Shown here: positions 1 through 64,000 of the stretch, one piece after another | Numbering within the stretch: position 1 is the first letter of the stretch | How the letters are laid out: each line of letters opens with the position of its first letter | Source of the DNA: Candidatus Daviesbacteria bacterium | Lineage (GTDB): Bacteria; Patescibacteriota; Microgenomatia; Daviesbacterales; UBA10151 | Direction: 5' to 3' | DNA length: 64,000 nt | NCBI GenBank assembly: GCA_030648435.1 | Contig: JAUSHE010000014.1 | Coordinates: 4,466 to 68,465, forward strand | Notes under the pieces: generated by a model | Databases searched by the model: none | Seen by the model: only the letters and a program-made list of their open reading frames with translations | Told to the model about the DNA's origin: nothing | Program-made: the position numbers and the translations under genes

Positions 1-1
1 A

Positions 2-325
2 TCCGGCTTAGCTGCCAAACCAACTGTTGATGTGCAAGGTCAACAAATAGAGATTGCAAAGGAAGATTACAACAGCAAGCCGGAACTAAATTTAGTTGCA
101 GCAGAAACAAAAGTTAATGTTAAGTCTCTGTTTGACCAGTATCAGGTCTATAAAACAGCCGGTTTTTCCGTGATCGTACTGATTACGGTTCTTTTAACTC
201 TGGATATTTGGGTTTTACGGAAAAGAGGGGTATTTAGATTGTCTTCGCATCATATAGCACATATGGCCTTACTTTCTTTGGCAGCCGGCAGTCTGATAGT
301 CTTAAATCCGGGAGCAATACTATGA
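2..325 (+). CDS. 3' part of a CDS that begins upstream of the window. Hypothetical protein with a C-terminal hydrophobic segment.
   Basis: The frame is open from nt 2 with no stop before the track ORF at 32..325. The C-terminus (VIVLITVLLTLDIWVL) is hydrophobic. I recognise no family. Confidence 0.35.
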   Translation, partial: SGLAAKPTVDVQGQQIEIAKEDYNSKPELNLVAAETKVNVKSLFDQYQVYKTAGFSVIVLITVLLTLDIWVLRKRGVFRLSSHHIAHMALLSLAAGSLIVLNPGAIL

Positions 326-474
326 TAAATATACTGGTTATCGGAATAATCATCTATCTTGTTTGGGCACTGTTTCACCATCAAAAAGATAAAAGTTTGA
401 CTTTACCTATTTTCTTAGAGTATGTTTTAACTGCTGTTTTAGTCTTGATATTGATATTAGGAGTAAAATTATAG
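322..474 (+). CDS. Small predicted 2-TM membrane protein, 50 aa, not in the ORF track.
   Basis: ATG at 322 overlaps the upstream stop (ATGA). My translation is MINILVIGIIIYLVWALFHHQKDKSLTLPIFLEYVLTAVLVLILILGVKL*, with two hydrophobic stretches. Its stop lies 1 nt before the rmlA ATG at 476. Confidence 0.3.
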   Translation: MINILVIGIIIYLVWALFHHQKDKSLTLPIFLEYVLTAVLVLILILGVKL

Positions 475-475
475 A

Positions 476-1201
476 ATGAAAGGCGTTGTATTAGCAGGAG
501 GTTTAGGAACAAGGCTTTATCCTTTAACAAAGGTTACCAATAAACATCTTTTGCCGGTTTATAATAAACCGATGATTTTTTATCCGATTGAAACATTAGT
601 TAAGGCAGGTATTACCGATATTATGGTAGTAACCGGCGGTCCCCACTCCGGTCATTTTTTATCAATCTTAAAAAACGGAGAAGAACTTGGCATTAAACAT
701 CTGGAATATGCTTATCAGGAAAAAGAAGGAGGAATTGCGGATGCCCTATCATTAGCAAGGGAATTTGCGGAAGGTGATAGTGTGACGGTAATTTTGGGAG
801 ATAATACCTCGGATGCGGATATTGCCGAATCGGTTCGGAATTTCAAAGAAGGAGCGCTGATATTCTTAAAAGAAGTTTCAGACCCGGAACGCTTTGGCAT
901 TGCGACTTTCGATCCAGCAGATCCTTCAAAGATCATAAAAATTACAGAGAAACCACAGAATCCGGATTCAAAAATGGCTGTCACAGGAGTTTATATCTAC
1001 GATAAACAGGTTTTTGATTTTATAGATCAAATTAACCCTTCCGGAAGAGGAGAATTAGAAATTACGGATGTGAATAATAAATATGTGGAAAAAGGACAGC
1101 TTAAATGGAGCGAGCTTAAAGGTTATTGGTGGGATGCAGGTACTTTTGATACTTTACTTCAGGCTAATAACTATTGGGCAAAAAAGGCGAAGACAAAATG
1201 A
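476..1201 (+). CDS. rmlA: Glucose-1-phosphate thymidylyltransferase, short-form sugar nucleotidyltransferase (RmlA-like).
   Basis: N-terminal GxGTRLxPLT motif (MKGVVLAGGLGTRLYPLT). It is the first of four coupled rml genes. At 241 aa it is shorter than the canonical ~290 aa RmlA. Confidence 0.75.
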   Translation: MKGVVLAGGLGTRLYPLTKVTNKHLLPVYNKPMIFYPIETLVKAGITDIMVVTGGPHSGHFLSILKNGEELGIKHLEYAYQEKEGGIADALSLAREFAEGDSVTVILGDNTSDADIAESVRNFKEGALIFLKEVSDPERFGIATFDPADPSKIIKITEKPQNPDSKMAVTGVYIYDKQVFDFIDQINPSGRGELEITDVNNKYVEKGQLKWSELKGYWWDAGTFDTLLQANNYWAKKAKTK

Positions 1202-2199
1202 AGATTTTGGTTACTGGCGGAGCCGGATTCATTGGCTCAAATTTTATTCATTACTGGATCAAGACCCATCCGGAAGATGAAATAATAAATTTAGACGTCC
1301 TAACTTATGCCGGTCATCCGGAAAGCCTTAAAGATTTGGAGGGAAACCAAAATTATAAGTTTATAAAAGGTGATATTACTGATGCGGAAGTAGTTAAGCA
1401 AGCCATGGAGGGAGTAGATACGGTGGTTCATTATGCTGCAGAATCACATGTTGACCGTTCAATTGTTGATCCATTAGCTTTTGTCAAAACAAATGTTTTA
1501 GGTACAGCAGTGCTGTTAAACAGCGCCCTTGACGGCAAGATTAAAAGATTTCACCACATCTCTTCAGATGAAGTTTATGGGGAATTGGGACTACAAGATG
1601 CACCGTTCAACGAAAACACACCTTACAGTCCGAGGACTCCTTATTCCGCCTCAAAAGCAGGTTCAGACCATTTGGTGAGGGCTTATTTTGAAACATATGG
1701 ATTACCGGTGACGATCAGTAATTGCGCCAATAATTACGGCCCTTTCCATGATCCGGAAAAATTGATTCCGAGATTTATTACCAATCTCTTGCAAGGAGAG
1801 AAGGTGCCTTTAATGGGGAAGGGAGAAAATATCCGCGAATGGCTGCATGTTGAGGATCACGCTGAGGCGGTTGATTTTATTCTGCAAAAAGGGCAACTGG
1901 GAGAAACTTATTTGATTGAGGGCGAGGAAAAAACAAATCTGGATATAACCAAAAAGCTGCTTGAGATTTTAGGGCTTGATGAGTCTGTGATTAAATTTGT
2001 TGAGCATAGATTAGGTCATGATTTCCGCTATGCAATAAACGGAGATAAACTGAAAGCTTTAGGGTGGATCAGAAAACATAATTTAACGGAAGATCTGCCG
2101 AAAGTTGTTGAATGGTATAAACAAAACGAGTGGTGGTGGAAGCCTCTGAAACAAGGCAGGCCCAACATTGACCGATTAGCACAAAAATCATATGGATAA
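1198..2199 (+). CDS. rmlB: dTDP-glucose 4,6-dehydratase.
   Basis: N-terminal Rossmann motif [14 protein letters not shown] and a YSASKAGSD (YxxxK) active-site motif, about 334 aa. I moved the start to the ATG at 1198, which overlaps the rmlA stop as ATGA, instead of the track's 1174. Confidence 0.9.
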   Translation: MKILVTGGAGFIGSNFIHYWIKTHPEDEIINLDVLTYAGHPESLKDLEGNQNYKFIKGDITDAEVVKQAMEGVDTVVHYAAESHVDRSIVDPLAFVKTNVLGTAVLLNSALDGKIKRFHHISSDEVYGELGLQDAPFNENTPYSPRTPYSASKAGSDHLVRAYFETYGLPVTISNCANNYGPFHDPEKLIPRFITNLLQGEKVPLMGKGENIREWLHVEDHAEAVDFILQKGQLGETYLIEGEEKTNLDITKKLLEILGLDESVIKFVEHRLGHDFRYAINGDKLKALGWIRKHNLTEDLPKVVEWYKQNEWWWKPLKQGRPNIDRLAQKSYG

Positions 2200-2740
2200 A
2201 TATATTAAAACTACATCAATTGCAGGATTATTAATACTGGAGTGGCCGACTTTTGAGGATGAACGGGGATTTTTTAAAGAAGTATTTCATCTTGATGAAT
2301 TGCAGCAAGCGCTGGGATATGAATTTAAACCTGTTCAATGGAATCATTCAAAATCAAAACCCGGTGTGCTGCGGGGTCAGCACGCCGAAAATTGGAATAA
2401 GCTAATTTATCCGGTAACCGGAGAGTTGTTTGCCAGTGTAGTTGATATTAGGGTTGATTCTGTAACTTTTGGTAAGTATGAAACTTTTACATTTAACAAT
2501 GAAAATAGATGTGCCCTTTTTATTCCAAAAGGTATGGCTAATTCTTTTTGTGTTACAGGTAAGGAAGATGTCAATTATCTTTATTTAGTTGACGCTTATT
2601 GGGACGGTTCAGATACTAAGGCAATTGCCTGGGATGATCCTGATATAAATATAAAATGGCCTATTGAAAATCCGATAATTTCGGAGAGGGACAAAAATAA
2701 TCCCAAGTTAAGAGAGCTTCTTCCGGAGAAATTTAAATGA
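2192..2740 (+). CDS. rmlC: dTDP-4-dehydrorhamnose 3,5-epimerase (cupin).
   Basis: 182 aa, cupin-sized, with a GVLRGQHAE core. It sits between rmlB and rmlD and overlaps both neighbours. Confidence 0.8.
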   Translation: MDKYIKTTSIAGLLILEWPTFEDERGFFKEVFHLDELQQALGYEFKPVQWNHSKSKPGVLRGQHAENWNKLIYPVTGELFASVVDIRVDSVTFGKYETFTFNNENRCALFIPKGMANSFCVTGKEDVNYLYLVDAYWDGSDTKAIAWDDPDINIKWPIENPIISERDKNNPKLRELLPEKFK

Positions 2741-3630
2741 AAAAAGTATTGGTATTTGGCGGGGCCGGTTTAGTAGGTTCCAAATTTATTGATTTAAATT
2801 CTCAAAAATTTGAAATAAATGCACCTAACGTTTCAGAGCTGGATATTTTAGACAAATGTCAGGTTCTAAAACGAATGGAGCGATTTAATCCTGATGCAGT
2901 TGTGAATTTTGCTGCTTTTACTAATGTGGGAGCGGCTGAAGACCAGAAAGGTGATGAAAACGGGATATGTTTTCAAATAAATGCAATTGGAGCTAAAAAT
3001 GTGGCTGAGGGTGCCAGGGATTCCAATAAATACTTAATACATATTTCAACAGAGTATGTTTTTGACGGCACTAAAGCTAACGGTCCATACAAAGAAGAAG
3101 ATAAACAAAATCCCATTAACTGGTACGGAGAAACAAAGTATTACGGTGAACAGTTTGTCATGGAAAGCCATTGTCCTTTGGGCTTAGTCAGAATTTGTAT
3201 GCCATTTTCTCCTTTTTATGAATTAAAAAAAGATATTGCAAGATATTTTCTTGATGAGTTGAAAACAGGGAATCAAATAAAAGCCATTGAAGATCAGAAA
3301 GTGACTCCCACTTTGGTTTCAGATATTGCGGATGCCATTTACACCCTGATTAATAATCAAGCTCAAGGAATTTATCATGTTTGTTCAAAAGATTCGATTA
3401 CCCCGTTTGAATTTGCCAAATCAATCGCTAAAATCTTTAATTTAGACGGTTCCTTGGTACAGCCGGTTACTTTTGAGGAATACAATAAAAACAAAAAAGG
3501 CAAACTGTTAAAAAATTCCTGGTTGGGTTGTGAAAAATTTATTTCGAAATTTGGAGACAATATTTTACACAAAATAGAAGAAAGTTTAGAGATATTTAAA
3601 AAAGAAACTATTGACGGATCTAGTGTATAA
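2737..3630 (+). CDS. rmlD: dTDP-4-dehydrorhamnose reductase.
   Basis: 297 aa with an N-terminal VFGGAGLVGS NAD(P)-binding motif. ATGA overlap with rmlC. It occupies the expected position in the rml set. Confidence 0.75.
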   Translation: MKKVLVFGGAGLVGSKFIDLNSQKFEINAPNVSELDILDKCQVLKRMERFNPDAVVNFAAFTNVGAAEDQKGDENGICFQINAIGAKNVAEGARDSNKYLIHISTEYVFDGTKANGPYKEEDKQNPINWYGETKYYGEQFVMESHCPLGLVRICMPFSPFYELKKDIARYFLDELKTGNQIKAIEDQKVTPTLVSDIADAIYTLINNQAQGIYHVCSKDSITPFEFAKSIAKIFNLDGSLVQPVTFEEYNKNKKGKLLKNSWLGCEKFISKFGDNILHKIEESLEIFKKETIDGSSV

Positions 3631-3648
3631 TAGATATATTGACCAAAT

Positions 3649-4662
3649 ATGGCAAACAAAAAAGCATTTATTACAGGAATTTCAGGACAGGATGGTTCGT
3701 ATTTAAGTGAACTTCTTTTAAGCAAGGGATATGAGATAGCGGGTTTTGTCCGTAGAAATGCGGCATTGGATTTTGGAAATGCCAATGAAATAAAAGACGA
3801 AATAAAAATTTATTACGGTGATCTGCATTCTCCGGAATCTATTGCTTTGGCACTGCTAGATTTTAAGCCTGATGAGATATATAATCTGGCATCACTATCT
3901 TCCCCACTGGGATCATTTAAAGATAAATTCGGAACGATTATGGTAACCGGCATAGGGGCACTCAATGTATTTGAACGTGCCAAACAAATTGTTCCTGATG
4001 CCAGAATCTATCAGGCCTCAACTTCTGAAATGTTTGGGGCTCCCACACAGGTACCTCAAAACGAAGATACTCCTTTTGCTCCTGCCAATCCTTACGCTGC
4101 TGCTAAAGAATTTGCTCATAGGATGGCAGTAATTGCCAGGCATGATAAAAATCAGCCGCAATTTATTGCCTGCGGCATTTTATTTAATCATGAAAGTCCA
4201 AGACGGGGTTTAAATTTTGTCACCAGAAAAATTTCGGCTGCTGTAGCCTGCATAAAGAATGAAAAAAAGTTCGGCGTGCCATTAAACGAGATAGGCAAAC
4301 CAATTGTAGAAAACGGTAAACTAAAATTAGGTGATCTTGAGGCAAAAAGAGACTGGGGCTATGCTGTTGATTATGTAGGGTTGATGTGGATGATGCTTCA
4401 ACACGACATTGCAGATGATTTTGTGGCTGCCACGGGCGAGGTGCATACGGTCGGGGAATTTGCCAAAGAAGCTTTTGCAGTTGTTGGCTTAAACTGGGAG
4501 GACTTCGTAGAAACTGATTCTCATTTTATTCCCCCCGTACAAACAGGACCGCTGTGTGGGGATGCCTCAAAGGCTAAAAAAATCTTAGGTTGGGAGCCAA
4601 GAACCAAATTTAAAGATTTAGTGAAAATTATGGTTCATGCTGATTTAGCCAAATTTTCTTAA
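3649..4662 (+). CDS. gmd: GDP-mannose 4,6-dehydratase.
   Basis: N-terminal ITGISGQDGSYLSELLL matches the Gmd signature. 337 aa. Confidence 0.9.
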   Translation: MANKKAFITGISGQDGSYLSELLLSKGYEIAGFVRRNAALDFGNANEIKDEIKIYYGDLHSPESIALALLDFKPDEIYNLASLSSPLGSFKDKFGTIMVTGIGALNVFERAKQIVPDARIYQASTSEMFGAPTQVPQNEDTPFAPANPYAAAKEFAHRMAVIARHDKNQPQFIACGILFNHESPRRGLNFVTRKISAAVACIKNEKKFGVPLNEIGKPIVENGKLKLGDLEAKRDWGYAVDYVGLMWMMLQHDIADDFVAATGEVHTVGEFAKEAFAVVGLNWEDFVETDSHFIPPVQTGPLCGDASKAKKILGWEPRTKFKDLVKIMVHADLAKFS

Positions 4663-5843
4663 TGAAGATAGTATCCGTTGTGCTCCCTACTTATAACGAA
4701 AAAGCAAATGTTGCCCGTACTATTGAAAAAGTGCTGGAGCAGGAAAAAAATCTACCCGGCTGGGAAATTCATATTATTGTGGCAGATGATATCCGCACCT
4801 CTGACGGTACGGAAGAAATTGTTCGCAAGTTACTTGCGAATCAAAGAATACATTTTATTAAAACAGAACCTGGTCTAGGGGTTGGTTTGATTGAAGGGCA
4901 CCGGTATGCTTTGCAAAAGCTACGGCCTGATGTTTTGGCGCAACTTGATGCTGACGGTCAGGTAGTGCCTGATGTTTTAGTAAAACTGGTTAAAACCATA
5001 GAAGATGGTTACTCTCTGGCAATAGGTTCCAGATTTGTGAGCGGTGGAAAAAATCAATTAGCTTTAGTAAGAAGGATATTCAGTTTAGGCGCCTCGGTGT
5101 TTTACAGAGCTTTGGTTGGACCCTGGGATATTAAGGAAGTAACAAATTCGGCTAGGGCATTTACTCCAGAACTATTTAAAAAAATAAATTTAGATAGGTT
5201 ACCCTGGAAAGAAAAGACTTTTATTGTTCAGCCGGCCTTTTTACATGAAGCAATTTTAGCAGGAGCCAAATATAAGGAAGTACCGTTAATATTCCGTAAC
5301 CGTTTAGAAGGTTATTCCAAAAATAAGGTTTTTAATTATACTTATGATGTAATTACTTATTCTTTGGATGTAAGATTACATATGTCAGGAGTGAATTTTC
5401 CTTTTTTCCGTCTGGCAGGCAGGGCAAAAACTTTAGTTAAGTTTAGTTTAGTAGGAGCAGTCGGGACTGCGGTGGACTTTTTCTTCTACAAAGTATTTAT
5501 TAATTATTTAGGTCTAAATCCTGCTACATCAAAGGGTTTTTCCACGGAGATTGCTATTATAAATAATTTTATGCTCAATAATTATTGGACTTTTAGATAC
5601 CGCAAAACTAAAACAAATGCTTGGCAGAAATTAGGGATATTTAATTTGGTAAGTATGGGAGGGCTTGTTATGGCAGTTTTGATTGTTAAGTTTTTGCATA
5701 TATATTATGGAGATGGATCTATTAATCTTTTTGGCCGGTCTGTTGCTTACAATAACTTTTTCTTTTTTGCGACAATCCCTCCGGTAATGTTGTGGAACTT
5801 TACGGTAAACCATTTTATTACATGGCGGCATAATGACGATTAA
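4662..5843 (+). CDS. GT2 polyprenyl-phosphate glycosyltransferase (Dpm1/ArnC-like) fused to a C-terminal GtrA-like 4-TM domain.
   Basis: N-terminal VSVVLPTYNE...IVADD GT-A motif. The C-terminal region (FSLVGAVGTAVDFFFYKVFINYLG...NNFMLNNYWTFRY) resembles the GtrA family. Confidence 0.8.
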   Translation: MKIVSVVLPTYNEKANVARTIEKVLEQEKNLPGWEIHIIVADDIRTSDGTEEIVRKLLANQRIHFIKTEPGLGVGLIEGHRYALQKLRPDVLAQLDADGQVVPDVLVKLVKTIEDGYSLAIGSRFVSGGKNQLALVRRIFSLGASVFYRALVGPWDIKEVTNSARAFTPELFKKINLDRLPWKEKTFIVQPAFLHEAILAGAKYKEVPLIFRNRLEGYSKNKVFNYTYDVITYSLDVRLHMSGVNFPFFRLAGRAKTLVKFSLVGAVGTAVDFFFYKVFINYLGLNPATSKGFSTEIAIINNFMLNNYWTFRYRKTKTNAWQKLGIFNLVSMGGLVMAVLIVKFLHIYYGDGSINLFGRSVAYNNFFFFATIPPVMLWNFTVNHFITWRHNDD

Positions 5844-6970
5844 TTGAATAACTGGAGGTTTGGTATCGGAGCTGTATTGTTTAATATAAAATTCTGGGCG
5901 TAGAAATAAATAGCAAGTAATATTATTGGCAAAATTATTTTAAATTCCCGGCTGGTTAAAACTTTTTCAAAAGCGATTAAGACAAATGGGGCAATAGGGA
6001 GAAGGTAGCGGCTGATATCCCGGTGGACTACCAAAGTGGCGGCTCCAAGATAGATCAGGACAAAGAAGGCCATAGGGTAAAGTTTTTGTTTCAAAAGCAT
6101 TACCCCTCCCAGAAGTCCCATTATAAAGATATAGATTATATCTTCCAGCCAGATATCCCCTACCCAAAACTGAAACTTGTTGAAAACCTGGAAAGGAGGG
6201 AATGTTAAATGGATGTTGTCTCCGCTTTTGAAATATGCCCAAAAATCCCCGTAAGTTTGATTGAAGAGAAAAAATACTCCAAGCAATCCAAGCGGAATTA
6301 TGATTAAAGGAAAATATTTTAAACGGATTTTTCTGAAAGCTAAGATATAAAATACCAAAGCTGTAAAAAGTAATATGCCCGGCGGTCTGGTAATTTGGGC
6401 CAGCAGCCCAAAAATTCCCGCGGAAAAGATATAAATAAATTTCTGATTAGTTTCAAATTTCATAAAGAAATAGATTGCGGTGATAATAAAAAAGATAAAA
6501 GCGGGTTCTGATGATCCCACACTGTGTACAATTGTCCACCTGGCAGGAAGAATCAGGAAAATAAAGCTTAGAAAAAGCGGATGGGCGCTTAGTTTAAAAT
6601 CCCGGATTAGAAAATAAAAGGCAGAAACAGCAAGTACGGTAGAAAGCAGCGACACAAACAGCATTGATTTCAAAAAACCTAAAAATGGCGCAAAGAGTAA
6701 AATTGCCATGGCATATCCCGGGAAATGGGAAGCAAAATAAGAGGCAGGTAAAGACTGCGGAAGCGCACTTATTATTTGAGGATCATAAAAGCTTTTGGCA
6801 ATGATCAGATATTCTAACCCGTCAAAATTGCGGTAAATGACGGAAAACCCCTCTTTAAAAGATAAACCCCAGAAATTTGGTAAAGATAGTATGTGGGGCA
6901 GCCATATTAGAGCGGTTATGCCTATGGTTAGTCCCGCCAAAATACTTAAATCTTTGAATTTGTTGCTCAC
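5840..6970 (-). CDS. Polytopic membrane protein, GT-C candidate with a PIG-V/Mannosyl_trans2-like motif.
   Basis: 376 aa and highly hydrophobic. The FDGLEYLIIAKSFY...HFPGYA motif resembles the FDGVHYLRIAQNGY...AFFPLYP motif of ORF 41008 and the GPI mannosyltransferase-2 family. It is the only - strand gene inside the + array. Confidence 0.45.
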   Translation of the reverse strand: MSNKFKDLSILAGLTIGITALIWLPHILSLPNFWGLSFKEGFSVIYRNFDGLEYLIIAKSFYDPQIISALPQSLPASYFASHFPGYAMAILLFAPFLGFLKSMLFVSLLSTVLAVSAFYFLIRDFKLSAHPLFLSFIFLILPARWTIVHSVGSSEPAFIFFIITAIYFFMKFETNQKFIYIFSAGIFGLLAQITRPPGILLFTALVFYILAFRKIRLKYFPLIIIPLGLLGVFFLFNQTYGDFWAYFKSGDNIHLTFPPFQVFNKFQFWVGDIWLEDIIYIFIMGLLGGVMLLKQKLYPMAFFVLIYLGAATLVVHRDISRYLLPIAPFVLIAFEKVLTSREFKIILPIILLAIYFYAQNFILNNTAPIPNLQLFN

Positions 6971-6993
6971 TAGTTTATTATATACGTAAACTT

Positions 6994-9150
6994 ATGATTA
7001 ACAATCTTTCGGTTTTTTTTCCTTGTATTAATGAAGAGGGGAACATTGAAAATACTGTCAGTAAGGCGGAAAAAGTTTTGAAACGCCTTAAGGTTAACTA
7101 TGAAATTATCATAATTGATGACGGTTCAACAGATTCTACAGGCAGGATTGCAGATAAGCTGGTCCGGGAAAATCCCAATATCAGGGTGATTCATCATCCA
7201 AAAAATTTAGGTTACGGAGAAGCTTTAAAATCCGGTTTTTATAATGCTAAATATGACACCATAGTTTATACGGACGGTGACGGACAGTTTGATTTTTCAG
7301 AGATTTATAAATTTTTAGAGAAAATAAAAGATAACGATCTGGTGATAGGTTACAGAATAAAAAGGCAGGATTCGCTGGTAAGAAGGTTTTTTGGTAAGGG
7401 TTGGAGATTAACACTGCTTGCCCTTTTTGGACTGACTTTAAAGGATGTTGACTGCGGTTTTAAGATGGTTAGGAAAAGTGTTTTGGAAAAAGTGCCGCAC
7501 CTTGAATCTCAAAGAGGAGCAATGATAAATGCGGAACTTGCAATTAAAGCAAAAAAATACGGCTTTAAAGTAGGTCAAGTAGGAGTAAATCATTATCCCA
7601 GATTATCCGGTAGGCCAACGGGTGCAAACATTAAAGTGATTATTAAATCTTATGTAGATCTTATGAGATTATGGTGGGAATTGAAGGATCAAAAAATTAC
7701 ACTTTTTGTACTAATCGGAATACTGGTACTGGCGGTATTTTTAAGATTTTATAGATTATCGGATTACATGACTTTTCTGGGAGATGAAGGAAGAGATGCG
7801 ATTATTGTCAGGGATATTCTGAAGGGGGTAAATTTTCCCTTAATCGGGCCGCCGACTTCAGTAGGAAATATCTACTTAGGCCCTCTCTATTACTACATGA
7901 TGACATTGCCAATGGCAATCTTTAATCTTAATCCTACAGCCGCTGCAGGCATGAATGCGTTTTTGGGGGTGGTGACAATTATTTTAATCTATTATTTGGG
8001 TAAAAGTTGGTTTGGTAGATATGCCGGCTTAATAGCAGCTTATCTATATGCCATATCACCGGTGACCATTATTTATTCACGGTCTTCCTGGAATCCGAAT
8101 CCTACTCCTTTCTTTGCCACAGTTGCCATAATTAGTTTGTACAAGCTGAATAAAACAGGTAATTTCTTATGGCTTACTTTGACCGGCTTAGCAATTGGAG
8201 CGGCGCTGCAGATGCATTATCTGGCAGCAATATTAATACCTGTTGCCGGTATTTTATGGTTATACGAAATCTTGATTAGAAAATATTGTCACCTAAAAGT
8301 TAAAAACTTGATTAGCGGAACTTTATTGGGGATATGTTCATTTGTTTTAACAATGCTGCCACTGGTTTTTTTCGACTTAAAACATAATCTCTTAAACTAC
8401 AGGGCAATTATTAAGTTATTCAGCGAAGGAAGTGCTGTTAAGGCTGATATATTTGCAAATATCGGACGGATGCCTCTTCTTTATTCAAATAATCTGGTGG
8501 GAAGATATATTAGCGGTGAGAATTTTTATTTAACAATTACAGTTTCATTATTAATCATAATCGCACTTCTATACAAATGGAATTCCTGGCCCAGGATTAC
8601 TTTAGGAGTTTGGTTAATTGTTGGGCTTTTTGGATTAGCTTTTTATCAACAGAGTATATACGATCATTATTTAGGATTTTTAAATCCCGCTCCTTTTTTA
8701 CTTTTGGGATCTATAGCTACAGTCAAAGTTTTTAATAAACAAATTACTTATATTGGTTTGACAGTAATATTGCTGTTTTTATCAGTAGTGAATTTGCAGA
8801 AAACCCCTTTACTTTATCCGCCAAATCATCAACTTGCAAGAACACAAGAAGTAGCAAAATTTATAATTGATAAAACAAATAATAAAGATTTTAATTTTGC
8901 CTTAATTGCCAAAAGCAATTATGATTCTGCTTACCAATTTTATTTGGATTTATATGGGTTTAAACCTAAACAAGTACCATTTGATAAAACAAATCAGCTT
9001 TTTGTGGTTTGCGAGGATCCGGTTTGTGATCCAACACATAGTGCAAAATATGAAATAGCTGCTTTTGGTTGGTCCAGAATTGACTGGCAGAGAGATTTTA
9101 ATGGGATTAAGATATATAGATTAATACCTAATCCATCCGGAAAACCATGA
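6994..9150 (+). CDS. Fusion protein with an N-terminal GT2 polyprenyl-phosphate glycosyltransferase domain and a C-terminal PMT_2/ArnT-like GT-C membrane domain.
   Basis: Residues 1-230 carry a Dpm1-like GT-A domain (LSVFFPCINEEGNIE, IIIDDGSTDST, DGDGQFD). Residues ~240-718 are polytopic, with a GDEGRDA motif in the first extracytoplasmic loop as in the GT39/GT83 family. Confidence 0.75.
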   Translation: MINNLSVFFPCINEEGNIENTVSKAEKVLKRLKVNYEIIIIDDGSTDSTGRIADKLVRENPNIRVIHHPKNLGYGEALKSGFYNAKYDTIVYTDGDGQFDFSEIYKFLEKIKDNDLVIGYRIKRQDSLVRRFFGKGWRLTLLALFGLTLKDVDCGFKMVRKSVLEKVPHLESQRGAMINAELAIKAKKYGFKVGQVGVNHYPRLSGRPTGANIKVIIKSYVDLMRLWWELKDQKITLFVLIGILVLAVFLRFYRLSDYMTFLGDEGRDAIIVRDILKGVNFPLIGPPTSVGNIYLGPLYYYMMTLPMAIFNLNPTAAAGMNAFLGVVTIILIYYLGKSWFGRYAGLIAAYLYAISPVTIIYSRSSWNPNPTPFFATVAIISLYKLNKTGNFLWLTLTGLAIGAALQMHYLAAILIPVAGILWLYEILIRKYCHLKVKNLISGTLLGICSFVLTMLPLVFFDLKHNLLNYRAIIKLFSEGSAVKADIFANIGRMPLLYSNNLVGRYISGENFYLTITVSLLIIIALLYKWNSWPRITLGVWLIVGLFGLAFYQQSIYDHYLGFLNPAPFLLLGSIATVKVFNKQITYIGLTVILLFLSVVNLQKTPLLYPPNHQLARTQEVAKFIIDKTNNKDFNFALIAKSNYDSAYQFYLDLYGFKPKQVPFDKTNQLFVVCEDPVCDPTHSAKYEIAAFGWSRIDWQRDFNGIKIYRLIPNPSGKP

Positions 9151-9878
9151 ATAAATTATCAGTTGTAATACCTTCATATAACGAATCAGCCAACCTAAAG
9201 AAAGGGGTGCTATCTGGTATTGCAGAATACATGGATAATTTAAAAATCGCGTACGAAGTGATTATTGTGGATGACGGATCAACTGATGATTCGGTAATGC
9301 TTGTTAAAAAATTTCAGGGAAAAAATTTTAGGTTAATTCAAAATAATCATGGTGGAAAAGCAAAAGCTGTTTTAACCGGAATGATGGCAGCGCAGGGGGA
9401 AATTGTGCTTTTTACCGACATGGATCAGGCAACACCTATAAATCAGATTGAAAAATTTATACCAAAATTTGACGAAGGATTTGATATTGTGATCGGATCC
9501 CGTCATGGTAGAAAAGGAGCGCCTTTGGTTAGAAAATTATCAGCCTGGGGTTTTTCTTTCTTGCGGGGTATTATTTTGGGGCTGCCGTTTGCAGATACCC
9601 AGTGTGGCTTTAAGGCTTTTAACAGGCAGTCGGTTCATAAAATTATTCCAAAAATTAAGAATGAGTGGGGAGTAGTGCATTTTAAAGGTGGTGCAGTTAA
9701 TGCCGGATTTGATGTAGAGGTTTTGTACCTTGCCAAGAAATACGGCTTTAAAATTGTTGAAGTTCCGGTGGAATGGAAATATGTGGATACGGAAAGAGTG
9801 CAGGTTGTTAAAGATGCTTTGGCCGCGATTTATGATATGCTCAGAATCAGATGGAATGATCTGACCGGAAAATACTGA
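9147..9878 (+). CDS. GT2 polyprenyl-phosphate glycosyltransferase (Dpm1/ArnC-like).
   Basis: LSVVIPSYNE, VIIVDDGSTDDS and TDMDQ motifs. 243 aa. ATGA overlap with the upstream gene. Confidence 0.8.
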   Translation: MNKLSVVIPSYNESANLKKGVLSGIAEYMDNLKIAYEVIIVDDGSTDDSVMLVKKFQGKNFRLIQNNHGGKAKAVLTGMMAAQGEIVLFTDMDQATPINQIEKFIPKFDEGFDIVIGSRHGRKGAPLVRKLSAWGFSFLRGIILGLPFADTQCGFKAFNRQSVHKIIPKIKNEWGVVHFKGGAVNAGFDVEVLYLAKKYGFKIVEVPVEWKYVDTERVQVVKDALAAIYDMLRIRWNDLTGKY

Positions 9879-9890
9879 TATAATACACTT

Positions 9891-11414
9891 GTGAACTTTC
9901 TTCTAAAACATCGTCTGGAAATTTTGATCCTTGCATTGTTGGCAGTTGCTTACTTTATCATTAGGTTGCCTAATTTAACGCTGCAGCCTATTTTTGCGGA
10001 TGAGGCGATATATATCAGATGGGCTCAGGTGATGAGAGCAGAGCAGACATTGCGTTTTTTACCTTTATCTGACGGTAAGACGCCGCTCTTTATGTGGGCT
10101 ATGATGCCGATGCTCAAATTTATTCAGGATCCGCTTTTAGCCGGAAGGTTGTTATCCGTAATCTCGGGTTTTACCACTTTGATGGGGGTATTTTTCTTAT
10201 CAAGGAAGATCTTCAATTTAAGAACTGCTGTATGGGCGGGTTTGCTTTATGTGATTACGCCTTATACTGTTTTTTTTGATAGGATGGCTTTAGTTGATTC
10301 AATGCTGTCTGCATTTACAGTTTGGGTTGTTTATTTTAGTCTTTGGCTTGTGCGTGCTTTACGGTTGGATATATCTATGATTTTAGGATTCTTGATGGGA
10401 GGAGCAATTTTAACAAAAACCCCCGGCATGTTTAATCTTTTTCTCCTGCCGATTGCCACGATAGCTTTTAGAAGAGAAAAAGATAAAAAGAACTCTTTAA
10501 TTAGACTTCTTGTTTTGCTGGGTGTAGCAATTATGATCGCTCTTCTTGCCTATAACTTTCTTAGATTGGGCCCGAATTTTCAGTTGTTATCTTCTCGGAA
10601 TGCGGATTATATCTTTTCCCCTTTTGAACTGATTGGTAGGCCCCTTGATCCTTTTATCCCTCATTTTCATGACATTGCCGATTGGTTCCCAAAGCTTTTG
10701 ACATGGCCTATCCTGTTATCAGCGGTAATTGGGACGGTATATACCATATACGGAGTTTTCCAGTATTCTTTCAGGGGTCAATATTTACCACGTTTAGTTA
10801 TTTTGCTTTGGGGAATTTTACCGATTCTTGTAAATATGGCATTTTTAAAAACTTTTACAGCCCGTTATTTACTGTCTTCGATTCCTCTTTTTCTGGTAAT
10901 TGCCGGCTTCGGAGTCACTAAAATTCTTCCTCCACTTGCGTATATAAAAAAACTTCCGCTTTTTATTATGTTTATTGTTTTGCTGCCGCTCCCTTTATAT
11001 TTTAATTATTTATTGCTTACATCACCGGAAAAAGCTCCTTTACCGAGAGAAGAACGAGCAGGTTATTTTGAAGAATGGACAGCCGGTTACGGATTTGCCG
11101 ATATTGCAGCTTTTCTAATAGAGAAAAATAAAGAAAATAGAGTGGTCCTCGGGACTGAAGGTTTTTTTGGTACTTTGCCCGATGGCCTTTATATTTATCT
11201 GGATAAGGCAAATATTTCTATCGTAGGTTCTCATGCAACAATTTCAGCTCAAATTAGAAATGCTGCAAAAGATAATTTGACCTATTTTATCGGAAACAAA
11301 AAAAATCTAAAAGGAAGCATTGATAATGTAAAATTGATTTTAGAGTACCCAAAGGCAAAACCGAAAAACGGCTCGATGCAGGATGCCACAGTTCTATATC
11401 AGGTATTGCCATAA
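9891..11414 (+). CDS. GT-C fold glycosyltransferase, ArnT/PMT_2-like.
   Basis: GTG start. 507 aa and polytopic, with an ADEAIYIRWAQ motif after the first TM as in the ArnT-type DE motif. Confidence 0.65.
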   Translation: MNFLLKHRLEILILALLAVAYFIIRLPNLTLQPIFADEAIYIRWAQVMRAEQTLRFLPLSDGKTPLFMWAMMPMLKFIQDPLLAGRLLSVISGFTTLMGVFFLSRKIFNLRTAVWAGLLYVITPYTVFFDRMALVDSMLSAFTVWVVYFSLWLVRALRLDISMILGFLMGGAILTKTPGMFNLFLLPIATIAFRREKDKKNSLIRLLVLLGVAIMIALLAYNFLRLGPNFQLLSSRNADYIFSPFELIGRPLDPFIPHFHDIADWFPKLLTWPILLSAVIGTVYTIYGVFQYSFRGQYLPRLVILLWGILPILVNMAFLKTFTARYLLSSIPLFLVIAGFGVTKILPPLAYIKKLPLFIMFIVLLPLPLYFNYLLLTSPEKAPLPREERAGYFEEWTAGYGFADIAAFLIEKNKENRVVLGTEGFFGTLPDGLYIYLDKANISIVGSHATISAQIRNAAKDNLTYFIGNKKNLKGSIDNVKLILEYPKAKPKNGSMQDATVLYQVLP

Positions 11415-11416
11415 AT

Positions 11417-13147
11417 ATGCTGCACTTTCTAGAGAACAGATCCTATAAATTCTGGGTAATTCTGACTTTAATATTTACTATCCCAACTTTTTATCAATTA
11501 ATTAGTCCTGGTTTTTTCTTTATGCAGGATGATCTGCAGGCCATGAGGATACATCAGATGTTCCGATGCTTTCAGGACTTTCAGCTGCCTTGCAGATGGG
11601 TTCCTGATATGGGTTATCAATATGGCTATCCACAGTTTCTATTTTATCCTCCAGGTGTTTATTATCTTGGTGCTCTATTTCACCTTTTGGGTGTTCAGAT
11701 TATAGATAGTGTAAAATTGATGTTTATCTTAGGTTATATCTTCTCAACGCTTTTTATGTTTATTTTTTTAAAAGCTTTTTTCGACGGGGAATCCAAGCAA
11801 AAGAATTTCATATATACAACCTTGCCGGCTTTTTTCGGAGCGATGCTTTATACTTATATTCCCTATAAAGCGCTGGAAGTATATGTCAGAGGGGCTTTAA
11901 ACGAATTCTGGAGTTTAGTTTTTTTCCCATTCATTTTTTGGGCAATTTATCAATTAATAAGTAAACAAAAATTAAAGTTTCTTTTATTTCTTGCACTTTC
12001 CATCGCCGGATTGCTGCTTACTCATAATCTAATGACTCTTATTTTTGCGCCGCTAATAATAATATGGTGTATTAGTTTGGTTGTTTTAAAGAAAAGTTGG
12101 AGGGTTGTTCCTAAAATTTTTCTCGGAGGTCTTTTGGGGATAGGTCTTGCAGCATTTTTTACCCTTCCAGTAATTTTTGAAGGAAAGTATGTTCATCTGG
12201 AATCTCTATTGGGTGGTTATTTTGATTACAGAGCGCATTTTGTTTCAATTAATAGGCTTTTTGTATCAAATCTTTTTGGCTACGGTTCATCAGGGATCGG
12301 ACAGGATAATAATTTAACTTTATCAACAGGACAAATCCAATGGATCGTTGCTTTGATTGGACTAATTCTATCCCCCTTTCTTTTATATAAACAAAAGAAT
12401 ATAGCGATTTTAATAATGATATTTTCTGTTTTAGAACTTGGAGTTTTATTTATGATTCATCAAAAGTCATCATTTATTTGGGAGAAGCTACCGATTTTGG
12501 CTTATTTGCAATTTCCTTGGAGATTTTTATCTGACAGCATTTTCATTCTTTCGTTTTTGGGCGCAATAACAGCTTTCTTTATTAGTCAAATAAACAAAAA
12601 TTTTGCAAAAATATTTATAATTACTGTTTTAATCGGAATCCTTGTATTGCATGCGTCATTTTTTCAACCTAAAGAGCGTTTTGGGATTTCCGATAAGGAT
12701 AAATTTTCCGGCTTTTTTTGGGAAAAACAATTAACAATCAGCATTTTTGATTATCTGCCGATATATGCCAAACTCCCGCCTAATAAAAAAGCGCCGTTGC
12801 TGCCGGAAATTCTGGAAGGGGATGTAAACTTTATAAGTTATCAAAAAGGAAGCAATTATCAATTTGGAGAAGTCAAGGTTCTTAAAAACTCTGTTATAAG
12901 ACTGCCGCTTCTTGATTTTCCGGGTATGAGAGTTACGGTAGATGGAAAAGTAGTTGAACATCAAAATAATGATTGTAGGGGAGAAGAATTCTGTTTTGGT
13001 TTAATAACATTTAATTTACCAACAGGCTCACATTTCATAAAAGTAAAACTGGAGGATACGCAAGTCAGAACCATAGGTAATATAATTAGCTTGATATCAG
13101 CGACAGTGCTTTTATTTCTGCTGATTAAAAACTATGGAAAGAAATAA
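11417..13147 (+). CDS. Paralog 1 of an unassigned GT-C-like family with a DD...CRWVPD...YGYP signature and a C-terminal soluble domain.
   Basis: 576 aa. QDDLQAMRIHQM follows the first TM, then C...LPCRWVPDMGYQYGYP and YVRGALNEF, with a C-terminal FPGMRVTVDGK region. These motifs are shared with the ORFs at 13134, 14776 and 17680. Confidence 0.6.
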   Translation: MLHFLENRSYKFWVILTLIFTIPTFYQLISPGFFFMQDDLQAMRIHQMFRCFQDFQLPCRWVPDMGYQYGYPQFLFYPPGVYYLGALFHLLGVQIIDSVKLMFILGYIFSTLFMFIFLKAFFDGESKQKNFIYTTLPAFFGAMLYTYIPYKALEVYVRGALNEFWSLVFFPFIFWAIYQLISKQKLKFLLFLALSIAGLLLTHNLMTLIFAPLIIIWCISLVVLKKSWRVVPKIFLGGLLGIGLAAFFTLPVIFEGKYVHLESLLGGYFDYRAHFVSINRLFVSNLFGYGSSGIGQDNNLTLSTGQIQWIVALIGLILSPFLLYKQKNIAILIMIFSVLELGVLFMIHQKSSFIWEKLPILAYLQFPWRFLSDSIFILSFLGAITAFFISQINKNFAKIFIITVLIGILVLHASFFQPKERFGISDKDKFSGFFWEKQLTISIFDYLPIYAKLPPNKKAPLLPEILEGDVNFISYQKGSNYQFGEVKVLKNSVIRLPLLDFPGMRVTVDGKVVEHQNNDCRGEEFCFGLITFNLPTGSHFIKVKLEDTQVRTIGNIISLISATVLLFLLIKNYGKK

Positions 13148-14804
13148 ACTAATCTTTAAATTTTGGCCTTTTGCCATTTTATTTTTTTTCACCATCCTGA
13201 TAGCATGGCCGCTGTTTTTGCCGGGATACTTTTCGCATCATGATGATTTACAAGTGATGAGAATTTTTGAGATGAGGAAATGCATAGAAGATTTGCAGAT
13301 TCCCTGCAGATGGGTTCCTGATATGGGATACGGGAATGGGTATCCTCTGTTTAATTACTACAGTGTATTCCCCTATTACATAGGAGCAACTGCCAGTTAT
13401 TTGGTAGGTTTTGTAGGAAGCGCAAAGTTGATCTTCTTTTTAGCAGTGTCTTTTGCAGGAATATCGATGTATTTTTTTGTTAGGGAACTTTTTGGCACAT
13501 ATCCGGCTCTTACTGCGAGCGCGCTCTATATGTTTGCTCCGTACAGAGCGCTTGATATCTATGTAAGAGGTGCAATAGCAGAAAGTTTTTCAATCGCAAT
13601 AATCCCTTTGGTTTTCTTCTTTGCACTTAAATTGATTAAACATGACCAACAAAGGTTTAGGATTGGACTTACTTTATCTTTTGCAGCATTTTTATTAAGT
13701 CACAATATCATGATTATTTTATTTCTTCCGGTCATAATTTCAATTTTATTCATCTGGTATTGGAAAAAAAATTTTAAGACTATTAAAACTTTAGTTATAT
13801 CCTTATTTTTAGGGTTTTGCTTATCGGCTTTTTTCATAGTGCCCGCGTATATGGAGCAGAATCTGGTACAAATAGATAATTTGGTTAGATTTTCTTTAGA
13901 TTTCAGAGGTCATTTTATTAATTTGTATCAGTTGTTTCTGGATAGGTCTTGGGGGTATGGTGTTTCTTCTACTGGTACAGCAGATACGATGTCTTTTCAA
14001 ATAGGATGGCCTCATTATTTCCTTGTTATAGCATCAGTTTTTAGTTTATTAGTAATAAAAAGAAAAGAACGAAAGCTTATTATGTTTAATTTAGTGCTGC
14101 TTGCAGCATTTGTTTTCTCCTTATTTATGACTCATGTAAGATCTGCTTTTATATGGGAGCAGATCGGGATTTTAAGATTTGTCCAGTTTCCTTGGCGTTT
14201 TTTGTCTGTTGCAATATTTACTGCAAGCTTATTAGGAGCTTTTTTTGTATATTCTCTAAAAGAGTCGTTTGTCAAAATTACTGTAGCACTGTTAATTTTA
14301 AGCGCTATTATTTTAAATGTGAGTTATTTTAAACCGCAACAATTTATTTTTAATTTAACTGATGAAGAAAAATTGAGCGGACAACTTTGGGAGACTCAAC
14401 AAAAAGCAGCCATTTTAGATTATTTGCCGGTTGGCGCTTTAGAGCCACGGGAATCTGCTCCTTTAAAACCGGCTATTTTAGCAGGTGATGCTGTAATAAA
14501 GAATTTTCAGAATAGATCCAATAGTTGGCATTTCCAGGCGAATGTGACTGATAGTGCGATCGTTGAAGTGCCTATTTTTGATTTTCCAAACTGGCAGGTA
14601 TTTGCAAATGGAAAAAAAATAAATCATTCAAATAAAAACTATCTGGGAAGAATTAGTTTTACTCTTCCATCCGGTGAATATTTTGTTGTTGGAAAGTTTA
14701 ACAATACTTTGGTTCGGACAGTAAGTAATACAATTTCTTTGATTTCAATTTTTATATTGATTGGGCGACCGCTATATGAAAAAAGTAGAAGAAATAATAA
14801 GTAA
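13134..14804 (+). CDS. Paralog 2 of the DD...CRWVPD family (GT-C-like).
   Basis: 556 aa. HHDDLQVMRIFEM, IPCRWVPDMGYGNGYP, YVRGAIAES and C-terminal FPNWQVFANGKK. Confidence 0.6.
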   Translation: MERNKLIFKFWPFAILFFFTILIAWPLFLPGYFSHHDDLQVMRIFEMRKCIEDLQIPCRWVPDMGYGNGYPLFNYYSVFPYYIGATASYLVGFVGSAKLIFFLAVSFAGISMYFFVRELFGTYPALTASALYMFAPYRALDIYVRGAIAESFSIAIIPLVFFFALKLIKHDQQRFRIGLTLSFAAFLLSHNIMIILFLPVIISILFIWYWKKNFKTIKTLVISLFLGFCLSAFFIVPAYMEQNLVQIDNLVRFSLDFRGHFINLYQLFLDRSWGYGVSSTGTADTMSFQIGWPHYFLVIASVFSLLVIKRKERKLIMFNLVLLAAFVFSLFMTHVRSAFIWEQIGILRFVQFPWRFLSVAIFTASLLGAFFVYSLKESFVKITVALLILSAIILNVSYFKPQQFIFNLTDEEKLSGQLWETQQKAAILDYLPVGALEPRESAPLKPAILAGDAVIKNFQNRSNSWHFQANVTDSAIVEVPIFDFPNWQVFANGKKINHSNKNYLGRISFTLPSGEYFVVGKFNNTLVRTVSNTISLISIFILIGRPLYEKSRRNNK

Positions 14805-16419
14805 ATATTGGTTTTTAATCATATGTCTTTTATCGTTTCCGGCTATACGGGCGCTTTTTGTAAGTGGTTATTTTGGGGCGTCAGATGATATGCATATTGC
14901 CTGGCTTTACGAGATAGATAAGATAATCAAATTGGGACAAATCCCGCCGCGGTTTGTGCCGGATTTGAGTTTTGGTTTCGGATACCCCCTGTTTAACTTT
15001 GTTTTTCCGCTTCCGTTTTATATCGGTGAGATTTTTCATTTGCTGGGATTATCTTTTGTAGATAGTATAAAGGCTGTTTTTTTAATTAGCGTACCGCTGT
15101 CAGGGATATTCATGTATTTACTGCTCCGGCAATTCGTGGAAAGGAACTTAAGTCTAATAGGGGCAGTTTTGTATATTTATACACCATACCGGTCTGTAGA
15201 TTTGTATGTCAGGGGAGCAATAGGGGAGATCGTGGGTTTTGTGTTTTTGCCGTTAATAATTCTCTCTGCCGCAAAAATTTTCGCTAAAGGTAATTTTAAG
15301 TGGATAGGAATTGGTGCTTTATCAATTGCTTCCCTAGTGTTGTCGCATAATATAGCGGCATACATGTTTTTTCCGTTTGTTGGATTTTTACTTATTATTC
15401 AATTTTTTTTAACTCCACTAAAAAAAGAATATATTACAAAAGCATTTCTAATGATTTTTTTAGGTCTTCTTACAAGTATTTATTTCTGGCTGCCTGCTTT
15501 AACAGAGAGTAATCTGGTAAAGCAAGATACCGTATTTAATTTTGCGGATCATTTCCCGACTCTTTTACAGCTAATTAGGCCTTATTGGGGGTATGGGGCC
15601 TCTGTACCTGGTCCGTATGATGGCATGTCTTTTTTTCTGGGAATAGCGAATATCTTACTTTTATTTTCAGGGATTTGTTTGTTTATATTTAGGTGGAAGC
15701 AAATTAGTATTCAAAGGAAGGTATTTATTGGGTGGGTTTTGGGTGTTATTACGGTGGCAATTTTTCTAATGAATTACCGCTCGACTATTATATGGAATAA
15801 TTTTCCGTTTCTTGCTTATTTTCAATTCCCCTGGAGATTTTTGATTTTGACAACATTTTTTATACCGTTATTACTTATTATTTTTGACAAGATAAGGATT
15901 AATAATTTATTATTGACGATTTTATTATTGCTTATCATCATATCAAGTATGTCTTATTTCAGACCGCAGGATTTTTTGGGAAGATTAGATAATTATTATC
16001 TTAATCGTTATATTCCAACTCCCGCTGCAAGCAAAGAATATCTGCAACTTCAGGAGGAATATTTAAGGCTTCCGAAAGCTGCCGAGAGTAGGCCGGATAA
16101 AAATTATCCAATGGTTTTTCCAGACAGTGGAATAATAAAGGTGAATAAGCGTAGTGATTTAGATGTGGTTATTGAATCTAATTCGAATGTAGAAAGTTTA
16201 ATTAATTTAAATAAATATTATTTTCCGGGCTGGAAGGCAAAGATTGATGGTAAAAAAATGGATATTTGGGCAGGTAAACCTTTCGGACAGATAAGTTTTT
16301 CTATGCCTGCAGGCTATCATAAAGCAGAAATATATTTTACTGAAACAACCTTTAGGAGCTTATTAAACTTTGCTTCACTGGGTGCATTTTTAGTATCATT
16401 AGTAGTGTTATCATTATGA
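14776..16419 (+). CDS. Paralog 3 of the DD...RWVPD family (GT-C-like), lacking the cysteine pair.
   Basis: The track start is TTG at 14761. I prefer the ATG at 14776. SDDMHIAWLYEI, IPPRFVPDLSFGFGYP, YVRGAIGEI and C-terminal FPGWKAKIDGKK. Confidence 0.55.
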   Translation: MKKVEEIISKYWFLIICLLSFPAIRALFVSGYFGASDDMHIAWLYEIDKIIKLGQIPPRFVPDLSFGFGYPLFNFVFPLPFYIGEIFHLLGLSFVDSIKAVFLISVPLSGIFMYLLLRQFVERNLSLIGAVLYIYTPYRSVDLYVRGAIGEIVGFVFLPLIILSAAKIFAKGNFKWIGIGALSIASLVLSHNIAAYMFFPFVGFLLIIQFFLTPLKKEYITKAFLMIFLGLLTSIYFWLPALTESNLVKQDTVFNFADHFPTLLQLIRPYWGYGASVPGPYDGMSFFLGIANILLLFSGICLFIFRWKQISIQRKVFIGWVLGVITVAIFLMNYRSTIIWNNFPFLAYFQFPWRFLILTTFFIPLLLIIFDKIRINNLLLTILLLLIIISSMSYFRPQDFLGRLDNYYLNRYIPTPAASKEYLQLQEEYLRLPKAAESRPDKNYPMVFPDSGIIKVNKRSDLDVVIESNSNVESLINLNKYYFPGWKAKIDGKKMDIWAGKPFGQISFSMPAGYHKAEIYFTETTFRSLLNFASLGAFLVSLVVLSL

Positions 16420-17675
16420 ATTTTATAAAAAGACCGCTAGTTTTCATTTTACTTATAGGTATCATTATCAGATTTATTTTATCGGCTATAACATTCCATC
16501 CAGATATTATACATTTTGATCTGGCGGGATATGTATTAGGTAAAGGGAATTTTTTGAACTTCTATGATTATACTTATGGATTAGATAAAAATGATCCTGT
16601 TTTAAAAAATTATCCTGTTAATTTGTTTAATTATCCTCCGGCTGTTTATTTTTATGTCGGTAGTATGAATTGGATTTTCACCAGTCTAACTGAAAAAAAT
16701 TTCCATAATATGTTTTTGTTTGATTTTAAAAATACTTTAGGAAATATACAATTAAACTTTCATTTAATCCTGCTTAAGATTCCATACCTCCTTTTTGATG
16801 GTGCAATTGCGTATTTTTTGTATAACATTTTTTTGAATAAGAAAGAAAAGATTTTAGCGCTCGCTCTTTGGGTTTTTAATCCATGGGTTCTATATTCAAC
16901 ATATATGATGGGTCAATTTGATATTATTCCAACCGCTTTTGTAGTAAGCGCCTTGTATATAATCAAAAAAAATTACAATTTTAATAAAAAAATATTTATC
17001 GCAGTTGTTCTATTAGGAATTGGTGCGTCATTTAAAATATACCCATTATTATTTTTGTTACCAGTTGCCTTTCTTTTAAAAAAGCGATTCAATAAACTTC
17101 TGGCAATTATTTTAGGAATCTCTGTTTATGTGATAACAATCCTTCCATTTATCGGTTCTTCGGGGTTTCGGTCAACGGCACTACTTGCAAACCAAACCCT
17201 TAAAAGTTTATATGCCCAAATTCCAATTTCAGGAGGAGAAAGTATAATTTTATTTTTGGCATCCGTCGGCTTTTTTTATATTGTTTACCTTTATAGAGGA
17301 AAAGAAGTTGAAAATTTATGGCAGAGCTTTTTTATAATTATGCTTTTATTTTTTATCTTTACTCATTATCATCCACAATGGTTTTTATGGCTTACACCCT
17401 TTTTAATTTTTGAGCTTATTTATAGTAATTTTAAACATTTAATATTAATGGTTTTAATGGGGGTAAGTTTTTTAGGTGCTGTATTTTTATTTGAGCAGTC
17501 ATTAACCATAGGTTTATTTTCACCCCTAAACGCTGCTTTGTTTGATGGGCTTGATCTTTGGCGTCTGCTTCATATAAATATTGATCTTAATTTTGCAAGG
17601 AGTTTATTTCAAACTCTATTCGCATCAGTAGCAGTATATTTTATTTACTATTATTTTCCGAAAAAAATAGATTAA
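16416..17675 (+). CDS. Polytopic membrane protein, possibly GT87/DUF2029-like GT-C.
   Basis: 419 aa with about 10 hydrophobic segments and HPDIIHFDLAGY...NYPPAVYFY in the first loop. The family assignment is tentative. Confidence 0.4.
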   Translation: MNFIKRPLVFILLIGIIIRFILSAITFHPDIIHFDLAGYVLGKGNFLNFYDYTYGLDKNDPVLKNYPVNLFNYPPAVYFYVGSMNWIFTSLTEKNFHNMFLFDFKNTLGNIQLNFHLILLKIPYLLFDGAIAYFLYNIFLNKKEKILALALWVFNPWVLYSTYMMGQFDIIPTAFVVSALYIIKKNYNFNKKIFIAVVLLGIGASFKIYPLLFLLPVAFLLKKRFNKLLAIILGISVYVITILPFIGSSGFRSTALLANQTLKSLYAQIPISGGESIILFLASVGFFYIVYLYRGKEVENLWQSFFIIMLLFFIFTHYHPQWFLWLTPFLIFELIYSNFKHLILMVLMGVSFLGAVFLFEQSLTIGLFSPLNAALFDGLDLWRLLHINIDLNFARSLFQTLFASVAVYFIYYYFPKKID

Positions 17676-17679
17676 AAAT

Positions 17680-18822
17680 ATGTTTAAAAAAAAATCCTTC
17701 CTGATAGCTTTGGTAATCATTTTTACATTGTTTTCTTTTATTCTAATTTTTTCTAGTCAACAGATTTACATTGGTAGGCTTTATGATATGCATAATTGTA
17801 TTAAGGACGGTCAAATTCCCTGCAGATGGGTACCCGCACTGGAAAATTCTTACGGCTCCCCCATATTTAATTATTTTCCGCCATTACCCTATTATTTCGG
17901 AGAACTTATCTTTCTGCTCAGCAGCAGTCTCGCTTTTGCTGTGAAAATAATATTGTTTGGCAGCTTATTTGGAACATATATTTTTATGTATCTTCTGGTT
18001 TCAACATTTACCAAAAAAACAAAAATATGGATATTACCTATAATTTATACTTTTATTTCTTTTCTGGCATTGTTTTTTTTGAAAGAAGGATTAGGGCTTG
18101 CGTGGGGATTGATGCTTTTTCCTTTAATCGTTTTAAGTTTAGAAAAACTTATCAAGAAAAAAAATGTCAATGAGTTTTTGTTTTCATCCATTTTTTTAGC
18201 TCTTTTAATTTTATCTTCGGATGCAGGCCTTATATTCATAAGTTTGCTTTTCCTTTGGTTTCTTTTCCGTTATATTAAAAATAAAAATTTAGTCTCTTTT
18301 GCAATAACTTTATCCTCAATAGTTTTCGCTTTTCTTTTGTCTGCTTTCTATATTTTCCCATCGTTACTGGAAAGGAATTTACTTAGTAATGTGTCAGGTT
18401 CTAGATATCTGCCAAAATCAGCGGAAGAGAAGCCAAAAAAAAATATTAATTCAGCTTATGAAATATTAACAGGAGACCTGGTTATCTCCAATTTTAAGCA
18501 GGGTTCTAACTGGTTTAAATTTGAAACAGATACAAAAACACATTCGATTATCCGTTTGTCTAAAATTTATTTCCCGGTTTGGAAAATCTTTGTTGACGGA
18601 AAAGAAATTCAGATTGAGTACAAGAATAATAGTTTGGGCTTAATGACTGTTATTATCGGGGAAGGCTTACATGTTGTAGAGGGTAAATTATTTGATACAC
18701 CAATACGTTCAATTTCAAATACAATTACAATTGTTTCTTCAATTCTAGCTTTTCTATTATTTTTTAGTCAGTTAAAAGTAGTCAGTTATTTGTTAGGTTA
18801 TTACAGAAAGAGAATGAATTAA
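17680..18822 (+). CDS. Paralog 4 of the CRWVPD family, N-terminally shorter or diverged, with no DD motif.
   Basis: 380 aa with NCIKDGQIPCRWVPALENSYGSP and a C-terminal YFPVWKIFVDGKE. It lacks the YVRGA...E motif. It may be a degraded copy. Confidence 0.5.
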   Translation: MFKKKSFLIALVIIFTLFSFILIFSSQQIYIGRLYDMHNCIKDGQIPCRWVPALENSYGSPIFNYFPPLPYYFGELIFLLSSSLAFAVKIILFGSLFGTYIFMYLLVSTFTKKTKIWILPIIYTFISFLALFFLKEGLGLAWGLMLFPLIVLSLEKLIKKKNVNEFLFSSIFLALLILSSDAGLIFISLLFLWFLFRYIKNKNLVSFAITLSSIVFAFLLSAFYIFPSLLERNLLSNVSGSRYLPKSAEEKPKKNINSAYEILTGDLVISNFKQGSNWFKFETDTKTHSIIRLSKIYFPVWKIFVDGKEIQIEYKNNSLGLMTVIIGEGLHVVEGKLFDTPIRSISNTITIVSSILAFLLFFSQLKVVSYLLGYYRKRMN

Positions 18823-18827
18823 ATAAT

Positions 18828-20300
18828 ATGGAAGAAAGCGTTGAACAAATTGATCCAACTCAGGAGTTGACCACAGATATAATTAAGAAGCGTGCTGTCA
18901 AGGGCGCGGCTATATTAACCGGCAGAATGATTTTAATGCAGGGGGTTTCCTTTTTTGCGATGGCATTTTTAACTGTGTTTCTGGCGCCCTCGGAATTTGG
19001 GGTTTTCTATGTGGTAGCAGCTGTAAAAAATCTATTATCCTATTTTAGTGATATTGGTTTTGCGCCAGCTTTAATTCAAAAAAAAGAGAAACTAACAAAT
19101 ATCGAACTTAAGACTATATTTACTGCCCAACAAGTCCTGATTCTTTTGGTGATCATTCTTGGTTTTATTCTTACTCCGTTAATACAAAAAATCTATCATC
19201 TAAATTTGCAGGCGGTGTATTTGCTATGGGCCTTTCTGCTGTCGTTATTTTTTTCTTCTTTAAAAACTATACCTTCGGTTTTAATGGAGAGGAAATTGGA
19301 GTTTAATAAATATGTAATTCCCCAGGTAGCTGAAAATATTGTTTTTAATTTAACTGCGGTATTTTTGGCATGGAAAGGATTTGGAGTAACAAGCTATACA
19401 ATTGCGGTTATTTTATCCGGTTTATTGGGACTCGCTTTGACATATATTGTTAAACCATGGTGGCCGGGAATTGCGTTTTCGGTAACGGCTTTTAAATCGG
19501 TATTAAAATTTGGTATTCCTTATCAGGCGAATACCCTACTTGCTATGATTAAGGATGATGGGATGATTTTGTTTTTGGGGAGCTTTATTGGTACATCAGG
19601 TGTAGGTCTGTTAGGGTGGGCCCAAAAGTGGGCTTATGCTCCTTTAAGATTCTTTATGGATCAGGTGATAAAAGTAACTTTTCCGGCATTCTCCCGTTTG
19701 CAGGATAACAGAAAAGACTTATCCGATTTAGTAACAAAATCTATTTTTTTCATTTGTCTCCTGGTTTTTCCGTCTCTTGTGATACTTACTTTTGTGGTGC
19801 CCAGTCTAGTGTACATAATACCGAAGTATGCTAAGTGGAGTCCTGCTATTTTTGCTCTTTCGGTTTTGACGATAACTTCAGGTTTGGCAGCTATTACCAC
19901 TCCTTTGACCAATACCCTAAACGCCATAGGTAGAATTACTCTCACTTTTAAACTAATGATTATGTGGACCGTCTTAACTTGGATTTTCGTGCCAACATTA
20001 GCTTTGCTTTATGGGGTTAACGGTGCAGCTGTCGGGTTTACTCTGGTCGGATTAAGTTCTGTGATAGCTTTGTATTTGGTGGCGAAACACGTGGATATAG
20101 ATTATTTAAAAAGTGTTGGTAAGCCACTTCTGGCAGCAATTTTGATGGGGGTTTTTATATTTATAATCAGAAATATTGTACCTTTGTCTTTGCTCCAGGT
20201 CATATTCATGATAAGCACAGGTTTGATTTCCTATATTTTGATAATCTTCTCTTTAGAACCTGGTCTTCTTAGGATAATAAAAAATCAATTCAAAAAATGA
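18828..20300 (+). CDS. wzx: Wzx-like oligosaccharide/polysaccharide flippase (MOP superfamily).
   Basis: 490 aa with about 12-14 TM segments. The N-terminal region (KGAAILTGRMILMQGVSFFAMAFLTVFLAPSEFGVFYVV) is typical of polysaccharide biosynthesis/export proteins. Confidence 0.7.
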   Translation: MEESVEQIDPTQELTTDIIKKRAVKGAAILTGRMILMQGVSFFAMAFLTVFLAPSEFGVFYVVAAVKNLLSYFSDIGFAPALIQKKEKLTNIELKTIFTAQQVLILLVIILGFILTPLIQKIYHLNLQAVYLLWAFLLSLFFSSLKTIPSVLMERKLEFNKYVIPQVAENIVFNLTAVFLAWKGFGVTSYTIAVILSGLLGLALTYIVKPWWPGIAFSVTAFKSVLKFGIPYQANTLLAMIKDDGMILFLGSFIGTSGVGLLGWAQKWAYAPLRFFMDQVIKVTFPAFSRLQDNRKDLSDLVTKSIFFICLLVFPSLVILTFVVPSLVYIIPKYAKWSPAIFALSVLTITSGLAAITTPLTNTLNAIGRITLTFKLMIMWTVLTWIFVPTLALLYGVNGAAVGFTLVGLSSVIALYLVAKHVDIDYLKSVGKPLLAAILMGVFIFIIRNIVPLSLLQVIFMISTGLISYILIIFSLEPGLLRIIKNQFKK

Positions 20301-23300
20301 AAAAGCTGCTATTGTTATTTTTGTTTCTACTATCTTTTAGTTTTGTTCCAAAAGTCTTTGCTCAGAATAGTTCATTCGTCTCAATTGTTAATCCGATACG
20401 AGGCAATGATTTTTGGGATATGAAAGACCAAAAAGCAGAAACAGCAGTATTGGGACAAATTGAGATTTTAAACAAGAACAAATTACCTGCCACCTGGTTA
20501 ATTCGGTTTGACGCATTAGATAATCAAATCATTATAAACGCGACGAAAGGAAGATTATCCGACGAGAAAGGGATATTTTTAGAAGTTACTTCCAGCTGGG
20601 CTAATGCTGCAAAGGTTACTTATCATAAATCTGATATCTGGCATATGGCAGGCAGCGCTTTTTTAACAGGTTACGAAAGATTGGAACGGGAAAAGTTAAT
20701 AGATGCGGCATTTGAAAAATTCAAGAGCATTTTCGGATATTTTCCTTCTTCTATCGGAGCCTGGTGGGTTGATAGCTATTCTTTGGATTACATGCAAAGG
20801 AAATATGGAATCACCGGAGCCCTTATTGTAGCTGATCAATATTCAACCGACAATTACCAAATCTGGGGTCAGTATTTCGGAACACCATATTATCCGGCCA
20901 AAAATAACGCTCTTCACCCTGCTAGCTTTAAAGAAACAAAACTTCCTGTAGTGATAATGCAATGGGCTTCCAGAGACCCCGTAAATGCTTATGGAAATGG
21001 TGTTAATGAAAGTACATTCAGCGTTCAGGCAAATGATTACACTGATTATCATGATTTGGACATAAAATATTTTTCCTCTCTTGTTGATATTTACACAGAA
21101 CAAAAATATAACGGATTTAGTCATTTGGTGGTTGGTTTGGAAAATTCTTATGACTGGAATAAATATGGATCTGAATACCGAAGGCAGATAGAAATTTTAT
21201 TGAAGAAACAGATCAATATTACTACAATGTCTGATTTTGCCCAGTGGTATAAAAATAATTTTCCGGAAATTTCTCCAGAGCAAATAGTTATCGCTGACGA
21301 TCCTCTGGGAAGTTTTAAAAAATCTGTCTGGTTTATGAACCCTCACTATAGGGCTTTTTTATTTGTTAATCAGGAAGGAGTAGTTTTTCGTGATGTAAGG
21401 CAATATATTGAAGGGGAAGAAGAGTTGTGCTATTTGAAGAGTTGTTCAATTGTAAATTTTGCAACATTTGCCACAAGAGTTTTGGATGATGTGACTTATG
21501 GTAATAAATGGGTTATAGATGGTGGAGGAATAAGAGATTTTAATGTTTCAAAGACTTTAACAGGATACCTGATAAGTTATATAAACGATGCTGGGAATAA
21601 GCGCAAAATAGAATTTTTACCAAAGGATATTAAAATTGATGAAAAGATATTCACCATCGATGGGGCAATTTTGAATGCTATAGGACAGGATAATAAAATA
21701 CCGAAAAAAATCTCTGATTTTAAAAACGGATTTTTTAAATGGTCAATTTCTTCTGTATTTTTAAAATCAGCTTTTTTTGGTCTCTTTTTGGTTTTAGCTT
21801 GTTTTTTACCAGGTTTTATTTTCACAAATAAGTTATACAAAAAAGATGATGGAATATTCATAAAAATATTTATTGCAACGATAATAGGTATTGTCTTATT
21901 CACAGTTATTTCCTATGGTACAAGCTTTTTTAATATTAAATTATTGGTTTATGCATATATAATTGTTCCGCTGTTTATATTTTTTCGTTTTAAATTTTTT
22001 AAAGCTTTAAATTTAAAACTACAAAAACCTGACATATTCAGCTTACTCTCGGTATTGATGATTTTTGTGGGAACAATCTTTCAAGTGATACCAGTTTTTC
22101 GAAGTGGTCTAAGTTTTCCTTATGGTATGGGTTTTTGGGGACCTAACGCACATGATGGTATTTGGCATGTTAGTTTAATTAATCAAATTGCAAAAGGCCT
22201 GCCTGCAGACAATCCCATTTTTGCAGGTGTAATTTTGAGGAATTATCACTTTTTTTATGATCTGCTTGTTGCTGGAACCTACAATTTAACCAATATCCCT
22301 GTTTTGGATCTAGTCTTCAGATTTTATCCGTTAATTTTTTCAATAATGCTTGGTATAGGAACTTATTATTTAGCCTTAAATCTTTTTGGGACAACGATTA
22401 AAGGAAAAGTAGCTGCAATTTTCAGTCTTTATTTCGTTTATTTTGCTGGTAGTTTTGGTTGGATTGCAGATTATTTAAAGCACAAAACTTTAGGAGGAGA
22501 ATCCGCGTTCTGGGCGAACCAGTCAATATCATTTAATTTAAATCCCCCCTTTGCGATATCGCTTCTTATAGTTATTGCTTTCCTGTTAATTTTTTTATCT
22601 GCCAGAAGATTAAATAGAATAAGCGTTATAAGTATTTTGGCTTTACTTGGAGGTAGTTTAATAGGTTTTAAAGTTTACGGCGCCGTTCTTTTAATAGGTT
22701 CACTGATTCCTATAGCGATAATTTCACTATTTAAGAAAGAATTTACCATTTTTTATATAACAATATTTACAGTATTTCTTTCCGGTTTAATATTTCTATC
22801 TAATTTCGAGTCGGGGCAGCAACTTATTATTTTTTCTCCTTTCTGGTTTATTCATTCAATGATTGATTCTGAAAGCAGAATAGGGTGGGTAAAGCTTTCA
22901 CTTGCAAGAGTAGCAGGATTGGAAACGCATAACTGGTTTAAATTTATAATCGCAGAGATAATAGGTGTTGTTTTATTTATTGTAGGCAATATGGGCTTCA
23001 GGGTTTTAAGTTTTACTGCACTTGGGAAATTTCCGTTTTTACTATTTTTTTCTGCACTATCATTTTTTATACCCGTAATACTTATTCAGGGAGGAAATCC
23101 ATGGAATACAATTCAATTTTCTTATTATGGCCTTTATATAACAGCATTAATTAGCGGTATTGTTTTATCGTCGTTAATTCTAAGCATCAAAAAAGCTTTA
23201 GCGGTAATAATTGTGATTATTGTTTTAATATTAACGCCTATTAATTCTGTTACGACAGCAAGTTATTATTTAGGTGTACCTCATGCTATTATCAGCGATA

Positions 23301-23692
23301 AAGAACTTGAGGCATTAAGATTTTTGGCAGAACAACCCGAAGGAATAATACTTACTTACCCCTACGATGATAAATTAAAACAAAAATTAAATGAGCCATG
23401 GCCGCTTCTTGCTTATGATAGTACGGCTTATGTTGCTGCTATTTCGGGAAAAAGTGTTTTTGTAGAAGACGAGGGACAAAATCAGATTCTGTTTACCAAC
23501 TACAAGAAAAGACTTATTTCTTCTAAAGATTTTTTTCAAAACGCAATCTCACAAAAAACAAAATTTCTGCAGGAGAATAAAATAAGTTATATTTATCTGC
23601 CAAAGATATACAATGTATTCCTGGATGAGAAGGCGGTACCCGTTAAAAGTATTTTTGAAAATGAAAAAGTGAAAATATATCAAAGAATTTGA
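20297..23692 (+). CDS. Giant three-part protein (1131 aa): signal peptide, ~480-aa extracytoplasmic domain, large polytopic domain, C-terminal soluble domain.
   Basis: Signal-peptide-like MKKLLLLFLFLLSFSFVPKVFAQN. The TM domain carries GPNAHDGIWHVSLINQ and SFGWIADYL..GGESAFWANQ motifs. The C-terminus ends in KISYIYLPK. It is paralogous to the ORF at 23694. Confidence 0.6.
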   Translation: MKKLLLLFLFLLSFSFVPKVFAQNSSFVSIVNPIRGNDFWDMKDQKAETAVLGQIEILNKNKLPATWLIRFDALDNQIIINATKGRLSDEKGIFLEVTSSWANAAKVTYHKSDIWHMAGSAFLTGYERLEREKLIDAAFEKFKSIFGYFPSSIGAWWVDSYSLDYMQRKYGITGALIVADQYSTDNYQIWGQYFGTPYYPAKNNALHPASFKETKLPVVIMQWASRDPVNAYGNGVNESTFSVQANDYTDYHDLDIKYFSSLVDIYTEQKYNGFSHLVVGLENSYDWNKYGSEYRRQIEILLKKQINITTMSDFAQWYKNNFPEISPEQIVIADDPLGSFKKSVWFMNPHYRAFLFVNQEGVVFRDVRQYIEGEEELCYLKSCSIVNFATFATRVLDDVTYGNKWVIDGGGIRDFNVSKTLTGYLISYINDAGNKRKIEFLPKDIKIDEKIFTIDGAILNAIGQDNKIPKKISDFKNGFFKWSISSVFLKSAFFGLFLVLACFLPGFIFTNKLYKKDDGIFIKIFIATIIGIVLFTVISYGTSFFNIKLLVYAYIIVPLFIFFRFKFFKALNLKLQKPDIFSLLSVLMIFVGTIFQVIPVFRSGLSFPYGMGFWGPNAHDGIWHVSLINQIAKGLPADNPIFAGVILRNYHFFYDLLVAGTYNLTNIPVLDLVFRFYPLIFSIMLGIGTYYLALNLFGTTIKGKVAAIFSLYFVYFAGSFGWIADYLKHKTLGGESAFWANQSISFNLNPPFAISLLIVIAFLLIFLSARRLNRISVISILALLGGSLIGFKVYGAVLLIGSLIPIAIISLFKKEFTIFYITIFTVFLSGLIFLSNFESGQQLIIFSPFWFIHSMIDSESRIGWVKLSLARVAGLETHNWFKFIIAEIIGVVLFIVGNMGFRVLSFTALGKFPFLLFFSALSFFIPVILIQGGNPWNTIQFSYYGLYITALISGIVLSSLILSIKKALAVIIVIIVLILTPINSVTTASYYLGVPHAIISDKELEALRFLAEQPEGIILTYPYDDKLKQKLNEPWPLLAYDSTAYVAAISGKSVFVEDEGQNQILFTNYKKRLISSKDFFQNAISQKTKFLQENKISYIYLPKIYNVFLDEKAVPVKSIFENEKVKIYQRI

Positions 23693-23693
23693 A

Positions 23694-25721
23694 ATGATTC
23701 AACTAATAATAACACTGAGCTTGCTTTTGATTTTTATCCCTATATCTATATTTCTTTTCTATGTTCCCGGTTTTGCGATTGTTTCCCGGACGAAGCAAGA
23801 GTTAGGAAGAGTTGAGTCATTAGTATTATCATTTGGTTTAGGTTTTATTCTTTTTACGCTCCTGACTATAATGTTGGGATTTCTGAATCTACGCTTTTTA
23901 AGTATATTCATATTAATTTTAATAAATCTCTGTGTGTTTTATAGGTATAAACTTCACTGTTTGGATAGCCTAAATATTTTTCGGGACAAAAGACTAAGTG
24001 CATTAATCGTTTTGGGAATATTGGTACAGGGTTTAATAAACTTTCCAAGCGGTTATCTATTCAAGGATGGTTTATATTTCTGGAGCGCTCAGGGGCATGA
24101 CGGTGTCAGGCATATTGCTTTTATGGAGCAGATAAAAAAAGAATTTCCTCCCAAAACTCCGCTTTTTTCCCAGGAACCTTTAATAAATTATCATTATTTT
24201 GTGGATATAGTTATGGGGGAAACGCTTAGACTCTTTCCTTTTTTTAGCTCCTGGGATATATATTTCAGATTTTTTCCTGTTCTGTTTTCTTTTCTAATAA
24301 CCACTTCAACTTTTGCTTTTGTTAAAGTTTGGAAAAATAAACAAATTGCTTATTGGGCGATCTTCTTTACCACTTTTACGGGAAGTTTTGGATGGATAGT
24401 TAAATTGCTCAGGGGAAATGGACCCTTTGGAGGCGAAACTGTCTTTTGGGCTTCTCAGATTAATACCGTGATCGGAAATCCGGCTACAGCGATTTCTATA
24501 ATTCTAGTTTTAACATTTTTACTTGGTCTTAAATTTTATCTTGAGAATAATAACTGGAAGTGGTTTTTAATTTGTTTAATTCTCGGGTCAATAATCTCCG
24601 GTTTTAAGGTGTTTGGAGGAATGGTATTGCTGTCTGGTTTGGTTGCAGGTTCAGTTATCGATTTAATTTTTAGGAGAAAAATACGCTTGGCTTTAATTTC
24701 AGGAACTTTAGGTATTTCTAATTTTATAGCTTTTAAATCAATGACTTCAGGTGCAGTTAATCTGATGTTATTTGAACCATGGTGGTTAATAAGAACATTA
24801 ATCGTATCCGGGGATAGGTTAAACTGGATAGATTTGGAACTGCGCAGACAGTACTATCTTTCGCTGCATTCCGTAAGAGGTTATCTAAGAGTAGCAGAAT
24901 ATGAAACTATAGCTTTTTTACTGTTTCTGATTGGAAATATCGGTGTTCGTTTTGTTGGTTTTTATGAGTTGGCAAAAGATATAATTTACCAAGTAAAAAC
25001 TAAATTTTCTGATAGACTGACAATAATAATCTTTTTTGCCATGCTTTTGGCATTTTTGATGCCACTTCTTTTCGTGCAAAAAGGATTAGCATACAATAAC
25101 ATCCAGTTTTTGGAATATTTTATTCTCTTTTTGGGATTTTTTGCAGCTGCATCAACTTGTACTTTGTTGAAAAAAATATCTTCTCCTGTTATTAAGTATC
25201 TTGTCATTACGACAATTATTATTCTTGCCGTACCTACTGTTGTTGGAAATTTATTGGAATTTTACGGTCCTGGGTCAGCCCCAAATGCAAAAATAAGCAG
25301 ACAAGAATTACAAGCGCTTTATTATTTAAGGGATAATACAGAGAGGGAGAGTATTGTTTTGAATGCTCCTTTTGAACCGTATCGATCTGGAAAAGAAAAT
25401 AGACCAATACCTATTTATACTTGGTACAGTACTTCTTATATTGCCGCAATTTCTTTGCGAACGACCTATCTTTCAGACGAGGAGCAAGCGATTACAACCG
25501 GTTATCCGGCAGACGAAAGGCTAAATAATATGCGTAATTTTTTTAGTCAAAAAGATTTTGCATGGAACCAGAATTTTCTAAAGAGAAATAAAATCAATTA
25601 TATTTATTTACCTAAGAAAGAAATACAAACTTTGGATACTAGCTTACTGCTTGACGAGAATGGCAATCAAATAAGAAAATTTTATGAGAATACAGAAGTA
25701 GTTATTTATGAAGTTAAATAA
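23694..25721 (+). CDS. Polytopic membrane protein (675 aa), paralog of the TM and C-terminal domains of the ORF at 20297.
   Basis: Shares SAQGHDGVRHIAFMEQ, SFGWIVKLL..GGETVFWASQ and C-terminal KINYIYLPK with the upstream protein. It has no large N-terminal soluble domain. Confidence 0.6.
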   Translation: MIQLIITLSLLLIFIPISIFLFYVPGFAIVSRTKQELGRVESLVLSFGLGFILFTLLTIMLGFLNLRFLSIFILILINLCVFYRYKLHCLDSLNIFRDKRLSALIVLGILVQGLINFPSGYLFKDGLYFWSAQGHDGVRHIAFMEQIKKEFPPKTPLFSQEPLINYHYFVDIVMGETLRLFPFFSSWDIYFRFFPVLFSFLITTSTFAFVKVWKNKQIAYWAIFFTTFTGSFGWIVKLLRGNGPFGGETVFWASQINTVIGNPATAISIILVLTFLLGLKFYLENNNWKWFLICLILGSIISGFKVFGGMVLLSGLVAGSVIDLIFRRKIRLALISGTLGISNFIAFKSMTSGAVNLMLFEPWWLIRTLIVSGDRLNWIDLELRRQYYLSLHSVRGYLRVAEYETIAFLLFLIGNIGVRFVGFYELAKDIIYQVKTKFSDRLTIIIFFAMLLAFLMPLLFVQKGLAYNNIQFLEYFILFLGFFAAASTCTLLKKISSPVIKYLVITTIIILAVPTVVGNLLEFYGPGSAPNAKISRQELQALYYLRDNTERESIVLNAPFEPYRSGKENRPIPIYTWYSTSYIAAISLRTTYLSDEEQAITTGYPADERLNNMRNFFSQKDFAWNQNFLKRNKINYIYLPKKEIQTLDTSLLLDENGNQIRKFYENTEVVIYEVK

Positions 25722-27387
25722 ATTTAAGATATTATTAACATTGGTACTATTGCTGGCCACTTTCCTCCGGTTTTATAGAATCGATGAAAATCCGGTATCG
25801 TTGTTTGGTGATGAGCTTGATGTAGGATATCAGGCCTATTCGATTTTGAAAACGGGAAGAGATTATATGGGTAATTTTCTGCCAATTCATTTTCAGTCGT
25901 TGGCAGAATATAGGACTCCTTTATATATTTATTCTGCTGTGCCGACCGTTGCCGTCTTTGGGATTTCGGCTTTGGGGGTCAGGTTGCCGGCCGCCGTATT
26001 CGGAGTATTAAGTGTCTTGGCGTTATATCTTTTGGTTTTGGAAATAACAAAGAACAAAAAATTAGGTTTACTGGCAGCATTTTTGCTGAGTATCTCTCCT
26101 TGGCATACTCATTTTTCCAGGGCCGGGTTTGAAGTTACAGAGATGCTTTTTTTCTATATAACCGGAATATATTTTTTTCTTCACGGATTGAAATCCGGTA
26201 AATGGCTTTTTCTTTCTGCAATATGTTTAGGATTAACTCCATGGGTATATAGCACTGCTAAATTATTTCTTCCTTTAACAGTTTTGGCGATTTTAGTTAT
26301 CTGGTGGAAGGATCTGCTAAATATACCAAAAAGAAGATTGTTTTTAGCAATTACAATTTTTGTAATAATTGTAGTGCCGTTTTTAACAAGTACTATTTTT
26401 GGAGGAGGCGCGGAGAGGATACAGGGTATATCAATATTTAATAATCCGACAGTGATACCGCAAATGGGTTTTGATAGGATGAATGATGTAAATGTAAGAG
26501 GAGAAAATCAATCTGTAACTATTGTCGATAAATTATTTCATAATAAAATTACTGCCTATTCTGCAATTTTTATTAATAATTATTTTCAATCTTTTTCACC
26601 AGAGTTTTTATTTACAAAAGGAGATTATTTAAACCTCCGACAATCTTCAGGCATAGAATTTTACAAAGTAGAGCTTATTTTTTTGATATTAGGATTGATT
26701 TATTTGGTAACTTCCGGCTTAGATCGGAAGGTTAAAGCTTTTTTAATATTTTGGCTTTTGGTAGCACCTATTCCTTCAAGTCTCACACAAGGAGGCGGAA
26801 ATCATGCAACCAGGTTGATTTTGATGCTGCCTATTTTAATTATTTTAATAGCATTTGGAATGTACTACAGTTATACAAAAATCAGCAGGAAGCTTAAAGT
26901 AGTATTTCTTGTTCTGGTTTCCATAATTTTGTTTTTGAATTTTATTTTTTATCAGCATAATTATTGGGTCCATTATCCTTGGAGTTCAGAGAGATGGTGG
27001 CATGCCGGCTATGAGGAGGCGATTAAATCTGCAGTTAAGATTGGTGGAAATTACGACCGTGTAATTATCAGTTCTGCCAATGAGCCGTCGCTCAAATTTT
27101 TCTTAGGGTGGTCAATGTATCCTCCTGAGCGTTTTCAGAAAGAATACAACGCAGATTCAACTCTACATTTAGGTAAATATGAATTTCCCCCTGTAGGAGC
27201 AGGTTTGAATTTGTATGAAATAGGATCGAAGTTGCCTGAAGGAGTTTTATATTTGGCAACAATTAAAGAAATTGTTCTGGATCTTAATAAAGAACCGGGC
27301 AGAGTACCCAATGATATAAAATTAATTAAGATAATTAACTATCCTTCAGGAGCTCCTGCTTTTTATCTTTTCGAAAAAGCAATATAA
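25708..27387 (+). CDS. GT-C glycosyltransferase of the PMT_2 (GT39/ArnT-like) family.
   Basis: 559 aa. FGDELDVGYQAYSILKTGRDYMGNFLPIHF after the first TM is the PMT_2 DE motif. The same motif recurs in the ORFs at 32882, 34514 and 36118. Confidence 0.7.
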   Translation: MKLNKFKILLTLVLLLATFLRFYRIDENPVSLFGDELDVGYQAYSILKTGRDYMGNFLPIHFQSLAEYRTPLYIYSAVPTVAVFGISALGVRLPAAVFGVLSVLALYLLVLEITKNKKLGLLAAFLLSISPWHTHFSRAGFEVTEMLFFYITGIYFFLHGLKSGKWLFLSAICLGLTPWVYSTAKLFLPLTVLAILVIWWKDLLNIPKRRLFLAITIFVIIVVPFLTSTIFGGGAERIQGISIFNNPTVIPQMGFDRMNDVNVRGENQSVTIVDKLFHNKITAYSAIFINNYFQSFSPEFLFTKGDYLNLRQSSGIEFYKVELIFLILGLIYLVTSGLDRKVKAFLIFWLLVAPIPSSLTQGGGNHATRLILMLPILIILIAFGMYYSYTKISRKLKVVFLVLVSIILFLNFIFYQHNYWVHYPWSSERWWHAGYEEAIKSAVKIGGNYDRVIISSANEPSLKFFLGWSMYPPERFQKEYNADSTLHLGKYEFPPVGAGLNLYEIGSKLPEGVLYLATIKEIVLDLNKEPGRVPNDIKLIKIINYPSGAPAFYLFEKAI

Positions 27388-27394
27388 TAAGATC

Positions 27395-28279
27395 ATGAGT
27401 AAGATTTCAGTCATAATTAATACTTTAAATGAAGACAATAATATTGAGGGTAGCATTAAATCAGTTTCCTGGACTGATGAGATTATAGTTTGTGATATGT
27501 ATTCACAGGATAAAACTGTGGAAATAGCAAAAAAAGCAGGTGCTAAGGTCATTTTCCACAAGCGTGAAACGTATGTTGAGCCTGCTAGAAATTTTGCTGT
27601 ATTAAAGGCTTCAGGCGACTGGATTCTCGTAATTGATGCTGATGAGCAAATACCAGCCACTCTTGCTGAAAGATTACAACAAATTGCAGCAAATATGAAA
27701 CAGATAGATTATGTCAGAATTCCCAGAAAAAATTTAATTTTTGGACATTTTTTGAGGCATTCCGGGTGGTGGCCTGATTACAACATCAGATTCTTCAAGA
27801 AAGATACAGTATCCTGGACTAATGAAATCCATCGTCCACCGAAAGCTGTTGGTACGGGTTTAGATCTGGAAGCAGAGGAGAAATATGCAATAATTCATCA
27901 CAGTTACGAAAGCATCTCGCAATTTTTAGAAAGGATGAACAGGTATACTACAGTTGAAGCTAATGAATTAAACAAGCAGGGTAAAAAGTTTATTTGGAAG
28001 GATTTATTTGTTAATCCGTTAAATGAATTTCTATCGCGTTTTTTTGCTTTGGAGGGGTATAAAGATGGGTTACATGGCTTGGTCTTAAGTTTGTTACAGG
28101 CATTTTCTTTCTTGGTTGTTTCTTTGAAATTATGGGAGATTGAAAAATTTAGAAAGCAAGAGATTACACTTGAGGAAGTGCAAAGTCAAAACAACGAGTC
28201 GGTACGCGCTATTAATTATTGGTTTAAACAATCAAAATCCGGGGGAAATTTCTTAAGTAAGCTGTTTAAAAGGAGATAA
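27395..28279 (+). CDS. GT2 glycosyltransferase (WaaE/KdtX-like subgroup).
   Basis: ISVIINTLNE, WTDEIIVCD and VIDADE motifs. Paralogous to the ORFs at 28279 and 37707. Confidence 0.75.
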   Translation: MSKISVIINTLNEDNNIEGSIKSVSWTDEIIVCDMYSQDKTVEIAKKAGAKVIFHKRETYVEPARNFAVLKASGDWILVIDADEQIPATLAERLQQIAANMKQIDYVRIPRKNLIFGHFLRHSGWWPDYNIRFFKKDTVSWTNEIHRPPKAVGTGLDLEAEEKYAIIHHSYESISQFLERMNRYTTVEANELNKQGKKFIWKDLFVNPLNEFLSRFFALEGYKDGLHGLVLSLLQAFSFLVVSLKLWEIEKFRKQEITLEEVQSQNNESVRAINYWFKQSKSGGNFLSKLFKRR

Positions 28280-29082
28280 TGTTAAGCGTTATAATAATTA
28301 CCAAAAACGAAGAGGAAAGGATTAAGGCCTGCCTGGAATCAGTTAAATGGGCTGATGAAATCATAGTCGTTGATAATGGTTCTGGGGATAATACTCTGAA
28401 AATAGCTAAGCAATACACCAATAAGATATTTAAGGTCAATTTTGAAGATTTCTCGGCATGGAGAAATGAGGCTTTTCAAAAATCATCCGGAGATTGGATT
28501 CTTTTTGTAGATCCTGATGAAAGAATACTTGAGCCTTTAAAAAATGAAATAACAGAGATTATTAAAGCTTCTGATTTTTCAGCCTATGCAATATCGCGCA
28601 AAAATATAATTTTTGGAAAGGAAGTAAGATATGGTCCTTTCTGGCCTGATTGGGTAATAAGATTGATTAAGAAAAGAGATTTTGAGGGATGGGTTGGCAA
28701 AGTACACGAGTACCCCAAATTTAAAGGAACGCTAGGTTACAGCAAAAATTCACTGCTGCATTTAACTCACCGCAACCTTGATCAAATAGTGCTTAAAAGT
28801 CTTGCATGGTCGAAGATTGATGCCAGTCTGCGGTTTGACGCGAATCATCCGAGAATGTCCGGATGGCGGTTTTTGAGGATATTTATCAGTGAGATATTTA
28901 ATCAGGGAATTGTGCGCAGAGGTTTTCTCAGTGGAACAATAGGAATTATAGACTGTTTATTACAAGTCTTTAGCTTCTATATGACTTATGTAAGACTATG
29001 GGAGATGCAACAGGGGAAATCTCTGGACAGCGCTTACGATGATATAGATAAAAAACTTCTTGAAAGTAATTTCAGATACTAA
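28279..29082 (+). CDS. GT2 glycosyltransferase (WaaE/KdtX-like subgroup).
   Basis: LSVIIITKNEEERI, WADEIIVVDNGSGDNT and FVDPDE motifs. Confidence 0.75.
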   Translation: MLSVIIITKNEEERIKACLESVKWADEIIVVDNGSGDNTLKIAKQYTNKIFKVNFEDFSAWRNEAFQKSSGDWILFVDPDERILEPLKNEITEIIKASDFSAYAISRKNIIFGKEVRYGPFWPDWVIRLIKKRDFEGWVGKVHEYPKFKGTLGYSKNSLLHLTHRNLDQIVLKSLAWSKIDASLRFDANHPRMSGWRFLRIFISEIFNQGIVRRGFLSGTIGIIDCLLQVFSFYMTYVRLWEMQQGKSLDSAYDDIDKKLLESNFRY

Positions 29083-30173
29083 TGAAAGTCGCAATTTATT
29101 CCCCATACCTAGATACTTTTGGTGGAGGAGAAAAATATATGATGACTATTGCTGAGGTGTTGTCATCGGATAATGAAGTAGAAATTTTATTGGATAAACA
29201 CCTTCTTGGTTTGGGAGCAGACTATTTAAAGCAGGAGTTATCACAAAGATTTGATCTAAATCTTAAAAAAACAAATTTTATAAAAAGTCCGCTGGGAGCA
29301 GGTTCGAATATCCTGGATAGAACCTTTTTTTTAAGAAAATATGATTTACTTTTCTATTTAACAGACGGAAGCATCTTTTATCCTACTGCCGGAAAAAACG
29401 TTTTACATATTCAATCTCCGTTAGTAGGGCAACCTGCAAAAAGTGTTTGGGGAAAACTTAAACTTAAAGGTTGGAATCTAATTATTTACAATTCAAACTT
29501 TACAAAAATTAATGCGGAGAGAAACTGGCCAACTAAATCAATGGTAATTTATCCCCCGGTTGATGTCGAGAAAATAAAACCTAAAAATAAGAAAAAATAC
29601 ATACTATCTGTAGGTAGATTTTTTGGTTATCTGAAAGATAAAAAGCAAGATATTCTAATCAAAACTTTTAGGGAACTTTATGAAGAAGGCAAAACCAATG
29701 AGTGGAGTTTACATTTGGCCGGAGCAGCTTCGGAGGGTGACCAGGCTTATCTTAAGGATTTAAAGAAATCAGCTCAAGGTTTGCCTATATTTTTTTATCC
29801 GAATATCAATCATGATAAATTAATTAGATTGTATGGTGAATCATCTATTTACTGGCATGCTTCGGGGTTTAAAGAGGATGATCCCGCGAAGATGGAACAT
29901 TTCGGTATATCTACAGTTGAAGCAATGGCGGCGGGATGTGTGCCAATTGTGATAAATAGAGGGGGACAGGCAGAAACTGTCCAAGACGGCAAAAACGGTT
30001 TATTATGGAATTCGCTGGAGGATATGAAAAAACTAACGGTTTCGTTAATTTCCGATCAACTTTTAATGAATAAATTATCAAAAGGCTGCAGACTTACAAG
30101 TCAAAGATTTTCCAAAGCTAAATTTGAAAAAGAAATTATCAAATTAGTGAAAATGGATAATGAATTTATTTAA
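29082..30173 (+). CDS. GT4 (GT-B fold) glycosyltransferase.
   Basis: EHFGISTVEAMAAGCVPIV matches the GT4 E-x7-E motif. 363 aa. Confidence 0.75.
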   Translation: MKVAIYSPYLDTFGGGEKYMMTIAEVLSSDNEVEILLDKHLLGLGADYLKQELSQRFDLNLKKTNFIKSPLGAGSNILDRTFFLRKYDLLFYLTDGSIFYPTAGKNVLHIQSPLVGQPAKSVWGKLKLKGWNLIIYNSNFTKINAERNWPTKSMVIYPPVDVEKIKPKNKKKYILSVGRFFGYLKDKKQDILIKTFRELYEEGKTNEWSLHLAGAASEGDQAYLKDLKKSAQGLPIFFYPNINHDKLIRLYGESSIYWHASGFKEDDPAKMEHFGISTVEAMAAGCVPIVINRGGQAETVQDGKNGLLWNSLEDMKKLTVSLISDQLLMNKLSKGCRLTSQRFSKAKFEKEIIKLVKMDNEFI

Positions 30174-31413
30174 AAAAAATATATTTTGGGTAATAAATAT
30201 AATTTTATTAAGCTCAATTTTTAGAGTTTTTTTACTTGATTTAGTTGAATTCAAATCTGATGAGGCAATAACTGTTTATCAGATGATTCAATTTTTCGAT
30301 AGCCCGCATTTGATTGAACGGGGTTTGATTTCAGGTACAGGTGTATATAATTTCCCATTATTTAGTTATTTAATGATTCCGCTTTCGTTATGGTCCCGCG
30401 ACCCTATGATTTTAAGCGGGGTAATAGCGGTAATTAATAGTTTACTAATAGGGGCATTCTTTTTATTCGTTAGAAGATACTACAATTTAATGACAGCTGT
30501 CTTTTCATCTCTTCTTTTAGCGTTTTCCCCATGGGGAGTAATTTTTTCCCGCAAAATTTGGGCCCAGGATCTAATTTTCTTACTTTTTATTCCTTTTTTA
30601 TGGTTGCTGCATGAGTTGATTTTGAAAAAGAATTCAAAAGTTATTTTTCCTTTGTTTATACTTCTTGCTTTATTGATACAGCTTCATGGATCAGGATTAT
30701 TTTTATTTGCGGTAACTATAATAATTTTTCTTATTATGCGGATAAGAACAAATCCCGGAAGAGCTATCTGTGGATTTTTTGTAGGTTTAATACCAATTGT
30801 TCCATATATTGTTTTTCAGCTTGGTTCTATACCTTCCTGCCCGGATTGTGAGGCTTTTATGAAGTACCAGCAATCCATCCGTTCAGTTGACTTTAATAAT
30901 CTGTTTCGTCCTTTCCAAATAATTAGCGGTTTAGGCTATCATTTTGTTTTAGGAAAAAATTATTCAGACTTTATTGCTATTTATCCGGTTATTAACCAAT
31001 TAAAATATATTTTTACTCTTGGTGGCCTAGGAATCTTGGCAGGATTATTTTTTGTTTTCTTTAAAAAACAAAAAAATATTTTTCTTGTGATTTATTTTAT
31101 TTCTATTCCACTTTTGTATTTTATTACAAAAACAAGTGCCTATATGCATTATTTTGTTATTATATTACCAATAAGTGTGCTTTTGTTTGCTATCTTTGTA
31201 ACTGAGACCTATTCTTTTGTTAAGAAGAGATTTCTAAAGGTTTTAACAATAGGAATTTTTCTAATATTTTTAGGTTCCAACATCTTATTCATTTATTTCT
31301 TTAATAGCTTTTTGTACAATAAAAAAGATATCGAAGGGGATTATGGACCAATATACTTCTTAACCCGGGATCGTATTGAAAAAGGCATGAAAAATGACTC
31401 AATACTTAAATAA
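30160..31413 (+). CDS. Polytopic membrane protein, GT-C candidate (DE motif).
   Basis: 417 aa with FKSDEAITVYQMIQ after the first TM and about 11 hydrophobic segments. Confidence 0.5.
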   Translation: MNLFKKNIFWVINIILLSSIFRVFLLDLVEFKSDEAITVYQMIQFFDSPHLIERGLISGTGVYNFPLFSYLMIPLSLWSRDPMILSGVIAVINSLLIGAFFLFVRRYYNLMTAVFSSLLLAFSPWGVIFSRKIWAQDLIFLLFIPFLWLLHELILKKNSKVIFPLFILLALLIQLHGSGLFLFAVTIIIFLIMRIRTNPGRAICGFFVGLIPIVPYIVFQLGSIPSCPDCEAFMKYQQSIRSVDFNNLFRPFQIISGLGYHFVLGKNYSDFIAIYPVINQLKYIFTLGGLGILAGLFFVFFKKQKNIFLVIYFISIPLLYFITKTSAYMHYFVIILPISVLLFAIFVTETYSFVKKRFLKVLTIGIFLIFLGSNILFIYFFNSFLYNKKDIEGDYGPIYFLTRDRIEKGMKNDSILK

Positions 31414-32878
31414 ACTAAAAAAAATTACTGGACGGAGATCATTTCATGTGTTGATTTTCTTTTTGGTTTTAATTTTTACTTTCATTTTACGGACGCACAA
31501 TTTCGACCGTTTCCCCGTAATGGGTCATTTGGAAGAACAAATGTTTGCCTGGGCAGGAATTCATCTTATTGAGAGGGGCATACCTAGAGCATGGACTTCC
31601 TTAGATTTTCCGGAGAGGGCAGTTGTTTATAAAGGCGCGGTTTCTTACAACGGAGGGGATCCTGTTGTGCATGTTAAGTTAGTCGAACCGTGGCTTGAGC
31701 ATCCGCCGCTTTTTTCTCTTTTGGTAGGGGAGTTTGCTCATCTATATAAAGCTAACAGGGACGATGTTGTTCCCACTTCTTTTATAAGAACTCCTTTAAT
31801 GATTGCTGCGCTATTAGTTTCTATAATGATCTTTCTTGTTGCCAGACTAATATCAGGTTATTGGAGCGGCATTTTAGCGATGCTTATTTATGGCGTAACG
31901 CCTATTTTGGTTCTTGGTTCGAGACTGGCTGTTCCGGAAAATATAATAGCACTTCTTTATATTGCGGTTATTTATTTACTTATCAAATTTCAGCTTCATC
32001 AAAAATTTAGGTTTTTACTCACAATTCCTTTATTGGTGGGCATAGCAGGACTTTCTAAAGCTACCGGTTTTTTCATTATATTTCTGGCAATTTATACTGT
32101 TTTGATAAAGCAGAAATATAAATACGCCCTTTACCTTTTTGCGGCAATATTGCCCTTTATTGCCCTGTTTTTTGCTTACGGTCTTTATTTTGATCCGGAG
32201 ATTTTTTGGCGAATTAATGCTATTCAGTCATCCCGTCCGGTAGGTTTTGCGTCTTTGGGTTGGTTTTTTGTTTCGCCTGCTTTTGATATTAATGAATTGC
32301 TAGACGGTTGGTTTATCTTTTTACTTCTTTCGGCAGCATTTTTCCTTTTTTCTCCTCTTTCGGGTCTAAAAAGATTTATAAGTTTGGCTTTTGTTTTTTG
32401 GATAGCCGTAGTAATGTTTTCAGGAGGGGAGGCAGACTTGCTTCCCTGGTACAGGTATCCTGCGTATCCGTTACTTGCGATCTTAGGAGCCTGGGGTTTG
32501 CAAGTTTTAGTTAAACGTGCTGATCTTTTTGCCACATTTCTCATAGCGGGTTTGTTTCTGGGAGGCAGAACGCTGTTGGTTAACGCTTTCCGTCCCAATG
32601 TATCTCCGATGAATTTCAGGATTATTTTTTCTTTACTTATGTTGCCGTCTCTTTTAAATTCGATTTTTACCCGATCTTATTTGGAAAAAATAAATAAACT
32701 GTTTCTAATACTGATTATTGCAGTCGGCATGTATTTCAATATTATCTATATATATAACGTTTTTGAATTAAAGTGCGAAAGTAAGACTTGCGCTTTTGGG
32801 CCTACAACGAAGCTATCCACCGTTAATTTTCCGTTTTTCTGGCGTTGGTTTGTTTTGGGTGAGCCCACATTAAAGTAA
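31394..32878 (+). CDS. Polytopic membrane protein, GT-C candidate.
   Basis: 494 aa with an acidic loop GHLEEQMFAWAGIHLIERG after the first TM and many TM segments. Confidence 0.45.
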   Translation: MTQYLNKLKKITGRRSFHVLIFFLVLIFTFILRTHNFDRFPVMGHLEEQMFAWAGIHLIERGIPRAWTSLDFPERAVVYKGAVSYNGGDPVVHVKLVEPWLEHPPLFSLLVGEFAHLYKANRDDVVPTSFIRTPLMIAALLVSIMIFLVARLISGYWSGILAMLIYGVTPILVLGSRLAVPENIIALLYIAVIYLLIKFQLHQKFRFLLTIPLLVGIAGLSKATGFFIIFLAIYTVLIKQKYKYALYLFAAILPFIALFFAYGLYFDPEIFWRINAIQSSRPVGFASLGWFFVSPAFDINELLDGWFIFLLLSAAFFLFSPLSGLKRFISLAFVFWIAVVMFSGGEADLLPWYRYPAYPLLAILGAWGLQVLVKRADLFATFLIAGLFLGGRTLLVNAFRPNVSPMNFRIIFSLLMLPSLLNSIFTRSYLEKINKLFLILIIAVGMYFNIIYIYNVFELKCESKTCAFGPTTKLSTVNFPFFWRWFVLGEPTLK

Positions 32879-32881
32879 AAA

Positions 32882-34495
32882 ATGTATAAAAAAGTAAATA
32901 TCTTTTCGTTTTGTTTAATTCTGCTGGTAGCTTTCTTTTTAAGATTCTATCAGATTAATAATATCCCGCCGTCTTTAAACTGGGATGAAGTGTCAATTGG
33001 CTATAATGCTTATTCAATATTGAAGACCGGTAGAGATGAGTGGGGACAATTTTTGCCTTTAAGTTTCAGGGCTTTTGGGGATTATAAATTACCGCTTTAT
33101 ATTTATCTTGATGCGCCGTTTGTGGCGCTTTTGGGTCTGACTGAAGCGGCAGTCAGGTTGCCTTCGGTACTTTCAGGAATGGGAGTTGTTGTTCTTGTTT
33201 TTCTGATACTAAAAGAATTAACTAAAAGTTTTTACCTTTCTCTTTGGGGAATGTTTATCAGTGCTACTTTGCCATGGCTGGTGGTCTTTTCCCGTATCGC
33301 ACTTGAGGCAAATCTGGCTTTGTTTTTAACCACAGCATCGTTCTATCTATTATTGCTTGCACGCAGAAAAAAAATATTACTGTTTTTTTCTGCAGTTTTG
33401 TTGGGATTATCAATTTTTTCTTATAACAGCAGTAGGGTATTAGTTATTCTGTTTTTGTTGCTTGGTATTGTATTTTACAGAAACTTTAAAAAGAAAGAAA
33501 TACTTTTACCGTTAGTTATTATAATAATATTTATTCTGATTGCCTTTTTTCAGGCGGTTACGGTAGATTCGGGAGCAAGATATAAATGGACAACTATTTT
33601 GGATGAAGGGGCGATCACAAGAATCAATCAGCTCCGTGGACTCTCCGGTTTGCCGTCGCTCCTTAATCAGTTGATTCATAATAAAGCGACATATTTTATA
33701 ACAGAGGCCTCAAAAAATTATATCTATCATTTTGATCCGTACTTTTTGTTTATAAACGGAGGGTCGAATTTTCAATTTTCTATTCCCGGTTCAGGTCAGA
33801 TTTATTTAAGTTTGTTGCCTTTGATTGTATTGGGAATATGGAAGATGATGTGTGAGCGAAAAGGATGGCAGTTGTTTATACTTGGGTGGCTTCTTATTTC
33901 GCCAATCCCAGGGGCTATTACAAGGGACGCACCTCATTCTTTAAGGGCAATTTTTATGACCGTGCCGTTAGTTTTAATTGCAGTTATGGGAATAAAACGG
34001 ATTCAGGATTCTATATCCGGCAAAATTTTTATTTTGTTAACTATTTTAATGGTGCTGTTATTATCGATTAGTGCTTTTGTTTTCTGGCAAAACTATGGTA
34101 ATGATTATCAGAAAAATTATTCATGGTCATGGCAGTACGGATATAAACAGGTTATGGAATTTGTTCATACCAATGGGAATAATTACGATAGGATTATTTT
34201 TACAAAAAGATATGGTGAACCACACGAATTCCTGCTTTTCTATTTACAATATGATCCCTTAAAGTATCAAACTAATGAAACCTTAATAAGATATGAGCGG
34301 TCGGATTGGTTTTGGGTAGACAGGTTTGATAAGTTTGAATTTATTAATGATTGGGAGATTAAAGATAAGGTTTTAGGCGCAAATAATACTCTCTTAATCA
34401 CCAGTCCGGGTAATTATCCAATAGGATCTCAGGTTTTAGAAACAATCAAATTTTTGGACGGGAAAGCCGCCTTTGACATAGCAGCAGTGAACTAG
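32882..34495 (+). CDS. PMT_2-family GT-C glycosyltransferase (tandem paralog A).
   Basis: NWDEVSIGYNAYSILKTGRDEWGQFLPLSF. 537 aa. Confidence 0.7.
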   Translation: MYKKVNIFSFCLILLVAFFLRFYQINNIPPSLNWDEVSIGYNAYSILKTGRDEWGQFLPLSFRAFGDYKLPLYIYLDAPFVALLGLTEAAVRLPSVLSGMGVVVLVFLILKELTKSFYLSLWGMFISATLPWLVVFSRIALEANLALFLTTASFYLLLLARRKKILLFFSAVLLGLSIFSYNSSRVLVILFLLLGIVFYRNFKKKEILLPLVIIIIFILIAFFQAVTVDSGARYKWTTILDEGAITRINQLRGLSGLPSLLNQLIHNKATYFITEASKNYIYHFDPYFLFINGGSNFQFSIPGSGQIYLSLLPLIVLGIWKMMCERKGWQLFILGWLLISPIPGAITRDAPHSLRAIFMTVPLVLIAVMGIKRIQDSISGKIFILLTILMVLLLSISAFVFWQNYGNDYQKNYSWSWQYGYKQVMEFVHTNGNNYDRIIFTKRYGEPHEFLLFYLQYDPLKYQTNETLIRYERSDWFWVDRFDKFEFINDWEIKDKVLGANNTLLITSPGNYPIGSQVLETIKFLDGKAAFDIAAVN

Positions 34496-34513
34496 CTAAA
34501 GTATAATTAAAGT

Positions 34514-36121
34514 ATGAGGATTTTAGTAGGGATTTTTATATTAGGTTTCATTTTAAGAGTTATTCTATTGGATGTTGCACCTCCCGGGTTTAATGCCGAT
34601 GAGGCGGCATTGGGTTATAATGCATATTCTTTACTTCAGACCGGTAAAGATGAATGGGGAGCCAGTTTCCCGCTTGTTTTTAGGTCTTTTTCCGATTATA
34701 AACCAGGACTTTATGTTTATCTGGCGCTTCCTTTTGTTGCAGTACTTGGACTTTCAGAATTCGCAGTTAGATTGCCATCTATTTTGCTGGGAACTTTTTC
34801 GATAGTTCTTATTTATTTTCTTGCACAAGAGCTGTTCAAAAAAGAAACTGTGGCACTAGCTTGCGCCTTTCTTTTGGCTATTTCTCCCTGGCACATACAT
34901 TTTTCAAGAGGTGCCTGGGAAGCTAATGTAGCTACGTTTTTTATTCTTTTAGGAGTTTACTCTTTTATTAAATTTTTTAGGGATAAACGCTTTTTATGGG
35001 TCTCTGTAATATCCTTTATTGCTTCAATGTATGCTTATCAAGGCCCAAGGATTGTAGTGCCTGTATTAGTTCTGTTACTTGTGATTTTCTATTTTAGAAG
35101 ATTAAGTTTAAAGAAAAATATTTCGGTAATAGTATTTGCCGTTATTTTATTATTGCCAATGTTTTTTATTTTAATTAGCTCGGCTGGTTTAGCAAGATTT
35201 CAAGGCGTATCAATATTTTCTGATAAGGGTCCGTTAAACCGCATCAACGAGGAAAGGGGCGAACATTCAGATGGATCAGTTTTAAGTAGAATCTTTCATA
35301 ATAAAGTAGAGGCTTATACAAGTGACTTTTTAAATCATTATCTTGATCATTTTGATCCTAATTTTCTTTTTACTGCAGGTGATCCACTCAAAAGAAATGG
35401 AATTCCTGATATTGGGCAGATGTATTTCTTCGAAATAGTTACATTTCTTGCCGGATTATATTTTTTGCTGAAGAATAGATTTGAAAATACAAAAATAATC
35501 CTTCTTTGGTTGATGGTAGCTCCTTTAGCTTCCTCTTTGACTTTTCAAACGCCACATGCCATAAGGGCACATAATATGGTTATTCCGCTGACCTTAATTT
35601 CTGGTTTGGGGCTCGGTATGTTATGGGAGAGCGTATTTAAACTGCGCTGGTATATAAGAAATCTGTTATTAGGTACAGTAGTTTTAACCGTATGTATTTC
35701 TTTGGCAGTTTTTTTAGACAGATATTTCGTACATTCCCCAAAGAAATATGCGCTTGAGTGGGAATATGGTTTTTCGCAAGCGATTGCATACATTGCTCAG
35801 AATAATGATAAATATCAGAAAATTGTTATGACAGATAGGTATGATCAACCGTATATACTATTCCTTTTTTATTCTAAGTACGATCCGGCTCAATATCAAA
35901 AAGAATATAAAGCAATAGGAGATAATAAGTTTGGTTTTTCAACGATTAATTCATTTAATAAATATGAATTTAGACCAATAGGGAAAGAAGAGATTGGAAA
36001 CCATAAAAATACGTTATTTATCGGAACAGAAGAAGAGATTGGTGAAAAAGGAGATTTATTAAAAATAATTAATTTTCCGAACGACAAACCAGTATTCAAG
36101 ATAGTAGGCACTCAGAGATGA
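34514..36121 (+). CDS. PMT_2-family GT-C glycosyltransferase (tandem paralog B).
   Basis: FNADEAALGYNAYSLLQTGKDEWGASFPLVF. 535 aa. Confidence 0.7.
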   Translation: MRILVGIFILGFILRVILLDVAPPGFNADEAALGYNAYSLLQTGKDEWGASFPLVFRSFSDYKPGLYVYLALPFVAVLGLSEFAVRLPSILLGTFSIVLIYFLAQELFKKETVALACAFLLAISPWHIHFSRGAWEANVATFFILLGVYSFIKFFRDKRFLWVSVISFIASMYAYQGPRIVVPVLVLLLVIFYFRRLSLKKNISVIVFAVILLLPMFFILISSAGLARFQGVSIFSDKGPLNRINEERGEHSDGSVLSRIFHNKVEAYTSDFLNHYLDHFDPNFLFTAGDPLKRNGIPDIGQMYFFEIVTFLAGLYFLLKNRFENTKIILLWLMVAPLASSLTFQTPHAIRAHNMVIPLTLISGLGLGMLWESVFKLRWYIRNLLLGTVVLTVCISLAVFLDRYFVHSPKKYALEWEYGFSQAIAYIAQNNDKYQKIVMTDRYDQPYILFLFYSKYDPAQYQKEYKAIGDNKFGFSTINSFNKYEFRPIGKEEIGNHKNTLFIGTEEEIGEKGDLLKIINFPNDKPVFKIVGTQR

Positions 36122-37710
36122 CTCCGAGAATAAAGATAGTTTTGCTGATAATAATTGTTCTCTCGGCATTTTTGAGGTTGTATAAGCTAAATTCTATACC
36201 ATCAGCGCTAAATTGGGATGAAGCGGCAGCAGGTTATAATGCATATACGATTGCTAATTGGGGAAGAGATGAGGGTGGAAATGTTTTACCTCTTGTTTTC
36301 ACTTCTTTTTATGACGATAAACATCCTGTTCATATCTATATAACTGCTATTTTTGTTAAGCTTTTTGGATTGTCGGATTTTACTGTCAGATTACCTAGCG
36401 CTGTAATTGGCATATTTAGTGTTTTGGTAATTTTTTATTTGGCACGGATTCTTTTCAAAAATAATCTGATAGCATTATTATCTGCTTTGTTTTTAGCTGT
36501 TTCCCCGTATCATATACAATTTTCAAGGGGGCTTTGGGAAGTCAATTTCGCCCTTTTTTTCTTCTTACTGGGCCTATTATTTTTTTTCTTAGCCTTACAG
36601 AATAAAAGAAAACTTTTGAGCTTAGCTTTTTTAAGTTTTGGATTCAGTATTTTTTCTTACCACTCATCAAAGATTGTGGTTCCGATTGTTGTTTTATTGC
36701 TGATCCTGTTATATTTTAAGGATTTAAGAAAACTTTCTTGGAATTTTTATAGCGGGTTATTAATTTTTTTTGTATTTATTACACTACTTTTTATTGATAC
36801 CAGACTTCTCGGAACGGCGAGAGCTAAACAAACTCAATTCTCCAGGGATATTATTGAGAAAACTCAAATCTTTCAAAAAACAAATAATTCTTTCCTTGGT
36901 GTAGGAGAAATTATCCTTAAACAGTATATAACTCATTTTACTCCGCAATATCTTTTTATTTCCGGCGATCAGAGCCCCAGAACTTCTATCAAAGTTATCG
37001 GAGAATTCTATAAAATTGATGCATTTTTTATTCTGGTTGGACTATTTTTTCTGTTGAAAATGAGGTCTAAGGCATCTATGATCATCCTTGCTTGGTTGAT
37101 ATTGGCTCCGATACCTGCCAGTCTGGTTAAAGGCGCTCCCAGCGCCAATAGGGCGGTTTTTATGATGGGGAATTTGCATCTTTTGTCGGCCATAGGTGCA
37201 GCTTCCATCGTCGGATTATTTAAACAAAGATTAAGGATATATATTTTAATAATTATTCTCTTCGTCGTAAGTTTGCAGGTTTATTCCTATACTAATTACT
37301 ATTTTAATGTTTATCCTTTGAAAGATCCTCATGAATGGCAATATGGAATGAAACAAGTAGTGGAATTTGTAAAATTGCATCCGGAGTATAATCAAGTTTA
37401 TATCACAGATATCCGATCGCAACCGTATATCTTTTTCCTGTTGTATCTAAAAACTCCATTACCTGAGTTCCTGAATACTGTGGTCTATAATCGTGGTGAA
37501 ATCAAAAAAACTAGTGTAGTTGCCTATTTTGATAAATATTATTTCGGAGGATGGGATCCGATTGAAAGTATGCCTACGCCTGGAGTATTATATGTTTTGA
37601 GCCCAAGTCAATATGATGGTTTAAAACACAGATCTGATTTTGATGTAAAAAAAATTATTCATTTTCCCGATGGGGGAGATGATTTTTTTCTAGTCAGCGC
37701 AGAATTATGA
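36118..37710 (+). CDS. PMT_2-family GT-C glycosyltransferase (tandem paralog C).
   Basis: NWDEAAAGYNAYTIANWGRDEGGNVLPLVF. 530 aa. ATGA overlap with paralog B. Confidence 0.7.
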   Translation: MTPRIKIVLLIIIVLSAFLRLYKLNSIPSALNWDEAAAGYNAYTIANWGRDEGGNVLPLVFTSFYDDKHPVHIYITAIFVKLFGLSDFTVRLPSAVIGIFSVLVIFYLARILFKNNLIALLSALFLAVSPYHIQFSRGLWEVNFALFFFLLGLLFFFLALQNKRKLLSLAFLSFGFSIFSYHSSKIVVPIVVLLLILLYFKDLRKLSWNFYSGLLIFFVFITLLFIDTRLLGTARAKQTQFSRDIIEKTQIFQKTNNSFLGVGEIILKQYITHFTPQYLFISGDQSPRTSIKVIGEFYKIDAFFILVGLFFLLKMRSKASMIILAWLILAPIPASLVKGAPSANRAVFMMGNLHLLSAIGAASIVGLFKQRLRIYILIIILFVVSLQVYSYTNYYFNVYPLKDPHEWQYGMKQVVEFVKLHPEYNQVYITDIRSQPYIFFLLYLKTPLPEFLNTVVYNRGEIKKTSVVAYFDKYYFGGWDPIESMPTPGVLYVLSPSQYDGLKHRSDFDVKKIIHFPDGGDDFFLVSAEL

Positions 37711-38477
37711 AAAAAATATCTGTAGTGTTAGCGGTTTATAACGAAGAAGATAACTTAAGAAATTGTCTTGAGTCAATAAAGGATTTTGCGTGGGAGATAG
37801 TAATTGTGGATGGTGGGTCAAAAGATAAGACTCTGGATATAGCGAAAGAATTTGGCGCTAAAATTATCCAAACAAATAATCCGCCAGTTTTCCATATTAA
37901 TAAAAATAAAGCAATAGATGCAAGCCACGGAGATTGGATATTACAGCTTGATGCTGACGAAGTAGTGACAGAAGATTTAGCAGAAGAAATTGAACGGGTA
38001 ACCAGTTCTAAATCAGATATTAATGGATACTGGATTCCCCGTAAGAATTTCTTCTTAGGAAGGTATTTAACAAAAGGCGGGCAGTATCCGGATTATACTC
38101 TAAGGCTTTACAGGCAGGGAAGTGGCCGACTGCCGGCAAAGGATGTTCATGAACAGGCGGAGGTTTCAGGGAAAGTAGGTTATTTAAGAAATGATTTGCT
38201 CCACGAAAGAGACAAAGTTTTTTCAGAGTATCTAAAGCGATTTAACCGTTATACTGATCTGCTGGCTTCTCAATTAAAGGAAAAGGGTGTGAATGTTAAT
38301 AGAATTTCATTCTTTAGTTATATTTTTGTTAAACCGCTTTTTTGGTTTTTTAAAGTTTTTGTAAGACACAAAGGGTTTATGGACGGATTTCCCGGATTTG
38401 TTTTTGCATTCTTTTCCTCTCTGCGGTTTCCTGTATCTTATTTAAAACTATGGAGAAAATATGAAAATCGCAATTAA
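37707..38477 (+). CDS. GT2 glycosyltransferase (WaaE/KdtX-like subgroup).
   Basis: ISVVLAVYNEEDNL, WEIVIVDGGSKDKT and LDADE motifs. Paralog of the ORFs at 27395 and 28279. Confidence 0.75.
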   Translation: MKKISVVLAVYNEEDNLRNCLESIKDFAWEIVIVDGGSKDKTLDIAKEFGAKIIQTNNPPVFHINKNKAIDASHGDWILQLDADEVVTEDLAEEIERVTSSKSDINGYWIPRKNFFLGRYLTKGGQYPDYTLRLYRQGSGRLPAKDVHEQAEVSGKVGYLRNDLLHERDKVFSEYLKRFNRYTDLLASQLKEKGVNVNRISFFSYIFVKPLFWFFKVFVRHKGFMDGFPGFVFAFFSSLRFPVSYLKLWRKYENRN

Positions 38478-39528
38478 TATACATCCATTAAAAAGTGGTC
38501 ACAGAGATAGGGGTATTGGTAAATATACCGTTAATTTGATTGAGAATATGAAGCGATATGTTGATATGGAAATTCAGGAATTCACTGATCTTTCTGAACT
38601 GAAGGATGTAGATATAGTACATTATCCATGGTTCGATTTTTTCGCACATACCCTACCAATTAAAAAACAATTTAAAACTGTTGTTACAATTCACGATGTA
38701 ATTCCATTACTTTATCCCGAAAGGTATCCGGTTGGACTATTCGGAAGATTTAATTTTCTGCTCCAAAGGCTGGCATTAAGAAATTGTTTTATTATCACTG
38801 ATTCCGAAATTTCAAGAATTGATATAAACAGATATTTACATGTTATTGAAGAAAAAATTCAAGTAGTACATTTAGCTGCAAATAAAGATTTTAAGCCTCT
38901 GAATGACACTAAGCTTTTATTTACCAAAAGGAAATATAATTTACCCAGTAGTTTTATACTATATGTGGGAGATGCAAACTGGACAAAAAATTTACCATTT
39001 CTGATTGAAGGTTTTAAAAAGTTAATTGGGATTGCTGATTTTAAAGATACAAAGCTAGTATTTGTTGGCGGTGTTTTTTTAAAAAATGTTGAAAACATAG
39101 ACCATCCGGAACTTGAAAGCTTAAAAAGGGTTAATAAATTGATTAAGGACATGAACCTGGAGCAAAATATTATGAGGATTGGCAATTTAAGCGTAGAAGA
39201 CTTAGTGGCTTTTTATAATTTAGCTACAGTATATGTTCAGCCTTCCTTATATGAGGGGTTTGGATTGCCAATTATAGAAGCTTTTGCTTGCGGTACGCCT
39301 GTGATTTCATCTAATAAAGGAAGCCTAAAGGAAGTAGGACGAGATGCCGCTGTGTATTTTGATCCGACTAACCTCGATCAATTCGTATCAATCCTAAGAG
39401 AAGTTTTACAGGATAAATCTCAACAGAATAAATTATCCAAATTAGGATTTGAACAAGCTAAGAAATATTCTTGGGAAAAAGTTGCGAAAGAAACAGCCGA
39501 TGTATATCAGTATATCGTAGAACATTAG
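38461..39528 (+). CDS. GT4 (GT-B fold) glycosyltransferase.
   Basis: EGFGLPIIEAFACGTPVISS motif. 355 aa. Confidence 0.75.
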   Translation: MKIAINIHPLKSGHRDRGIGKYTVNLIENMKRYVDMEIQEFTDLSELKDVDIVHYPWFDFFAHTLPIKKQFKTVVTIHDVIPLLYPERYPVGLFGRFNFLLQRLALRNCFIITDSEISRIDINRYLHVIEEKIQVVHLAANKDFKPLNDTKLLFTKRKYNLPSSFILYVGDANWTKNLPFLIEGFKKLIGIADFKDTKLVFVGGVFLKNVENIDHPELESLKRVNKLIKDMNLEQNIMRIGNLSVEDLVAFYNLATVYVQPSLYEGFGLPIIEAFACGTPVISSNKGSLKEVGRDAAVYFDPTNLDQFVSILREVLQDKSQQNKLSKLGFEQAKKYSWEKVAKETADVYQYIVEH

Positions 39529-39534
39529 AATAAT

Positions 39535-41007
39535 ATGTTTTCTTCTTGGAATAAATATGTACTACTCTTTTTCTTAACTTACTTATCTATTGGTTTATTT
39601 ATATATAAAGATTATGGCATATCCTGGGACGAACCATCACAAAGACAGGTGGGTTATGTGAACTATGTTTATTTAACAGGTAAGGATAAGGAGGTGCTGT
39701 CTAATTTTGCAGATAAATATTATGGTCCTGTTTTTGAACTACCACTAATAATAATGGAGAGAGTTTTACGTGTTGAGGATCCCAAGACTATTTATCAGAT
39801 GAGGCACCTGATAACTTTTGGTATTTTTTATCTCGGTGTAATTTTTTTCTATTTTTTGAATACATTAATCTTTAATGACAAAAAGTATGGATTGATTGCC
39901 TGCGTCTTATTGGTCTTAAGTCCTCGAATATTTGCTGATAGTTTTTATAATTCAAAAGATATCCCTTTTCTTTCTTTTTTTATAATCTCAACATTCACGC
40001 TCTTCAAATTAATAGAAAAAAGGTCGTGGAAGTGGGTCTTCCTTCATGCGTTCGCTACAACTTTGTTGGTAGGAATTAGAGCGATAGGTATTATTATGCC
40101 TTTAATAACACTTCTGGTTCTGTTAAAAGAGAATTTTATTCATCATAAGACATTTCTTAAAAAAATAGTTGTATACCTGTTTGTTACCATGCTAATGATT
40201 GTACTTTCTTGGCCTCTTTTATGGATGAATCCGTTAAATATACTTAGCGTGTTAAAGAATATGGTAAATTTCAATTATCAAACTAATTTACCTATTTTAT
40301 ACATGGGTAAATATATATCTCCTTTTTCCGTTCCGTGGCACTATATCCCTGTGTGGATTTTTATTACGGTACCCGTAACGTACGGCGTATTATTTGTAAT
40401 TGGGTTAATTAGAACGATTTTTGAAAAGAATGTTTTAAATCTAGTGTTGTTATTATTAATTATCTCTCCGGTTATTGGAGTAATTATCTTACATTCGACG
40501 TTATATGATGGTTGGAGGCATCTATATTTTGTCTATCCCTTTATGGTGATTTTTATGGTTAGAGGACTTAAATCGGTGCCCCGACCTTTAGTTATTTTAA
40601 CTTGCATAGAAATAGTCACAGTTATAATTTTTATGTGGAGATATCATCCTTATCAGAATCTATATTTTAATATTGCATTGAATCAGAATATGAAAGAGGT
40701 AAAACAGAATTACGAGCTTGACTATTGGGGTTTATCCTACCGTCAAGCCTTAGAGTTTATAGTGAAAAATGATTCTGCTGAAAAAATACCTGTTCTTGTT
40801 GCAAATAATCCGGGAAATTCGAATTCTTTAATGTTGGATCAAGTTGATCGTCAAAGGTTACAATATTTACCGGACGGTGATCTTACAAATGCTAAATATT
40901 TTGTGAGTAATTACCGATGGCATATTGATGATTATAGTTATGGACAAGAAGTGTATAATTTCCAGATAGGAGGAGCAAAAATTATATCAGTTTACAAATT
41001 AAAATAG
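39535..41007 (+). CDS. Polytopic membrane protein, GT-C candidate (DE motif).
   Basis: 490 aa with GISWDEPSQRQVGYVNYVYLTGKD after the first TM. Confidence 0.5.
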   Translation: MFSSWNKYVLLFFLTYLSIGLFIYKDYGISWDEPSQRQVGYVNYVYLTGKDKEVLSNFADKYYGPVFELPLIIMERVLRVEDPKTIYQMRHLITFGIFYLGVIFFYFLNTLIFNDKKYGLIACVLLVLSPRIFADSFYNSKDIPFLSFFIISTFTLFKLIEKRSWKWVFLHAFATTLLVGIRAIGIIMPLITLLVLLKENFIHHKTFLKKIVVYLFVTMLMIVLSWPLLWMNPLNILSVLKNMVNFNYQTNLPILYMGKYISPFSVPWHYIPVWIFITVPVTYGVLFVIGLIRTIFEKNVLNLVLLLLIISPVIGVIILHSTLYDGWRHLYFVYPFMVIFMVRGLKSVPRPLVILTCIEIVTVIIFMWRYHPYQNLYFNIALNQNMKEVKQNYELDYWGLSYRQALEFIVKNDSAEKIPVLVANNPGNSNSLMLDQVDRQRLQYLPDGDLTNAKYFVSNYRWHIDDYSYGQEVYNFQIGGAKIISVYKLK

Positions 41008-42192
41008 ATGATTAAGAAGATAACAGTATTATTTCTGACCTGGAGAATAGGGTTATTTGTAGTTGCCGCTTTAGCGGTTAAATTCATTCCGGTTTTCGGG
41101 AACCGTTTTCCTTATTTTAATCAGGTATTGGCAGTGACAGGATTGCCTTCGTGGGTGTGGGGATTTGGAAATTTTGACGGGGTGCATTATTTAAGAATTG
41201 CCCAAAACGGCTACAACGCAGAGTACTCTCAAGCCTTCTTCCCGCTATATCCTTTGTTGGTACACTTCTTTACAAATCTAAATTTACTCGTACACAAGAA
41301 TCCGATACTTGACACTAGAATTTATGTAGATCCCAGTTATTTCTTTACGGGATTCATACTTTCAAATATTTTTTTTCTATTGGCACTTATATTCTTCTAT
41401 AAATTAGTAAGGATAGACTTCAGTCAAAAAGTAGCTTTTGGAGCGTTAATTTTATTGGTATCTTTTCCTACATCTTTTTACTTTGGCTCCATTTATACAG
41501 AGTCACTCTTTTTATTTCTGTCATTAGGAGCAATTTATTTTGCAAGAAAAGGTAACTTTCTTGCTGCTGGTGTATTTACTATGTTTGCTTCTGCTACAAG
41601 AATTTTCGGTTTACTTTTGATTCCGCTTATCTTGAATGAAATTTATATAAGATTGAAGAAAGAAGGATTAAGTTTAAGAAGCGGAGAATTAACGAAAGCA
41701 ATTATAGGAGTTTTACTAACTCCTTTTGGCAGTTTACTTTATATGTTATATTTAAAATTAAATTTTGATAACCCGTTATATTTTTTAACTTCACAACCAC
41801 TTTTTGGCGCCGAGAGAACCTCGGGAGGTTTCATTTTGTTACCTCAAGTTATTTATAGATATCTAAAAATTTTTATGACTGTTCCTATTTCATCTCAACT
41901 ATTTTTTAATGCATTTTTAGAATTCAGTTTTACAATTGTTGCTTTGGTATGCTTATTGTTATTTGTTAAAAAAATGAGGATCAGCTATTTTATATTCACT
42001 TTAGGCTGTTTGATTATGCCTACTTTGACAGGAACACTCTCTTCGATGCCCAGGTATTCTTTAATGGGTTTTTTGCTTCTTCCTTTTATTGTGCAATCAA
42101 CAAAAGGATACTATAAATTAGTGGCTGGTTTATTTATAATTATTGGAATTATTCTAACAAGCCTTTTTATTAGAGGTTATTGGGTAGCATAA
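41008..42192 (+). CDS. GT-C membrane protein, PIG-V/Mannosyl_trans2 (GT76)-like.
   Basis: GNFDGVHYLRIAQNGYNAEYSQAFFPLYPLL closely resembles the conserved motif of GPI mannosyltransferase 2 and its bacterial homologs. 394 aa, polytopic. Confidence 0.55.
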   Translation: MIKKITVLFLTWRIGLFVVAALAVKFIPVFGNRFPYFNQVLAVTGLPSWVWGFGNFDGVHYLRIAQNGYNAEYSQAFFPLYPLLVHFFTNLNLLVHKNPILDTRIYVDPSYFFTGFILSNIFFLLALIFFYKLVRIDFSQKVAFGALILLVSFPTSFYFGSIYTESLFLFLSLGAIYFARKGNFLAAGVFTMFASATRIFGLLLIPLILNEIYIRLKKEGLSLRSGELTKAIIGVLLTPFGSLLYMLYLKLNFDNPLYFLTSQPLFGAERTSGGFILLPQVIYRYLKIFMTVPISSQLFFNAFLEFSFTIVALVCLLLFVKKMRISYFIFTLGCLIMPTLTGTLSSMPRYSLMGFLLLPFIVQSTKGYYKLVAGLFIIIGIILTSLFIRGYWVA

Positions 42193-42202
42193 ATAAATTT
42201 AA

Positions 42203-42862
42203 ATGAATATCTTTATTGTGATTCCGGTGTTTAATGAGAGTAAAAAGATTGAAGGGGTTTTGACTGATCTTAAAGGTTTAGGTCTTCCGATTATTGTTGT
42301 TGATGACGGATCTAAGGATTCTACTTTAGAGAAGGTAAAGAAGTTTCAGGTTACAGTATTGAGACATAGAATTAATCTGGGCAAGGGAGCTGCATTAAAA
42401 ACCGGTTGCGAAGTAGCCATCTCGATGGGTGCTGATGCAATAATAATGATGGATTCAGATGGGCAGCATAAGGGAGAAGACTTGCCTAAATTTATTAATG
42501 CGTTAGAAACTAAAAAAGTAGATATCGTTTTTGGTTCCAGAAATTTAAGTATGGGTGTGCCTTTAGTAAGATTTCTTGGAAATAAATTTGCCTCCGTCTT
42601 AATTGTATTGTTTTTCAAGATTTACGTTTCTGATTTAATTTGCGGATACCGGGCCTTAACGAAGAAAGCTTATATGCAAATGAATCTTAAGTCGTCTGGT
42701 TACGGGATCGAGACTGAGATGGTGGTGAAGGTAGCAAAATTGAAACTAAGATATTGCGAGATCCCCATTGAAACAATATACTATGATAGGTTTAAAGGAG
42801 TAACGATTATGGATGCTTTTGGTGTTTTATTTAATGTAGTTAAATGGAGAATTTTTAAATGA
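42203..42862 (+). CDS. GT2 polyprenyl-phosphate glycosyltransferase (Dpm1/ArnC-like).
   Basis: IFIVIPVFNE, IIVVDDGSKDST and MDSDGQH motifs. 219 aa. Confidence 0.8.
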   Translation: MNIFIVIPVFNESKKIEGVLTDLKGLGLPIIVVDDGSKDSTLEKVKKFQVTVLRHRINLGKGAALKTGCEVAISMGADAIIMMDSDGQHKGEDLPKFINALETKKVDIVFGSRNLSMGVPLVRFLGNKFASVLIVLFFKIYVSDLICGYRALTKKAYMQMNLKSSGYGIETEMVVKVAKLKLRYCEIPIETIYYDRFKGVTIMDAFGVLFNVVKWRIFK

Positions 42863-43183
42863 TTTTAGGATTGCAAATTATTGCCGTTATATTTGCTCTT
42901 ATAATGATTTATTTTGCGTATCTTCATTATAGGAGAGGCGAGATAAATGGTTTAGAGATGTTTTTTTGGCTCCTTGCCTGGACAGGTGCGGTATTTATTG
43001 CCCTCTTTCCGGAAATATTCAGGGTATTTTCTGCTACAATTGCAATTTCGCGGGCTTTTGATCTGGCTATGATAGGTGGATTTGTACTGGTGATTCCGAT
43101 CGTCTATAGTGCTTATATCAGAACAAAGAGGTTAGAAAAGAAACTTGAAGAACTTATCAGAAAGGATGCTTTAAAAGGTTTGA

Positions 43184-45631
<2,448 letters not shown>

Positions 45632-45635
<4 letters not shown>

Positions 45636-46513
45636 GTTAATTTAATCAATCTGCCATTATTTTTAACAGATTTTTCTATTGCGGAAAGAATTTTCACTAC
45701 AGAAACCCCACAATCTATATTAGAAGTAATTTTTTTAATACCTTGGATTGCTTGTGTGAATTCTACTAATTCTTCAGTTAAAGCAGATCCGGTAGTTTTG
45801 GTGTAATCCAATTCCCTCTTTTTATTTTTTCTTTTGATAGTTAGTCTTCTAACCTTATGCGATCCCAGCCAGCTAATACTTATTGAAGCTTCTATTCCGT
45901 TTGCAAACCGTATTAAAGCATTTGTCGTGTCATATAGCTTATTGTTTGGATCTGCTATTGAACCAGTTGCCGTCACCTCTACTACTGGTTGTTTAATTAA
46001 ATCAAGAAATATTGAAACTGGATGAGGGCCCCAGTCCCAGATGACAGAGATATCATTTCTAATATGACTACTTAGTCCCTCAAAATGCATGGAATTGATC
46101 GTTTTTGTATCTTCTAGTGCTTTTTTAAATGATTGATATGCTGGGTCATATATATAAGTATGGCCGATTAAAACTTGAGGTTTTTTATTTTGCCATATTT
46201 TTCGTAATTCAAAAGCTTGTCGATAGTTTGTGGTAAAAGGTTTTTCAACCAGTAGATTATTGCCTAAAGACAGTAGTTTTTTAGCTATAACAAAATGTGT
46301 TGAAGCTGGAGTTGCAAGAATAAAACCTTCTATATCTTTGTATTTAAGTAAATCATTAACTGATAAGGTTTTGATATAAGCGTGAGGCAAGAGGTTTAAT
46401 GTTTGTTGAGTTTGAGCGCAGACGTATTTTATTTGAACATTTTTTAATGTAGCAGCAGTACGCAAATAATTCTGACCCCATTTACCAATACCGATAAGAG
46501 CCAAAGTAATCAT
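45632..46513 (-). CDS. Gfo/Idh/MocA-family NAD(P)-dependent sugar oxidoreductase.
   Basis: MITLALIGIGKWGQNY Rossmann motif and an EKP motif. The track start at 46576 would overlap the upstream gene by 62 nt, so I chose the internal ATG at 46513. Confidence 0.65.
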
Positions 46514-46514
46514 T

Positions 46515-47573
46515 TTACAGATGATAATTTTGCTTAAACCATTTAATTGTTTGTTTGAGGCCTGTTTTAAGATCAACTTTTGGTTCGTAATTTAATTGCT
46601 TTATAATTTTTGTTAAATCAGGACAACGCCTTTGTGGTTCTCCGGCAGGGTAATTTAGTGGGTAATTTTTTCTCCGTGGCTTAGATCCGTTATTTAACAT
46701 ATCTACTATAGTTTGGGCTAGCTCAAACATGCCAATTTCCGGCTTATCATTGCCAATGTTATACACCTCTCCTGTTTTTCCGGAGATTAATACTTTAAGG
46801 ATTGCTACAATTGCATCTGTTATATAGCAAAAAGTTCGTGTTTGAACCCCTTTGTCGTGTACGGGGAGATTTTTACCTTTTAAGCCATTATAAATAAAGG
46901 TAGGAATCACACGGTAATCAATATGTTTCATGCCTGGTCCGTATATGTTAAAGGGTCGAACAATCTTAACGGGAATATTATAAATCTGATGATAAGTAAT
47001 ACATAATGTTTCAGCTAGTCGCTTGGATTCATCATAGCAAGCTCTTGGTCCTACACTTGAAACATGCCCGGCATAGGTTTCCGGAGTTGGAACAAATTTA
47101 GGATCCGGATCACCGTATATTTCACTGGACGAAAAAAACAAAAAGCTTACCGGTTTAGTTATTCGTGCCAACTCTAACAAATTTTTTGCGCCCAATATTG
47201 CACTCTCTATTGTTTCTAAAGGATATTTTTTATAGTAGAAGGGAGAAGCAAGTCCTGCTGCATGAATAATATAGTCTACTTTATCAGTTGTAATTACCGG
47301 GAGCCTTATATCTCCGTCCTGAAACTGGAAATTCTTATCTTTAATATCCAGTAAGAAATTTTTCTTCGAACCGGTTATATAATTATCAATTGATATCACT
47401 TTACATTTGTTTTTAAACACTTTTTTATTTAACAGATATAAAACTGCGTTAATATAACTTCCTATAAATCCTGATCCTCCGGATATAAGAATTGTTTTGC
47501 CTTCAAGAGCTTTTGCTTCTTCTTTGATATCGCTGACAATAGTATTTAGGAGTTGAGAAGTAATTTTTGACAT
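46515..47573 (-). CDS. UDP-glucuronate decarboxylase (UXS)-like extended SDR, an NAD-dependent epimerase/dehydratase.
   Basis: ILISGGSGFIGSY and SSSEIYGDP...GPRACYDESKRLAETL closely match the UXS/ArnA-decarboxylase signature. Confidence 0.65.
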   Translation of the reverse strand: MSKITSQLLNTIVSDIKEEAKALEGKTILISGGSGFIGSYINAVLYLLNKKVFKNKCKVISIDNYITGSKKNFLLDIKDKNFQFQDGDIRLPVITTDKVDYIIHAAGLASPFYYKKYPLETIESAILGAKNLLELARITKPVSFLFFSSSEIYGDPDPKFVPTPETYAGHVSSVGPRACYDESKRLAETLCITYHQIYNIPVKIVRPFNIYGPGMKHIDYRVIPTFIYNGLKGKNLPVHDKGVQTRTFCYITDAIVAILKVLISGKTGEVYNIGNDKPEIGMFELAQTIVDMLNNGSKPRRKNYPLNYPAGEPQRRCPDLTKIIKQLNYEPKVDLKTGLKQTIKWFKQNYHL

Positions 47574-48827
47574 TTATATTATTTTTGCTTTTGGAACAGG
47601 TATTATAAAACGACCACCGTTTATTTTAAAGCTTGATAATTTATCCATAATTGGATTGGCAAAATTCCAAGCTAGGATGAATATATAATCAGGTTTGGTC
47701 TCTGAGATTTTATTAAAAGGAAAGACTGGGATATGAGTACCAGGAGTATAGAGTCCTTGTTTATACGCACTGTCGTCTACTATATAATCTAGAATTTGTG
47801 GTCCAATTTTATAGAAATTTAGCAAAGTATTCCCCTTTGCCGGAGCACCGTATCCTACGATAGTCTTTCCCTGCGATTTCAATTTTTTAAGAAGAACAGT
47901 AAGTTCTCTCCTGTTATTTTTAATGGCTTTTGCGAAATCCAGATATGTTTTGGTTTCATTAAGTCCTAAGTTTTTTTCCTCGTCCAAGAACTTTTGTACA
48001 GCTTTCTTTACTTTGTATTTAGCGCCCATTTTTTTACCATAGATCCGTAGTGACCCACCGTGAGAACTGACCTTTTTGGCGTCAAATATTTCCATGTTCA
48101 GTCTTTTAAAAATTGCAGAGAGAGATCTGACCGAAAGATATGATAAATGTTCATGGTAGATTGTATCGAATAGATTCTTTTTTATAAAATCAATCAGATA
48201 CGGAAATTCAATTACAAAAACCCCGTCGTCTTTAGTTAAAATTTTAACTGATTCTATAATCTCATCTAAATCGTGAATATGGGCAAAGGCATTATTGGCG
48301 GTGACAACATCAGCCTGTCCGAATTTATCTACAATGTTTTTGGCGACTTTAGTGTTTAGGAAAAAAGGTAAAGTTTGAAGGCCTGAGTTCGTTGCTTTCT
48401 TTGCGATTTTTATTGCAGGGTCGACCCCCAGTATTTTGATACCGGCTTTTTTTAACGGTCTAAGCAAAATTCCATCATTGCTACCTATATCAACCACCAA
48501 AGATTTTTTGTTTAATTTAAACCTTTTTATTAAATCGCCGGCATATTCTTCGAAATGAGTAACAAAAACAGCTGAAGTAGAGGATACGTAGACATAATTT
48601 CTAAAAAGTAATTCCGGAGAAACAACATGGGTTAGTTGCAACTGGCCGCAATCGATACAAAAATTGACTTGTAACGGAAAAAATGATTCATTCTTTTTTA
48701 GATCAGTCTTTGTTAGAAATGCGTTAGCAGGGGGAGTGGGGGACAAGGAGATGATTCTCTTAAGACTTCTTCCCTTACACATTCGGCAGTAGTTTAATTT
48801 AAATACCGAATGATTATTGTTTGTCAT
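47574..48827 (-). CDS. Class I SAM-dependent methyltransferase with an N-terminal zinc ribbon, NDP-hexose C-methyltransferase (TylCIII)-like.
   Basis: Zinc-ribbon cysteines CRMCKG...CIDCG followed by a methyltransferase core (VVDIGSNDGILL). 417 aa. Paralog of the ORF at 55975. Confidence 0.6.
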   Translation of the reverse strand: MTNNNHSVFKLNYCRMCKGRSLKRIISLSPTPPANAFLTKTDLKKNESFFPLQVNFCIDCGQLQLTHVVSPELLFRNYVYVSSTSAVFVTHFEEYAGDLIKRFKLNKKSLVVDIGSNDGILLRPLKKAGIKILGVDPAIKIAKKATNSGLQTLPFFLNTKVAKNIVDKFGQADVVTANNAFAHIHDLDEIIESVKILTKDDGVFVIEFPYLIDFIKKNLFDTIYHEHLSYLSVRSLSAIFKRLNMEIFDAKKVSSHGGSLRIYGKKMGAKYKVKKAVQKFLDEEKNLGLNETKTYLDFAKAIKNNRRELTVLLKKLKSQGKTIVGYGAPAKGNTLLNFYKIGPQILDYIVDDSAYKQGLYTPGTHIPVFPFNKISETKPDYIFILAWNFANPIMDKLSSFKINGGRFIIPVPKAKII

Positions 48828-49218
48828 CCGTGGTAATTTTAATCCTTACTAAATCGTCTTCGTATTTTCCTTGCTGGCGGTGCTCTGTTGTGATAGCCAG
48901 AAAAACCGTATCTTCCATAAATTCCATGGCATGAGCAATCATTGGTTTAGTAAGTACCAGGTCACCAGGTTTTAAAATTACTGATTCTACTTTCGAATTT
49001 GATTTCTTCATATTTTTCTCGGAGTATCTAAATTTTCCGCTTAAACAATACACATAATGAGCATCCTTTTTATGGTAATGATTTGCTCTCTGGGTACCTG
49101 CTTTACTGGTAATATACAAAACTGCTACGAATTTTTTTCCATCATCATTTACCAAACGGGTAATGTATCCCCGGTCATCAATAAATTCTGGTTTTACGTG
49201 AGTTACGTTAATTGCCAT
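48814..49218 (-). CDS. Cupin-fold NDP-4-keto-6-deoxyhexose 3,4-ketoisomerase (FdtA/WxcM C-terminal domain-like).
   Basis: 134 aa cupin. VKPEFIDDRGYI...HYHKKD...AHAMEF pattern with a two-His cupin motif. It sits in a deoxysugar-modification block. Confidence 0.5.
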   Translation of the reverse strand: MAINVTHVKPEFIDDRGYITRLVNDDGKKFVAVLYITSKAGTQRANHYHKKDAHYVYCLSGKFRYSEKNMKKSNSKVESVILKPGDLVLTKPMIAHAMEFMEDTVFLAITTEHRQQGKYEDDLVRIKITTDDKQ

Positions 49219-49304
49219 ATGAATATAGGGTTTAGTGTATAGAGGATTCTGCTTCTTGTCAAGGAATTGCTATTGATAACCCATAGTGATATAATATTAT
49301 TCTT
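49219..49304. promoter_or_regulatory. Divergent promoter region between the FdtA-like gene (-) and the DUF218-like gene (+).
   Basis: On the + strand: TTGCTA (49267-49272), a 17-nt spacer, then TATAAT (49290-49295), only ~10 nt before the ATG at 49305. On the - strand: TTGACA (complement of 49255-49260), a 15-nt spacer, then TATACA. Confidence 0.35.
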
Positions 49305-50021
49305 ATGATTGATAACTTAGATTCTCGGAATATCTATCAAGCAACGACGATGCTTTTGAGCGGTCGTCCAACTAAGCCGGTTGATGTTTTATTTTTCCAT
49401 GGTAGGTTATTTGGGGATGATACCGGTCTTTTTGAGCTGGCAGCTGATTTAGTTAAGAATAAAATGGTAGGAATAGTTGCACTATTTGGTAATGAAGGAG
49501 AAAGGGTTGGAAGTAATATTCCATTTGAAGCCAATCCAGGAAAAACATGGTATAGAAAACAGTTAATAGAGTATGGTGTTCCCCCAGATCAGATTATATT
49601 TGCTGCTGAAGGTGGGTATCATACTGAATTGGAAAGTGATGGTTTTCTTACGTTGGCAGCAGAAAAAGGTTGGTTGAGTGGTGCAATTTTAACTCAACCA
49701 CATCAATTACTTAGGGCCACCTTAGGCATGGTTAGAGCTATGCAGCAACAGTGGTATGTGATGAATGTCTATACAGTAACGCCACCTACAACTAACTGGA
49801 ATGAAATTGTTTTTGGTAGTCAAGGGATGGAGGCGAAACCTAGAGTTGATCATATTGTAGATGAATTAGTGCGTGTGGCAAAATATCAGCAAGACGGAGG
49901 TTTAGTTTCTTTTACAGAACTTTTTGCATATTTGGAAAAAAGGGATCGTAACGAATTAGTGCTTGGACCAACAGAGCGGGGCTCTCAACTTTTTACCAGA
50001 GGTCTACCCTCAGGAATTTAA
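49305..50021 (+). CDS. DUF218/YdcF (SanA/ElyC)-like envelope-associated protein.
   Basis: VDVLFFHG...GYHTELESDGF...AILTQPHQLLRA resembles the DUF218 conserved core. 238 aa. Confidence 0.4.
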   Translation: MIDNLDSRNIYQATTMLLSGRPTKPVDVLFFHGRLFGDDTGLFELAADLVKNKMVGIVALFGNEGERVGSNIPFEANPGKTWYRKQLIEYGVPPDQIIFAAEGGYHTELESDGFLTLAAEKGWLSGAILTQPHQLLRATLGMVRAMQQQWYVMNVYTVTPPTTNWNEIVFGSQGMEAKPRVDHIVDELVRVAKYQQDGGLVSFTELFAYLEKRDRNELVLGPTERGSQLFTRGLPSGI

Positions 50022-50070
50022 GAAAAATATATAGTGGCTTAATATCCGAGAATAGCAATCGGAGATATTT

Positions 50071-51924
50071 GTGTTATATAATTTTGGCTGGATGATAAAA
50101 ACTTTAAAAGTTCATATTGCAGTTAAAGCTTTATTGTATTGGTATATATTTATTTTTATCTCAACTGAAGCTTTGTCCTATTTACATCTTTTGGAAAGAA
50201 ACTATATTCTCACTGCAGAAATCTTTTTTTGGGTAGTTTTCCTCTTTTTTAATCATCAGGAAATCAGGCGAAAAATCCAGGTTATTGATATCCGCTCAAA
50301 GAGCATACTATTTATATTAGCCCTGTTTGGATTAACTTTTATCCAAGGTTTTTTCAGTGCTCCAAGTACAACAGACAGCATGGTTTACCATATCCCAAGA
50401 GTTATGTATTGGATGCAGGAAAAAACTCTTTTTCAGGATGTAATTAGGAACAGTCATGATTATATGGCTCCGTTTGGAGAATATATTTTACTTCATCTAT
50501 ACCTTATTTTTGACAACGACAGGATGTTATTTTTCTCCCAGTGGATTGCTTATGTAGTATCAGTTGTACTCATCGGAATTATAGCTTCTCAATTTGGAGC
50601 AGATCAAAAGACAAAGCAATTAGTCAGGTTATTTACAGCCACATTACCTATTGCTGTTATGCAAGCTTCCAGTACTCAAGTTGACATGGTAGTTACAGTA
50701 TTGGTTCTTTTGAGTTTATACTTATCGATGCTACTTAGACAATTCTATGCTATTAAGCATTCAATATTGCTTGGTTTTGTTATAGGTTTGGGATTTCTAA
50801 CTAAAGCAACCTTTGTGTTTTATGTATTGATACCGATTGGTCTACTATTTTTCTCTTTGTGGCGACAATTTAAAAAATTGATATTAATAATATTACCCAT
50901 ACTGTTATTAACTATTATTCTGCAATTTAGATTTTTATCTCAAAATCTTTTATTATATGGAAATTTTCTTGGAGTAAAAGTATCCGAAAAAGGGGAAGAG
51001 GCGGTTTACATTAATGAAGTAATCAACCCTTCGAGCGTATTATCAAATTTAGTCCGTAATTTTCTTGTTCATCTTCCAATCCCCATCTTTTCATCATATA
51101 TACAAAATACAGTGGTACAACTACATAATTTAATTGGATTTGATATTAACGACCCAAGGATCACTTGCTGTGGTACAGAATTTAGTGTTAAGTCTATTCT
51201 GTATCCGCAGGAAGATATTGTTGCAAATCCGATACATCTAATTATTATTATATCGGGAGGATTTCTGTTTTTTTATAAAAGAAAACAACTTCATATAAAT
51301 CCTCAAATCAAAATCTTATATTTATTAACGATTGCTTCGCTTATTCTTTTTTCAGCATTCATCAAATGGCAACCTTTTCATCCAAGACTGGAGATTCCTT
51401 TTTTTATGGTAGGGACTATGAGTGCTATTATTATTATAAGTAACGCAAAAAAAATAAAACTACTTTATATAGGACTTATTTTATCTAGCGTAATTGTATT
51501 AATAGTGGTATTTCTAAATGTATCCAGGCCTTATATTTCATATAATGTATTTTACAATATGGTAAAAGCTCTCAAGCCTCCCCTTGCAAGTGTTCCTGAA
51601 GCATTTTATGTAAAGCCCCGCCAACAACAATATTTTAACGCCCGGTATTATTGGTATGAACCATATGGAAAAATTATTGATCTTCTCAAAAAAGAGAACA
51701 ATATAGAACTTGCTTTTAATTTAGGAGATGGATTTGAATATCCGTTATGGACGCTTTTCAGAAAATATAAGCTCAATTATCAGGTTGTACCTATGTCTAA
51801 ACTTTCAAAAAACACAATTATCATCTCAACATCGAAAGATCCCTACAAGAGGGAAGGCTATTTGACTGAGTGTATAAAAACTGAGATAGATTATGGTTAT
51901 GCATGTTTAACAATTGCGAACTGA
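50071..51924 (+). CDS. Large polytopic membrane protein, GT-C candidate.
   Basis: 617 aa with more than 12 hydrophobic segments. GTG start at 50071 or ATG at 50092. I recognise no diagnostic motif. Confidence 0.4.
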   Translation: MLYNFGWMIKTLKVHIAVKALLYWYIFIFISTEALSYLHLLERNYILTAEIFFWVVFLFFNHQEIRRKIQVIDIRSKSILFILALFGLTFIQGFFSAPSTTDSMVYHIPRVMYWMQEKTLFQDVIRNSHDYMAPFGEYILLHLYLIFDNDRMLFFSQWIAYVVSVVLIGIIASQFGADQKTKQLVRLFTATLPIAVMQASSTQVDMVVTVLVLLSLYLSMLLRQFYAIKHSILLGFVIGLGFLTKATFVFYVLIPIGLLFFSLWRQFKKLILIILPILLLTIILQFRFLSQNLLLYGNFLGVKVSEKGEEAVYINEVINPSSVLSNLVRNFLVHLPIPIFSSYIQNTVVQLHNLIGFDINDPRITCCGTEFSVKSILYPQEDIVANPIHLIIIISGGFLFFYKRKQLHINPQIKILYLLTIASLILFSAFIKWQPFHPRLEIPFFMVGTMSAIIIISNAKKIKLLYIGLILSSVIVLIVVFLNVSRPYISYNVFYNMVKALKPPLASVPEAFYVKPRQQQYFNARYYWYEPYGKIIDLLKKENNIELAFNLGDGFEYPLWTLFRKYKLNYQVVPMSKLSKNTIIISTSKDPYKREGYLTECIKTEIDYGYACLTIAN

Positions 51925-52694
51925 TTCCAGAAATTTCGATCATATTTTGCCCAGGCGTGACAGCCAAAAGGAAGCTGGTTATTGTTTAGTTCAAAACATT
52001 TTCTAGGAAATCTTTCAAAAGAGAACTTTAGTGCCTCCTTGAAGGGGGCTATCTGGAACTTTGGATAATATTTTACTGCTTCATATGACCAAAAACCATC
52101 TTCATTAAACGGATAGTCTTTTGGTGGAGCATTAAGCCATATCTTGTGGGATCTACTGTTTAAGACTGCCATTATAAACCATAATTTACGAATAAATGGA
52201 TTACTAGAACCTTGTGTAGCTAATTTTTCCGCATAGTCGATAACTTTTATAAAGCTAGACACTTTTCTAAGAGAGAAACCTCCGTTACCACCAGAAATAG
52301 GATTTCCTAATTTGTAAGATAGTCCTCCTATTATTGGGTTAAAAAAAGGTGCTCCAATATAATCATATCCTTTATCACACCAAAAATTTAGCTGGTCAGA
52401 AAAAACCAAAGCATCAAGCTGATATATAAATATATACTTGTAGTTTACAAAGGGTCGATAAAAATCCCTAGTAATTAACAGGGCTGAATAAGTTCGTACA
52501 CTGGTAAAATTTTCTGAAGCAAATCTAATTATTTTTTTTGATCTAATCTTTTTAAATATTTTCGTATCCAAACTCTCTGGAATAACTAAATAGAGATCGT
52601 AACTCCTCAAGAATTTATTTAGATGATTCAATGAGACTTGTTCGTCACGGGTTATCATTCTAAAGATTGGAATAACTATGGCAACTTTTTTCAT
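51897..52694 (-). CDS. DUF5672-like protein, a putative glycosyltransferase.
   Basis: 265 aa with a GGNGGFSLRK motif and a VAIVIPIF N-terminus, typical of DUF5672 proteins found in glycan loci. Confidence 0.45.
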   Translation of the reverse strand: MKKVAIVIPIFRMITRDEQVSLNHLNKFLRSYDLYLVIPESLDTKIFKKIRSKKIIRFASENFTSVRTYSALLITRDFYRPFVNYKYIFIYQLDALVFSDQLNFWCDKGYDYIGAPFFNPIIGGLSYKLGNPISGGNGGFSLRKVSSFIKVIDYAEKLATQGSSNPFIRKLWFIMAVLNSRSHKIWLNAPPKDYPFNEDGFWSYEAVKYYPKFQIAPFKEALKFSFERFPRKCFELNNNQLPFGCHAWAKYDRNFWNQFAIVKHA

Positions 52695-52696
52695 AT

Positions 52697-53716
52697 TTAA
52701 TGTTTTTTAAGCTCCTCGTATATTGATTCAGTTTTATCGACTATAGCTAAAAATTCCTTTTTAGTTTTAACTTCATTCATTCCCCAATAATAATCTACTA
52801 ATCGGCGTTGTTCTGCGCTTATTTTAAGCCCCGGTTTAGAAAATGCGTTTAATATTTTTTTGTAAGGGTCAGAACCCACAAGAATTGAATTTGTTTTAAT
52901 TTCTTTTATGTTACCTGACAAATGGAATTTTTGTGGGATAATGTAATGGGGCTTATTAAGGAATATGTTGTAAGCTACATGAGTGCTGATACCGTTTGAA
53001 ATTGTATAATCTGCAAGTTTTATTATACTTTTCAATCTAGGTATAAATAAAGGATCCAGGATGTGGCCTGCAGTAACACATTCAAAACCGAAATCCTGAT
53101 AAATTTTATAATGACCATTAAGAACATCTATCCAATAAAGACAAATTCTGATTTTATTAAAATCTTTCCCCAGTTTCCCGATTACCCTGCAAAGTTTAGT
53201 TATATTAAAGTTAAAATTAGTATCCATTGTTGAGTGCATAGGAAAAACTAATAAATTTTTTCCTAATCGTTTCTTCTCTTTAGAAAATTCGTTTTCTGAT
53301 AAAAAATCTGGAGCATAATGTATAAATGGACCAATACTGAACACATGAGCTTTTTTGTGTCTTAAAATATCAGCTCTATTTTTACTATAAGTAATAATTG
53401 AAGGAAGATTATCTTCGAGATCGATATCGGCAATTTCATCATCAAGGTAAGTGCCATGTTCTATAGTGAATTTAAATTTATAACCGGAAGACAAACCTAA
53501 AAACTTCTTAAAGATTTTAGCATGTCCATACCAATCATTGGGCTTATGTATTTCGGGTGAAAACGGAGCAAACATATTGATTTTTTGGGATAACGGAATT
53601 ATTTCACTTAGATATAGATGTGAGCGTTTCTTAATTTCGCTATTGTAGAGTATTTTAGAGAGAGGATTCGCATAGAAACTATATAAAGCTTTTTTTGCTG
53701 GTTTTTTAATATCCAT
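52697..53716 (-). CDS. Hypothetical soluble protein, a possible polysaccharide-modifying transferase.
   Basis: 339 aa with no TM segments. I recognise no family. Confidence 0.3.
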   Translation of the reverse strand: MDIKKPAKKALYSFYANPLSKILYNSEIKKRSHLYLSEIIPLSQKINMFAPFSPEIHKPNDWYGHAKIFKKFLGLSSGYKFKFTIEHGTYLDDEIADIDLEDNLPSIITYSKNRADILRHKKAHVFSIGPFIHYAPDFLSENEFSKEKKRLGKNLLVFPMHSTMDTNFNFNITKLCRVIGKLGKDFNKIRICLYWIDVLNGHYKIYQDFGFECVTAGHILDPLFIPRLKSIIKLADYTISNGISTHVAYNIFLNKPHYIIPQKFHLSGNIKEIKTNSILVGSDPYKKILNAFSKPGLKISAEQRRLVDYYWGMNEVKTKKEFLAIVDKTESIYEELKKH

Positions 53717-54623
53717 ATGTGTATTTATTTGTTTTTATAAAATCTTCCTTATTTTTATATCTTTTTTTGAGATGTTTTCCCGGTTTACTTGCTATTCCTA
53801 GCCAACCGCTGGGCATATTTGCCTCTGGGTATACTTTTACATTGGTTAAGAAACCAATTAAGCTTACAAATAATTTCATGGAAAAATATCCGATTCCTGC
53901 TAAAAGAAATTTTGGTATTTTTTTTACGATCTTAAAATATCCATTTTTACTATAAAATATTTCCCAAAAAACTTTTTTTGGATTTTTGTTAGTTTGTAAT
54001 AAGTCATAAACAATTGCAACGGGAAGGTAGGGAATAATACCCTGTACACAGGTTGAACCGGCTGTAATATTTATTTTAGTAAAACCAGCATCTTTTAACC
54101 ATCTTTCCAAGCCAAATTTAGTCGGCCGTTGAAAATCATAGGGGACTTCGTGTTCTAGGCAGATAAAGGGTACGGATATATACATCCTTCCGCCAGGTTT
54201 CAATACCCGGAAGGCTTCAGCAAGAAATCTCTCCGGATATTTAATGTGTTCCAGAGTAGAATTACTAATTATTTCATCAATACAGTTATCCCGAAGAGGT
54301 ATTCTTTTATCAAGTGGGCTGATTAGATCATATTCAATTTTCCCCATGCCTTTGAATTCAATGCCAGCACTATGTTCTTGGCTTAGGTAAATACTTTTGT
54401 CAAAAAAAGGTTTAAATCTCAATTGGCCTGCCCCGGCGTCTAAAATTACTCCTCCCTTTACGAAATTAGCTGCTTCCAAGAAAAAGTAAAACCCCTTTCT
54501 TGCTCCAGAGGATCTACCCCAGCCCATTTTCATTTTATTAATCCAGTATTCCCGAAGGGTATTACTCATTTTGAATATTAATATTTTAGAAATTCCATAT
54601 ATTTCTTTAAGCTTTTCTCCCAT
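53706..54623 (-). CDS. Class I SAM-dependent methyltransferase.
   Basis: VILDAGAGQ (motif I) and VLKPGGRMYISVPF. The true start may be the internal ATG near 54569, because the track start overlaps the upstream gene by 46 nt. Confidence 0.6.
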   Translation of the reverse strand: MGEKLKEIYGISKILIFKMSNTLREYWINKMKMGWGRSSGARKGFYFFLEAANFVKGGVILDAGAGQLRFKPFFDKSIYLSQEHSAGIEFKGMGKIEYDLISPLDKRIPLRDNCIDEIISNSTLEHIKYPERFLAEAFRVLKPGGRMYISVPFICLEHEVPYDFQRPTKFGLERWLKDAGFTKINITAGSTCVQGIIPYLPVAIVYDLLQTNKNPKKVFWEIFYSKNGYFKIVKKIPKFLLAGIGYFSMKLFVSLIGFLTNVKVYPEANMPSGWLGIASKPGKHLKKRYKNKEDFIKTNKYTYGY

Positions 54624-55441
54624 GATGGCAAGACAATGCCTATTTTCCGAGCTCTTGTGTTGCTTAGTACGGAAAATTTGGATCTTTTAAAATCTTCTGC
54701 ACTAATGCGGTTTTTTACCGGGATGATTTTAATCGTGAGATTTGCATATTCTGCAATTTTTTGCGCAAATTCTGCCATAGAACAATATCCTTCGCTAGCT
54801 AAATGATAAATACCCTTATTTTGTGTATCCAGTAATAACTGGAATATAGCTGATGCCAGATCACTCGAATAAGTGGGATTTGCATATAAGTCTGAAGAAA
54901 CCTCAAGAGAACTATGATTTTTATCAGCGCTTATTATGGATAAAACAAAATTGCCTTTTTTTGATTTGCTACCGGTTAAGCCTCCGTATAATCCACAAGT
55001 TCTGATAATTATAGAATCTGGATTATAGTTTAATGTAATTAATTCTCCAGCATTTTTTGATATTCCATAAATTTGAAGAGGATTTGTTTTATCGTCTTCC
55101 CTGTATGGTTTATTTTTTTTACCGTCAAAAACATAATCAGAACTGATTGTAATAAATTTAATAGCATTGCTCTTGCTTATTAGTGCTAAATTTTTTAGTG
55201 CAATAGCATTAACCTGAAATGCTTTATCTGCATTTATCTCGCAATCGGGAACAACATGATAAGCGGCGGTATTAATAATAATATTTGGCTTAATTAATGT
55301 TAGGATTTTATCTACGGCATTTTTGCTGGTGATATCTAGTTCGATTCTAGAGTAGCCTTTTACATAGGTTCCTGTTTTTTTACCCTCTTTTATTAAGCTT
55401 TGGCCGAGTTGACCATCTTTTCCAAGGATTAGAATTCTCAT
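54578..55441 (-). CDS. dTDP-4-dehydrorhamnose reductase-like, second RmlD-type copy.
   Basis: MRILILGKDGQLGQSL and SSDYVFDGKKNKPYREDDKTNP...YGISKNAGE. 287 aa. Confidence 0.7.
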   Translation of the reverse strand: MRILILGKDGQLGQSLIKEGKKTGTYVKGYSRIELDITSKNAVDKILTLIKPNIIINTAAYHVVPDCEINADKAFQVNAIALKNLALISKSNAIKFITISSDYVFDGKKNKPYREDDKTNPLQIYGISKNAGELITLNYNPDSIIIRTCGLYGGLTGSKSKKGNFVLSIISADKNHSSLEVSSDLYANPTYSSDLASAIFQLLLDTQNKGIYHLASEGYCSMAEFAQKIAEYANLTIKIIPVKNRISAEDFKRSKFSVLSNTRARKIGIVLPSWEKSLKKYMEFLKY

Positions 55442-55971
55442 TATAGTTTGTATTCTGGCCAGCTCTGATCCTTATCAGAAAGAATTGGATTTTTAAGCGG
55501 CCATTGAATATTAAATTTAGGGTCATTCCAACGAATCCCACGGGCATGTTCGCCCGAATAATATTCAGACATATAATATAAGACCTCGCAGTCTTCAGTT
55601 AGGGTTTGAAATCCGTGCGCAACACCCCTTGGTATATAAAGCATATGTTTATATTGTCCATTTAACTCAAAAGTTTCATGATTGCCATAGGTTTTGGATC
55701 CAGGTCTTAGATCTATAACTACATCGAAAATACAGCCTTTCAAACATTGAACGATTTTAGTTTCCTCAAATGGAGCTATTTGAAAATGTAATCCTCTCAG
55801 AGTTCCTTTTGGTTTTGTATATGAAATACTTGTCTGAAGAATCTCAAAACTTATATTTAATTTGCCAAATTCTTTAACACAGAAGGTTCGGGTAAAGTAG
55901 CCTCTCCCGTCCTCTAATAACTCAGGTTTTATTAAAAGAAGGTTATCAATGGATGTTTTTTGAAAAATCAT
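55441..55971 (-). CDS. dTDP-4-dehydrorhamnose 3,5-epimerase-like cupin, second RmlC-type copy.
   Basis: Canonical RGLHFQ motif. 176 aa. Confidence 0.75.
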   Translation of the reverse strand: MIFQKTSIDNLLLIKPELLEDGRGYFTRTFCVKEFGKLNISFEILQTSISYTKPKGTLRGLHFQIAPFEETKIVQCLKGCIFDVVIDLRPGSKTYGNHETFELNGQYKHMLYIPRGVAHGFQTLTEDCEVLYYMSEYYSGEHARGIRWNDPKFNIQWPLKNPILSDKDQSWPEYKL

Positions 55972-55974
55972 AAG

Positions 55975-57189
55975 TTAAATAATTCTAATTTTTGGGATAG
56001 GAATTATAAATTTTCCCCCATTCTTTTGATATTCTTTCAGTTGTTCAATAACTTCTTTGTAAATATTCCAACATAAAATTAATAAATAGTCAGGTTCTTC
56101 CTGATAGATCTTTTCTACGGGAAAAACCTGCATATGGGTACCAGGAGTATACAATCCTTGTTTTTCTTTTGCTCTATCTACAATAAAGTCAACTAATTTG
56201 GAGTCAATACCAAAATAATTCATCAATATATTTCCTTTTGCAGGTGCACTATATACTGCAACGTGCTTATTCTTTGTTTTTATATCATTTAGTAATTTGA
56301 TAAGATCTTTTTTTAATATATTGATGTTCTTATTTAATACATTGTATGTAGATAGTTTATTAAATCCTAGGTCCAACTCTTTTTTTACCAATTTAGTTAC
56401 ATTTTTTGAAATTTTAAATGAATTGGGATGAGATACATAGATTCTTAAGGAGCCCCCCTGCATATCTACCAGATCAACATCATATAACTCTAAATCTACG
56501 CTTTCAAATAAATTTCTTAAAGCTATAAGAGAATAGTAAAAAACATGTTCGTGATATATAGTGTCAAACTTATTTTCTAAAAGCCCCCTAATGTAGGGAA
56601 ATTCAAAAATTGCCGTACCATTTATTTTTAATAAAGTCCTCACTCCTTTTACAAAATCAACTATTTTTGGAACGTGTGCTAGAACATTCGCCCCAAAAAT
56701 TAAGTCAGCTCTTAATCCCTTCTTATTTAATTTTTTTGCTAATGCTAAATTGAAAAACTCAGGTAATGTTTTGATGCTTTTTTTATTGGCGAGGGCAGCT
56801 ATATTTTTAGCAGGATCGATACCGAGTATTCTTATGCCCAGTTGTTGGAAAAAATCAAGTTGAACACCATCATTTGAGGCAATTTCTACAACCAGATTTT
56901 TTTTGTTTAAATTAAATCTCCTAGTAAAATATTCCGCATTACTCCTGGAATGATCAATTATTGTTTGGGAGGTAGAGGAAAAATAGATATAATTTTCAAA
57001 TAAATCCTTTGGTGAAATTGTTTTCATCAATTGAACTAAGTAACATTTATTACAAAATCCTACGGTCAAATCATATTCAGCTTCTTTTTTCTTTAGGCCT
57101 TCTTTTGTTAGAAATAAGTTAACAAGAGGGATATCTCCTAAGCTGAAAAAGGGTTTTATATAATTGCTACAAACTCTACATTTAGTCAT
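55975..57189 (-). CDS. Zinc-ribbon class I SAM methyltransferase, NDP-hexose C-methyltransferase-like (paralog of the ORF at 47574).
   Basis: CRVCSN...CNKCYLVQL zinc ribbon and a methyltransferase core (VVEIASNDGVQL). 404 aa. Confidence 0.6.
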   Translation of the reverse strand: MTKCRVCSNYIKPFFSLGDIPLVNLFLTKEGLKKKEAEYDLTVGFCNKCYLVQLMKTISPKDLFENYIYFSSTSQTIIDHSRSNAEYFTRRFNLNKKNLVVEIASNDGVQLDFFQQLGIRILGIDPAKNIAALANKKSIKTLPEFFNLALAKKLNKKGLRADLIFGANVLAHVPKIVDFVKGVRTLLKINGTAIFEFPYIRGLLENKFDTIYHEHVFYYSLIALRNLFESVDLELYDVDLVDMQGGSLRIYVSHPNSFKISKNVTKLVKKELDLGFNKLSTYNVLNKNINILKKDLIKLLNDIKTKNKHVAVYSAPAKGNILMNYFGIDSKLVDFIVDRAKEKQGLYTPGTHMQVFPVEKIYQEEPDYLLILCWNIYKEVIEQLKEYQKNGGKFIIPIPKIRII

Positions 57190-57190
57190 T

Positions 57191-58234
57191 CTACTCTTTC
57201 CAAAATAAACTTTTATCTATTCGATTCTCACTAAGCAAGTTTTGGATGCTCTGTAACCGAGTGTACTTACCTGTTACAAAGTCCTCCTTAGAATATTTAG
57301 CCTGTTTAAGCTTACTTATTAAATCTTTGATAGATTTTTGGATGGGCCATTTCTGAGTTATATGGGGGAATAATTTTTTAAATTTTGAAAAGTTTACCCT
57401 ATAACTACGGTTATCCTTAGATGCATTTTTGTTAAATTCAACATCGCATTGAGGAAGCTGTTTATGAATACATTCTACAACTTCCTTAACTCTAAGATTA
57501 TTTTCACTGAAACCAATGTTTATAATCTCTCCATTTATTAAAGCAGGATTAGCCCGTATAAATTCTATAAAAATATCCGCCAGATCTCTAACATCAATAA
57601 GGGGTCGCCAAGGACTTCCATCGCTAAATACTTTCAGTTGATTTAGCGCAATTGCGCAAGTAGTGAGATTATTTACTACCAGGTCATTTCTAAATTTTGG
57701 AGAGAATCCGTAGACAGTGGAGTTTCTCATAATGCCTACACAAAAATTCTTGTCAGCAAGCTTTTTGAGAACCCCCTCTGAAAGTATTTTGGAGGTAGCA
57801 TATGCTGTCAGGGGATTAACGGGAGAACTTTCATCAACTGTTCCCTTTTCAGCAGAACCGTATATACTGCACGAAGAAGAGAAAATAAACTTTTTTACTT
57901 TTTGTTTTTTAGCTAGTTTGGCTAACTTTACGGTTGAACAATAATTAATCTGTTTTGTAAGTTTTGGTTTTAGAGCTCCCATTGGGTCATTAGACAAAGC
58001 GGCCAAATGAATTACTGCATCGAAATTTTTTAAGGAAAAATTATCTAATTTGCGAATATCTCTTTTAATTTGCTTAAAGTCTGAATTAATAGGAATAAGC
58101 TCAATGTTTTTAAAATAAAAGTTATCTATTCCGGTAACATTGTAACCTTGTTTTAGAAGTCTGTTTACTAAAACTGCTCCTATATAACCATCGGAACCCG
58201 TGACCAAGATATTTTTAATTACCATATTTTCCAA
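57191..58234 (-). CDS. NAD-dependent epimerase/dehydratase (extended SDR), probably acting on a CDP- or dTDP-hexose.
   Basis: ILVTGSDGYIGAVL and a YATSK (YxxxK) motif. 347 aa. It lies adjacent to the cytidylyltransferase. Confidence 0.6.
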   Translation of the reverse strand: MENMVIKNILVTGSDGYIGAVLVNRLLKQGYNVTGIDNFYFKNIELIPINSDFKQIKRDIRKLDNFSLKNFDAVIHLAALSNDPMGALKPKLTKQINYCSTVKLAKLAKKQKVKKFIFSSSCSIYGSAEKGTVDESSPVNPLTAYATSKILSEGVLKKLADKNFCVGIMRNSTVYGFSPKFRNDLVVNNLTTCAIALNQLKVFSDGSPWRPLIDVRDLADIFIEFIRANPALINGEIINIGFSENNLRVKEVVECIHKQLPQCDVEFNKNASKDNRSYRVNFSKFKKLFPHITQKWPIQKSIKDLISKLKQAKYSKEDFVTGKYTRLQSIQNLLSENRIDKSLFWKE

Positions 58235-59004
58235 TAAGGATTATTATTCCAAAGCTCCTTTAAATTTTCAAGCTCCCTAGATGTATCTACTGCATACCAG
58301 AAACCTTCATGCTTATAGACTGATAATTGTTCGTCATCCGCTATTCTTTGATAAGCTGCATGATCCATCTCTTCCGGTTTTAGGTATTTGAAGATTTCTT
58401 TCGTAAATACCATAAACCCTCCGTTAACCCAGTCTGAAAGAACAGGTTTTTCTTGAAATGATTTAACAAGATCTGGATTATTCTCATTAGTTTTAACCAG
58501 ACCAAATTTTGAGCTAGGATGTACACCAGTAATTGTGCCGATAGTTTTTTGATGCCTATGAAATTCAAGCAGTTTCTTTAGATCAATATTTGACACTCCA
58601 TCTCCATAAGTAACCATGAATTCTTTGTCTGTTTCAGGGATATATTTTTTACATTTTATAATTCTGTCCGAAGTAGGTGATTCTACACCGGTATCAACAA
58701 AAGTTATATTAAAAACATCAACACCGTCTTCTTTGCGGTTTTTTAAATGGAAAGTAGTTTTATAAGTCTTTGTATTAAGGGTGAAATCAGTCGTAAAAGC
58801 CTTTTGGTTTAAGAAAAAATCCTTAATGTAATTTCCCTTGTATCCTAAGGCTAGAATAAATTCATTAAATCCGTAATGTGCATATATTTTCATAATATGC
58901 CAAATAAGAGGTTTTCCGCCCACCTCAACCATTGGTTTTGGTTTAAACTCGGTCTCTTCTTTTAATCTTGTACCAACCCCTCCACAAAGAATTATTACTT
59001 TCAT
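58219..59004 (-). CDS. rfbF: Glucose-1-phosphate cytidylyltransferase.
   Basis: MKVIILCGGVGTRLKEETEFKPKPMVEVGGKPLIWHIMKIYAHYGFNEFILALGYKG closely matches the RfbF/DdhA N-terminus. 261 aa. Confidence 0.85.
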   Translation of the reverse strand: MKVIILCGGVGTRLKEETEFKPKPMVEVGGKPLIWHIMKIYAHYGFNEFILALGYKGNYIKDFFLNQKAFTTDFTLNTKTYKTTFHLKNRKEDGVDVFNITFVDTGVESPTSDRIIKCKKYIPETDKEFMVTYGDGVSNIDLKKLLEFHRHQKTIGTITGVHPSSKFGLVKTNENNPDLVKSFQEKPVLSDWVNGGFMVFTKEIFKYLKPEEMDHAAYQRIADDEQLSVYKHEGFWYAVDTSRELENLKELWNNNPYWKIW

Positions 59005-59022
59005 AATATCTTAAGTTTCTTA

Positions 59023-60066
59023 TTATACATTATCATATTGATTAGAAATACTATATTTTCGAATATAGTTTTTTACCTCATCAATAACTGGTTTACCTGA
59101 TAATTTTGAGTACGCATGTTTTTTCAAAGTCCGAGGATCAGTTTTATTTATTGTTAAATTATAAACTTTCAATGCAATACCTAAAGTAATATCGTTGATT
59201 ATCTTTTTTACCTTCACTAAATTTATGGTAATAAATGGGAATTTTATTAATAATCCTTTGAGAAATGCTTCTATGGAAAGGCTAACTTTTTTTAATGCCT
59301 CATCTCTTGTGAGACCCTCTTTTTTTATTAATTGATTTACGATGATTTCTACCCAAGCCGCGTATTGTTTTTTGTATCTTTTTTTGACAGAAATCACCTC
59401 AAGTGAATCAGTATACGTTCCGGTTGAGTCAGGAGTATGTTCCCGCATACAATAAATAAATGGAAGAATTTTTGATTTTCCATTAATGCATAAAATTATT
59501 GCTTGCAGGAGTTCGATTAGGTTATCATTTTTTATATCATTTGTATTTATTAAATATTTGGTTAATTCACGAATGTCCCTTGTCCTGGTAACGCTATAGA
59601 ACAATTGCATATAGTTTATTGATAGTTGATGTAAGCGAACCGATGGAATGTTTGAATCTATATCAATATCGATACTATTTAAATATGCAGGAAAGACTTT
59701 TAGTTCACCATTTTTGTAGTCTATAAATCTGAGATAGTGACCATGCACAGACGAGTAGTCGTCATTTTCTTCAAGGAAATCAATACATTTTTTTATTGAT
59801 TTAGGTATTATAAAGTCATCATCTCCACAAAAAATAACATATTTTGTCTTCACCTTATTATAAATTAAAGGAATTTTTTTTGCGTAGGAGTAATTTGGAT
59901 AATGAAAATATTTTACATTTTTGTATCTTCTTAAGTTAGGGAAAGGTTTTGAGGTAGAATCGCCAACAATTATTGATATTCTATAATTTGAATAATAATC
60001 CAACAGTCTTTCTAATTGCCGATGGCGGTTATAACTTGGTATGATAATTGTTACATTTTTGAACAT
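59023..60066 (-). CDS. Putative glycosyltransferase with a GT-A-like N-terminus.
   Basis: VTIIIPSYNRHRQLERLL and CGDDDFI (a DxD-like motif). 347 aa. Confidence 0.4.
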   Translation of the reverse strand: MFKNVTIIIPSYNRHRQLERLLDYYSNYRISIIVGDSTSKPFPNLRRYKNVKYFHYPNYSYAKKIPLIYNKVKTKYVIFCGDDDFIIPKSIKKCIDFLEENDDYSSVHGHYLRFIDYKNGELKVFPAYLNSIDIDIDSNIPSVRLHQLSINYMQLFYSVTRTRDIRELTKYLINTNDIKNDNLIELLQAIILCINGKSKILPFIYCMREHTPDSTGTYTDSLEVISVKKRYKKQYAAWVEIIVNQLIKKEGLTRDEALKKVSLSIEAFLKGLLIKFPFITINLVKVKKIINDITLGIALKVYNLTINKTDPRTLKKHAYSKLSGKPVIDEVKNYIRKYSISNQYDNV

Positions 60067-60111
60067 AAATAGAATTCTAACACTTTTAATGATTAAATAA
60101 TCCTAAGGGTT

Positions 60112-61011
60112 CTAAAGCCTGGCAAGTCTTCCTTCGAAGTGGGGGATATATAATCTGTTACCGGTTCTGGCAATTGCTAATCCTTCCTCCCAGTAAGTGC
60201 GGGCAGTATCTAATTGACTTTCTATCTCTGATAGATCACCCTCGCTTGCTAATACATTACATAAATTTTGCATATCACCTTGTTTGCGGAAAATAGGTAG
60301 AGCTTCGTCCTGAGAAGCCCTTGCCTCCCGAATCATTCCCATTGTTTGTTGTGTAACTCCTTTAACGTGTAAGACCCGGGCCAGTCTGTTTTGATACCGA
60401 CCATTATCAGTATCCGTTGTTACAAGTTTCCTTGCGTTGTCCTCAGCCGTAGTATAGGCATCTAGTGCTTCGGGAGACATGCCCATGTCATTGTATAACA
60501 ACCCAAATTGTGTATACGCTTCAACGTATGCCAGATTACTGTTGATTCCTAAATTACTCATGGCATCGGTCATAACAGATTCTGCAATTGGAATAAAAAA
60601 TAAGGCCGATGTATGTAAATATGCAGTTTTCTCAGTTTCTTTAACATATTGAGGAACGGGAAAAGTTTTATCTCTCCCGGCAGTTCTCCATGCATCGATA
60701 AGTCCGGATATAGCAGTTAACCGTACTTCCCAGTCGTCCGTCTTTGCTGCTGCTAAGGAGAAAGCTTGTATAGCTTCATACTGACGGTTCAACATCCTCA
60801 ATGGCACTCCCATTACATTTAAGACACGGGGATCGAGTCCGAATTCATCAAGCAGGTTTTCGCAAGTACTAACTGCTCTATTCCAATTTTCAGACCCTCC
60901 TGCAACCTGAAGAGCTCTGGCTGCTTCTAAGCGCTGATTAAATATTTCTGGTCTTTTAGGATATTCCACCATAATTAAGGAGATTATAAGACATAACTCA
61001 TAGGTTGTCAA
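60112..61011 (-). CDS. Hypothetical helical-repeat (TPR-like) protein that is compositionally atypical (GC-rich).
   Basis: 299 aa, rich in A/R/L/E/T and poor in K/I/N/F, unlike its neighbours. A 98-nt sample of its DNA counted about 45% GC, against roughly 30% in surrounding genes. Confidence 0.45.
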   Translation of the reverse strand: MTTYELCLIISLIMVEYPKRPEIFNQRLEAARALQVAGGSENWNRAVSTCENLLDEFGLDPRVLNVMGVPLRMLNRQYEAIQAFSLAAAKTDDWEVRLTAISGLIDAWRTAGRDKTFPVPQYVKETEKTAYLHTSALFFIPIAESVMTDAMSNLGINSNLAYVEAYTQFGLLYNDMGMSPEALDAYTTAEDNARKLVTTDTDNGRYQNRLARVLHVKGVTQQTMGMIREARASQDEALPIFRKQGDMQNLCNVLASEGDLSEIESQLDTARTYWEEGLAIARTGNRLYIPHFEGRLARL

Positions 61012-61042
61012 AAAAATAATTTGAATCTATAATAGAATAATT

Positions 61043-61972
61043 GTGAAAATAATATTTTTTGGATTAGGATCTATTGGGCAAAGGCATGCCAAGATTTTAC
61101 TGGAAAATTATACACACGATTTGTATGCCTTTCGTTCAGGTGAAAATAATGATGTAAATAAATTAGGTATAAAAGAAATTTATACTTTTGATGAGGTAAA
61201 AAACTTACAGCCGGATATTGCTTTTATCACCAATCCAACAGCCATGCACATAGAAACCGCACTAAAATGTGCGGAGTTGGGTTGCAAGCTCTTTATTGAA
61301 AAGCCGGTCGGGAAAGATACAGACGGATTAGAGAAGTTAATAAATATTGTAAAAAAGAAAAAATTAGTCACATATATTGCTTATAATTTGCGTTTTCATC
61401 CGGTGATTAAAAAAATAAAGGAATATTTGAAAAGGAAGAAACCGGTATATGCCCGGGTAGTTTGCACCTCATTCCTGCCGGCATGGAGACCAAATACGGA
61501 TCACCTTAAAGGTTATTCCGCAAATACCGCCATGGGAGGGGGAGTAATCCTTGATCTGTCGCATGAGATGGATTATGTTGGTTATCTGCTCGGCGGGATT
61601 AAAAAAATTTCAGGGAATTTTGCAAAAGTAAGCAATGTAACCGTAGATGCTGAGGATTATGCGGATATGACAGTTATATCAGGAGGTGTTCCTGTTAATA
61701 TTCATCTTGATTTCTTAAGTCAGATAAGGCAAAGATATATACAAATAGATTTTGAGAAGTTAACTGTAGTGGCTGACTTAATAGATGCGGAAATTAAGGA
61801 GCATGAGGGGGGAATAGTCAAAAATAGCATTGAATTGGATTATAATAGAGGCCAGGAATATGAAGAACAGTTAAAGTATTTTTTTGATAATATAGATAAT
61901 CCACGGATGATGAATAATTTAATTGAAGCAGGCGATCTATTTAAGAAGATAGTAACATTTAAAAATGGATAA
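61043..61972 (+). CDS. Gfo/Idh/MocA-family oxidoreductase.
   Basis: MKIIFFGLGSIGQRHA Rossmann motif and an EKP motif. 309 aa. Confidence 0.65.
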   Translation: MKIIFFGLGSIGQRHAKILLENYTHDLYAFRSGENNDVNKLGIKEIYTFDEVKNLQPDIAFITNPTAMHIETALKCAELGCKLFIEKPVGKDTDGLEKLINIVKKKKLVTYIAYNLRFHPVIKKIKEYLKRKKPVYARVVCTSFLPAWRPNTDHLKGYSANTAMGGGVILDLSHEMDYVGYLLGGIKKISGNFAKVSNVTVDAEDYADMTVISGGVPVNIHLDFLSQIRQRYIQIDFEKLTVVADLIDAEIKEHEGGIVKNSIELDYNRGQEYEEQLKYFFDNIDNPRMMNNLIEAGDLFKKIVTFKNG

Positions 61973-62699
61973 CTTGCTAAATTCGAAGAATCAAGCTTTG
62001 CTTATTACTATTTGTGCTAGAGGTGGGTCAAAAGGCGTAAAGGGTAAGAATATCCGCGAGCTGGCCGGTAAACCATTAATCTATTACACAATCAATCAGG
62101 CAAAGAAGTGGGGTAGGGGGGGGCATATTGTGGTAAGTACCGACTCGGAAGAAATTGCTAAAATTGCAAAGTCGTTTGGGGCGGAAGTGCCCTTTTTGAG
62201 GCCTTCAGACCTTGCTTCTGATATAAGTGCAAAAATTCCAGCTATTAGGCATGCCTTGCTTTCCAGCGAGGATATATATAAGGAAAAGTATAACCTCGTG
62301 ATGGATTTGGATGTTACATCTCCGGTACGGACAATACAGGACTTAGAAAATTCATATAGTTTATTCTTAGAGAAAAAACCTAAGACATTATTTAGTGTAG
62401 TTGCTGCCCACAAAAATCCTTATTTTAATATGGTGGAGATAAATACGGAAGGTAAAGCGGGTGTTTGCAAACCAGGTAAACATTTTATCCGCAGGCAGGA
62501 AACTCCCAAAGTTTATGATGTTAATGCATCCATATATATTTATGATAGAAATTTTTTGATTAATAAAAGAAATATTAATGTGATAAGCGATGATTCCATT
62601 GTTTATGTAATGGGCGATGTTTCGCGGACGGATATTGACTCTGAGCTGGACTTTAAGTTTATAGAATTTCTAGTAAAAGATGGTATCATATCACTATGA
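61965..62699 (+). CDS. Acylneuraminate/nonulosonate cytidylyltransferase (NeuA/PtmB/LegF-like CMP-sugar synthetase).
   Basis: ALLITICARGGSKGVKGKNIRELAGKPLIYYTI N-terminal signature. 244 aa. It contains an 8-G homopolymer at 62116-62123. Confidence 0.7.
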   Translation: MDNLLNSKNQALLITICARGGSKGVKGKNIRELAGKPLIYYTINQAKKWGRGGHIVVSTDSEEIAKIAKSFGAEVPFLRPSDLASDISAKIPAIRHALLSSEDIYKEKYNLVMDLDVTSPVRTIQDLENSYSLFLEKKPKTLFSVVAAHKNPYFNMVEINTEGKAGVCKPGKHFIRRQETPKVYDVNASIYIYDRNFLINKRNINVISDDSIVYVMGDVSRTDIDSELDFKFIEFLVKDGIISL

Positions 62700-63487
62700 G
62701 TAATTATCTTCAGAAATTTTCTTTAAAGGGGAAAGTAGCTTTTATAACGGGTGGTGTTGGTCTGATAGGAATAGAAGTGACGCGCGCCCTGGCAGATGCC
62801 GGAGCTAAGGTAATTATTTTAGACATAGATCAAGATAAAGCCAAAAAAATTCAGCAGAGCCTTAAAAATAAAGGTAAAGATGTCAAATATGAATACTTTG
62901 ATGTAACAGATTTAGTTAACATTGATCAATCAATAGATAAATTACAAAAAGAGTATGAAAATATTGACATATGGGTAAATACAGCGTATCCCAGAACAAA
63001 AGATTGGGGTAATAAGGTTGAAGAGCTAAGTTTAGAATCATGGCAGAAAAATGTGGACATGCATCTTAATAGCTATGCCTGGATTAGCCGTAAAGTTTGC
63101 TTATTAATGAAGGAGCAGGGGGGTGGGAGTTTAATTAATTTTGGTTCAACCTACGGAGTAGTAGGGAATAATTTTTCTGTTTACGAAGGCACTGACATGA
63201 GCAGTGCAATGGCTTATTCTGCCATCAAAGGAGGCATAATCAATCTGGGAAGGTATATGGCTTCTTACTTTGGAAAATTTAATATAAGGGTCAACACAGT
63301 TTGCCCCGGAGGTATTTTTGATAATCAAAATAAAATATTTGTTAAAAATTATGAGAGAAATACGCCGCTTAACAGGATGGGTAAACCGGAAGAAATAGCA
63401 AGCGCTGTTTTATTTTTATCATCAGATGCCGCATCGTATGTTACCGGAACTACTTTTATGGTTGATGGAGGTTGGACAGCAATTTAA
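62696..63487 (+). CDS. Classical short-chain dehydrogenase/reductase (PtmA-like).
   Basis: KVAFITGGVGLIGIEV (TGxxxGxG) and YSAIKGG (YxxxK). 263 aa. Confidence 0.7.
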   Translation: MSNYLQKFSLKGKVAFITGGVGLIGIEVTRALADAGAKVIILDIDQDKAKKIQQSLKNKGKDVKYEYFDVTDLVNIDQSIDKLQKEYENIDIWVNTAYPRTKDWGNKVEELSLESWQKNVDMHLNSYAWISRKVCLLMKEQGGGSLINFGSTYGVVGNNFSVYEGTDMSSAMAYSAIKGGIINLGRYMASYFGKFNIRVNTVCPGGIFDNQNKIFVKNYERNTPLNRMGKPEEIASAVLFLSSDAASYVTGTTFMVDGGWTAI

Positions 63488-64000
63488 GATTTTCCTTCTA
63501 AAATTTGCTGATAAAACCTGAGGTTTTTTACTTGTTCTTTTATAGTACATAAATCGTGTCTGTTACCCAGAAATGACTGAACTTCTTTATAGATGCCGGC
63601 TTTAAATCCTGTGTCCAGCTGATCTTCTAAAGATATATCCTTAATTGCAAAGGTTCCCAGCTCTTGAACTTGTAGCTTTTCCATAGGTTTAAATATTAAT
63701 TTATTTTTCTTTGTCATTACTTCAACTGTCCATCTGCCGGGGGCTTTCCAGTTAGCATGATAGGAAAATAGAATTCCTTTTTCAGTAATACCACCACCGC
63801 TAAAAATTGCAGCTTTAGAATGCCAAGGAAGGGAGCCAGAGGCATACGACGACATTTTTTTAGGCAAACCTGCAAGGAAAAACATTAGATCAATCACATG
63901 CGTAGAATTCTGTAGAAACCAATTTTCTTTTACTCCAGGGGCCTTAGTCAAAGGCTCAATACGGAAGCTTGCTTCTGTGAAATCAAAAACGATAGATAAG
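63484..64000 (-). CDS. C-terminal part of an oxidoreductase-like CDS whose N-terminus lies beyond the window end.
   Basis: The reverse-strand frame stays open through nt 64000. The track ORF starts at a TTG, which I read as an internal codon. Domain identity is uncertain (possibly a Gfo/Idh/MocA C-terminal domain). Confidence 0.4.
   Translation of the reverse strand, partial: LSIVFDFTEASFRIEPLTKAPGVKENWFLQNSTHVIDLMFFLAGLPKKMSSYASGSLPWHSKAAIFSGGGITEKGILFSYHANWKAPGRWTVEVMTKKNKLIFKPMEKLQVQELGTFAIKDISLEDQLDTGFKAGIYKEVQSFLGNRHDLCTIKEQVKNLRFYQQILEGKS

What the first reader, a model, noticed from the sequence alone, without database searches (positions are those of the whole stretch)
45632..59004. 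Minus-strand block encoding a CDP/dTDP-hexose tailoring pathway with two C-methyltransferase-like enzymes
The block holds glucose-1-P cytidylyltransferase (58219) followed by an epimerase/dehydratase (57191). It also holds two zinc-ribbon methyltransferases of the NDP-hexose C-methyltransferase type (55975, 47574), second copies of rmlC and rmlD (55441, 54578) and an FdtA-like 3,4-ketoisomerase (48814). A UXS-like decarboxylase (46515), a Gfo/Idh/MocA oxidoreductase (45632), a SAM methyltransferase (53706) and putative transferases (59023, 52697, 51897) complete it. No recognisable CDP-glucose 4,6-dehydratase or E1/E3 dideoxy enzymes are visible. The combination suggests a branched-chain or doubly methylated deoxyhexose, which is rare outside actinomycete antibiotic pathways, apparently destined for the same surface glycan. 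That would be three or four distinct activated sugars feeding one locus: dTDP-Rha, GDP-Fuc, the modified hexose and a CMP-nonulosonate.
Basis: partly seen in the sequence, partly recalled or inferred. Interest (0 to 1): 0.6.

Follow-up and report, generated by a model that had tools for sequence, protein, structure and literature searches.

The report
Two branched-sugar cassettes in CPR bacterium
The block is two separate, widely conserved gene cassettes, each predicted to make a different C-methyl-branched sugar for the surface glycan of an uncultured Candidatus Daviesbacteria bacterium. One cassette replaces the usual 4,6-dehydratase with an oxidase-type enzyme, which points to an undescribed route to branched sugars.

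Summary
The block is not one minus-strand pathway. Two plus-strand genes split it into two operons, and each operon is conserved on its own in other genomes.

Cassette A runs in this order:
- RfbF-like nucleotidyltransferase
- SDR
- C-methyltransferase 1
- RmlC
- RmlD
- methyltransferase

In 40 of 44 related loci the SDR slot holds a [T/S]-D-K 4,6-dehydratase. Here it holds an SDR family with an S-S-C-S motif and no dehydratase acid/base pair. Its closest solved relative is the C. jejuni C4-dehydrogenase Cj1427. In 7-8 of 80 related metagenome loci this SDR family sits next to an L-2-hydroxyglutarate oxidase. That fits net C4 oxidation recycled through alpha-ketoglutarate, not dehydration.

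Cassette B runs FdtA-like cupin, C-methyltransferase 2, UXS-like decarboxylase, Gfo/Idh/MocA. It is conserved in five other loci, and the cupin and methyltransferase are fused in one of them. Polyprenyl-phosphate-type GT2 and GT-C genes lie nearby, which resembles the Arn pathway and suggests a branched pentose.

Products and chemistry are inferred, not shown. I rate this a new variant of a known kind, of moderate interest.

The parts
59023..60066 (-). GT2 glycosyltransferase (TIGR04440 type). First gene of the cassette A operon after a TPR gene.
   Evidence: Pfam Glycos_transf_2 at 5.9e-10; NCBIfam TIGR04440 at 193 bits against a cut-off of 70. A homologue sits in the same position in the syntenic locus L067.
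58219..59004 (-). RfbF-family sugar-1-phosphate nucleotidyltransferase, probably glucose-1-P cytidylyltransferase
   Evidence: TIGR02623 at 262 bits, below its cut-off of 300. 1TZF at E 3.8e-55, 37.5% identity. The same NT type pairs with canonical CDP-glucose 4,6-dehydratases in other CPR loci.
57191..58234 (-). Extended SDR in the 4-keto-generating slot. It lacks the dehydratase acid/base pair and is predicted to be an NDP-hexose C4-dehydrogenase.
   Evidence: Best PDB match is 6vo6 (Cj1427) at E 3e-34 and 33% identity. The motif is SSSCSIYG, against [TS][TS]DK in 40 of 44 loci. The family motif [SG]SCSxYG is found in 84 of 88 members. The family is linked to RfbF, RmlC, the C-methyltransferase and L-2-hydroxyglutarate oxidase.
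55975..57189 (-). C-methyltransferase 1 (TylC3/TcaB9/MtmC type)
   Evidence: Methyltransf_13 at 2.7e-17 and Methyltransf_14 at 4.7e-53. 4rv9 at E 2.5e-74. Zinc cysteines and catalytic residues kept.
55441..55971 (-). RmlC-family epimerase. After C3 methylation only C5 can be epimerised.
   Evidence: TIGR01221 at 173.9 bits against a cut-off of 155.75. 36% identical to rmlC at 2192.
54578..55441 (-). RmlD-family 4-ketoreductase
   Evidence: TIGR01214 at 254.3 bits against a cut-off of 224. 31% identical to rmlD at 2737. Replaced by a DegT aminotransferase in L001 and 7 of 27 CPR loci.
53706..54623 (-). Class I SAM methyltransferase, presumed O-methyltransferase
   Evidence: Methyltransf_11 at 4.4e-11. 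A homologue sits in the same place in L067. Other loci carry a CmcI-type methyltransferase there.
52697..53716 (-). Conserved protein of unknown family
   Evidence: No Pfam, NCBIfam or PDB hit. AF2 model at pLDDT 37. Homologues at 46-59% identity lie next to DUF5672 in L004, L005 and L067.
51897..52694 (-). DUF5672 protein, last gene of the cassette A operon
   Evidence: PF18922 at 7.4e-51. Conserved partner of the preceding gene. AF2 model unusable.
50071..51924 (+). GT-C (PMT_2-type) membrane glycosyltransferase on the opposite strand; it interrupts the block.
   Evidence: PMT_2 at 4.2e-08. 51% identical homologue next to cassette B in L005. GT-C proteins lie near cassette B in L006 and L149. 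A 643-aa protein without a Pfam hit occupies that position in L148.
49305..50021 (+). Unknown 238-aa protein, plus strand
   Evidence: No family hit. Only weak 25-27% matches in three cassette A-type loci (L010, L023, L034).
48814..49218 (-). FdtA/QdtA-like cupin, predicted NDP-4-keto-sugar 3,4-ketoisomerase
   Evidence: Pfam FdtA at 22.5 bits against a cut-off of 23. The orthologue profile gives QdtA at 3e-4 and FdtA at 9e-4 as the top PDB hits, with H47-x-H49 aligned to the catalytic H-x-H. Fused to the C-methyltransferase in P0181 and P0189.
47574..48827 (-). C-methyltransferase 2 (TylC3/TcaB9/MtmC type)
   Evidence: Methyltransf_13 at 6.1e-20 and Methyltransf_14 at 1.8e-58. 4rv9 at E 3.7e-94. 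Catalytic residues kept; 42% identical to C-methyltransferase 1.
46515..47573 (-). UXS/ArnA-type SDR, predicted UDP-glucuronate decarboxylase that supplies a 4-keto-pentose
   Evidence: Human UXS1 2b69 at E 1.3e-57. The motifs SSEIYG and GPRACYDESKR match those of UXS. 77-87% identical in L004-L006.
45632..46576 (-). Gfo/Idh/MocA oxidoreductase, presumed ketoreductase of cassette B
   Evidence: PF01408 at 7.4e-14 and PF22725 at 6.1e-11. Same position in L004, L005 and L149; replaced by a methyltransferase in L148.
42203..45635 (+). Convergent conserved module: GT2 (PpgS-like), DUF2304, GT2, Fcl-like SDR, GT2 (AglJ/ArnC-like). Proposed lipid-carrier loading for the cassette B sugar.
   Evidence: Same five genes in the same order next to cassette B in L004 and L005.

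Best explanation
The region holds two independent nucleotide-sugar C-methylation cassettes inside a giant surface-glycan locus of a Candidatus Daviesbacteria (CPR) genome.

Cassette A (59004 down to 53706, flanked by a GT2 and two conserved unknowns):
1. An RfbF-type enzyme makes CDP-glucose.
2. The SDR at 57191 oxidises C4 and releases the 4-keto sugar. Most likely it does not remove the 6-hydroxyl. This would make it a Cj1427-like net dehydrogenase whose bound NADH must be re-oxidised, with alpha-ketoglutarate as the oxidant in relatives.
3. The TylC3-type methyltransferase adds a methyl group at C3.
4. The RmlC-type enzyme epimerises C5.
5. The RmlD-type enzyme reduces C4.
6. A class I methyltransferase O-methylates.
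The product would be a CDP-3-C-methyl-L-hexose. If the SDR is a hidden dehydratase, the product would be the 6-deoxy, vinelose-like analogue.

Cassette B (49218 down to 45632):
1. A UXS/ArnA-type SDR turns UDP-glucuronate into a UDP-4-keto-pentose.
2. An FdtA-like cupin and the second C-methyltransferase act on the shared 3,4-enediolate. In some relatives these two are fused.
3. A Gfo/Idh/MocA enzyme reduces the remaining ketone.
4. A small GT2 loads the branched pentose onto polyprenyl phosphate.
5. A GT-C enzyme transfers it outside the membrane, in the manner of ArnA/ArnC/ArnT.

Shown: gene content, family membership, catalytic motifs, synteny and gene associations. Inferred: all substrates, the order of steps, stereochemistry and the final acceptor.
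For: Two units:
- Strand layout and tight coupling. Gene gaps are -46 to +3 in cassette A and -62 to 0 in cassette B.
- Cassette A is conserved alone in L001, L002, L067 and 57 genome loci.
- Cassette B is conserved alone in L004, L005, L006, L148 and L149.

C-methyltransferases: full-length matches to MtmC, KijD1 and TcaB9, with all zinc and catalytic residues kept.

SDR as a keto-sugar producer:
- It occupies the slot of a [TS][TS]DK dehydratase (40 of 44 loci) but lacks that pair.
- In L001 it is the only oxidoreductase upstream of a C-methyltransferase, an RmlC and an aminotransferase.
- Of 67 family loci with flanking sequence, 46 carry a keto-sugar-using enzyme, 38 carry an RfbF-like NT and none carries a canonical RfbG.

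SDR as a net oxidase:
- The closest solved structure is Cj1427, a ping-pong C4-dehydrogenase recycled by alpha-ketoglutarate (PMC10680097).
- An L-2-hydroxyglutarate oxidase (NF008726 at 538 bits against a cut-off of 299) lies in the same cluster in 7-8 of 80 loci, in at least four different gene orders. A redox-neutral dehydratase would not need it.

Cassette B:
- UXS motifs.
- FdtA/QdtA H-x-H.
- Cupin-methyltransferase fusion.
- GalU-like NT in L006.
- Polyprenyl-phosphate-type GT2s and GT-C enzymes nearby.
Against: - No enzyme was assayed. Every substrate and product is inferred.
- The window has no L-2-hydroxyglutarate oxidase. The loci that do are only 38-41% identical in the SDR.
- The SDR is only 33% identical to Cj1427 and is a different subfamily. 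It has a near-invariant Cys (84 of 88 members) of unknown role, so a non-canonical dehydration or an epimerase chemistry cannot be excluded.
- The nucleotidyltransferase scores below the RfbF equivalog cut-off, so the nucleotide is not certain.
- No UDP-glucose 6-dehydrogenase was found in the 64 kb window, so the supply of UDP-glucuronate for cassette B is unverified.
- A true 3,4-ketoisomerase cannot act after C3 methylation, so the site of methylation in cassette B (C2, C3 or C4) is open.
- L148 lacks the Gfo gene.
Confidence: 0.6

Rival explanations
1. Cassette A makes a 6-deoxy sugar. The 57191 SDR would be a non-canonical CDP-glucose 4,6-dehydratase and the product a CDP-6-deoxy-3-C-methyl-(O-methyl)-L-hexose. 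This resembles CDP-vinelose of Azotobacter (from my own knowledge; no paper on it is in the library).
For: The SDR sits exactly where a [TS][TS]DK CDP-glucose 4,6-dehydratase sits in 40 of 44 C-methyltransferase loci. L002 has the fully canonical version RfbF-RfbG-CMT-RmlC-RmlD-CmcI. The near-invariant Cys lies at the position of the dehydratase Asp and could be a general acid.
Against: No Asp-Glu, Asp-Lys or Ser-Glu pair is present. Some members have Ala or Gln in place of the Cys. TIGR02622 scores 26 bits against a cut-off of 278. The closest structure is a non-dehydrating C4-dehydrogenase. The link to L-2-hydroxyglutarate oxidase implies net oxidation.
Confidence: 0.25
2. One reading: one pathway in which both C-methyltransferases act on the same nucleotide sugar, giving a doubly C-methylated or branched deoxyhexose.
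For: Both genes lie within 10 kb in one glycan locus. Some loci carry two or three Methyltransf_14 proteins side by side (L113, L149).
Against: The two lie in different operons separated by plus-strand genes. Each methyltransferase has its own SDR and partners, and each occurs without the other cassette in other genomes. One cassette points to a CDP-sugar and the other to a UDP-sugar.
Confidence: 0.07
3. Cassette B works on a hexose. The UXS-like SDR would act as a GMD-style 4,6-dehydratase (Ser-x-Glu) on an NDP-hexose. The FdtA-like cupin then makes the 3-keto-6-deoxy sugar, which is C-methylated and reduced by Gfo, as a 3-ketoreductase of the KijD10 type would do.
For: The S-S-E motif is also compatible with GMD-type dehydration (knowledge of GMD). 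Known FdtA and QdtA substrates are 4-keto-6-deoxyhexoses. No Ugd gene was found in the window. L006 has a sugar-1-P nucleotidyltransferase directly upstream.
Against: Similarity to UXS1 (199 bits) far exceeds that to any 4,6-dehydratase (118 bits or less). The UXS-specific loop GPRACYDExKR and the C-terminal R-x-P-D are kept. The Arn-like neighbourhood of polyprenyl-phosphate GT2 and GT-C fits a pentose route.
Confidence: 0.2
4. The zinc-ribbon methyltransferases are not sugar C-methyltransferases. They would be N- or O-methyltransferases, or act on a non-sugar substrate.
For: No assay exists. NCBIfam has no equivalog model for them, and the best hit is UbiG at 35 bits, far below its cut-off.
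Against: They have the full three-domain architecture. Identity to three structurally characterised sugar 3-C-methyltransferases is 31-39%. All five TcaB9 active-site residues and four zinc cysteines are kept. They are invariably embedded between keto-sugar-forming and keto-sugar-using enzymes.
Confidence: 0.05

Closest known systems
L-mycarose late steps (TylC3/MtmC 3-C-methyltransferase, TylK 5-epimerase, TylC2 4-ketoreductase) in actinomycete antibiotic pathways
   Same: Cassette A has the same order of chemistry: a 4-keto NDP-sugar, C3 methylation by a Zn-ribbon/SAM/Methyltransf_14 enzyme, an RmlC-family epimerase and an SDR 4-reductase. Catalytic residues are kept.
   Different: The nucleotide is probably CDP, not dTDP. 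There are no 2- or 3-deoxygenation genes. There is no 4,6-dehydratase. The setting is a cell-surface glycan locus of a CPR bacterium, not a secondary-metabolite cluster.
Campylobacter jejuni heptose modification: Cj1427 (C4-dehydrogenase), Cj1430 (C3/C5-epimerase), Cj1428 (C4-reductase)
   Same: The logic is oxidise C4 without dehydration, epimerise, then reduce. Cj1427 is the closest solved relative of the 57191 SDR (E 3e-34). The alpha-ketoglutarate to L-2-hydroxyglutarate recycling of Cj1427 (PMC10680097) matches the L-2-hydroxyglutarate oxidase genes beside family members.
   Different: Identity is only 33%. The active-site motif differs (S-S-C-S against T-N-S). The substrate is probably CDP-glucose rather than a GDP-heptose. 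A C-methyltransferase is inserted. The window itself has no oxidase gene.
CDP-6-deoxyhexose pathways starting with RfbF and RfbG (ascarylose, tyvelose, abequose), and the canonical CPR version in locus L002
   Same: RfbF-family nucleotidyltransferase as the first step. RmlC-like and RmlD-like enzymes finish the pathway, as AscE and AscF do.
   Different: RfbG (motif T-D-K, TIGR02622) is replaced by an unrelated SDR subfamily. No E1/E3 3-deoxygenation genes are present. A C-methyltransferase is added.
Arn pathway for L-Ara4N (ArnA decarboxylase, ArnB, ArnC, ArnT)
   Same: Cassette B has a UXS/ArnA-type SDR that would give a UDP-4-keto-pentose, a small polyprenyl-phosphate GT2 (its ArnC, AglJ and PpgS hits all fall below their cut-offs) and a PMT_2-type GT-C.
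   Different: The keto-pentose would be isomerised, C-methylated and reduced rather than transaminated and formylated. No ArnB or formyltransferase is present. The acceptor is unknown.
FdtA/QdtA 3,4-ketoisomerases of the dTDP-Fuc3NAc and dTDP-Qui3NAc pathways
   Same: Same size, same cupin fold family, and the catalytic H-x-H-K-K motif is aligned.
   Different: The sequence match is very distant (E about 1e-3 to 1e-4). The partner is a C-methyltransferase, fused to the cupin in some relatives, rather than an aminotransferase. The presumed substrate is a UDP-pentose.
Coxiella burnetii virenose and Helicobacter pylori 3-C-methyl-D-mannose (C-branched sugars in LPS)
   Same: These are precedents for C-methyl sugars in bacterial surface glycans. 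The H. pylori sugar keeps its 6-hydroxyl (PMC12961483). The virenose route was proposed in silico with a TylC3-like enzyme (PMC3539893).
   Different: Neither biosynthesis has been shown. Different nucleotides were proposed (GDP or dTDP). There is no evidence of homology at the cassette level.

Membership tests
NDP-hexose C-methyltransferase (TylC3/TcaB9/MtmC/KijD1) | Three-domain architecture: N-terminal 4-Cys zinc ribbon (Methyltransf_13), class I SAM domain, C-terminal Methyltransf_14 | tested here: met
   Both proteins pass the Pfam gathering scores for PF08421 and PF08484. The four Cys are C4/C7/C46/C49 and C14/C17/C57/C60.
NDP-hexose C-methyltransferase (TylC3/TcaB9/MtmC/KijD1) | Active-site residues equivalent to TcaB9 Y76, H181, Y222, E224 and H225 | tested here: met
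   CMT1 has Y67, H172, Y212, E214, H215. CMT2 has Y78, H183, Y224, E226, H227. The residue list comes from my knowledge of the TcaB9 mutant structures 4e2w-4e33, which are listed.
NDP-hexose C-methyltransferase (TylC3/TcaB9/MtmC/KijD1) | SAM-dependent methylation of a carbon next to the keto group of an NDP-keto-sugar | not testable with these tools
   Only context is available: the genes are always flanked by keto-sugar-forming and keto-sugar-using enzymes.
CDP-glucose 4,6-dehydratase (RfbG, TIGR02622) | Score above the equivalog cut-off | tested here: not met
   26.5 bits (57191) and 47.9 bits (46515) against a cut-off of 278. The L002 enzyme scores 466 bits.
CDP-glucose 4,6-dehydratase (RfbG, TIGR02622) | Catalytic Thr/Ser-Asp-Lys (or Asp-Glu) acid/base pair before the Tyr-x-x-x-Lys | tested here: not met
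   57191 has S-S-C-S. 40 of 44 other loci have [TS][TS]DK in that slot.
Cj1427-type NDP-sugar C4-dehydrogenase | Extended SDR with a Ser/Thr-Tyr-Lys triad but without dehydratase acid/base residues | tested here: met
   S121, and Y145/K149 in YATSK; no Asp or Glu at the two positions.
Cj1427-type NDP-sugar C4-dehydrogenase | Close sequence relationship to Cj1427 | tested here: inconclusive
   It is the best PDB hit (E 3e-34) but identity is only 33% and the motif differs (SSCS against TNS). A true TNS-motif homologue exists separately in L018.
Cj1427-type NDP-sugar C4-dehydrogenase | Tightly bound NADH re-oxidised by alpha-ketoglutarate, giving L-2-hydroxyglutarate | not testable with these tools
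   Indirect evidence only. L-2-hydroxyglutarate oxidase genes lie beside the SDR in 7-8 of 80 family loci. None is in the window.
Glucose-1-phosphate cytidylyltransferase (RfbF, TIGR02623) | Score above the equivalog cut-off and a full-length match to a solved RfbF | tested here: inconclusive
   262 bits against a cut-off of 300. Full-length alignment to 1TZF at E 4e-55 and 37.5% identity. The same NT subtype pairs with canonical RfbG elsewhere.
dTDP-4-dehydrorhamnose 3,5-epimerase and reductase (RmlC, RmlD) | Scores above the TIGR01221 and TIGR01214 cut-offs | tested here: met
   173.9 bits against 155.75, and 254.3 bits against 224.05. Family membership is met. The true substrate is probably not the dTDP sugar.
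FdtA/QdtA 3,4-ketoisomerase | Pfam PF05523 above the gathering score | tested here: inconclusive
   The window protein scores 22.5 bits against 23. The orthologues in L004, L148 and L149 carry an unmarked PF05523 hit.
FdtA/QdtA 3,4-ketoisomerase | Catalytic His-x-His (FdtA H49/H51) | tested here: met
   H47-Y-H49-K-K aligns with RGfHaHKK of FdtA and RGyHsHKK of QdtA in the profile search. These residues are invariant in 4 orthologues.
UDP-glucuronate decarboxylase (UXS/ArnA C-terminal domain) | Ser/Thr-x-Glu plus Tyr-x-x-x-Lys, with the UXS-type loop before the Tyr | tested here: met
   SSEIYG and GPRACYDESKR align with STSEVYG and GPRACYDEGKR of human UXS1 at E 1.3e-57.
UDP-glucuronate decarboxylase (UXS/ArnA C-terminal domain) | A source of UDP-glucuronate (Ugd) in the genome | tested here: not met
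   No UDPG_MGDP_dh hit among the window ORFs scanned. The rest of the genome was not available.

The most novel reading that the evidence does not exclude
The S-S-C-S SDR family would be a large, uncharacterised class of nucleotide-hexose C4-dehydrogenases. It gave more than 600 pattern-matching stretches in metagenomes, of which 585 were confirmed as relatives, and it is common in Microgenomates. These enzymes would release a 4-keto sugar that keeps its 6-hydroxyl. In some lineages they would be kept running by an alpha-ketoglutarate / L-2-hydroxyglutarate oxidase cycle. In this Daviesbacteria locus the SDR would feed a C-methyltransferase to give a non-deoxy 3-C-methyl-L-hexose. The second cassette would build a C-methyl pentose from UDP-glucuronate and deliver it on a lipid carrier. 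These would be two sugar types with no known biosynthesis, on the surface of a CPR bacterium.
Probability: 0.4. Interest if true: 0.72.

Novelty: new variant of a known kind. Interest (0 to 1): 0.55.

Why it matters
- Branched-chain (C-methyl) sugars are textbook features of actinomycete antibiotics. Their biosynthesis in cell-surface glycans is essentially unstudied; examples are Coxiella virenose and H. pylori 3-C-methyl-mannose.
- This locus and its relatives show that TylC3-type enzymes are widespread in surface-glycan loci of uncultured Patescibacteria, in two fixed cassette designs.
- The cassette A design gives a concrete, testable answer to how a 3-C-methyl hexose that keeps its 6-hydroxyl could be made: a non-dehydrating C4-dehydrogenase replaces the 4,6-dehydratase.
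- The link to L-2-hydroxyglutarate oxidase would extend the unusual Cj1427 ping-pong mechanism from one Campylobacter enzyme to a large family.
- All enzymes are small and likely soluble, so they could be expressed from synthetic genes. The claims can be tested without cultivating the organism.

Tried and rejected
1. Exact-sequence look-up of the window C-methyltransferase found nothing. The search for homologous proteins nevertheless listed a 100%-identical, same-length NCBI record, so the cause is unknown. Homologue look-ups worked.
2. AlphaFold2 on single sequences of 52697 and 51897 gave pLDDT 37 and 38. The models are unusable, so no fold search was run.
3. A profile of the 52697 family against PDB sequences gave no hit at E<=10. 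Pfam at E<=5 gave nothing meaningful. The 'transferase' label for 52697 and 51897 stays unsupported.
4. Literature searches found nothing for vinelose, for C-methyltransferase + branched-chain sugar + LPS, or for CDP-glucose + 2-hydroxyglutarate. The search on Patescibacteria surface glycans returned nothing relevant. The two Cj1427 primary papers are not held.
5. I first thought the Cys in SSCS was not conserved, because Levybacteria have Ala. The 88-sequence tally shows it in 84 of 88 members. I withdraw that point; the role of the Cys is unexplained.
6. The promoter/terminator scan is not above chance overall, with 72 sites against 71.7 expected. Only the sites in the two divergent gaps are noted.
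7. I considered that C-methyltransferase 1, RmlC2 and RmlD2 might use dTDP-4-keto-6-deoxyglucose from rmlA/rmlB at 476-2199. I rejected this as the main reading. The cassette always carries its own NT and SDR with overlapping genes, and in L001 no other SDR lies within 10 kb either side of the cassette.

Full report
ORIGIN AND SETTING

C-methyltransferase 1 is 100% identical to a protein of a Candidatus Daviesbacteria MAG on an 89.7 kb contig. Daviesbacteria belong to the Microgenomates within the CPR/Patescibacteria.

The whole 64 kb window is one glycan locus. It contains:
- rmlABCD at 476-3630;
- a GMD-like gene at 3649 and an Fcl-like gene at 43981;
- GT2-GtrA and GT2-PMT_2 fusion proteins;
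- about a dozen large membrane proteins in tandem between 9891 and 37710, eight of which hit PMT/PMT_2 or PTPS_related above threshold;
- a Wzx-like flippase.

OBSERVATION

Their family assignments hold at E-values from 1e-10 to 1e-94. Four corrections apply.
1. Two plus-strand ORFs interrupt the 'minus-strand block': 49305-50021 (no family) and 50071-51924 (PMT_2-type GT-C). The right-hand unit runs from about 61000 to 51897 with gene gaps of -46 to +45 nt. The left-hand unit runs from 49218 to 45632 with gaps of -62 to 0 nt. The left unit converges on plus-strand genes that end at 45635.
2. The cupin at 48814 misses the Pfam FdtA threshold by half a bit. A profile of four orthologues places QdtA (E 3e-4) and FdtA (E 9e-4) at the top of the PDB list. 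The invariant H47-x-H49-K-K aligns with their catalytic H-x-H.
3. 52697 has no detectable family and 51897 is DUF5672. Calling them transferases is unsupported.
4. RmlC2 and RmlD2 are 36% and 31% identical to the rmlC and rmlD at the left end of the window. They are separate lineages, not recent copies.

THE TWO METHYLTRANSFERASES

Both proteins align end to end with the sugar 3-C-methyltransferases MtmC (4rv9), KijD1 (5t64) and TcaB9 (3ndi). In a MAFFT alignment they keep the four zinc cysteines. They also keep the equivalents of TcaB9 Y76, H181, Y222, E224 and H225. That residue set is from my knowledge of the TcaB9 mutant series listed. The two are 42% identical to each other and 31-39% identical to the actinomycete enzymes.

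The family is not rare. It has 3,462 clusters at 50% identity with E<=1e-30 in 1.84 billion representatives. Hundreds of proteins 60-80% identical to each window enzyme exist.

CASSETTE A

Homologues of C-methyltransferase 1 were fetched from 57 species genomes. Those above 52% identity are almost all Patescibacteria. More distant ones occur in SAR11 and Ruegeria.

A tblastn tally shows a fixed order: RfbF-like NT, SDR, C-methyltransferase, RmlC. Of 27 CPR loci with enough downstream sequence:
- RmlC follows in 22;
- RmlD follows in 13;
- a DegT aminotransferase follows in 7;
- a CmcI-type methyltransferase follows in 10.

L067 is fully syntenic with the window, from the GT2 through DUF5672. 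L002 is the canonical form. Its RfbF scores 458 bits, its CDP-glucose 4,6-dehydratase scores 466 bits, and the C-methyltransferase, RmlC, RmlD and CmcI genes follow.

The window departs from this pattern in the SDR slot. In 40 of 44 loci the SDR directly upstream of the C-methyltransferase carries [TS][TS]DK, the dehydratase Thr/Asp/Lys motif. The window, L001 and L067 carry S-S-C-S, and L060 carries S-T-Q-S.

The window SDR scores 26 bits on the CDP-glucose dehydratase model. Its best NCBIfam hit is GalE, below that model's cut-off. Its best solved relative is 6vo6 (E 3e-34, 33% identity). From my knowledge, 6vo6 is Cj1427. Cj1427 oxidises C4 of GDP-D-glycero-D-manno-heptose without dehydration. 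It holds NADH tightly and is recycled by alpha-ketoglutarate, which becomes L-2-hydroxyglutarate. It feeds a C3/C5-epimerase and a C4-reductase (PMC10680097).

IS THE SDR THE KETO-SUGAR SOURCE?

In L001 it is the only oxidoreductase in a cassette that ends in an aminotransferase, and an aminotransferase needs a ketone. In Levybacteria the same SDR (58% identical) sits in an NT, SDR, RmlC, RmlD operon without a C-methyltransferase, in the position RmlB would hold.

I scanned metagenomes with the family signatures SDG[TS]PWRPL and FR[ND]DLVVN. This gave more than 600 stretches, of which 80 were fetched. Of 67 loci with flanking sequence:
- 38 have an RfbF-like NT;
- 31 have an RmlC;
- 21 have a TylC3-type C-methyltransferase;
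- 8 have an aminotransferase;
- none has a canonical RfbG.

The family therefore supplies keto sugars. Only 3 of the 67 have an RmlD homologue, so the reductase is often something else, such as a 303-aa SDR in L141.

IS IT A DEHYDRATASE OR A NET OXIDASE?

In L141 the gene between the NT and the SDR is an L-2-hydroxyglutarate oxidase, with NF008726 at 537.7 bits against a cut-off of 299. Homologues lie in the same cluster in L122, L139, L120, L134, L116 and L127, and a 29% relative lies in L109. At least four different gene orders are seen. In L116 and L127 the cluster also holds a C-methyltransferase.

A 4,6-dehydratase is internally redox-neutral and has no use for such an enzyme. An enzyme that dumps hydride onto alpha-ketoglutarate does. 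I take this as the best available evidence that the family performs net C4 oxidation.

Caveats:
- The window has no such oxidase gene.
- The loci that do are 38-41% identical in the SDR.
- The near-invariant Cys (84 of 88; Ala in three near-identical Levybacteria loci, Gln in L060) sits where the dehydratase Asp would be. Its role is unexplained.

I put about 0.5-0.55 on 'no 6-deoxygenation' and 0.25 on a hidden dehydratase.

PREDICTED CASSETTE A CHEMISTRY (INFERRED)

1. CDP-glucose is made.
2. It is oxidised to CDP-4-keto-glucose.
3. C3 is methylated.
4. C5 is epimerised. C3 has no proton left after methylation.
5. C4 is reduced.
6. The sugar is O-methylated.
7. The sugar is transferred.

The outcome would be a 3-C-methyl-L-hexose. 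A natural non-deoxy 3-C-methyl hexose is known from H. pylori O-antigen (PMC12961483). Its biosynthesis was not mentioned in the papers I found.

CASSETTE B

The order cupin, C-methyltransferase 2, UXS-like SDR is conserved in L004, L005, L006, L148 and L149. In L006 (P0181), and in P0189 as well, the cupin and the methyltransferase form one 551-aa protein. This argues for consecutive steps. The fourth gene is Gfo/Idh/MocA in the window, L004, L005 and L149, and a methyltransferase in L148.

The SDR is 199 bits from human UXS1. It keeps S-S-E-I-Y-G and the loop GPRACYDESKR. The NT upstream of the fusion in L006 is GalU-like. Both points indicate UDP-sugars.

In L004 and L005 the cassette converges on the same five genes as in the window:
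- a PpgS-like GT2;
- DUF2304;
- a GT2;
- an Fcl-like SDR;
- an AglJ/ArnC-like GT2.

Small GT2s and GT-C proteins lie near the cassette in the other loci too.

I read this as an Arn-like route: UDP-glucuronate, then UDP-4-keto-pentose, then isomerisation, C-methylation and reduction, then a polyprenyl-phosphate carrier, then GT-C transfer.

Open points:
- No Ugd gene was found in the window.
- The carbon that is methylated is unknown. A true 3,4-ketoisomerase must act before methylation, which would favour C4 or C2 over C3.
- The Fcl-like SDR might serve this cassette rather than GDP-fucose synthesis.

COMPARISON AND VERDICT

Each enzyme is a member of a known family. The cassettes are new combinations:
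- A: an RfbF-type NT, a non-dehydrating SDR and mycarose-like late steps.
- B: an ArnA/UXS-type SDR, an FdtA-like cupin and a TylC3-type methyltransferase with lipid-carrier delivery.

I found no paper describing either. The closest in-silico precedent is the proposed virenose route (PMC3539893).

'One pathway', 'doubly methylated' and 'deoxyhexose' are not supported.

The list of activated sugars feeding the locus also needs revision:
- dTDP-Rha (rmlABCD);
- probably GDP-Fuc (GMD-like plus Fcl-like);
- the cassette A sugar;
- the cassette B sugar;
- an unverified CMP-sugar. Only a sub-threshold PseF-like cytidylyltransferase with a PtmA-like SDR was found, and no nonulosonate synthase lies in the window.

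Novelty: new variant of a known kind. Interest: 0.55. Interest would rise to about 0.7 if the C4-dehydrogenase reading is confirmed.

Noticed in passing
L141:5781-6980 (also L122, L139, L120, L134, L116, L127, L109): An L-2-hydroxyglutarate oxidase gene (NF008726 at 538 bits) sits inside nucleotide-sugar operons, next to the S-S-C-S SDR family. At least four gene orders are seen. This suggests an alpha-ketoglutarate / L-2-hydroxyglutarate redox shuttle for sugar C4 oxidation.
   Followed up: partly
window 9891-37710: About a dozen large membrane-protein genes (380-1131 aa) lie in tandem. Eight hit PMT/PMT_2 (GT-C) or PTPS_related above threshold, one only weakly, and five have no Pfam hit. A Wzx-like flippase lies among them. 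This is an unusually large share of a roughly 1 Mb CPR genome to spend on extracytoplasmic glycosylation.
   Followed up: partly
window 20297-25721: Two large ORFs (1131 aa and 675 aa) in the middle of the glycan locus have no Pfam match.
   Followed up: no
L006:8001-9656 (P0181; also P0189): A natural fusion of the FdtA-like cupin with the TylC3-type C-methyltransferase in a single 551-aa protein.
   Followed up: partly
L064-L066:6223-9404: Levybacteria carry an NT, S-S-S-A-S SDR, RmlC, RmlD operon without a C-methyltransferase. The protein was indexed in 59 blocks of the collection. This looks like a rhamnose-type pathway whose first oxidising enzyme is not a recognisable dehydratase.
   Followed up: partly
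window 57868-57879 (SDR residues 119-122); family-wide: A Cys in the motif [SG]-S-C-S-x-Y-G is present in 84 of 88 family members. It sits at the position of the dehydratase Asp. Its role is unknown.
   Followed up: partly
L113:8044-11736: Downstream of the SDR lie a full C-methyltransferase and then two more Methyltransf_14-containing methyltransferases that lack the zinc ribbon. An exosortase (EpsH) gene lies nearby.
   Followed up: no
window 60983-61033: A perfect TTGACA-17-TATAAT on the minus strand (61011-60983) and an 11/12 match on the plus strand lie in the divergent gap. The minus-strand site falls inside the 5' end of the mechanically called TPR ORF (60112-61011), so that gene probably starts further downstream.
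   Followed up: no
window 61043-63487: A Gfo/Idh/MocA gene, a PseF-like cytidylyltransferase (136 bits against a cut-off of 206) and a PtmA-like SDR form a triad, also conserved in L067. No nonulosonate synthase is in the window, so the CMP-activated sugar is unidentified.
   Followed up: no
window 6994-9150 and 4662-5843: Two fusion proteins: GT2 + PMT_2 (718 aa) and GT2 + GtrA (393 aa). The GT2 + PMT_2 protein joins a lipid-carrier-loading domain and a GT-C domain in one polypeptide.
   Followed up: no
L018:769-1749: A Liptonbacteria SDR carries the exact Cj1427 active-site motif (FPNTNSGYG) next to an RmlC-like gene. It appears to be a closer Cj1427 homologue in the CPR and is distinct from the S-S-C-S family.
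   Followed up: no

Follow-up and report, generated by a model that had tools for sequence, protein, structure and literature searches.

The window, by which we mean the whole 64,000-base stretch of DNA that was analyzed, closes with three genes on the forward strand, followed on the reverse strand by part of a fourth gene that is cut by the window end. The genes at this locus, along with the runs of G that lie within them, are as follows.

61043..61972, forward strand: GFO/IDH/MocA oxidoreductase, PtmF-like (PF01408 and PF22725)
61807..61812, forward strand: run of six Gs (G6) in the PtmF-like gene, in codons GAG GGG GGA
61965..62699, forward strand: LegF/PtmB/NeuA-type CMP-nonulosonate cytidylyltransferase, 244 aa, intact (PF02348; NCBI MDO8573456.1)
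62116..62123, forward strand: homopolymer of eight Gs (G8), covering the last two bases of codon 51 and all of codons 52 and 53
62696..63487, forward strand: SDR oxidoreductase, PtmA-like (adh_short_C2, 4e-47)
63118..63123, forward strand: G6 followed by T and GGG in the PtmA-like gene, in codons CAG GGG GGT GGG
63484..64000, reverse strand: second GFO/IDH/MocA-type gene, 3' part, cut by the window end (ORF 63484..63951)

The stop codon of the PtmF-like gene overlaps the start of the cytidylyltransferase gene by 8 nt, and the cytidylyltransferase stop in turn overlaps the ATG of the SDR gene (ATGA). The same order of PtmF-like gene, cytidylyltransferase, and SDR was found in the closest available relatives, which are three Logan contigs (L001, L002, and L003), and in three loci from other Daviesbacteria (L165 to L167). 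The syntenic counterpart of the gene that is cut by the window end is a 318-aa GFO_IDH_MocA protein in both L001 and L002.

The product of the central gene matched PF02348 (CTP_transf_3) at 72.6 bits, above the gathering score of 22.6 (E=5e-20), which places it in this family. In the alignment, the P-loop ARGGSKG is conserved, and the DLD.TSP and RRQ motifs are also present. The score against the PseF equivalog TIGR03584 was 136.3 bits, below the cut-off of 205.7, and thus the protein falls outside PseF. A phmmer search identified CMP-NeuAc synthetases as the best PDB matches, namely, 6ifd (E=4.6e-27) and 1eyr (E=9e-25). The identical protein at NCBI, MDO8573456.1, is named "acylneuraminate cytidylyltransferase family protein" and comes from an 89.7-kb contig of a Candidatus Daviesbacteria MAG. 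The neighbors are those that characterize LegF/PtmB, that is, an adjacent oxidoreductase of the PtmF-type GFO family and an SDR of the PtmA type. The latter scored 252.5 bits against PRK09186 (cut-off, 255) and 195 bits against NF050062 FlagModPtmA, its second-best NCBIfam model (cut-off, 350).

No nonulosonate synthase (NeuB/LegI) and no precursor enzymes of the LegB/C/H/G type were found in the 64-kb window, in which all other long ORFs were annotated; the window ends 0.5 kb past the triad. Genes of this kind do lie beside the triad in relatives. Specifically, the triad of L165 to L167 is flanked by NeuB+SAF, an NeuC-type 2-epimerase, a DegT aminotransferase, a hexapeptide acetyltransferase, a formyltransferase, and a HisF/HisH-like pair, while an 81%-identical relative (L168) carries, downstream of the triad, a HisF/HisH pair, DegT, and a CBS-containing dehydratase of the Polysacc_synt_2 type. 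The initial annotation had called the gene an NeuA/PtmB-like nonulosonate cytidylyltransferase. Given the PF02348 domain, the PtmA- and PtmF-like neighbors, and the NeuB, NeuC-type, DegT, and HisH/HisF-like genes by the triad in other Daviesbacteria, that label is reasonable. Judging from these similarities, we regard the gene product as a LegF/PtmB-like CMP-nonulosonate synthetase; its candidate substrates are Leg, Pse, and other 5,7-diamino nonulosonates.

Other observations concern the same set of genes. In the Daviesbacteria loci L165 to L168, which belong to the CPR, the Leg/Pse-type nonulosonate pathway is apparently complete, including the HisH/HisF-like pair and a 400-aa unknown. A literature search found no paper in the library searched linking nonulosonic acids with Patescibacteria, and none of the matches listed for the Candidate Phyla Radiation mentions such a link. 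Near the N terminus of the cytidylyltransferase, an eight-codon indel (LLNSKNQA, 61974-61997) is present in the window and in some homologues and is absent from L001, whose protein is 94% identical. A TTGCT sequence repeated directly at 61974-61978 and 61998-62002 flanks the indel, which resembles a small polymorphism arising recurrently by slippage or deletion.

Upstream of the triad, positions 6994-51924 make up one long glycan-biosynthesis island with at least nine paralogous membrane glycosyltransferases of the PMT_2/GT-C type, along with many GT2 and GT4 genes. Features of the window upstream of the triad are listed below.

6994-9150: GT2-PMT fusion, PMT_2/GT-C-type
9891-11414, 25708-27387, 31394-32878, and 32882-34495: PMT_2/GT-C-type paralogues
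34514-36121, 36118-37710, 39535-41007, and 50071-51924: further PMT_2/GT-C-type paralogues
13134-14804 and 17680-18822: two PTPS_related membrane proteins
18828-20300: flippase
41008-42192: PIG-V-like mannosyltransferase
47574-48827 and 55975-57189: two paralogous NDP-sugar C-methyltransferases (Methyltransf_13/14)
60112-61011, reverse strand: TPR protein, 299 aa, with a GC content of 0.42 compared with 0.34 for the window

The C-methyltransferase gene at 55975-57189 is flanked by NTP-transferase, epimerase/dehydratase, RmlC-like, and RmlD-like genes, and the one at 47574-48827 adjoins an epimerase/dehydratase and a cupin-type gene. These two neighborhoods suggest two branched-chain deoxysugar pathways. 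The TPR gene is missing at the junction between GT2 and the PtmF-like gene in L001 and L002, and a TPR gene is found there in the more distant L166 and L167. The glycan island also includes large ORFs, the longest of 1131 aa, that matched nothing in Pfam at E<=1e-5. They lie at 20297-23692, 23694-25721, 11417-13147, 14761-16419, 16416-17675, and 30160-31413. A tRNA scan of positions 1-64000 identified no tRNA genes, and a tandem-repeat scan of the window returned one weak repeat (5332-5373, period 21, 2 copies).

The eight-G tract and the search for length variants

The bases at 62116-62123 are GGGGGGGG, which the sequence together with an ORF check shows to be in frame as AGG-GGG-GGG, encoding R51-G52-G53. 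The sequence across 62100-62129 reads GCAAAGAAGTGGGGTAGGGGGGGGCATATT, and the eight Gs stand in the flanking context ...AAGTGGGGTAGGGGGGGGCATATT... of the gene. In a scan of the entire window, which has a GC content of 34.5%, this G8 was the sole run of at least seven Gs or Cs in all 64,000 bases. Runs of C reach six bases at most (4531, 22544, and 56453), and the only other G runs of at least six are those in the two neighboring genes (61807-61812 and 63118-63123). Thus, the position and reading frame that the initial annotation had given for the tract are borne out by the sequence, as is its statement that no G or C run longer than six occurs elsewhere in the window.

It had also been proposed that the tract is a contingency locus. 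Under this explanation, slippage within G8 would toggle the CMP-nonulosonate synthetase ON and OFF, perhaps along with the PtmA-like gene by polarity, and surface nonulosonate decoration would vary in the population, with consequences such as phage escape or altered attachment to host cells. Several properties of the tract are consistent with this proposal. With a length of eight at codons 51-53 of 244, it is a slippable repeat whose change in length alters the frame, and it lies 5'-proximally, within the gene's first quarter, as is typical of such loci. In simulated slips, G7 led to a 56-aa product and G9 to a 65-aa product, compared with 244 aa for the intact protein, and both shifted frames reached a stop 3-12 codons from the tract. 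The claim that a 1-nt slip would frameshift and truncate the enzyme is therefore correct, and truncation to 56-65 aa makes a switch mechanistically possible. Furthermore, the gene is part of a module for a surface glycan, also typical of contingency loci, and the ATGA overlap couples the downstream gene to it translationally.

Searches for length variants found none. Predicted products of G6, G7, G9, and G10 had no exact match among ~15 billion proteins. This result counts only weakly against a switch, as gene calling can miss short ORFs when the contigs are short. When the N-terminal 86 aa of the protein were used to search for same-strain fragments or OFF alleles, none was found, and the best match was 80% identical. 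A gene-position index had no exact record of either the cytidylyltransferase or the PtmF-like protein of the window. The corresponding look-up of the SDR led to a same-strain Logan contig, L004 (SRR13727527), which is 100% identical to the window over 1453 bp, including the G6 run of the SDR gene, and which begins at 62482, or 359 bp downstream of the tract.

Chance expectation of G and C runs

The number of long G or C runs that is expected in a window of this kind depends on the null model. For runs of at least eight, independent bases gave an expectation of 0.11 per window, and a first-order Markov chain gave 0.97. We judged codon resampling to be the most appropriate null, in which the 56 proteins were held fixed and synonymous codons were redrawn from the window's own usage. 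Under this model, 0.24 runs of at least eight were expected per window, with a probability of 0.22 for at least one. For shorter thresholds, observation and expectation were nearly indistinguishable, with 6 runs of at least six (5.9 expected) and 1 run of at least seven (1.1 expected). We also obtained an empirical base rate from 633 kb of sequence in 91 non-identical loci around homologues with less than 40% GC. In this sample, runs of at least six, seven, and eight occurred at 6.5, 1.4, and 0.2 per 64 kb, respectively, compared with 6, 1, and 1 in the window. Among these related low-GC loci, runs of at least eight Gs or Cs were limited to a C8, found in L017 (677-684) and L115 (676-683), two independently assembled contigs in which it has identical flanks and equal length.

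These estimates place the G8 at chance level for a window, which argues against a contingency locus. The over-representation of tracts that marks genomes with contingency loci was not seen in the 64 kb of genome counted, and the same 64 kb, which consist almost entirely of glycosylation genes, contain no other long G or C tract. One G8 per 64 kb is expected to be roughly a one-in-five event, which corresponds to about 1 per 300 kb or 3-4 in a 1-Mb genome of this composition. On the other side, the set of codons is improbable for this one peptide: from the window's codon usage, AGG-GGG-GGG given R-G-G has a probability of ~0.005, a post hoc value for a single site. Likewise, codon resampling gave P=0.013 for any G or C run of at least eight in this one gene, a post hoc value for a single gene.

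Runs of G in the neighboring genes had been brought forward together with the tract. The G6 runs at 61807-61812 and 63118-63123 are indeed present, but they are neither conserved nor significantly clustered. At the first site, L001 has G5 and L002 is without a run; at the second, L001 has GGGGAACGGA and L002 has AAAGAAATGGA, while L004 has the identical G6. Codon resampling predicted 0.71 runs of at least six in the three Gly-rich proteins of the module, and at least three such runs in any three consecutive genes had P=0.17. On the strength of this value, we rejected clustered G runs of at least six as a marker of the module.

The tract site in relatives and in the protein

If the tract were a contingency locus, it would be expected to be kept at the orthologous site in relatives. 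This was not observed. In L001, the site reads AGAGCTCAA and encodes Arg-Ala-Gln, even though the protein has 94% aa identity with that of the window and the nucleotide identity is 90.7% over 61036-64000 and 95.6% over 58937-60088. In L002 and L003 (90% aa and 80.6% nt identity), it reads AAGGGAAGG and encodes Lys-Gly-Arg. To these contigs we added 160 homologous loci from GTDB and JGI scans, for a total of 164, and 160 of the 164 alignments span the site; scans of GTDB representatives and JGI metagenomes yielded no homologue above 71% aa identity. Within ten codons around the site, the longest G run among 160 homologous genes was six, reached in one case, and in 0 of the 160 was there a G or C run of at least eight anywhere in the gene. 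Runs of seven Gs were found in 11 homologues. Eight of these are located at the protein's other R-G-G, in the invariant P-loop ARGGSKG, where they are encoded by AGG GGG GGx. These cases show directly that R-G-G peptides in this family can yield long G runs through codon choice, with no role in switching, and that they do so even at an essential motif. Taken together, the absence or interruption of the tract in the closest relatives and in all 160 homologues, an outcome that the initial annotation had itself named as a refutation, and its occurrence at chance level speak against the slipped-strand switch that the initial annotation had put forward.

The place of the tract within the protein is variable as well. 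In the alignment, residues 51-53 are the most variable of the N-terminal half, with RGG, RAQ, KGR, RGK, KAK, KDT, and others. An AlphaFold model of the enzyme built from this alignment (pTM 0.80; pLDDT ~92 for residues 41-60) predicts that residues 50-53 form a turn joining helix 2 (38-49) to strand 2 (54-59), and in the PDB alignments the R-G-G turn faces unrelated residues in 6ifd and 1eyr. The model and the alignments would make the R51-G52-G53 position a tolerant, variable four-residue turn.

The tract of the window differs from the AAGGGAAGG of L002 by three A-to-G changes. To place such changes in context, we polarized the substitutions between the window and L001 over 61043-63487, with L002 as the outgroup. 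On the window lineage, 46 of the 74 changes were A>G or T>C (27 and 19, respectively), and 26 of the 29 gains of G created runs of only one to three. On the coding strand, G makes up 22-23% of the three-gene module, compared with 19% of all ORFs. Since the window is richer in G than its relatives at each of the three runs, we considered a tendency of its lineage to extend G runs in particular. This idea was rejected because the gains of G belong to a wider AT>GC bias, and 26 of the 29 made runs of no more than three. The tract looks like the tail of general compositional drift and not like directed expansion; its own sites lie outside the polarized counts.

Explanations for the tract and known systems

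In our assessment, the G8 is probably an incidental product of codon choice in an intact, ordinary CMP-nonulosonate synthetase of the LegF/PtmB type. With a G8 arising about once in five windows and with none in the closest relatives, nothing shows an on/off switch. Such a tract could have come about in a simple manner. The turn would ancestrally have been the family consensus K/R-G/A-K/R in purine-rich codons, of which AAG GGA AGG is one example, and in which A-to-G changes, in line with the AT-to-GC bias of the whole module, may have chanced to join Gs into one run. The enzyme would then be constitutive, using CTP to activate a legionaminic- or pseudaminic-type sugar destined for a surface glycan. 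The tract would have a somewhat raised indel rate, like any G8, and presumably would not be maintained or selected as a switch.

We consider it unlikely that the tract toggles the enzyme as a contingency locus. Aside from its position and the effect of a slip, an argument can be made from DNA repair. MutS and MutL are lacking in some CPR lineages (Saccharibacteria; PMC8406219), and G8 is within the range of measurable slippage in organisms without mismatch repair (PMC8355987). Across CPR phyla, the status of MutS/MutL is mixed (PMC8406219), and the 64-kb window contains no DNA repair genes. Nevertheless, the phase-variable genes of Campylobacter are mostly transferases and modifying enzymes (PMC8355987), and this difference adds to the evidence from chance expectation, from length variants, and from relatives. 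Still less probable is a more specific version, in which the G8 would be a young, lineage-specific contingency locus and the first switch by simple-sequence-repeat phase variation to be described in a CPR (Patescibacteria) bacterium, where it would toggle a legionaminic- or pseudaminic-type surface sugar. A literature search found no paper in the library searched pairing phase-variable with Candidate Phyla Radiation, and there was no homopolymeric phase-variation paper on Patescibacteria among the matches listed. If the tract were a true switch, it would carry the biology of contingency loci beyond host-adapted pathogens, to episymbiotic groundwater bacteria of ultra-small size and to their surface nonulosonate glycans.

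It is very unlikely that the length of the tract is an artefact of sequencing or assembly, that is, a homopolymer miscall behind which the true sequence is different. Homopolymers are error-prone on some platforms, but the G8 keeps the frame, and the full-length protein aligns end to end with 25 homologues. At the site itself, the three residues of the tract align to three residues in 25 of 25 homologues with zero gaps, which makes the length in the assembly the one that keeps the frame, whereas an error of one base in either direction would have broken the ORF. In addition, the identity of an independent assembly (L004) over the adjacent 1453 bp, including a G6, speaks for the accuracy of the sequence here. 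Finally, a programmed recoding site, at which transcriptional slippage or ribosomal frameshifting would yield a second protein, has nothing but the presence of a homopolymer in its favor and can be dismissed, as the unshifted frame gives the conserved enzyme at full length and both shifted frames end 3-12 codons from the tract with no alternative ORF that continues.

The poly-G/C tracts of C. jejuni, with which the G8 invites comparison, are kept across strains and are variable in length. They are also numerous, with many tracts per genome that are mostly G9-G10, and they rely on the organism having no functional mismatch repair (PMC8355987). The G8 resembles the loci of C. jejuni and Helicobacter, whose slipped-strand phase variation affects flagellin-glycosylation, capsule, and LOS genes, in being an intragenic, 5'-proximal G run in a gene for nonulosonate or surface-glycan synthesis, where a slip of one base leads to an early stop. 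In contrast to C. jejuni, the window has one G8 at chance frequency, the tract is absent from the nearest relatives, and no length variant was found. Furthermore, the gene encodes a CMP-synthetase, unlike the transferases and modifying enzymes of those loci, and a review of phase variation in Campylobacter has 0 occurrences of ptmB, Cj1331, and neuA (PMC8355987). The parallel with Campylobacter and Helicobacter that the initial annotation had drawn does not carry over to this host, which is a groundwater-type CPR bacterium and not a Campylobacter-like pathogen, and whose glycan island is without another long G or C tract. Our results call for caution in a more general sense, as G7-G8 runs have arisen repeatedly from R-G-G peptides in this family of enzymes, with no sign of switching. 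Since in-frame G8 tracts arise by chance in AT-rich genomes and since R-G-G peptides produce such runs, a lone tract is not evidence of phase variation.

The gene triad, as distinct from the tract, can be compared with known pathways for legionaminic acid. It passes no curated equivalog model, and the window is without the NeuB/LegI-type synthase of legionaminic-acid clusters. Compared with the clusters of Campylobacter, the host here is a CPR bacterium, and the window has no flagellar gene. Homologues from Campylobacter concisus (L035 and L036) share 48-50% aa identity with the cytidylyltransferase of the window. Relative to the CMP-NeuAc synthetases of V. cholerae (6ifd) and N. meningitidis (1eyr), the enzyme is distant in sequence, with full-length homology and a consistent predicted fold. 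Plesiomonas shigelloides has a legionaminic-acid cluster that has been studied experimentally, and in it PtmA, LegF, and PtmF are found side by side (PMC4481668, Table 5). The same three families, GFO oxidoreductase, CTP_transf_3, and SDR, are adjacent in the window as they are in the PtmF-LegF-PtmA triad of Campylobacter, Vibrio, and Plesiomonas.
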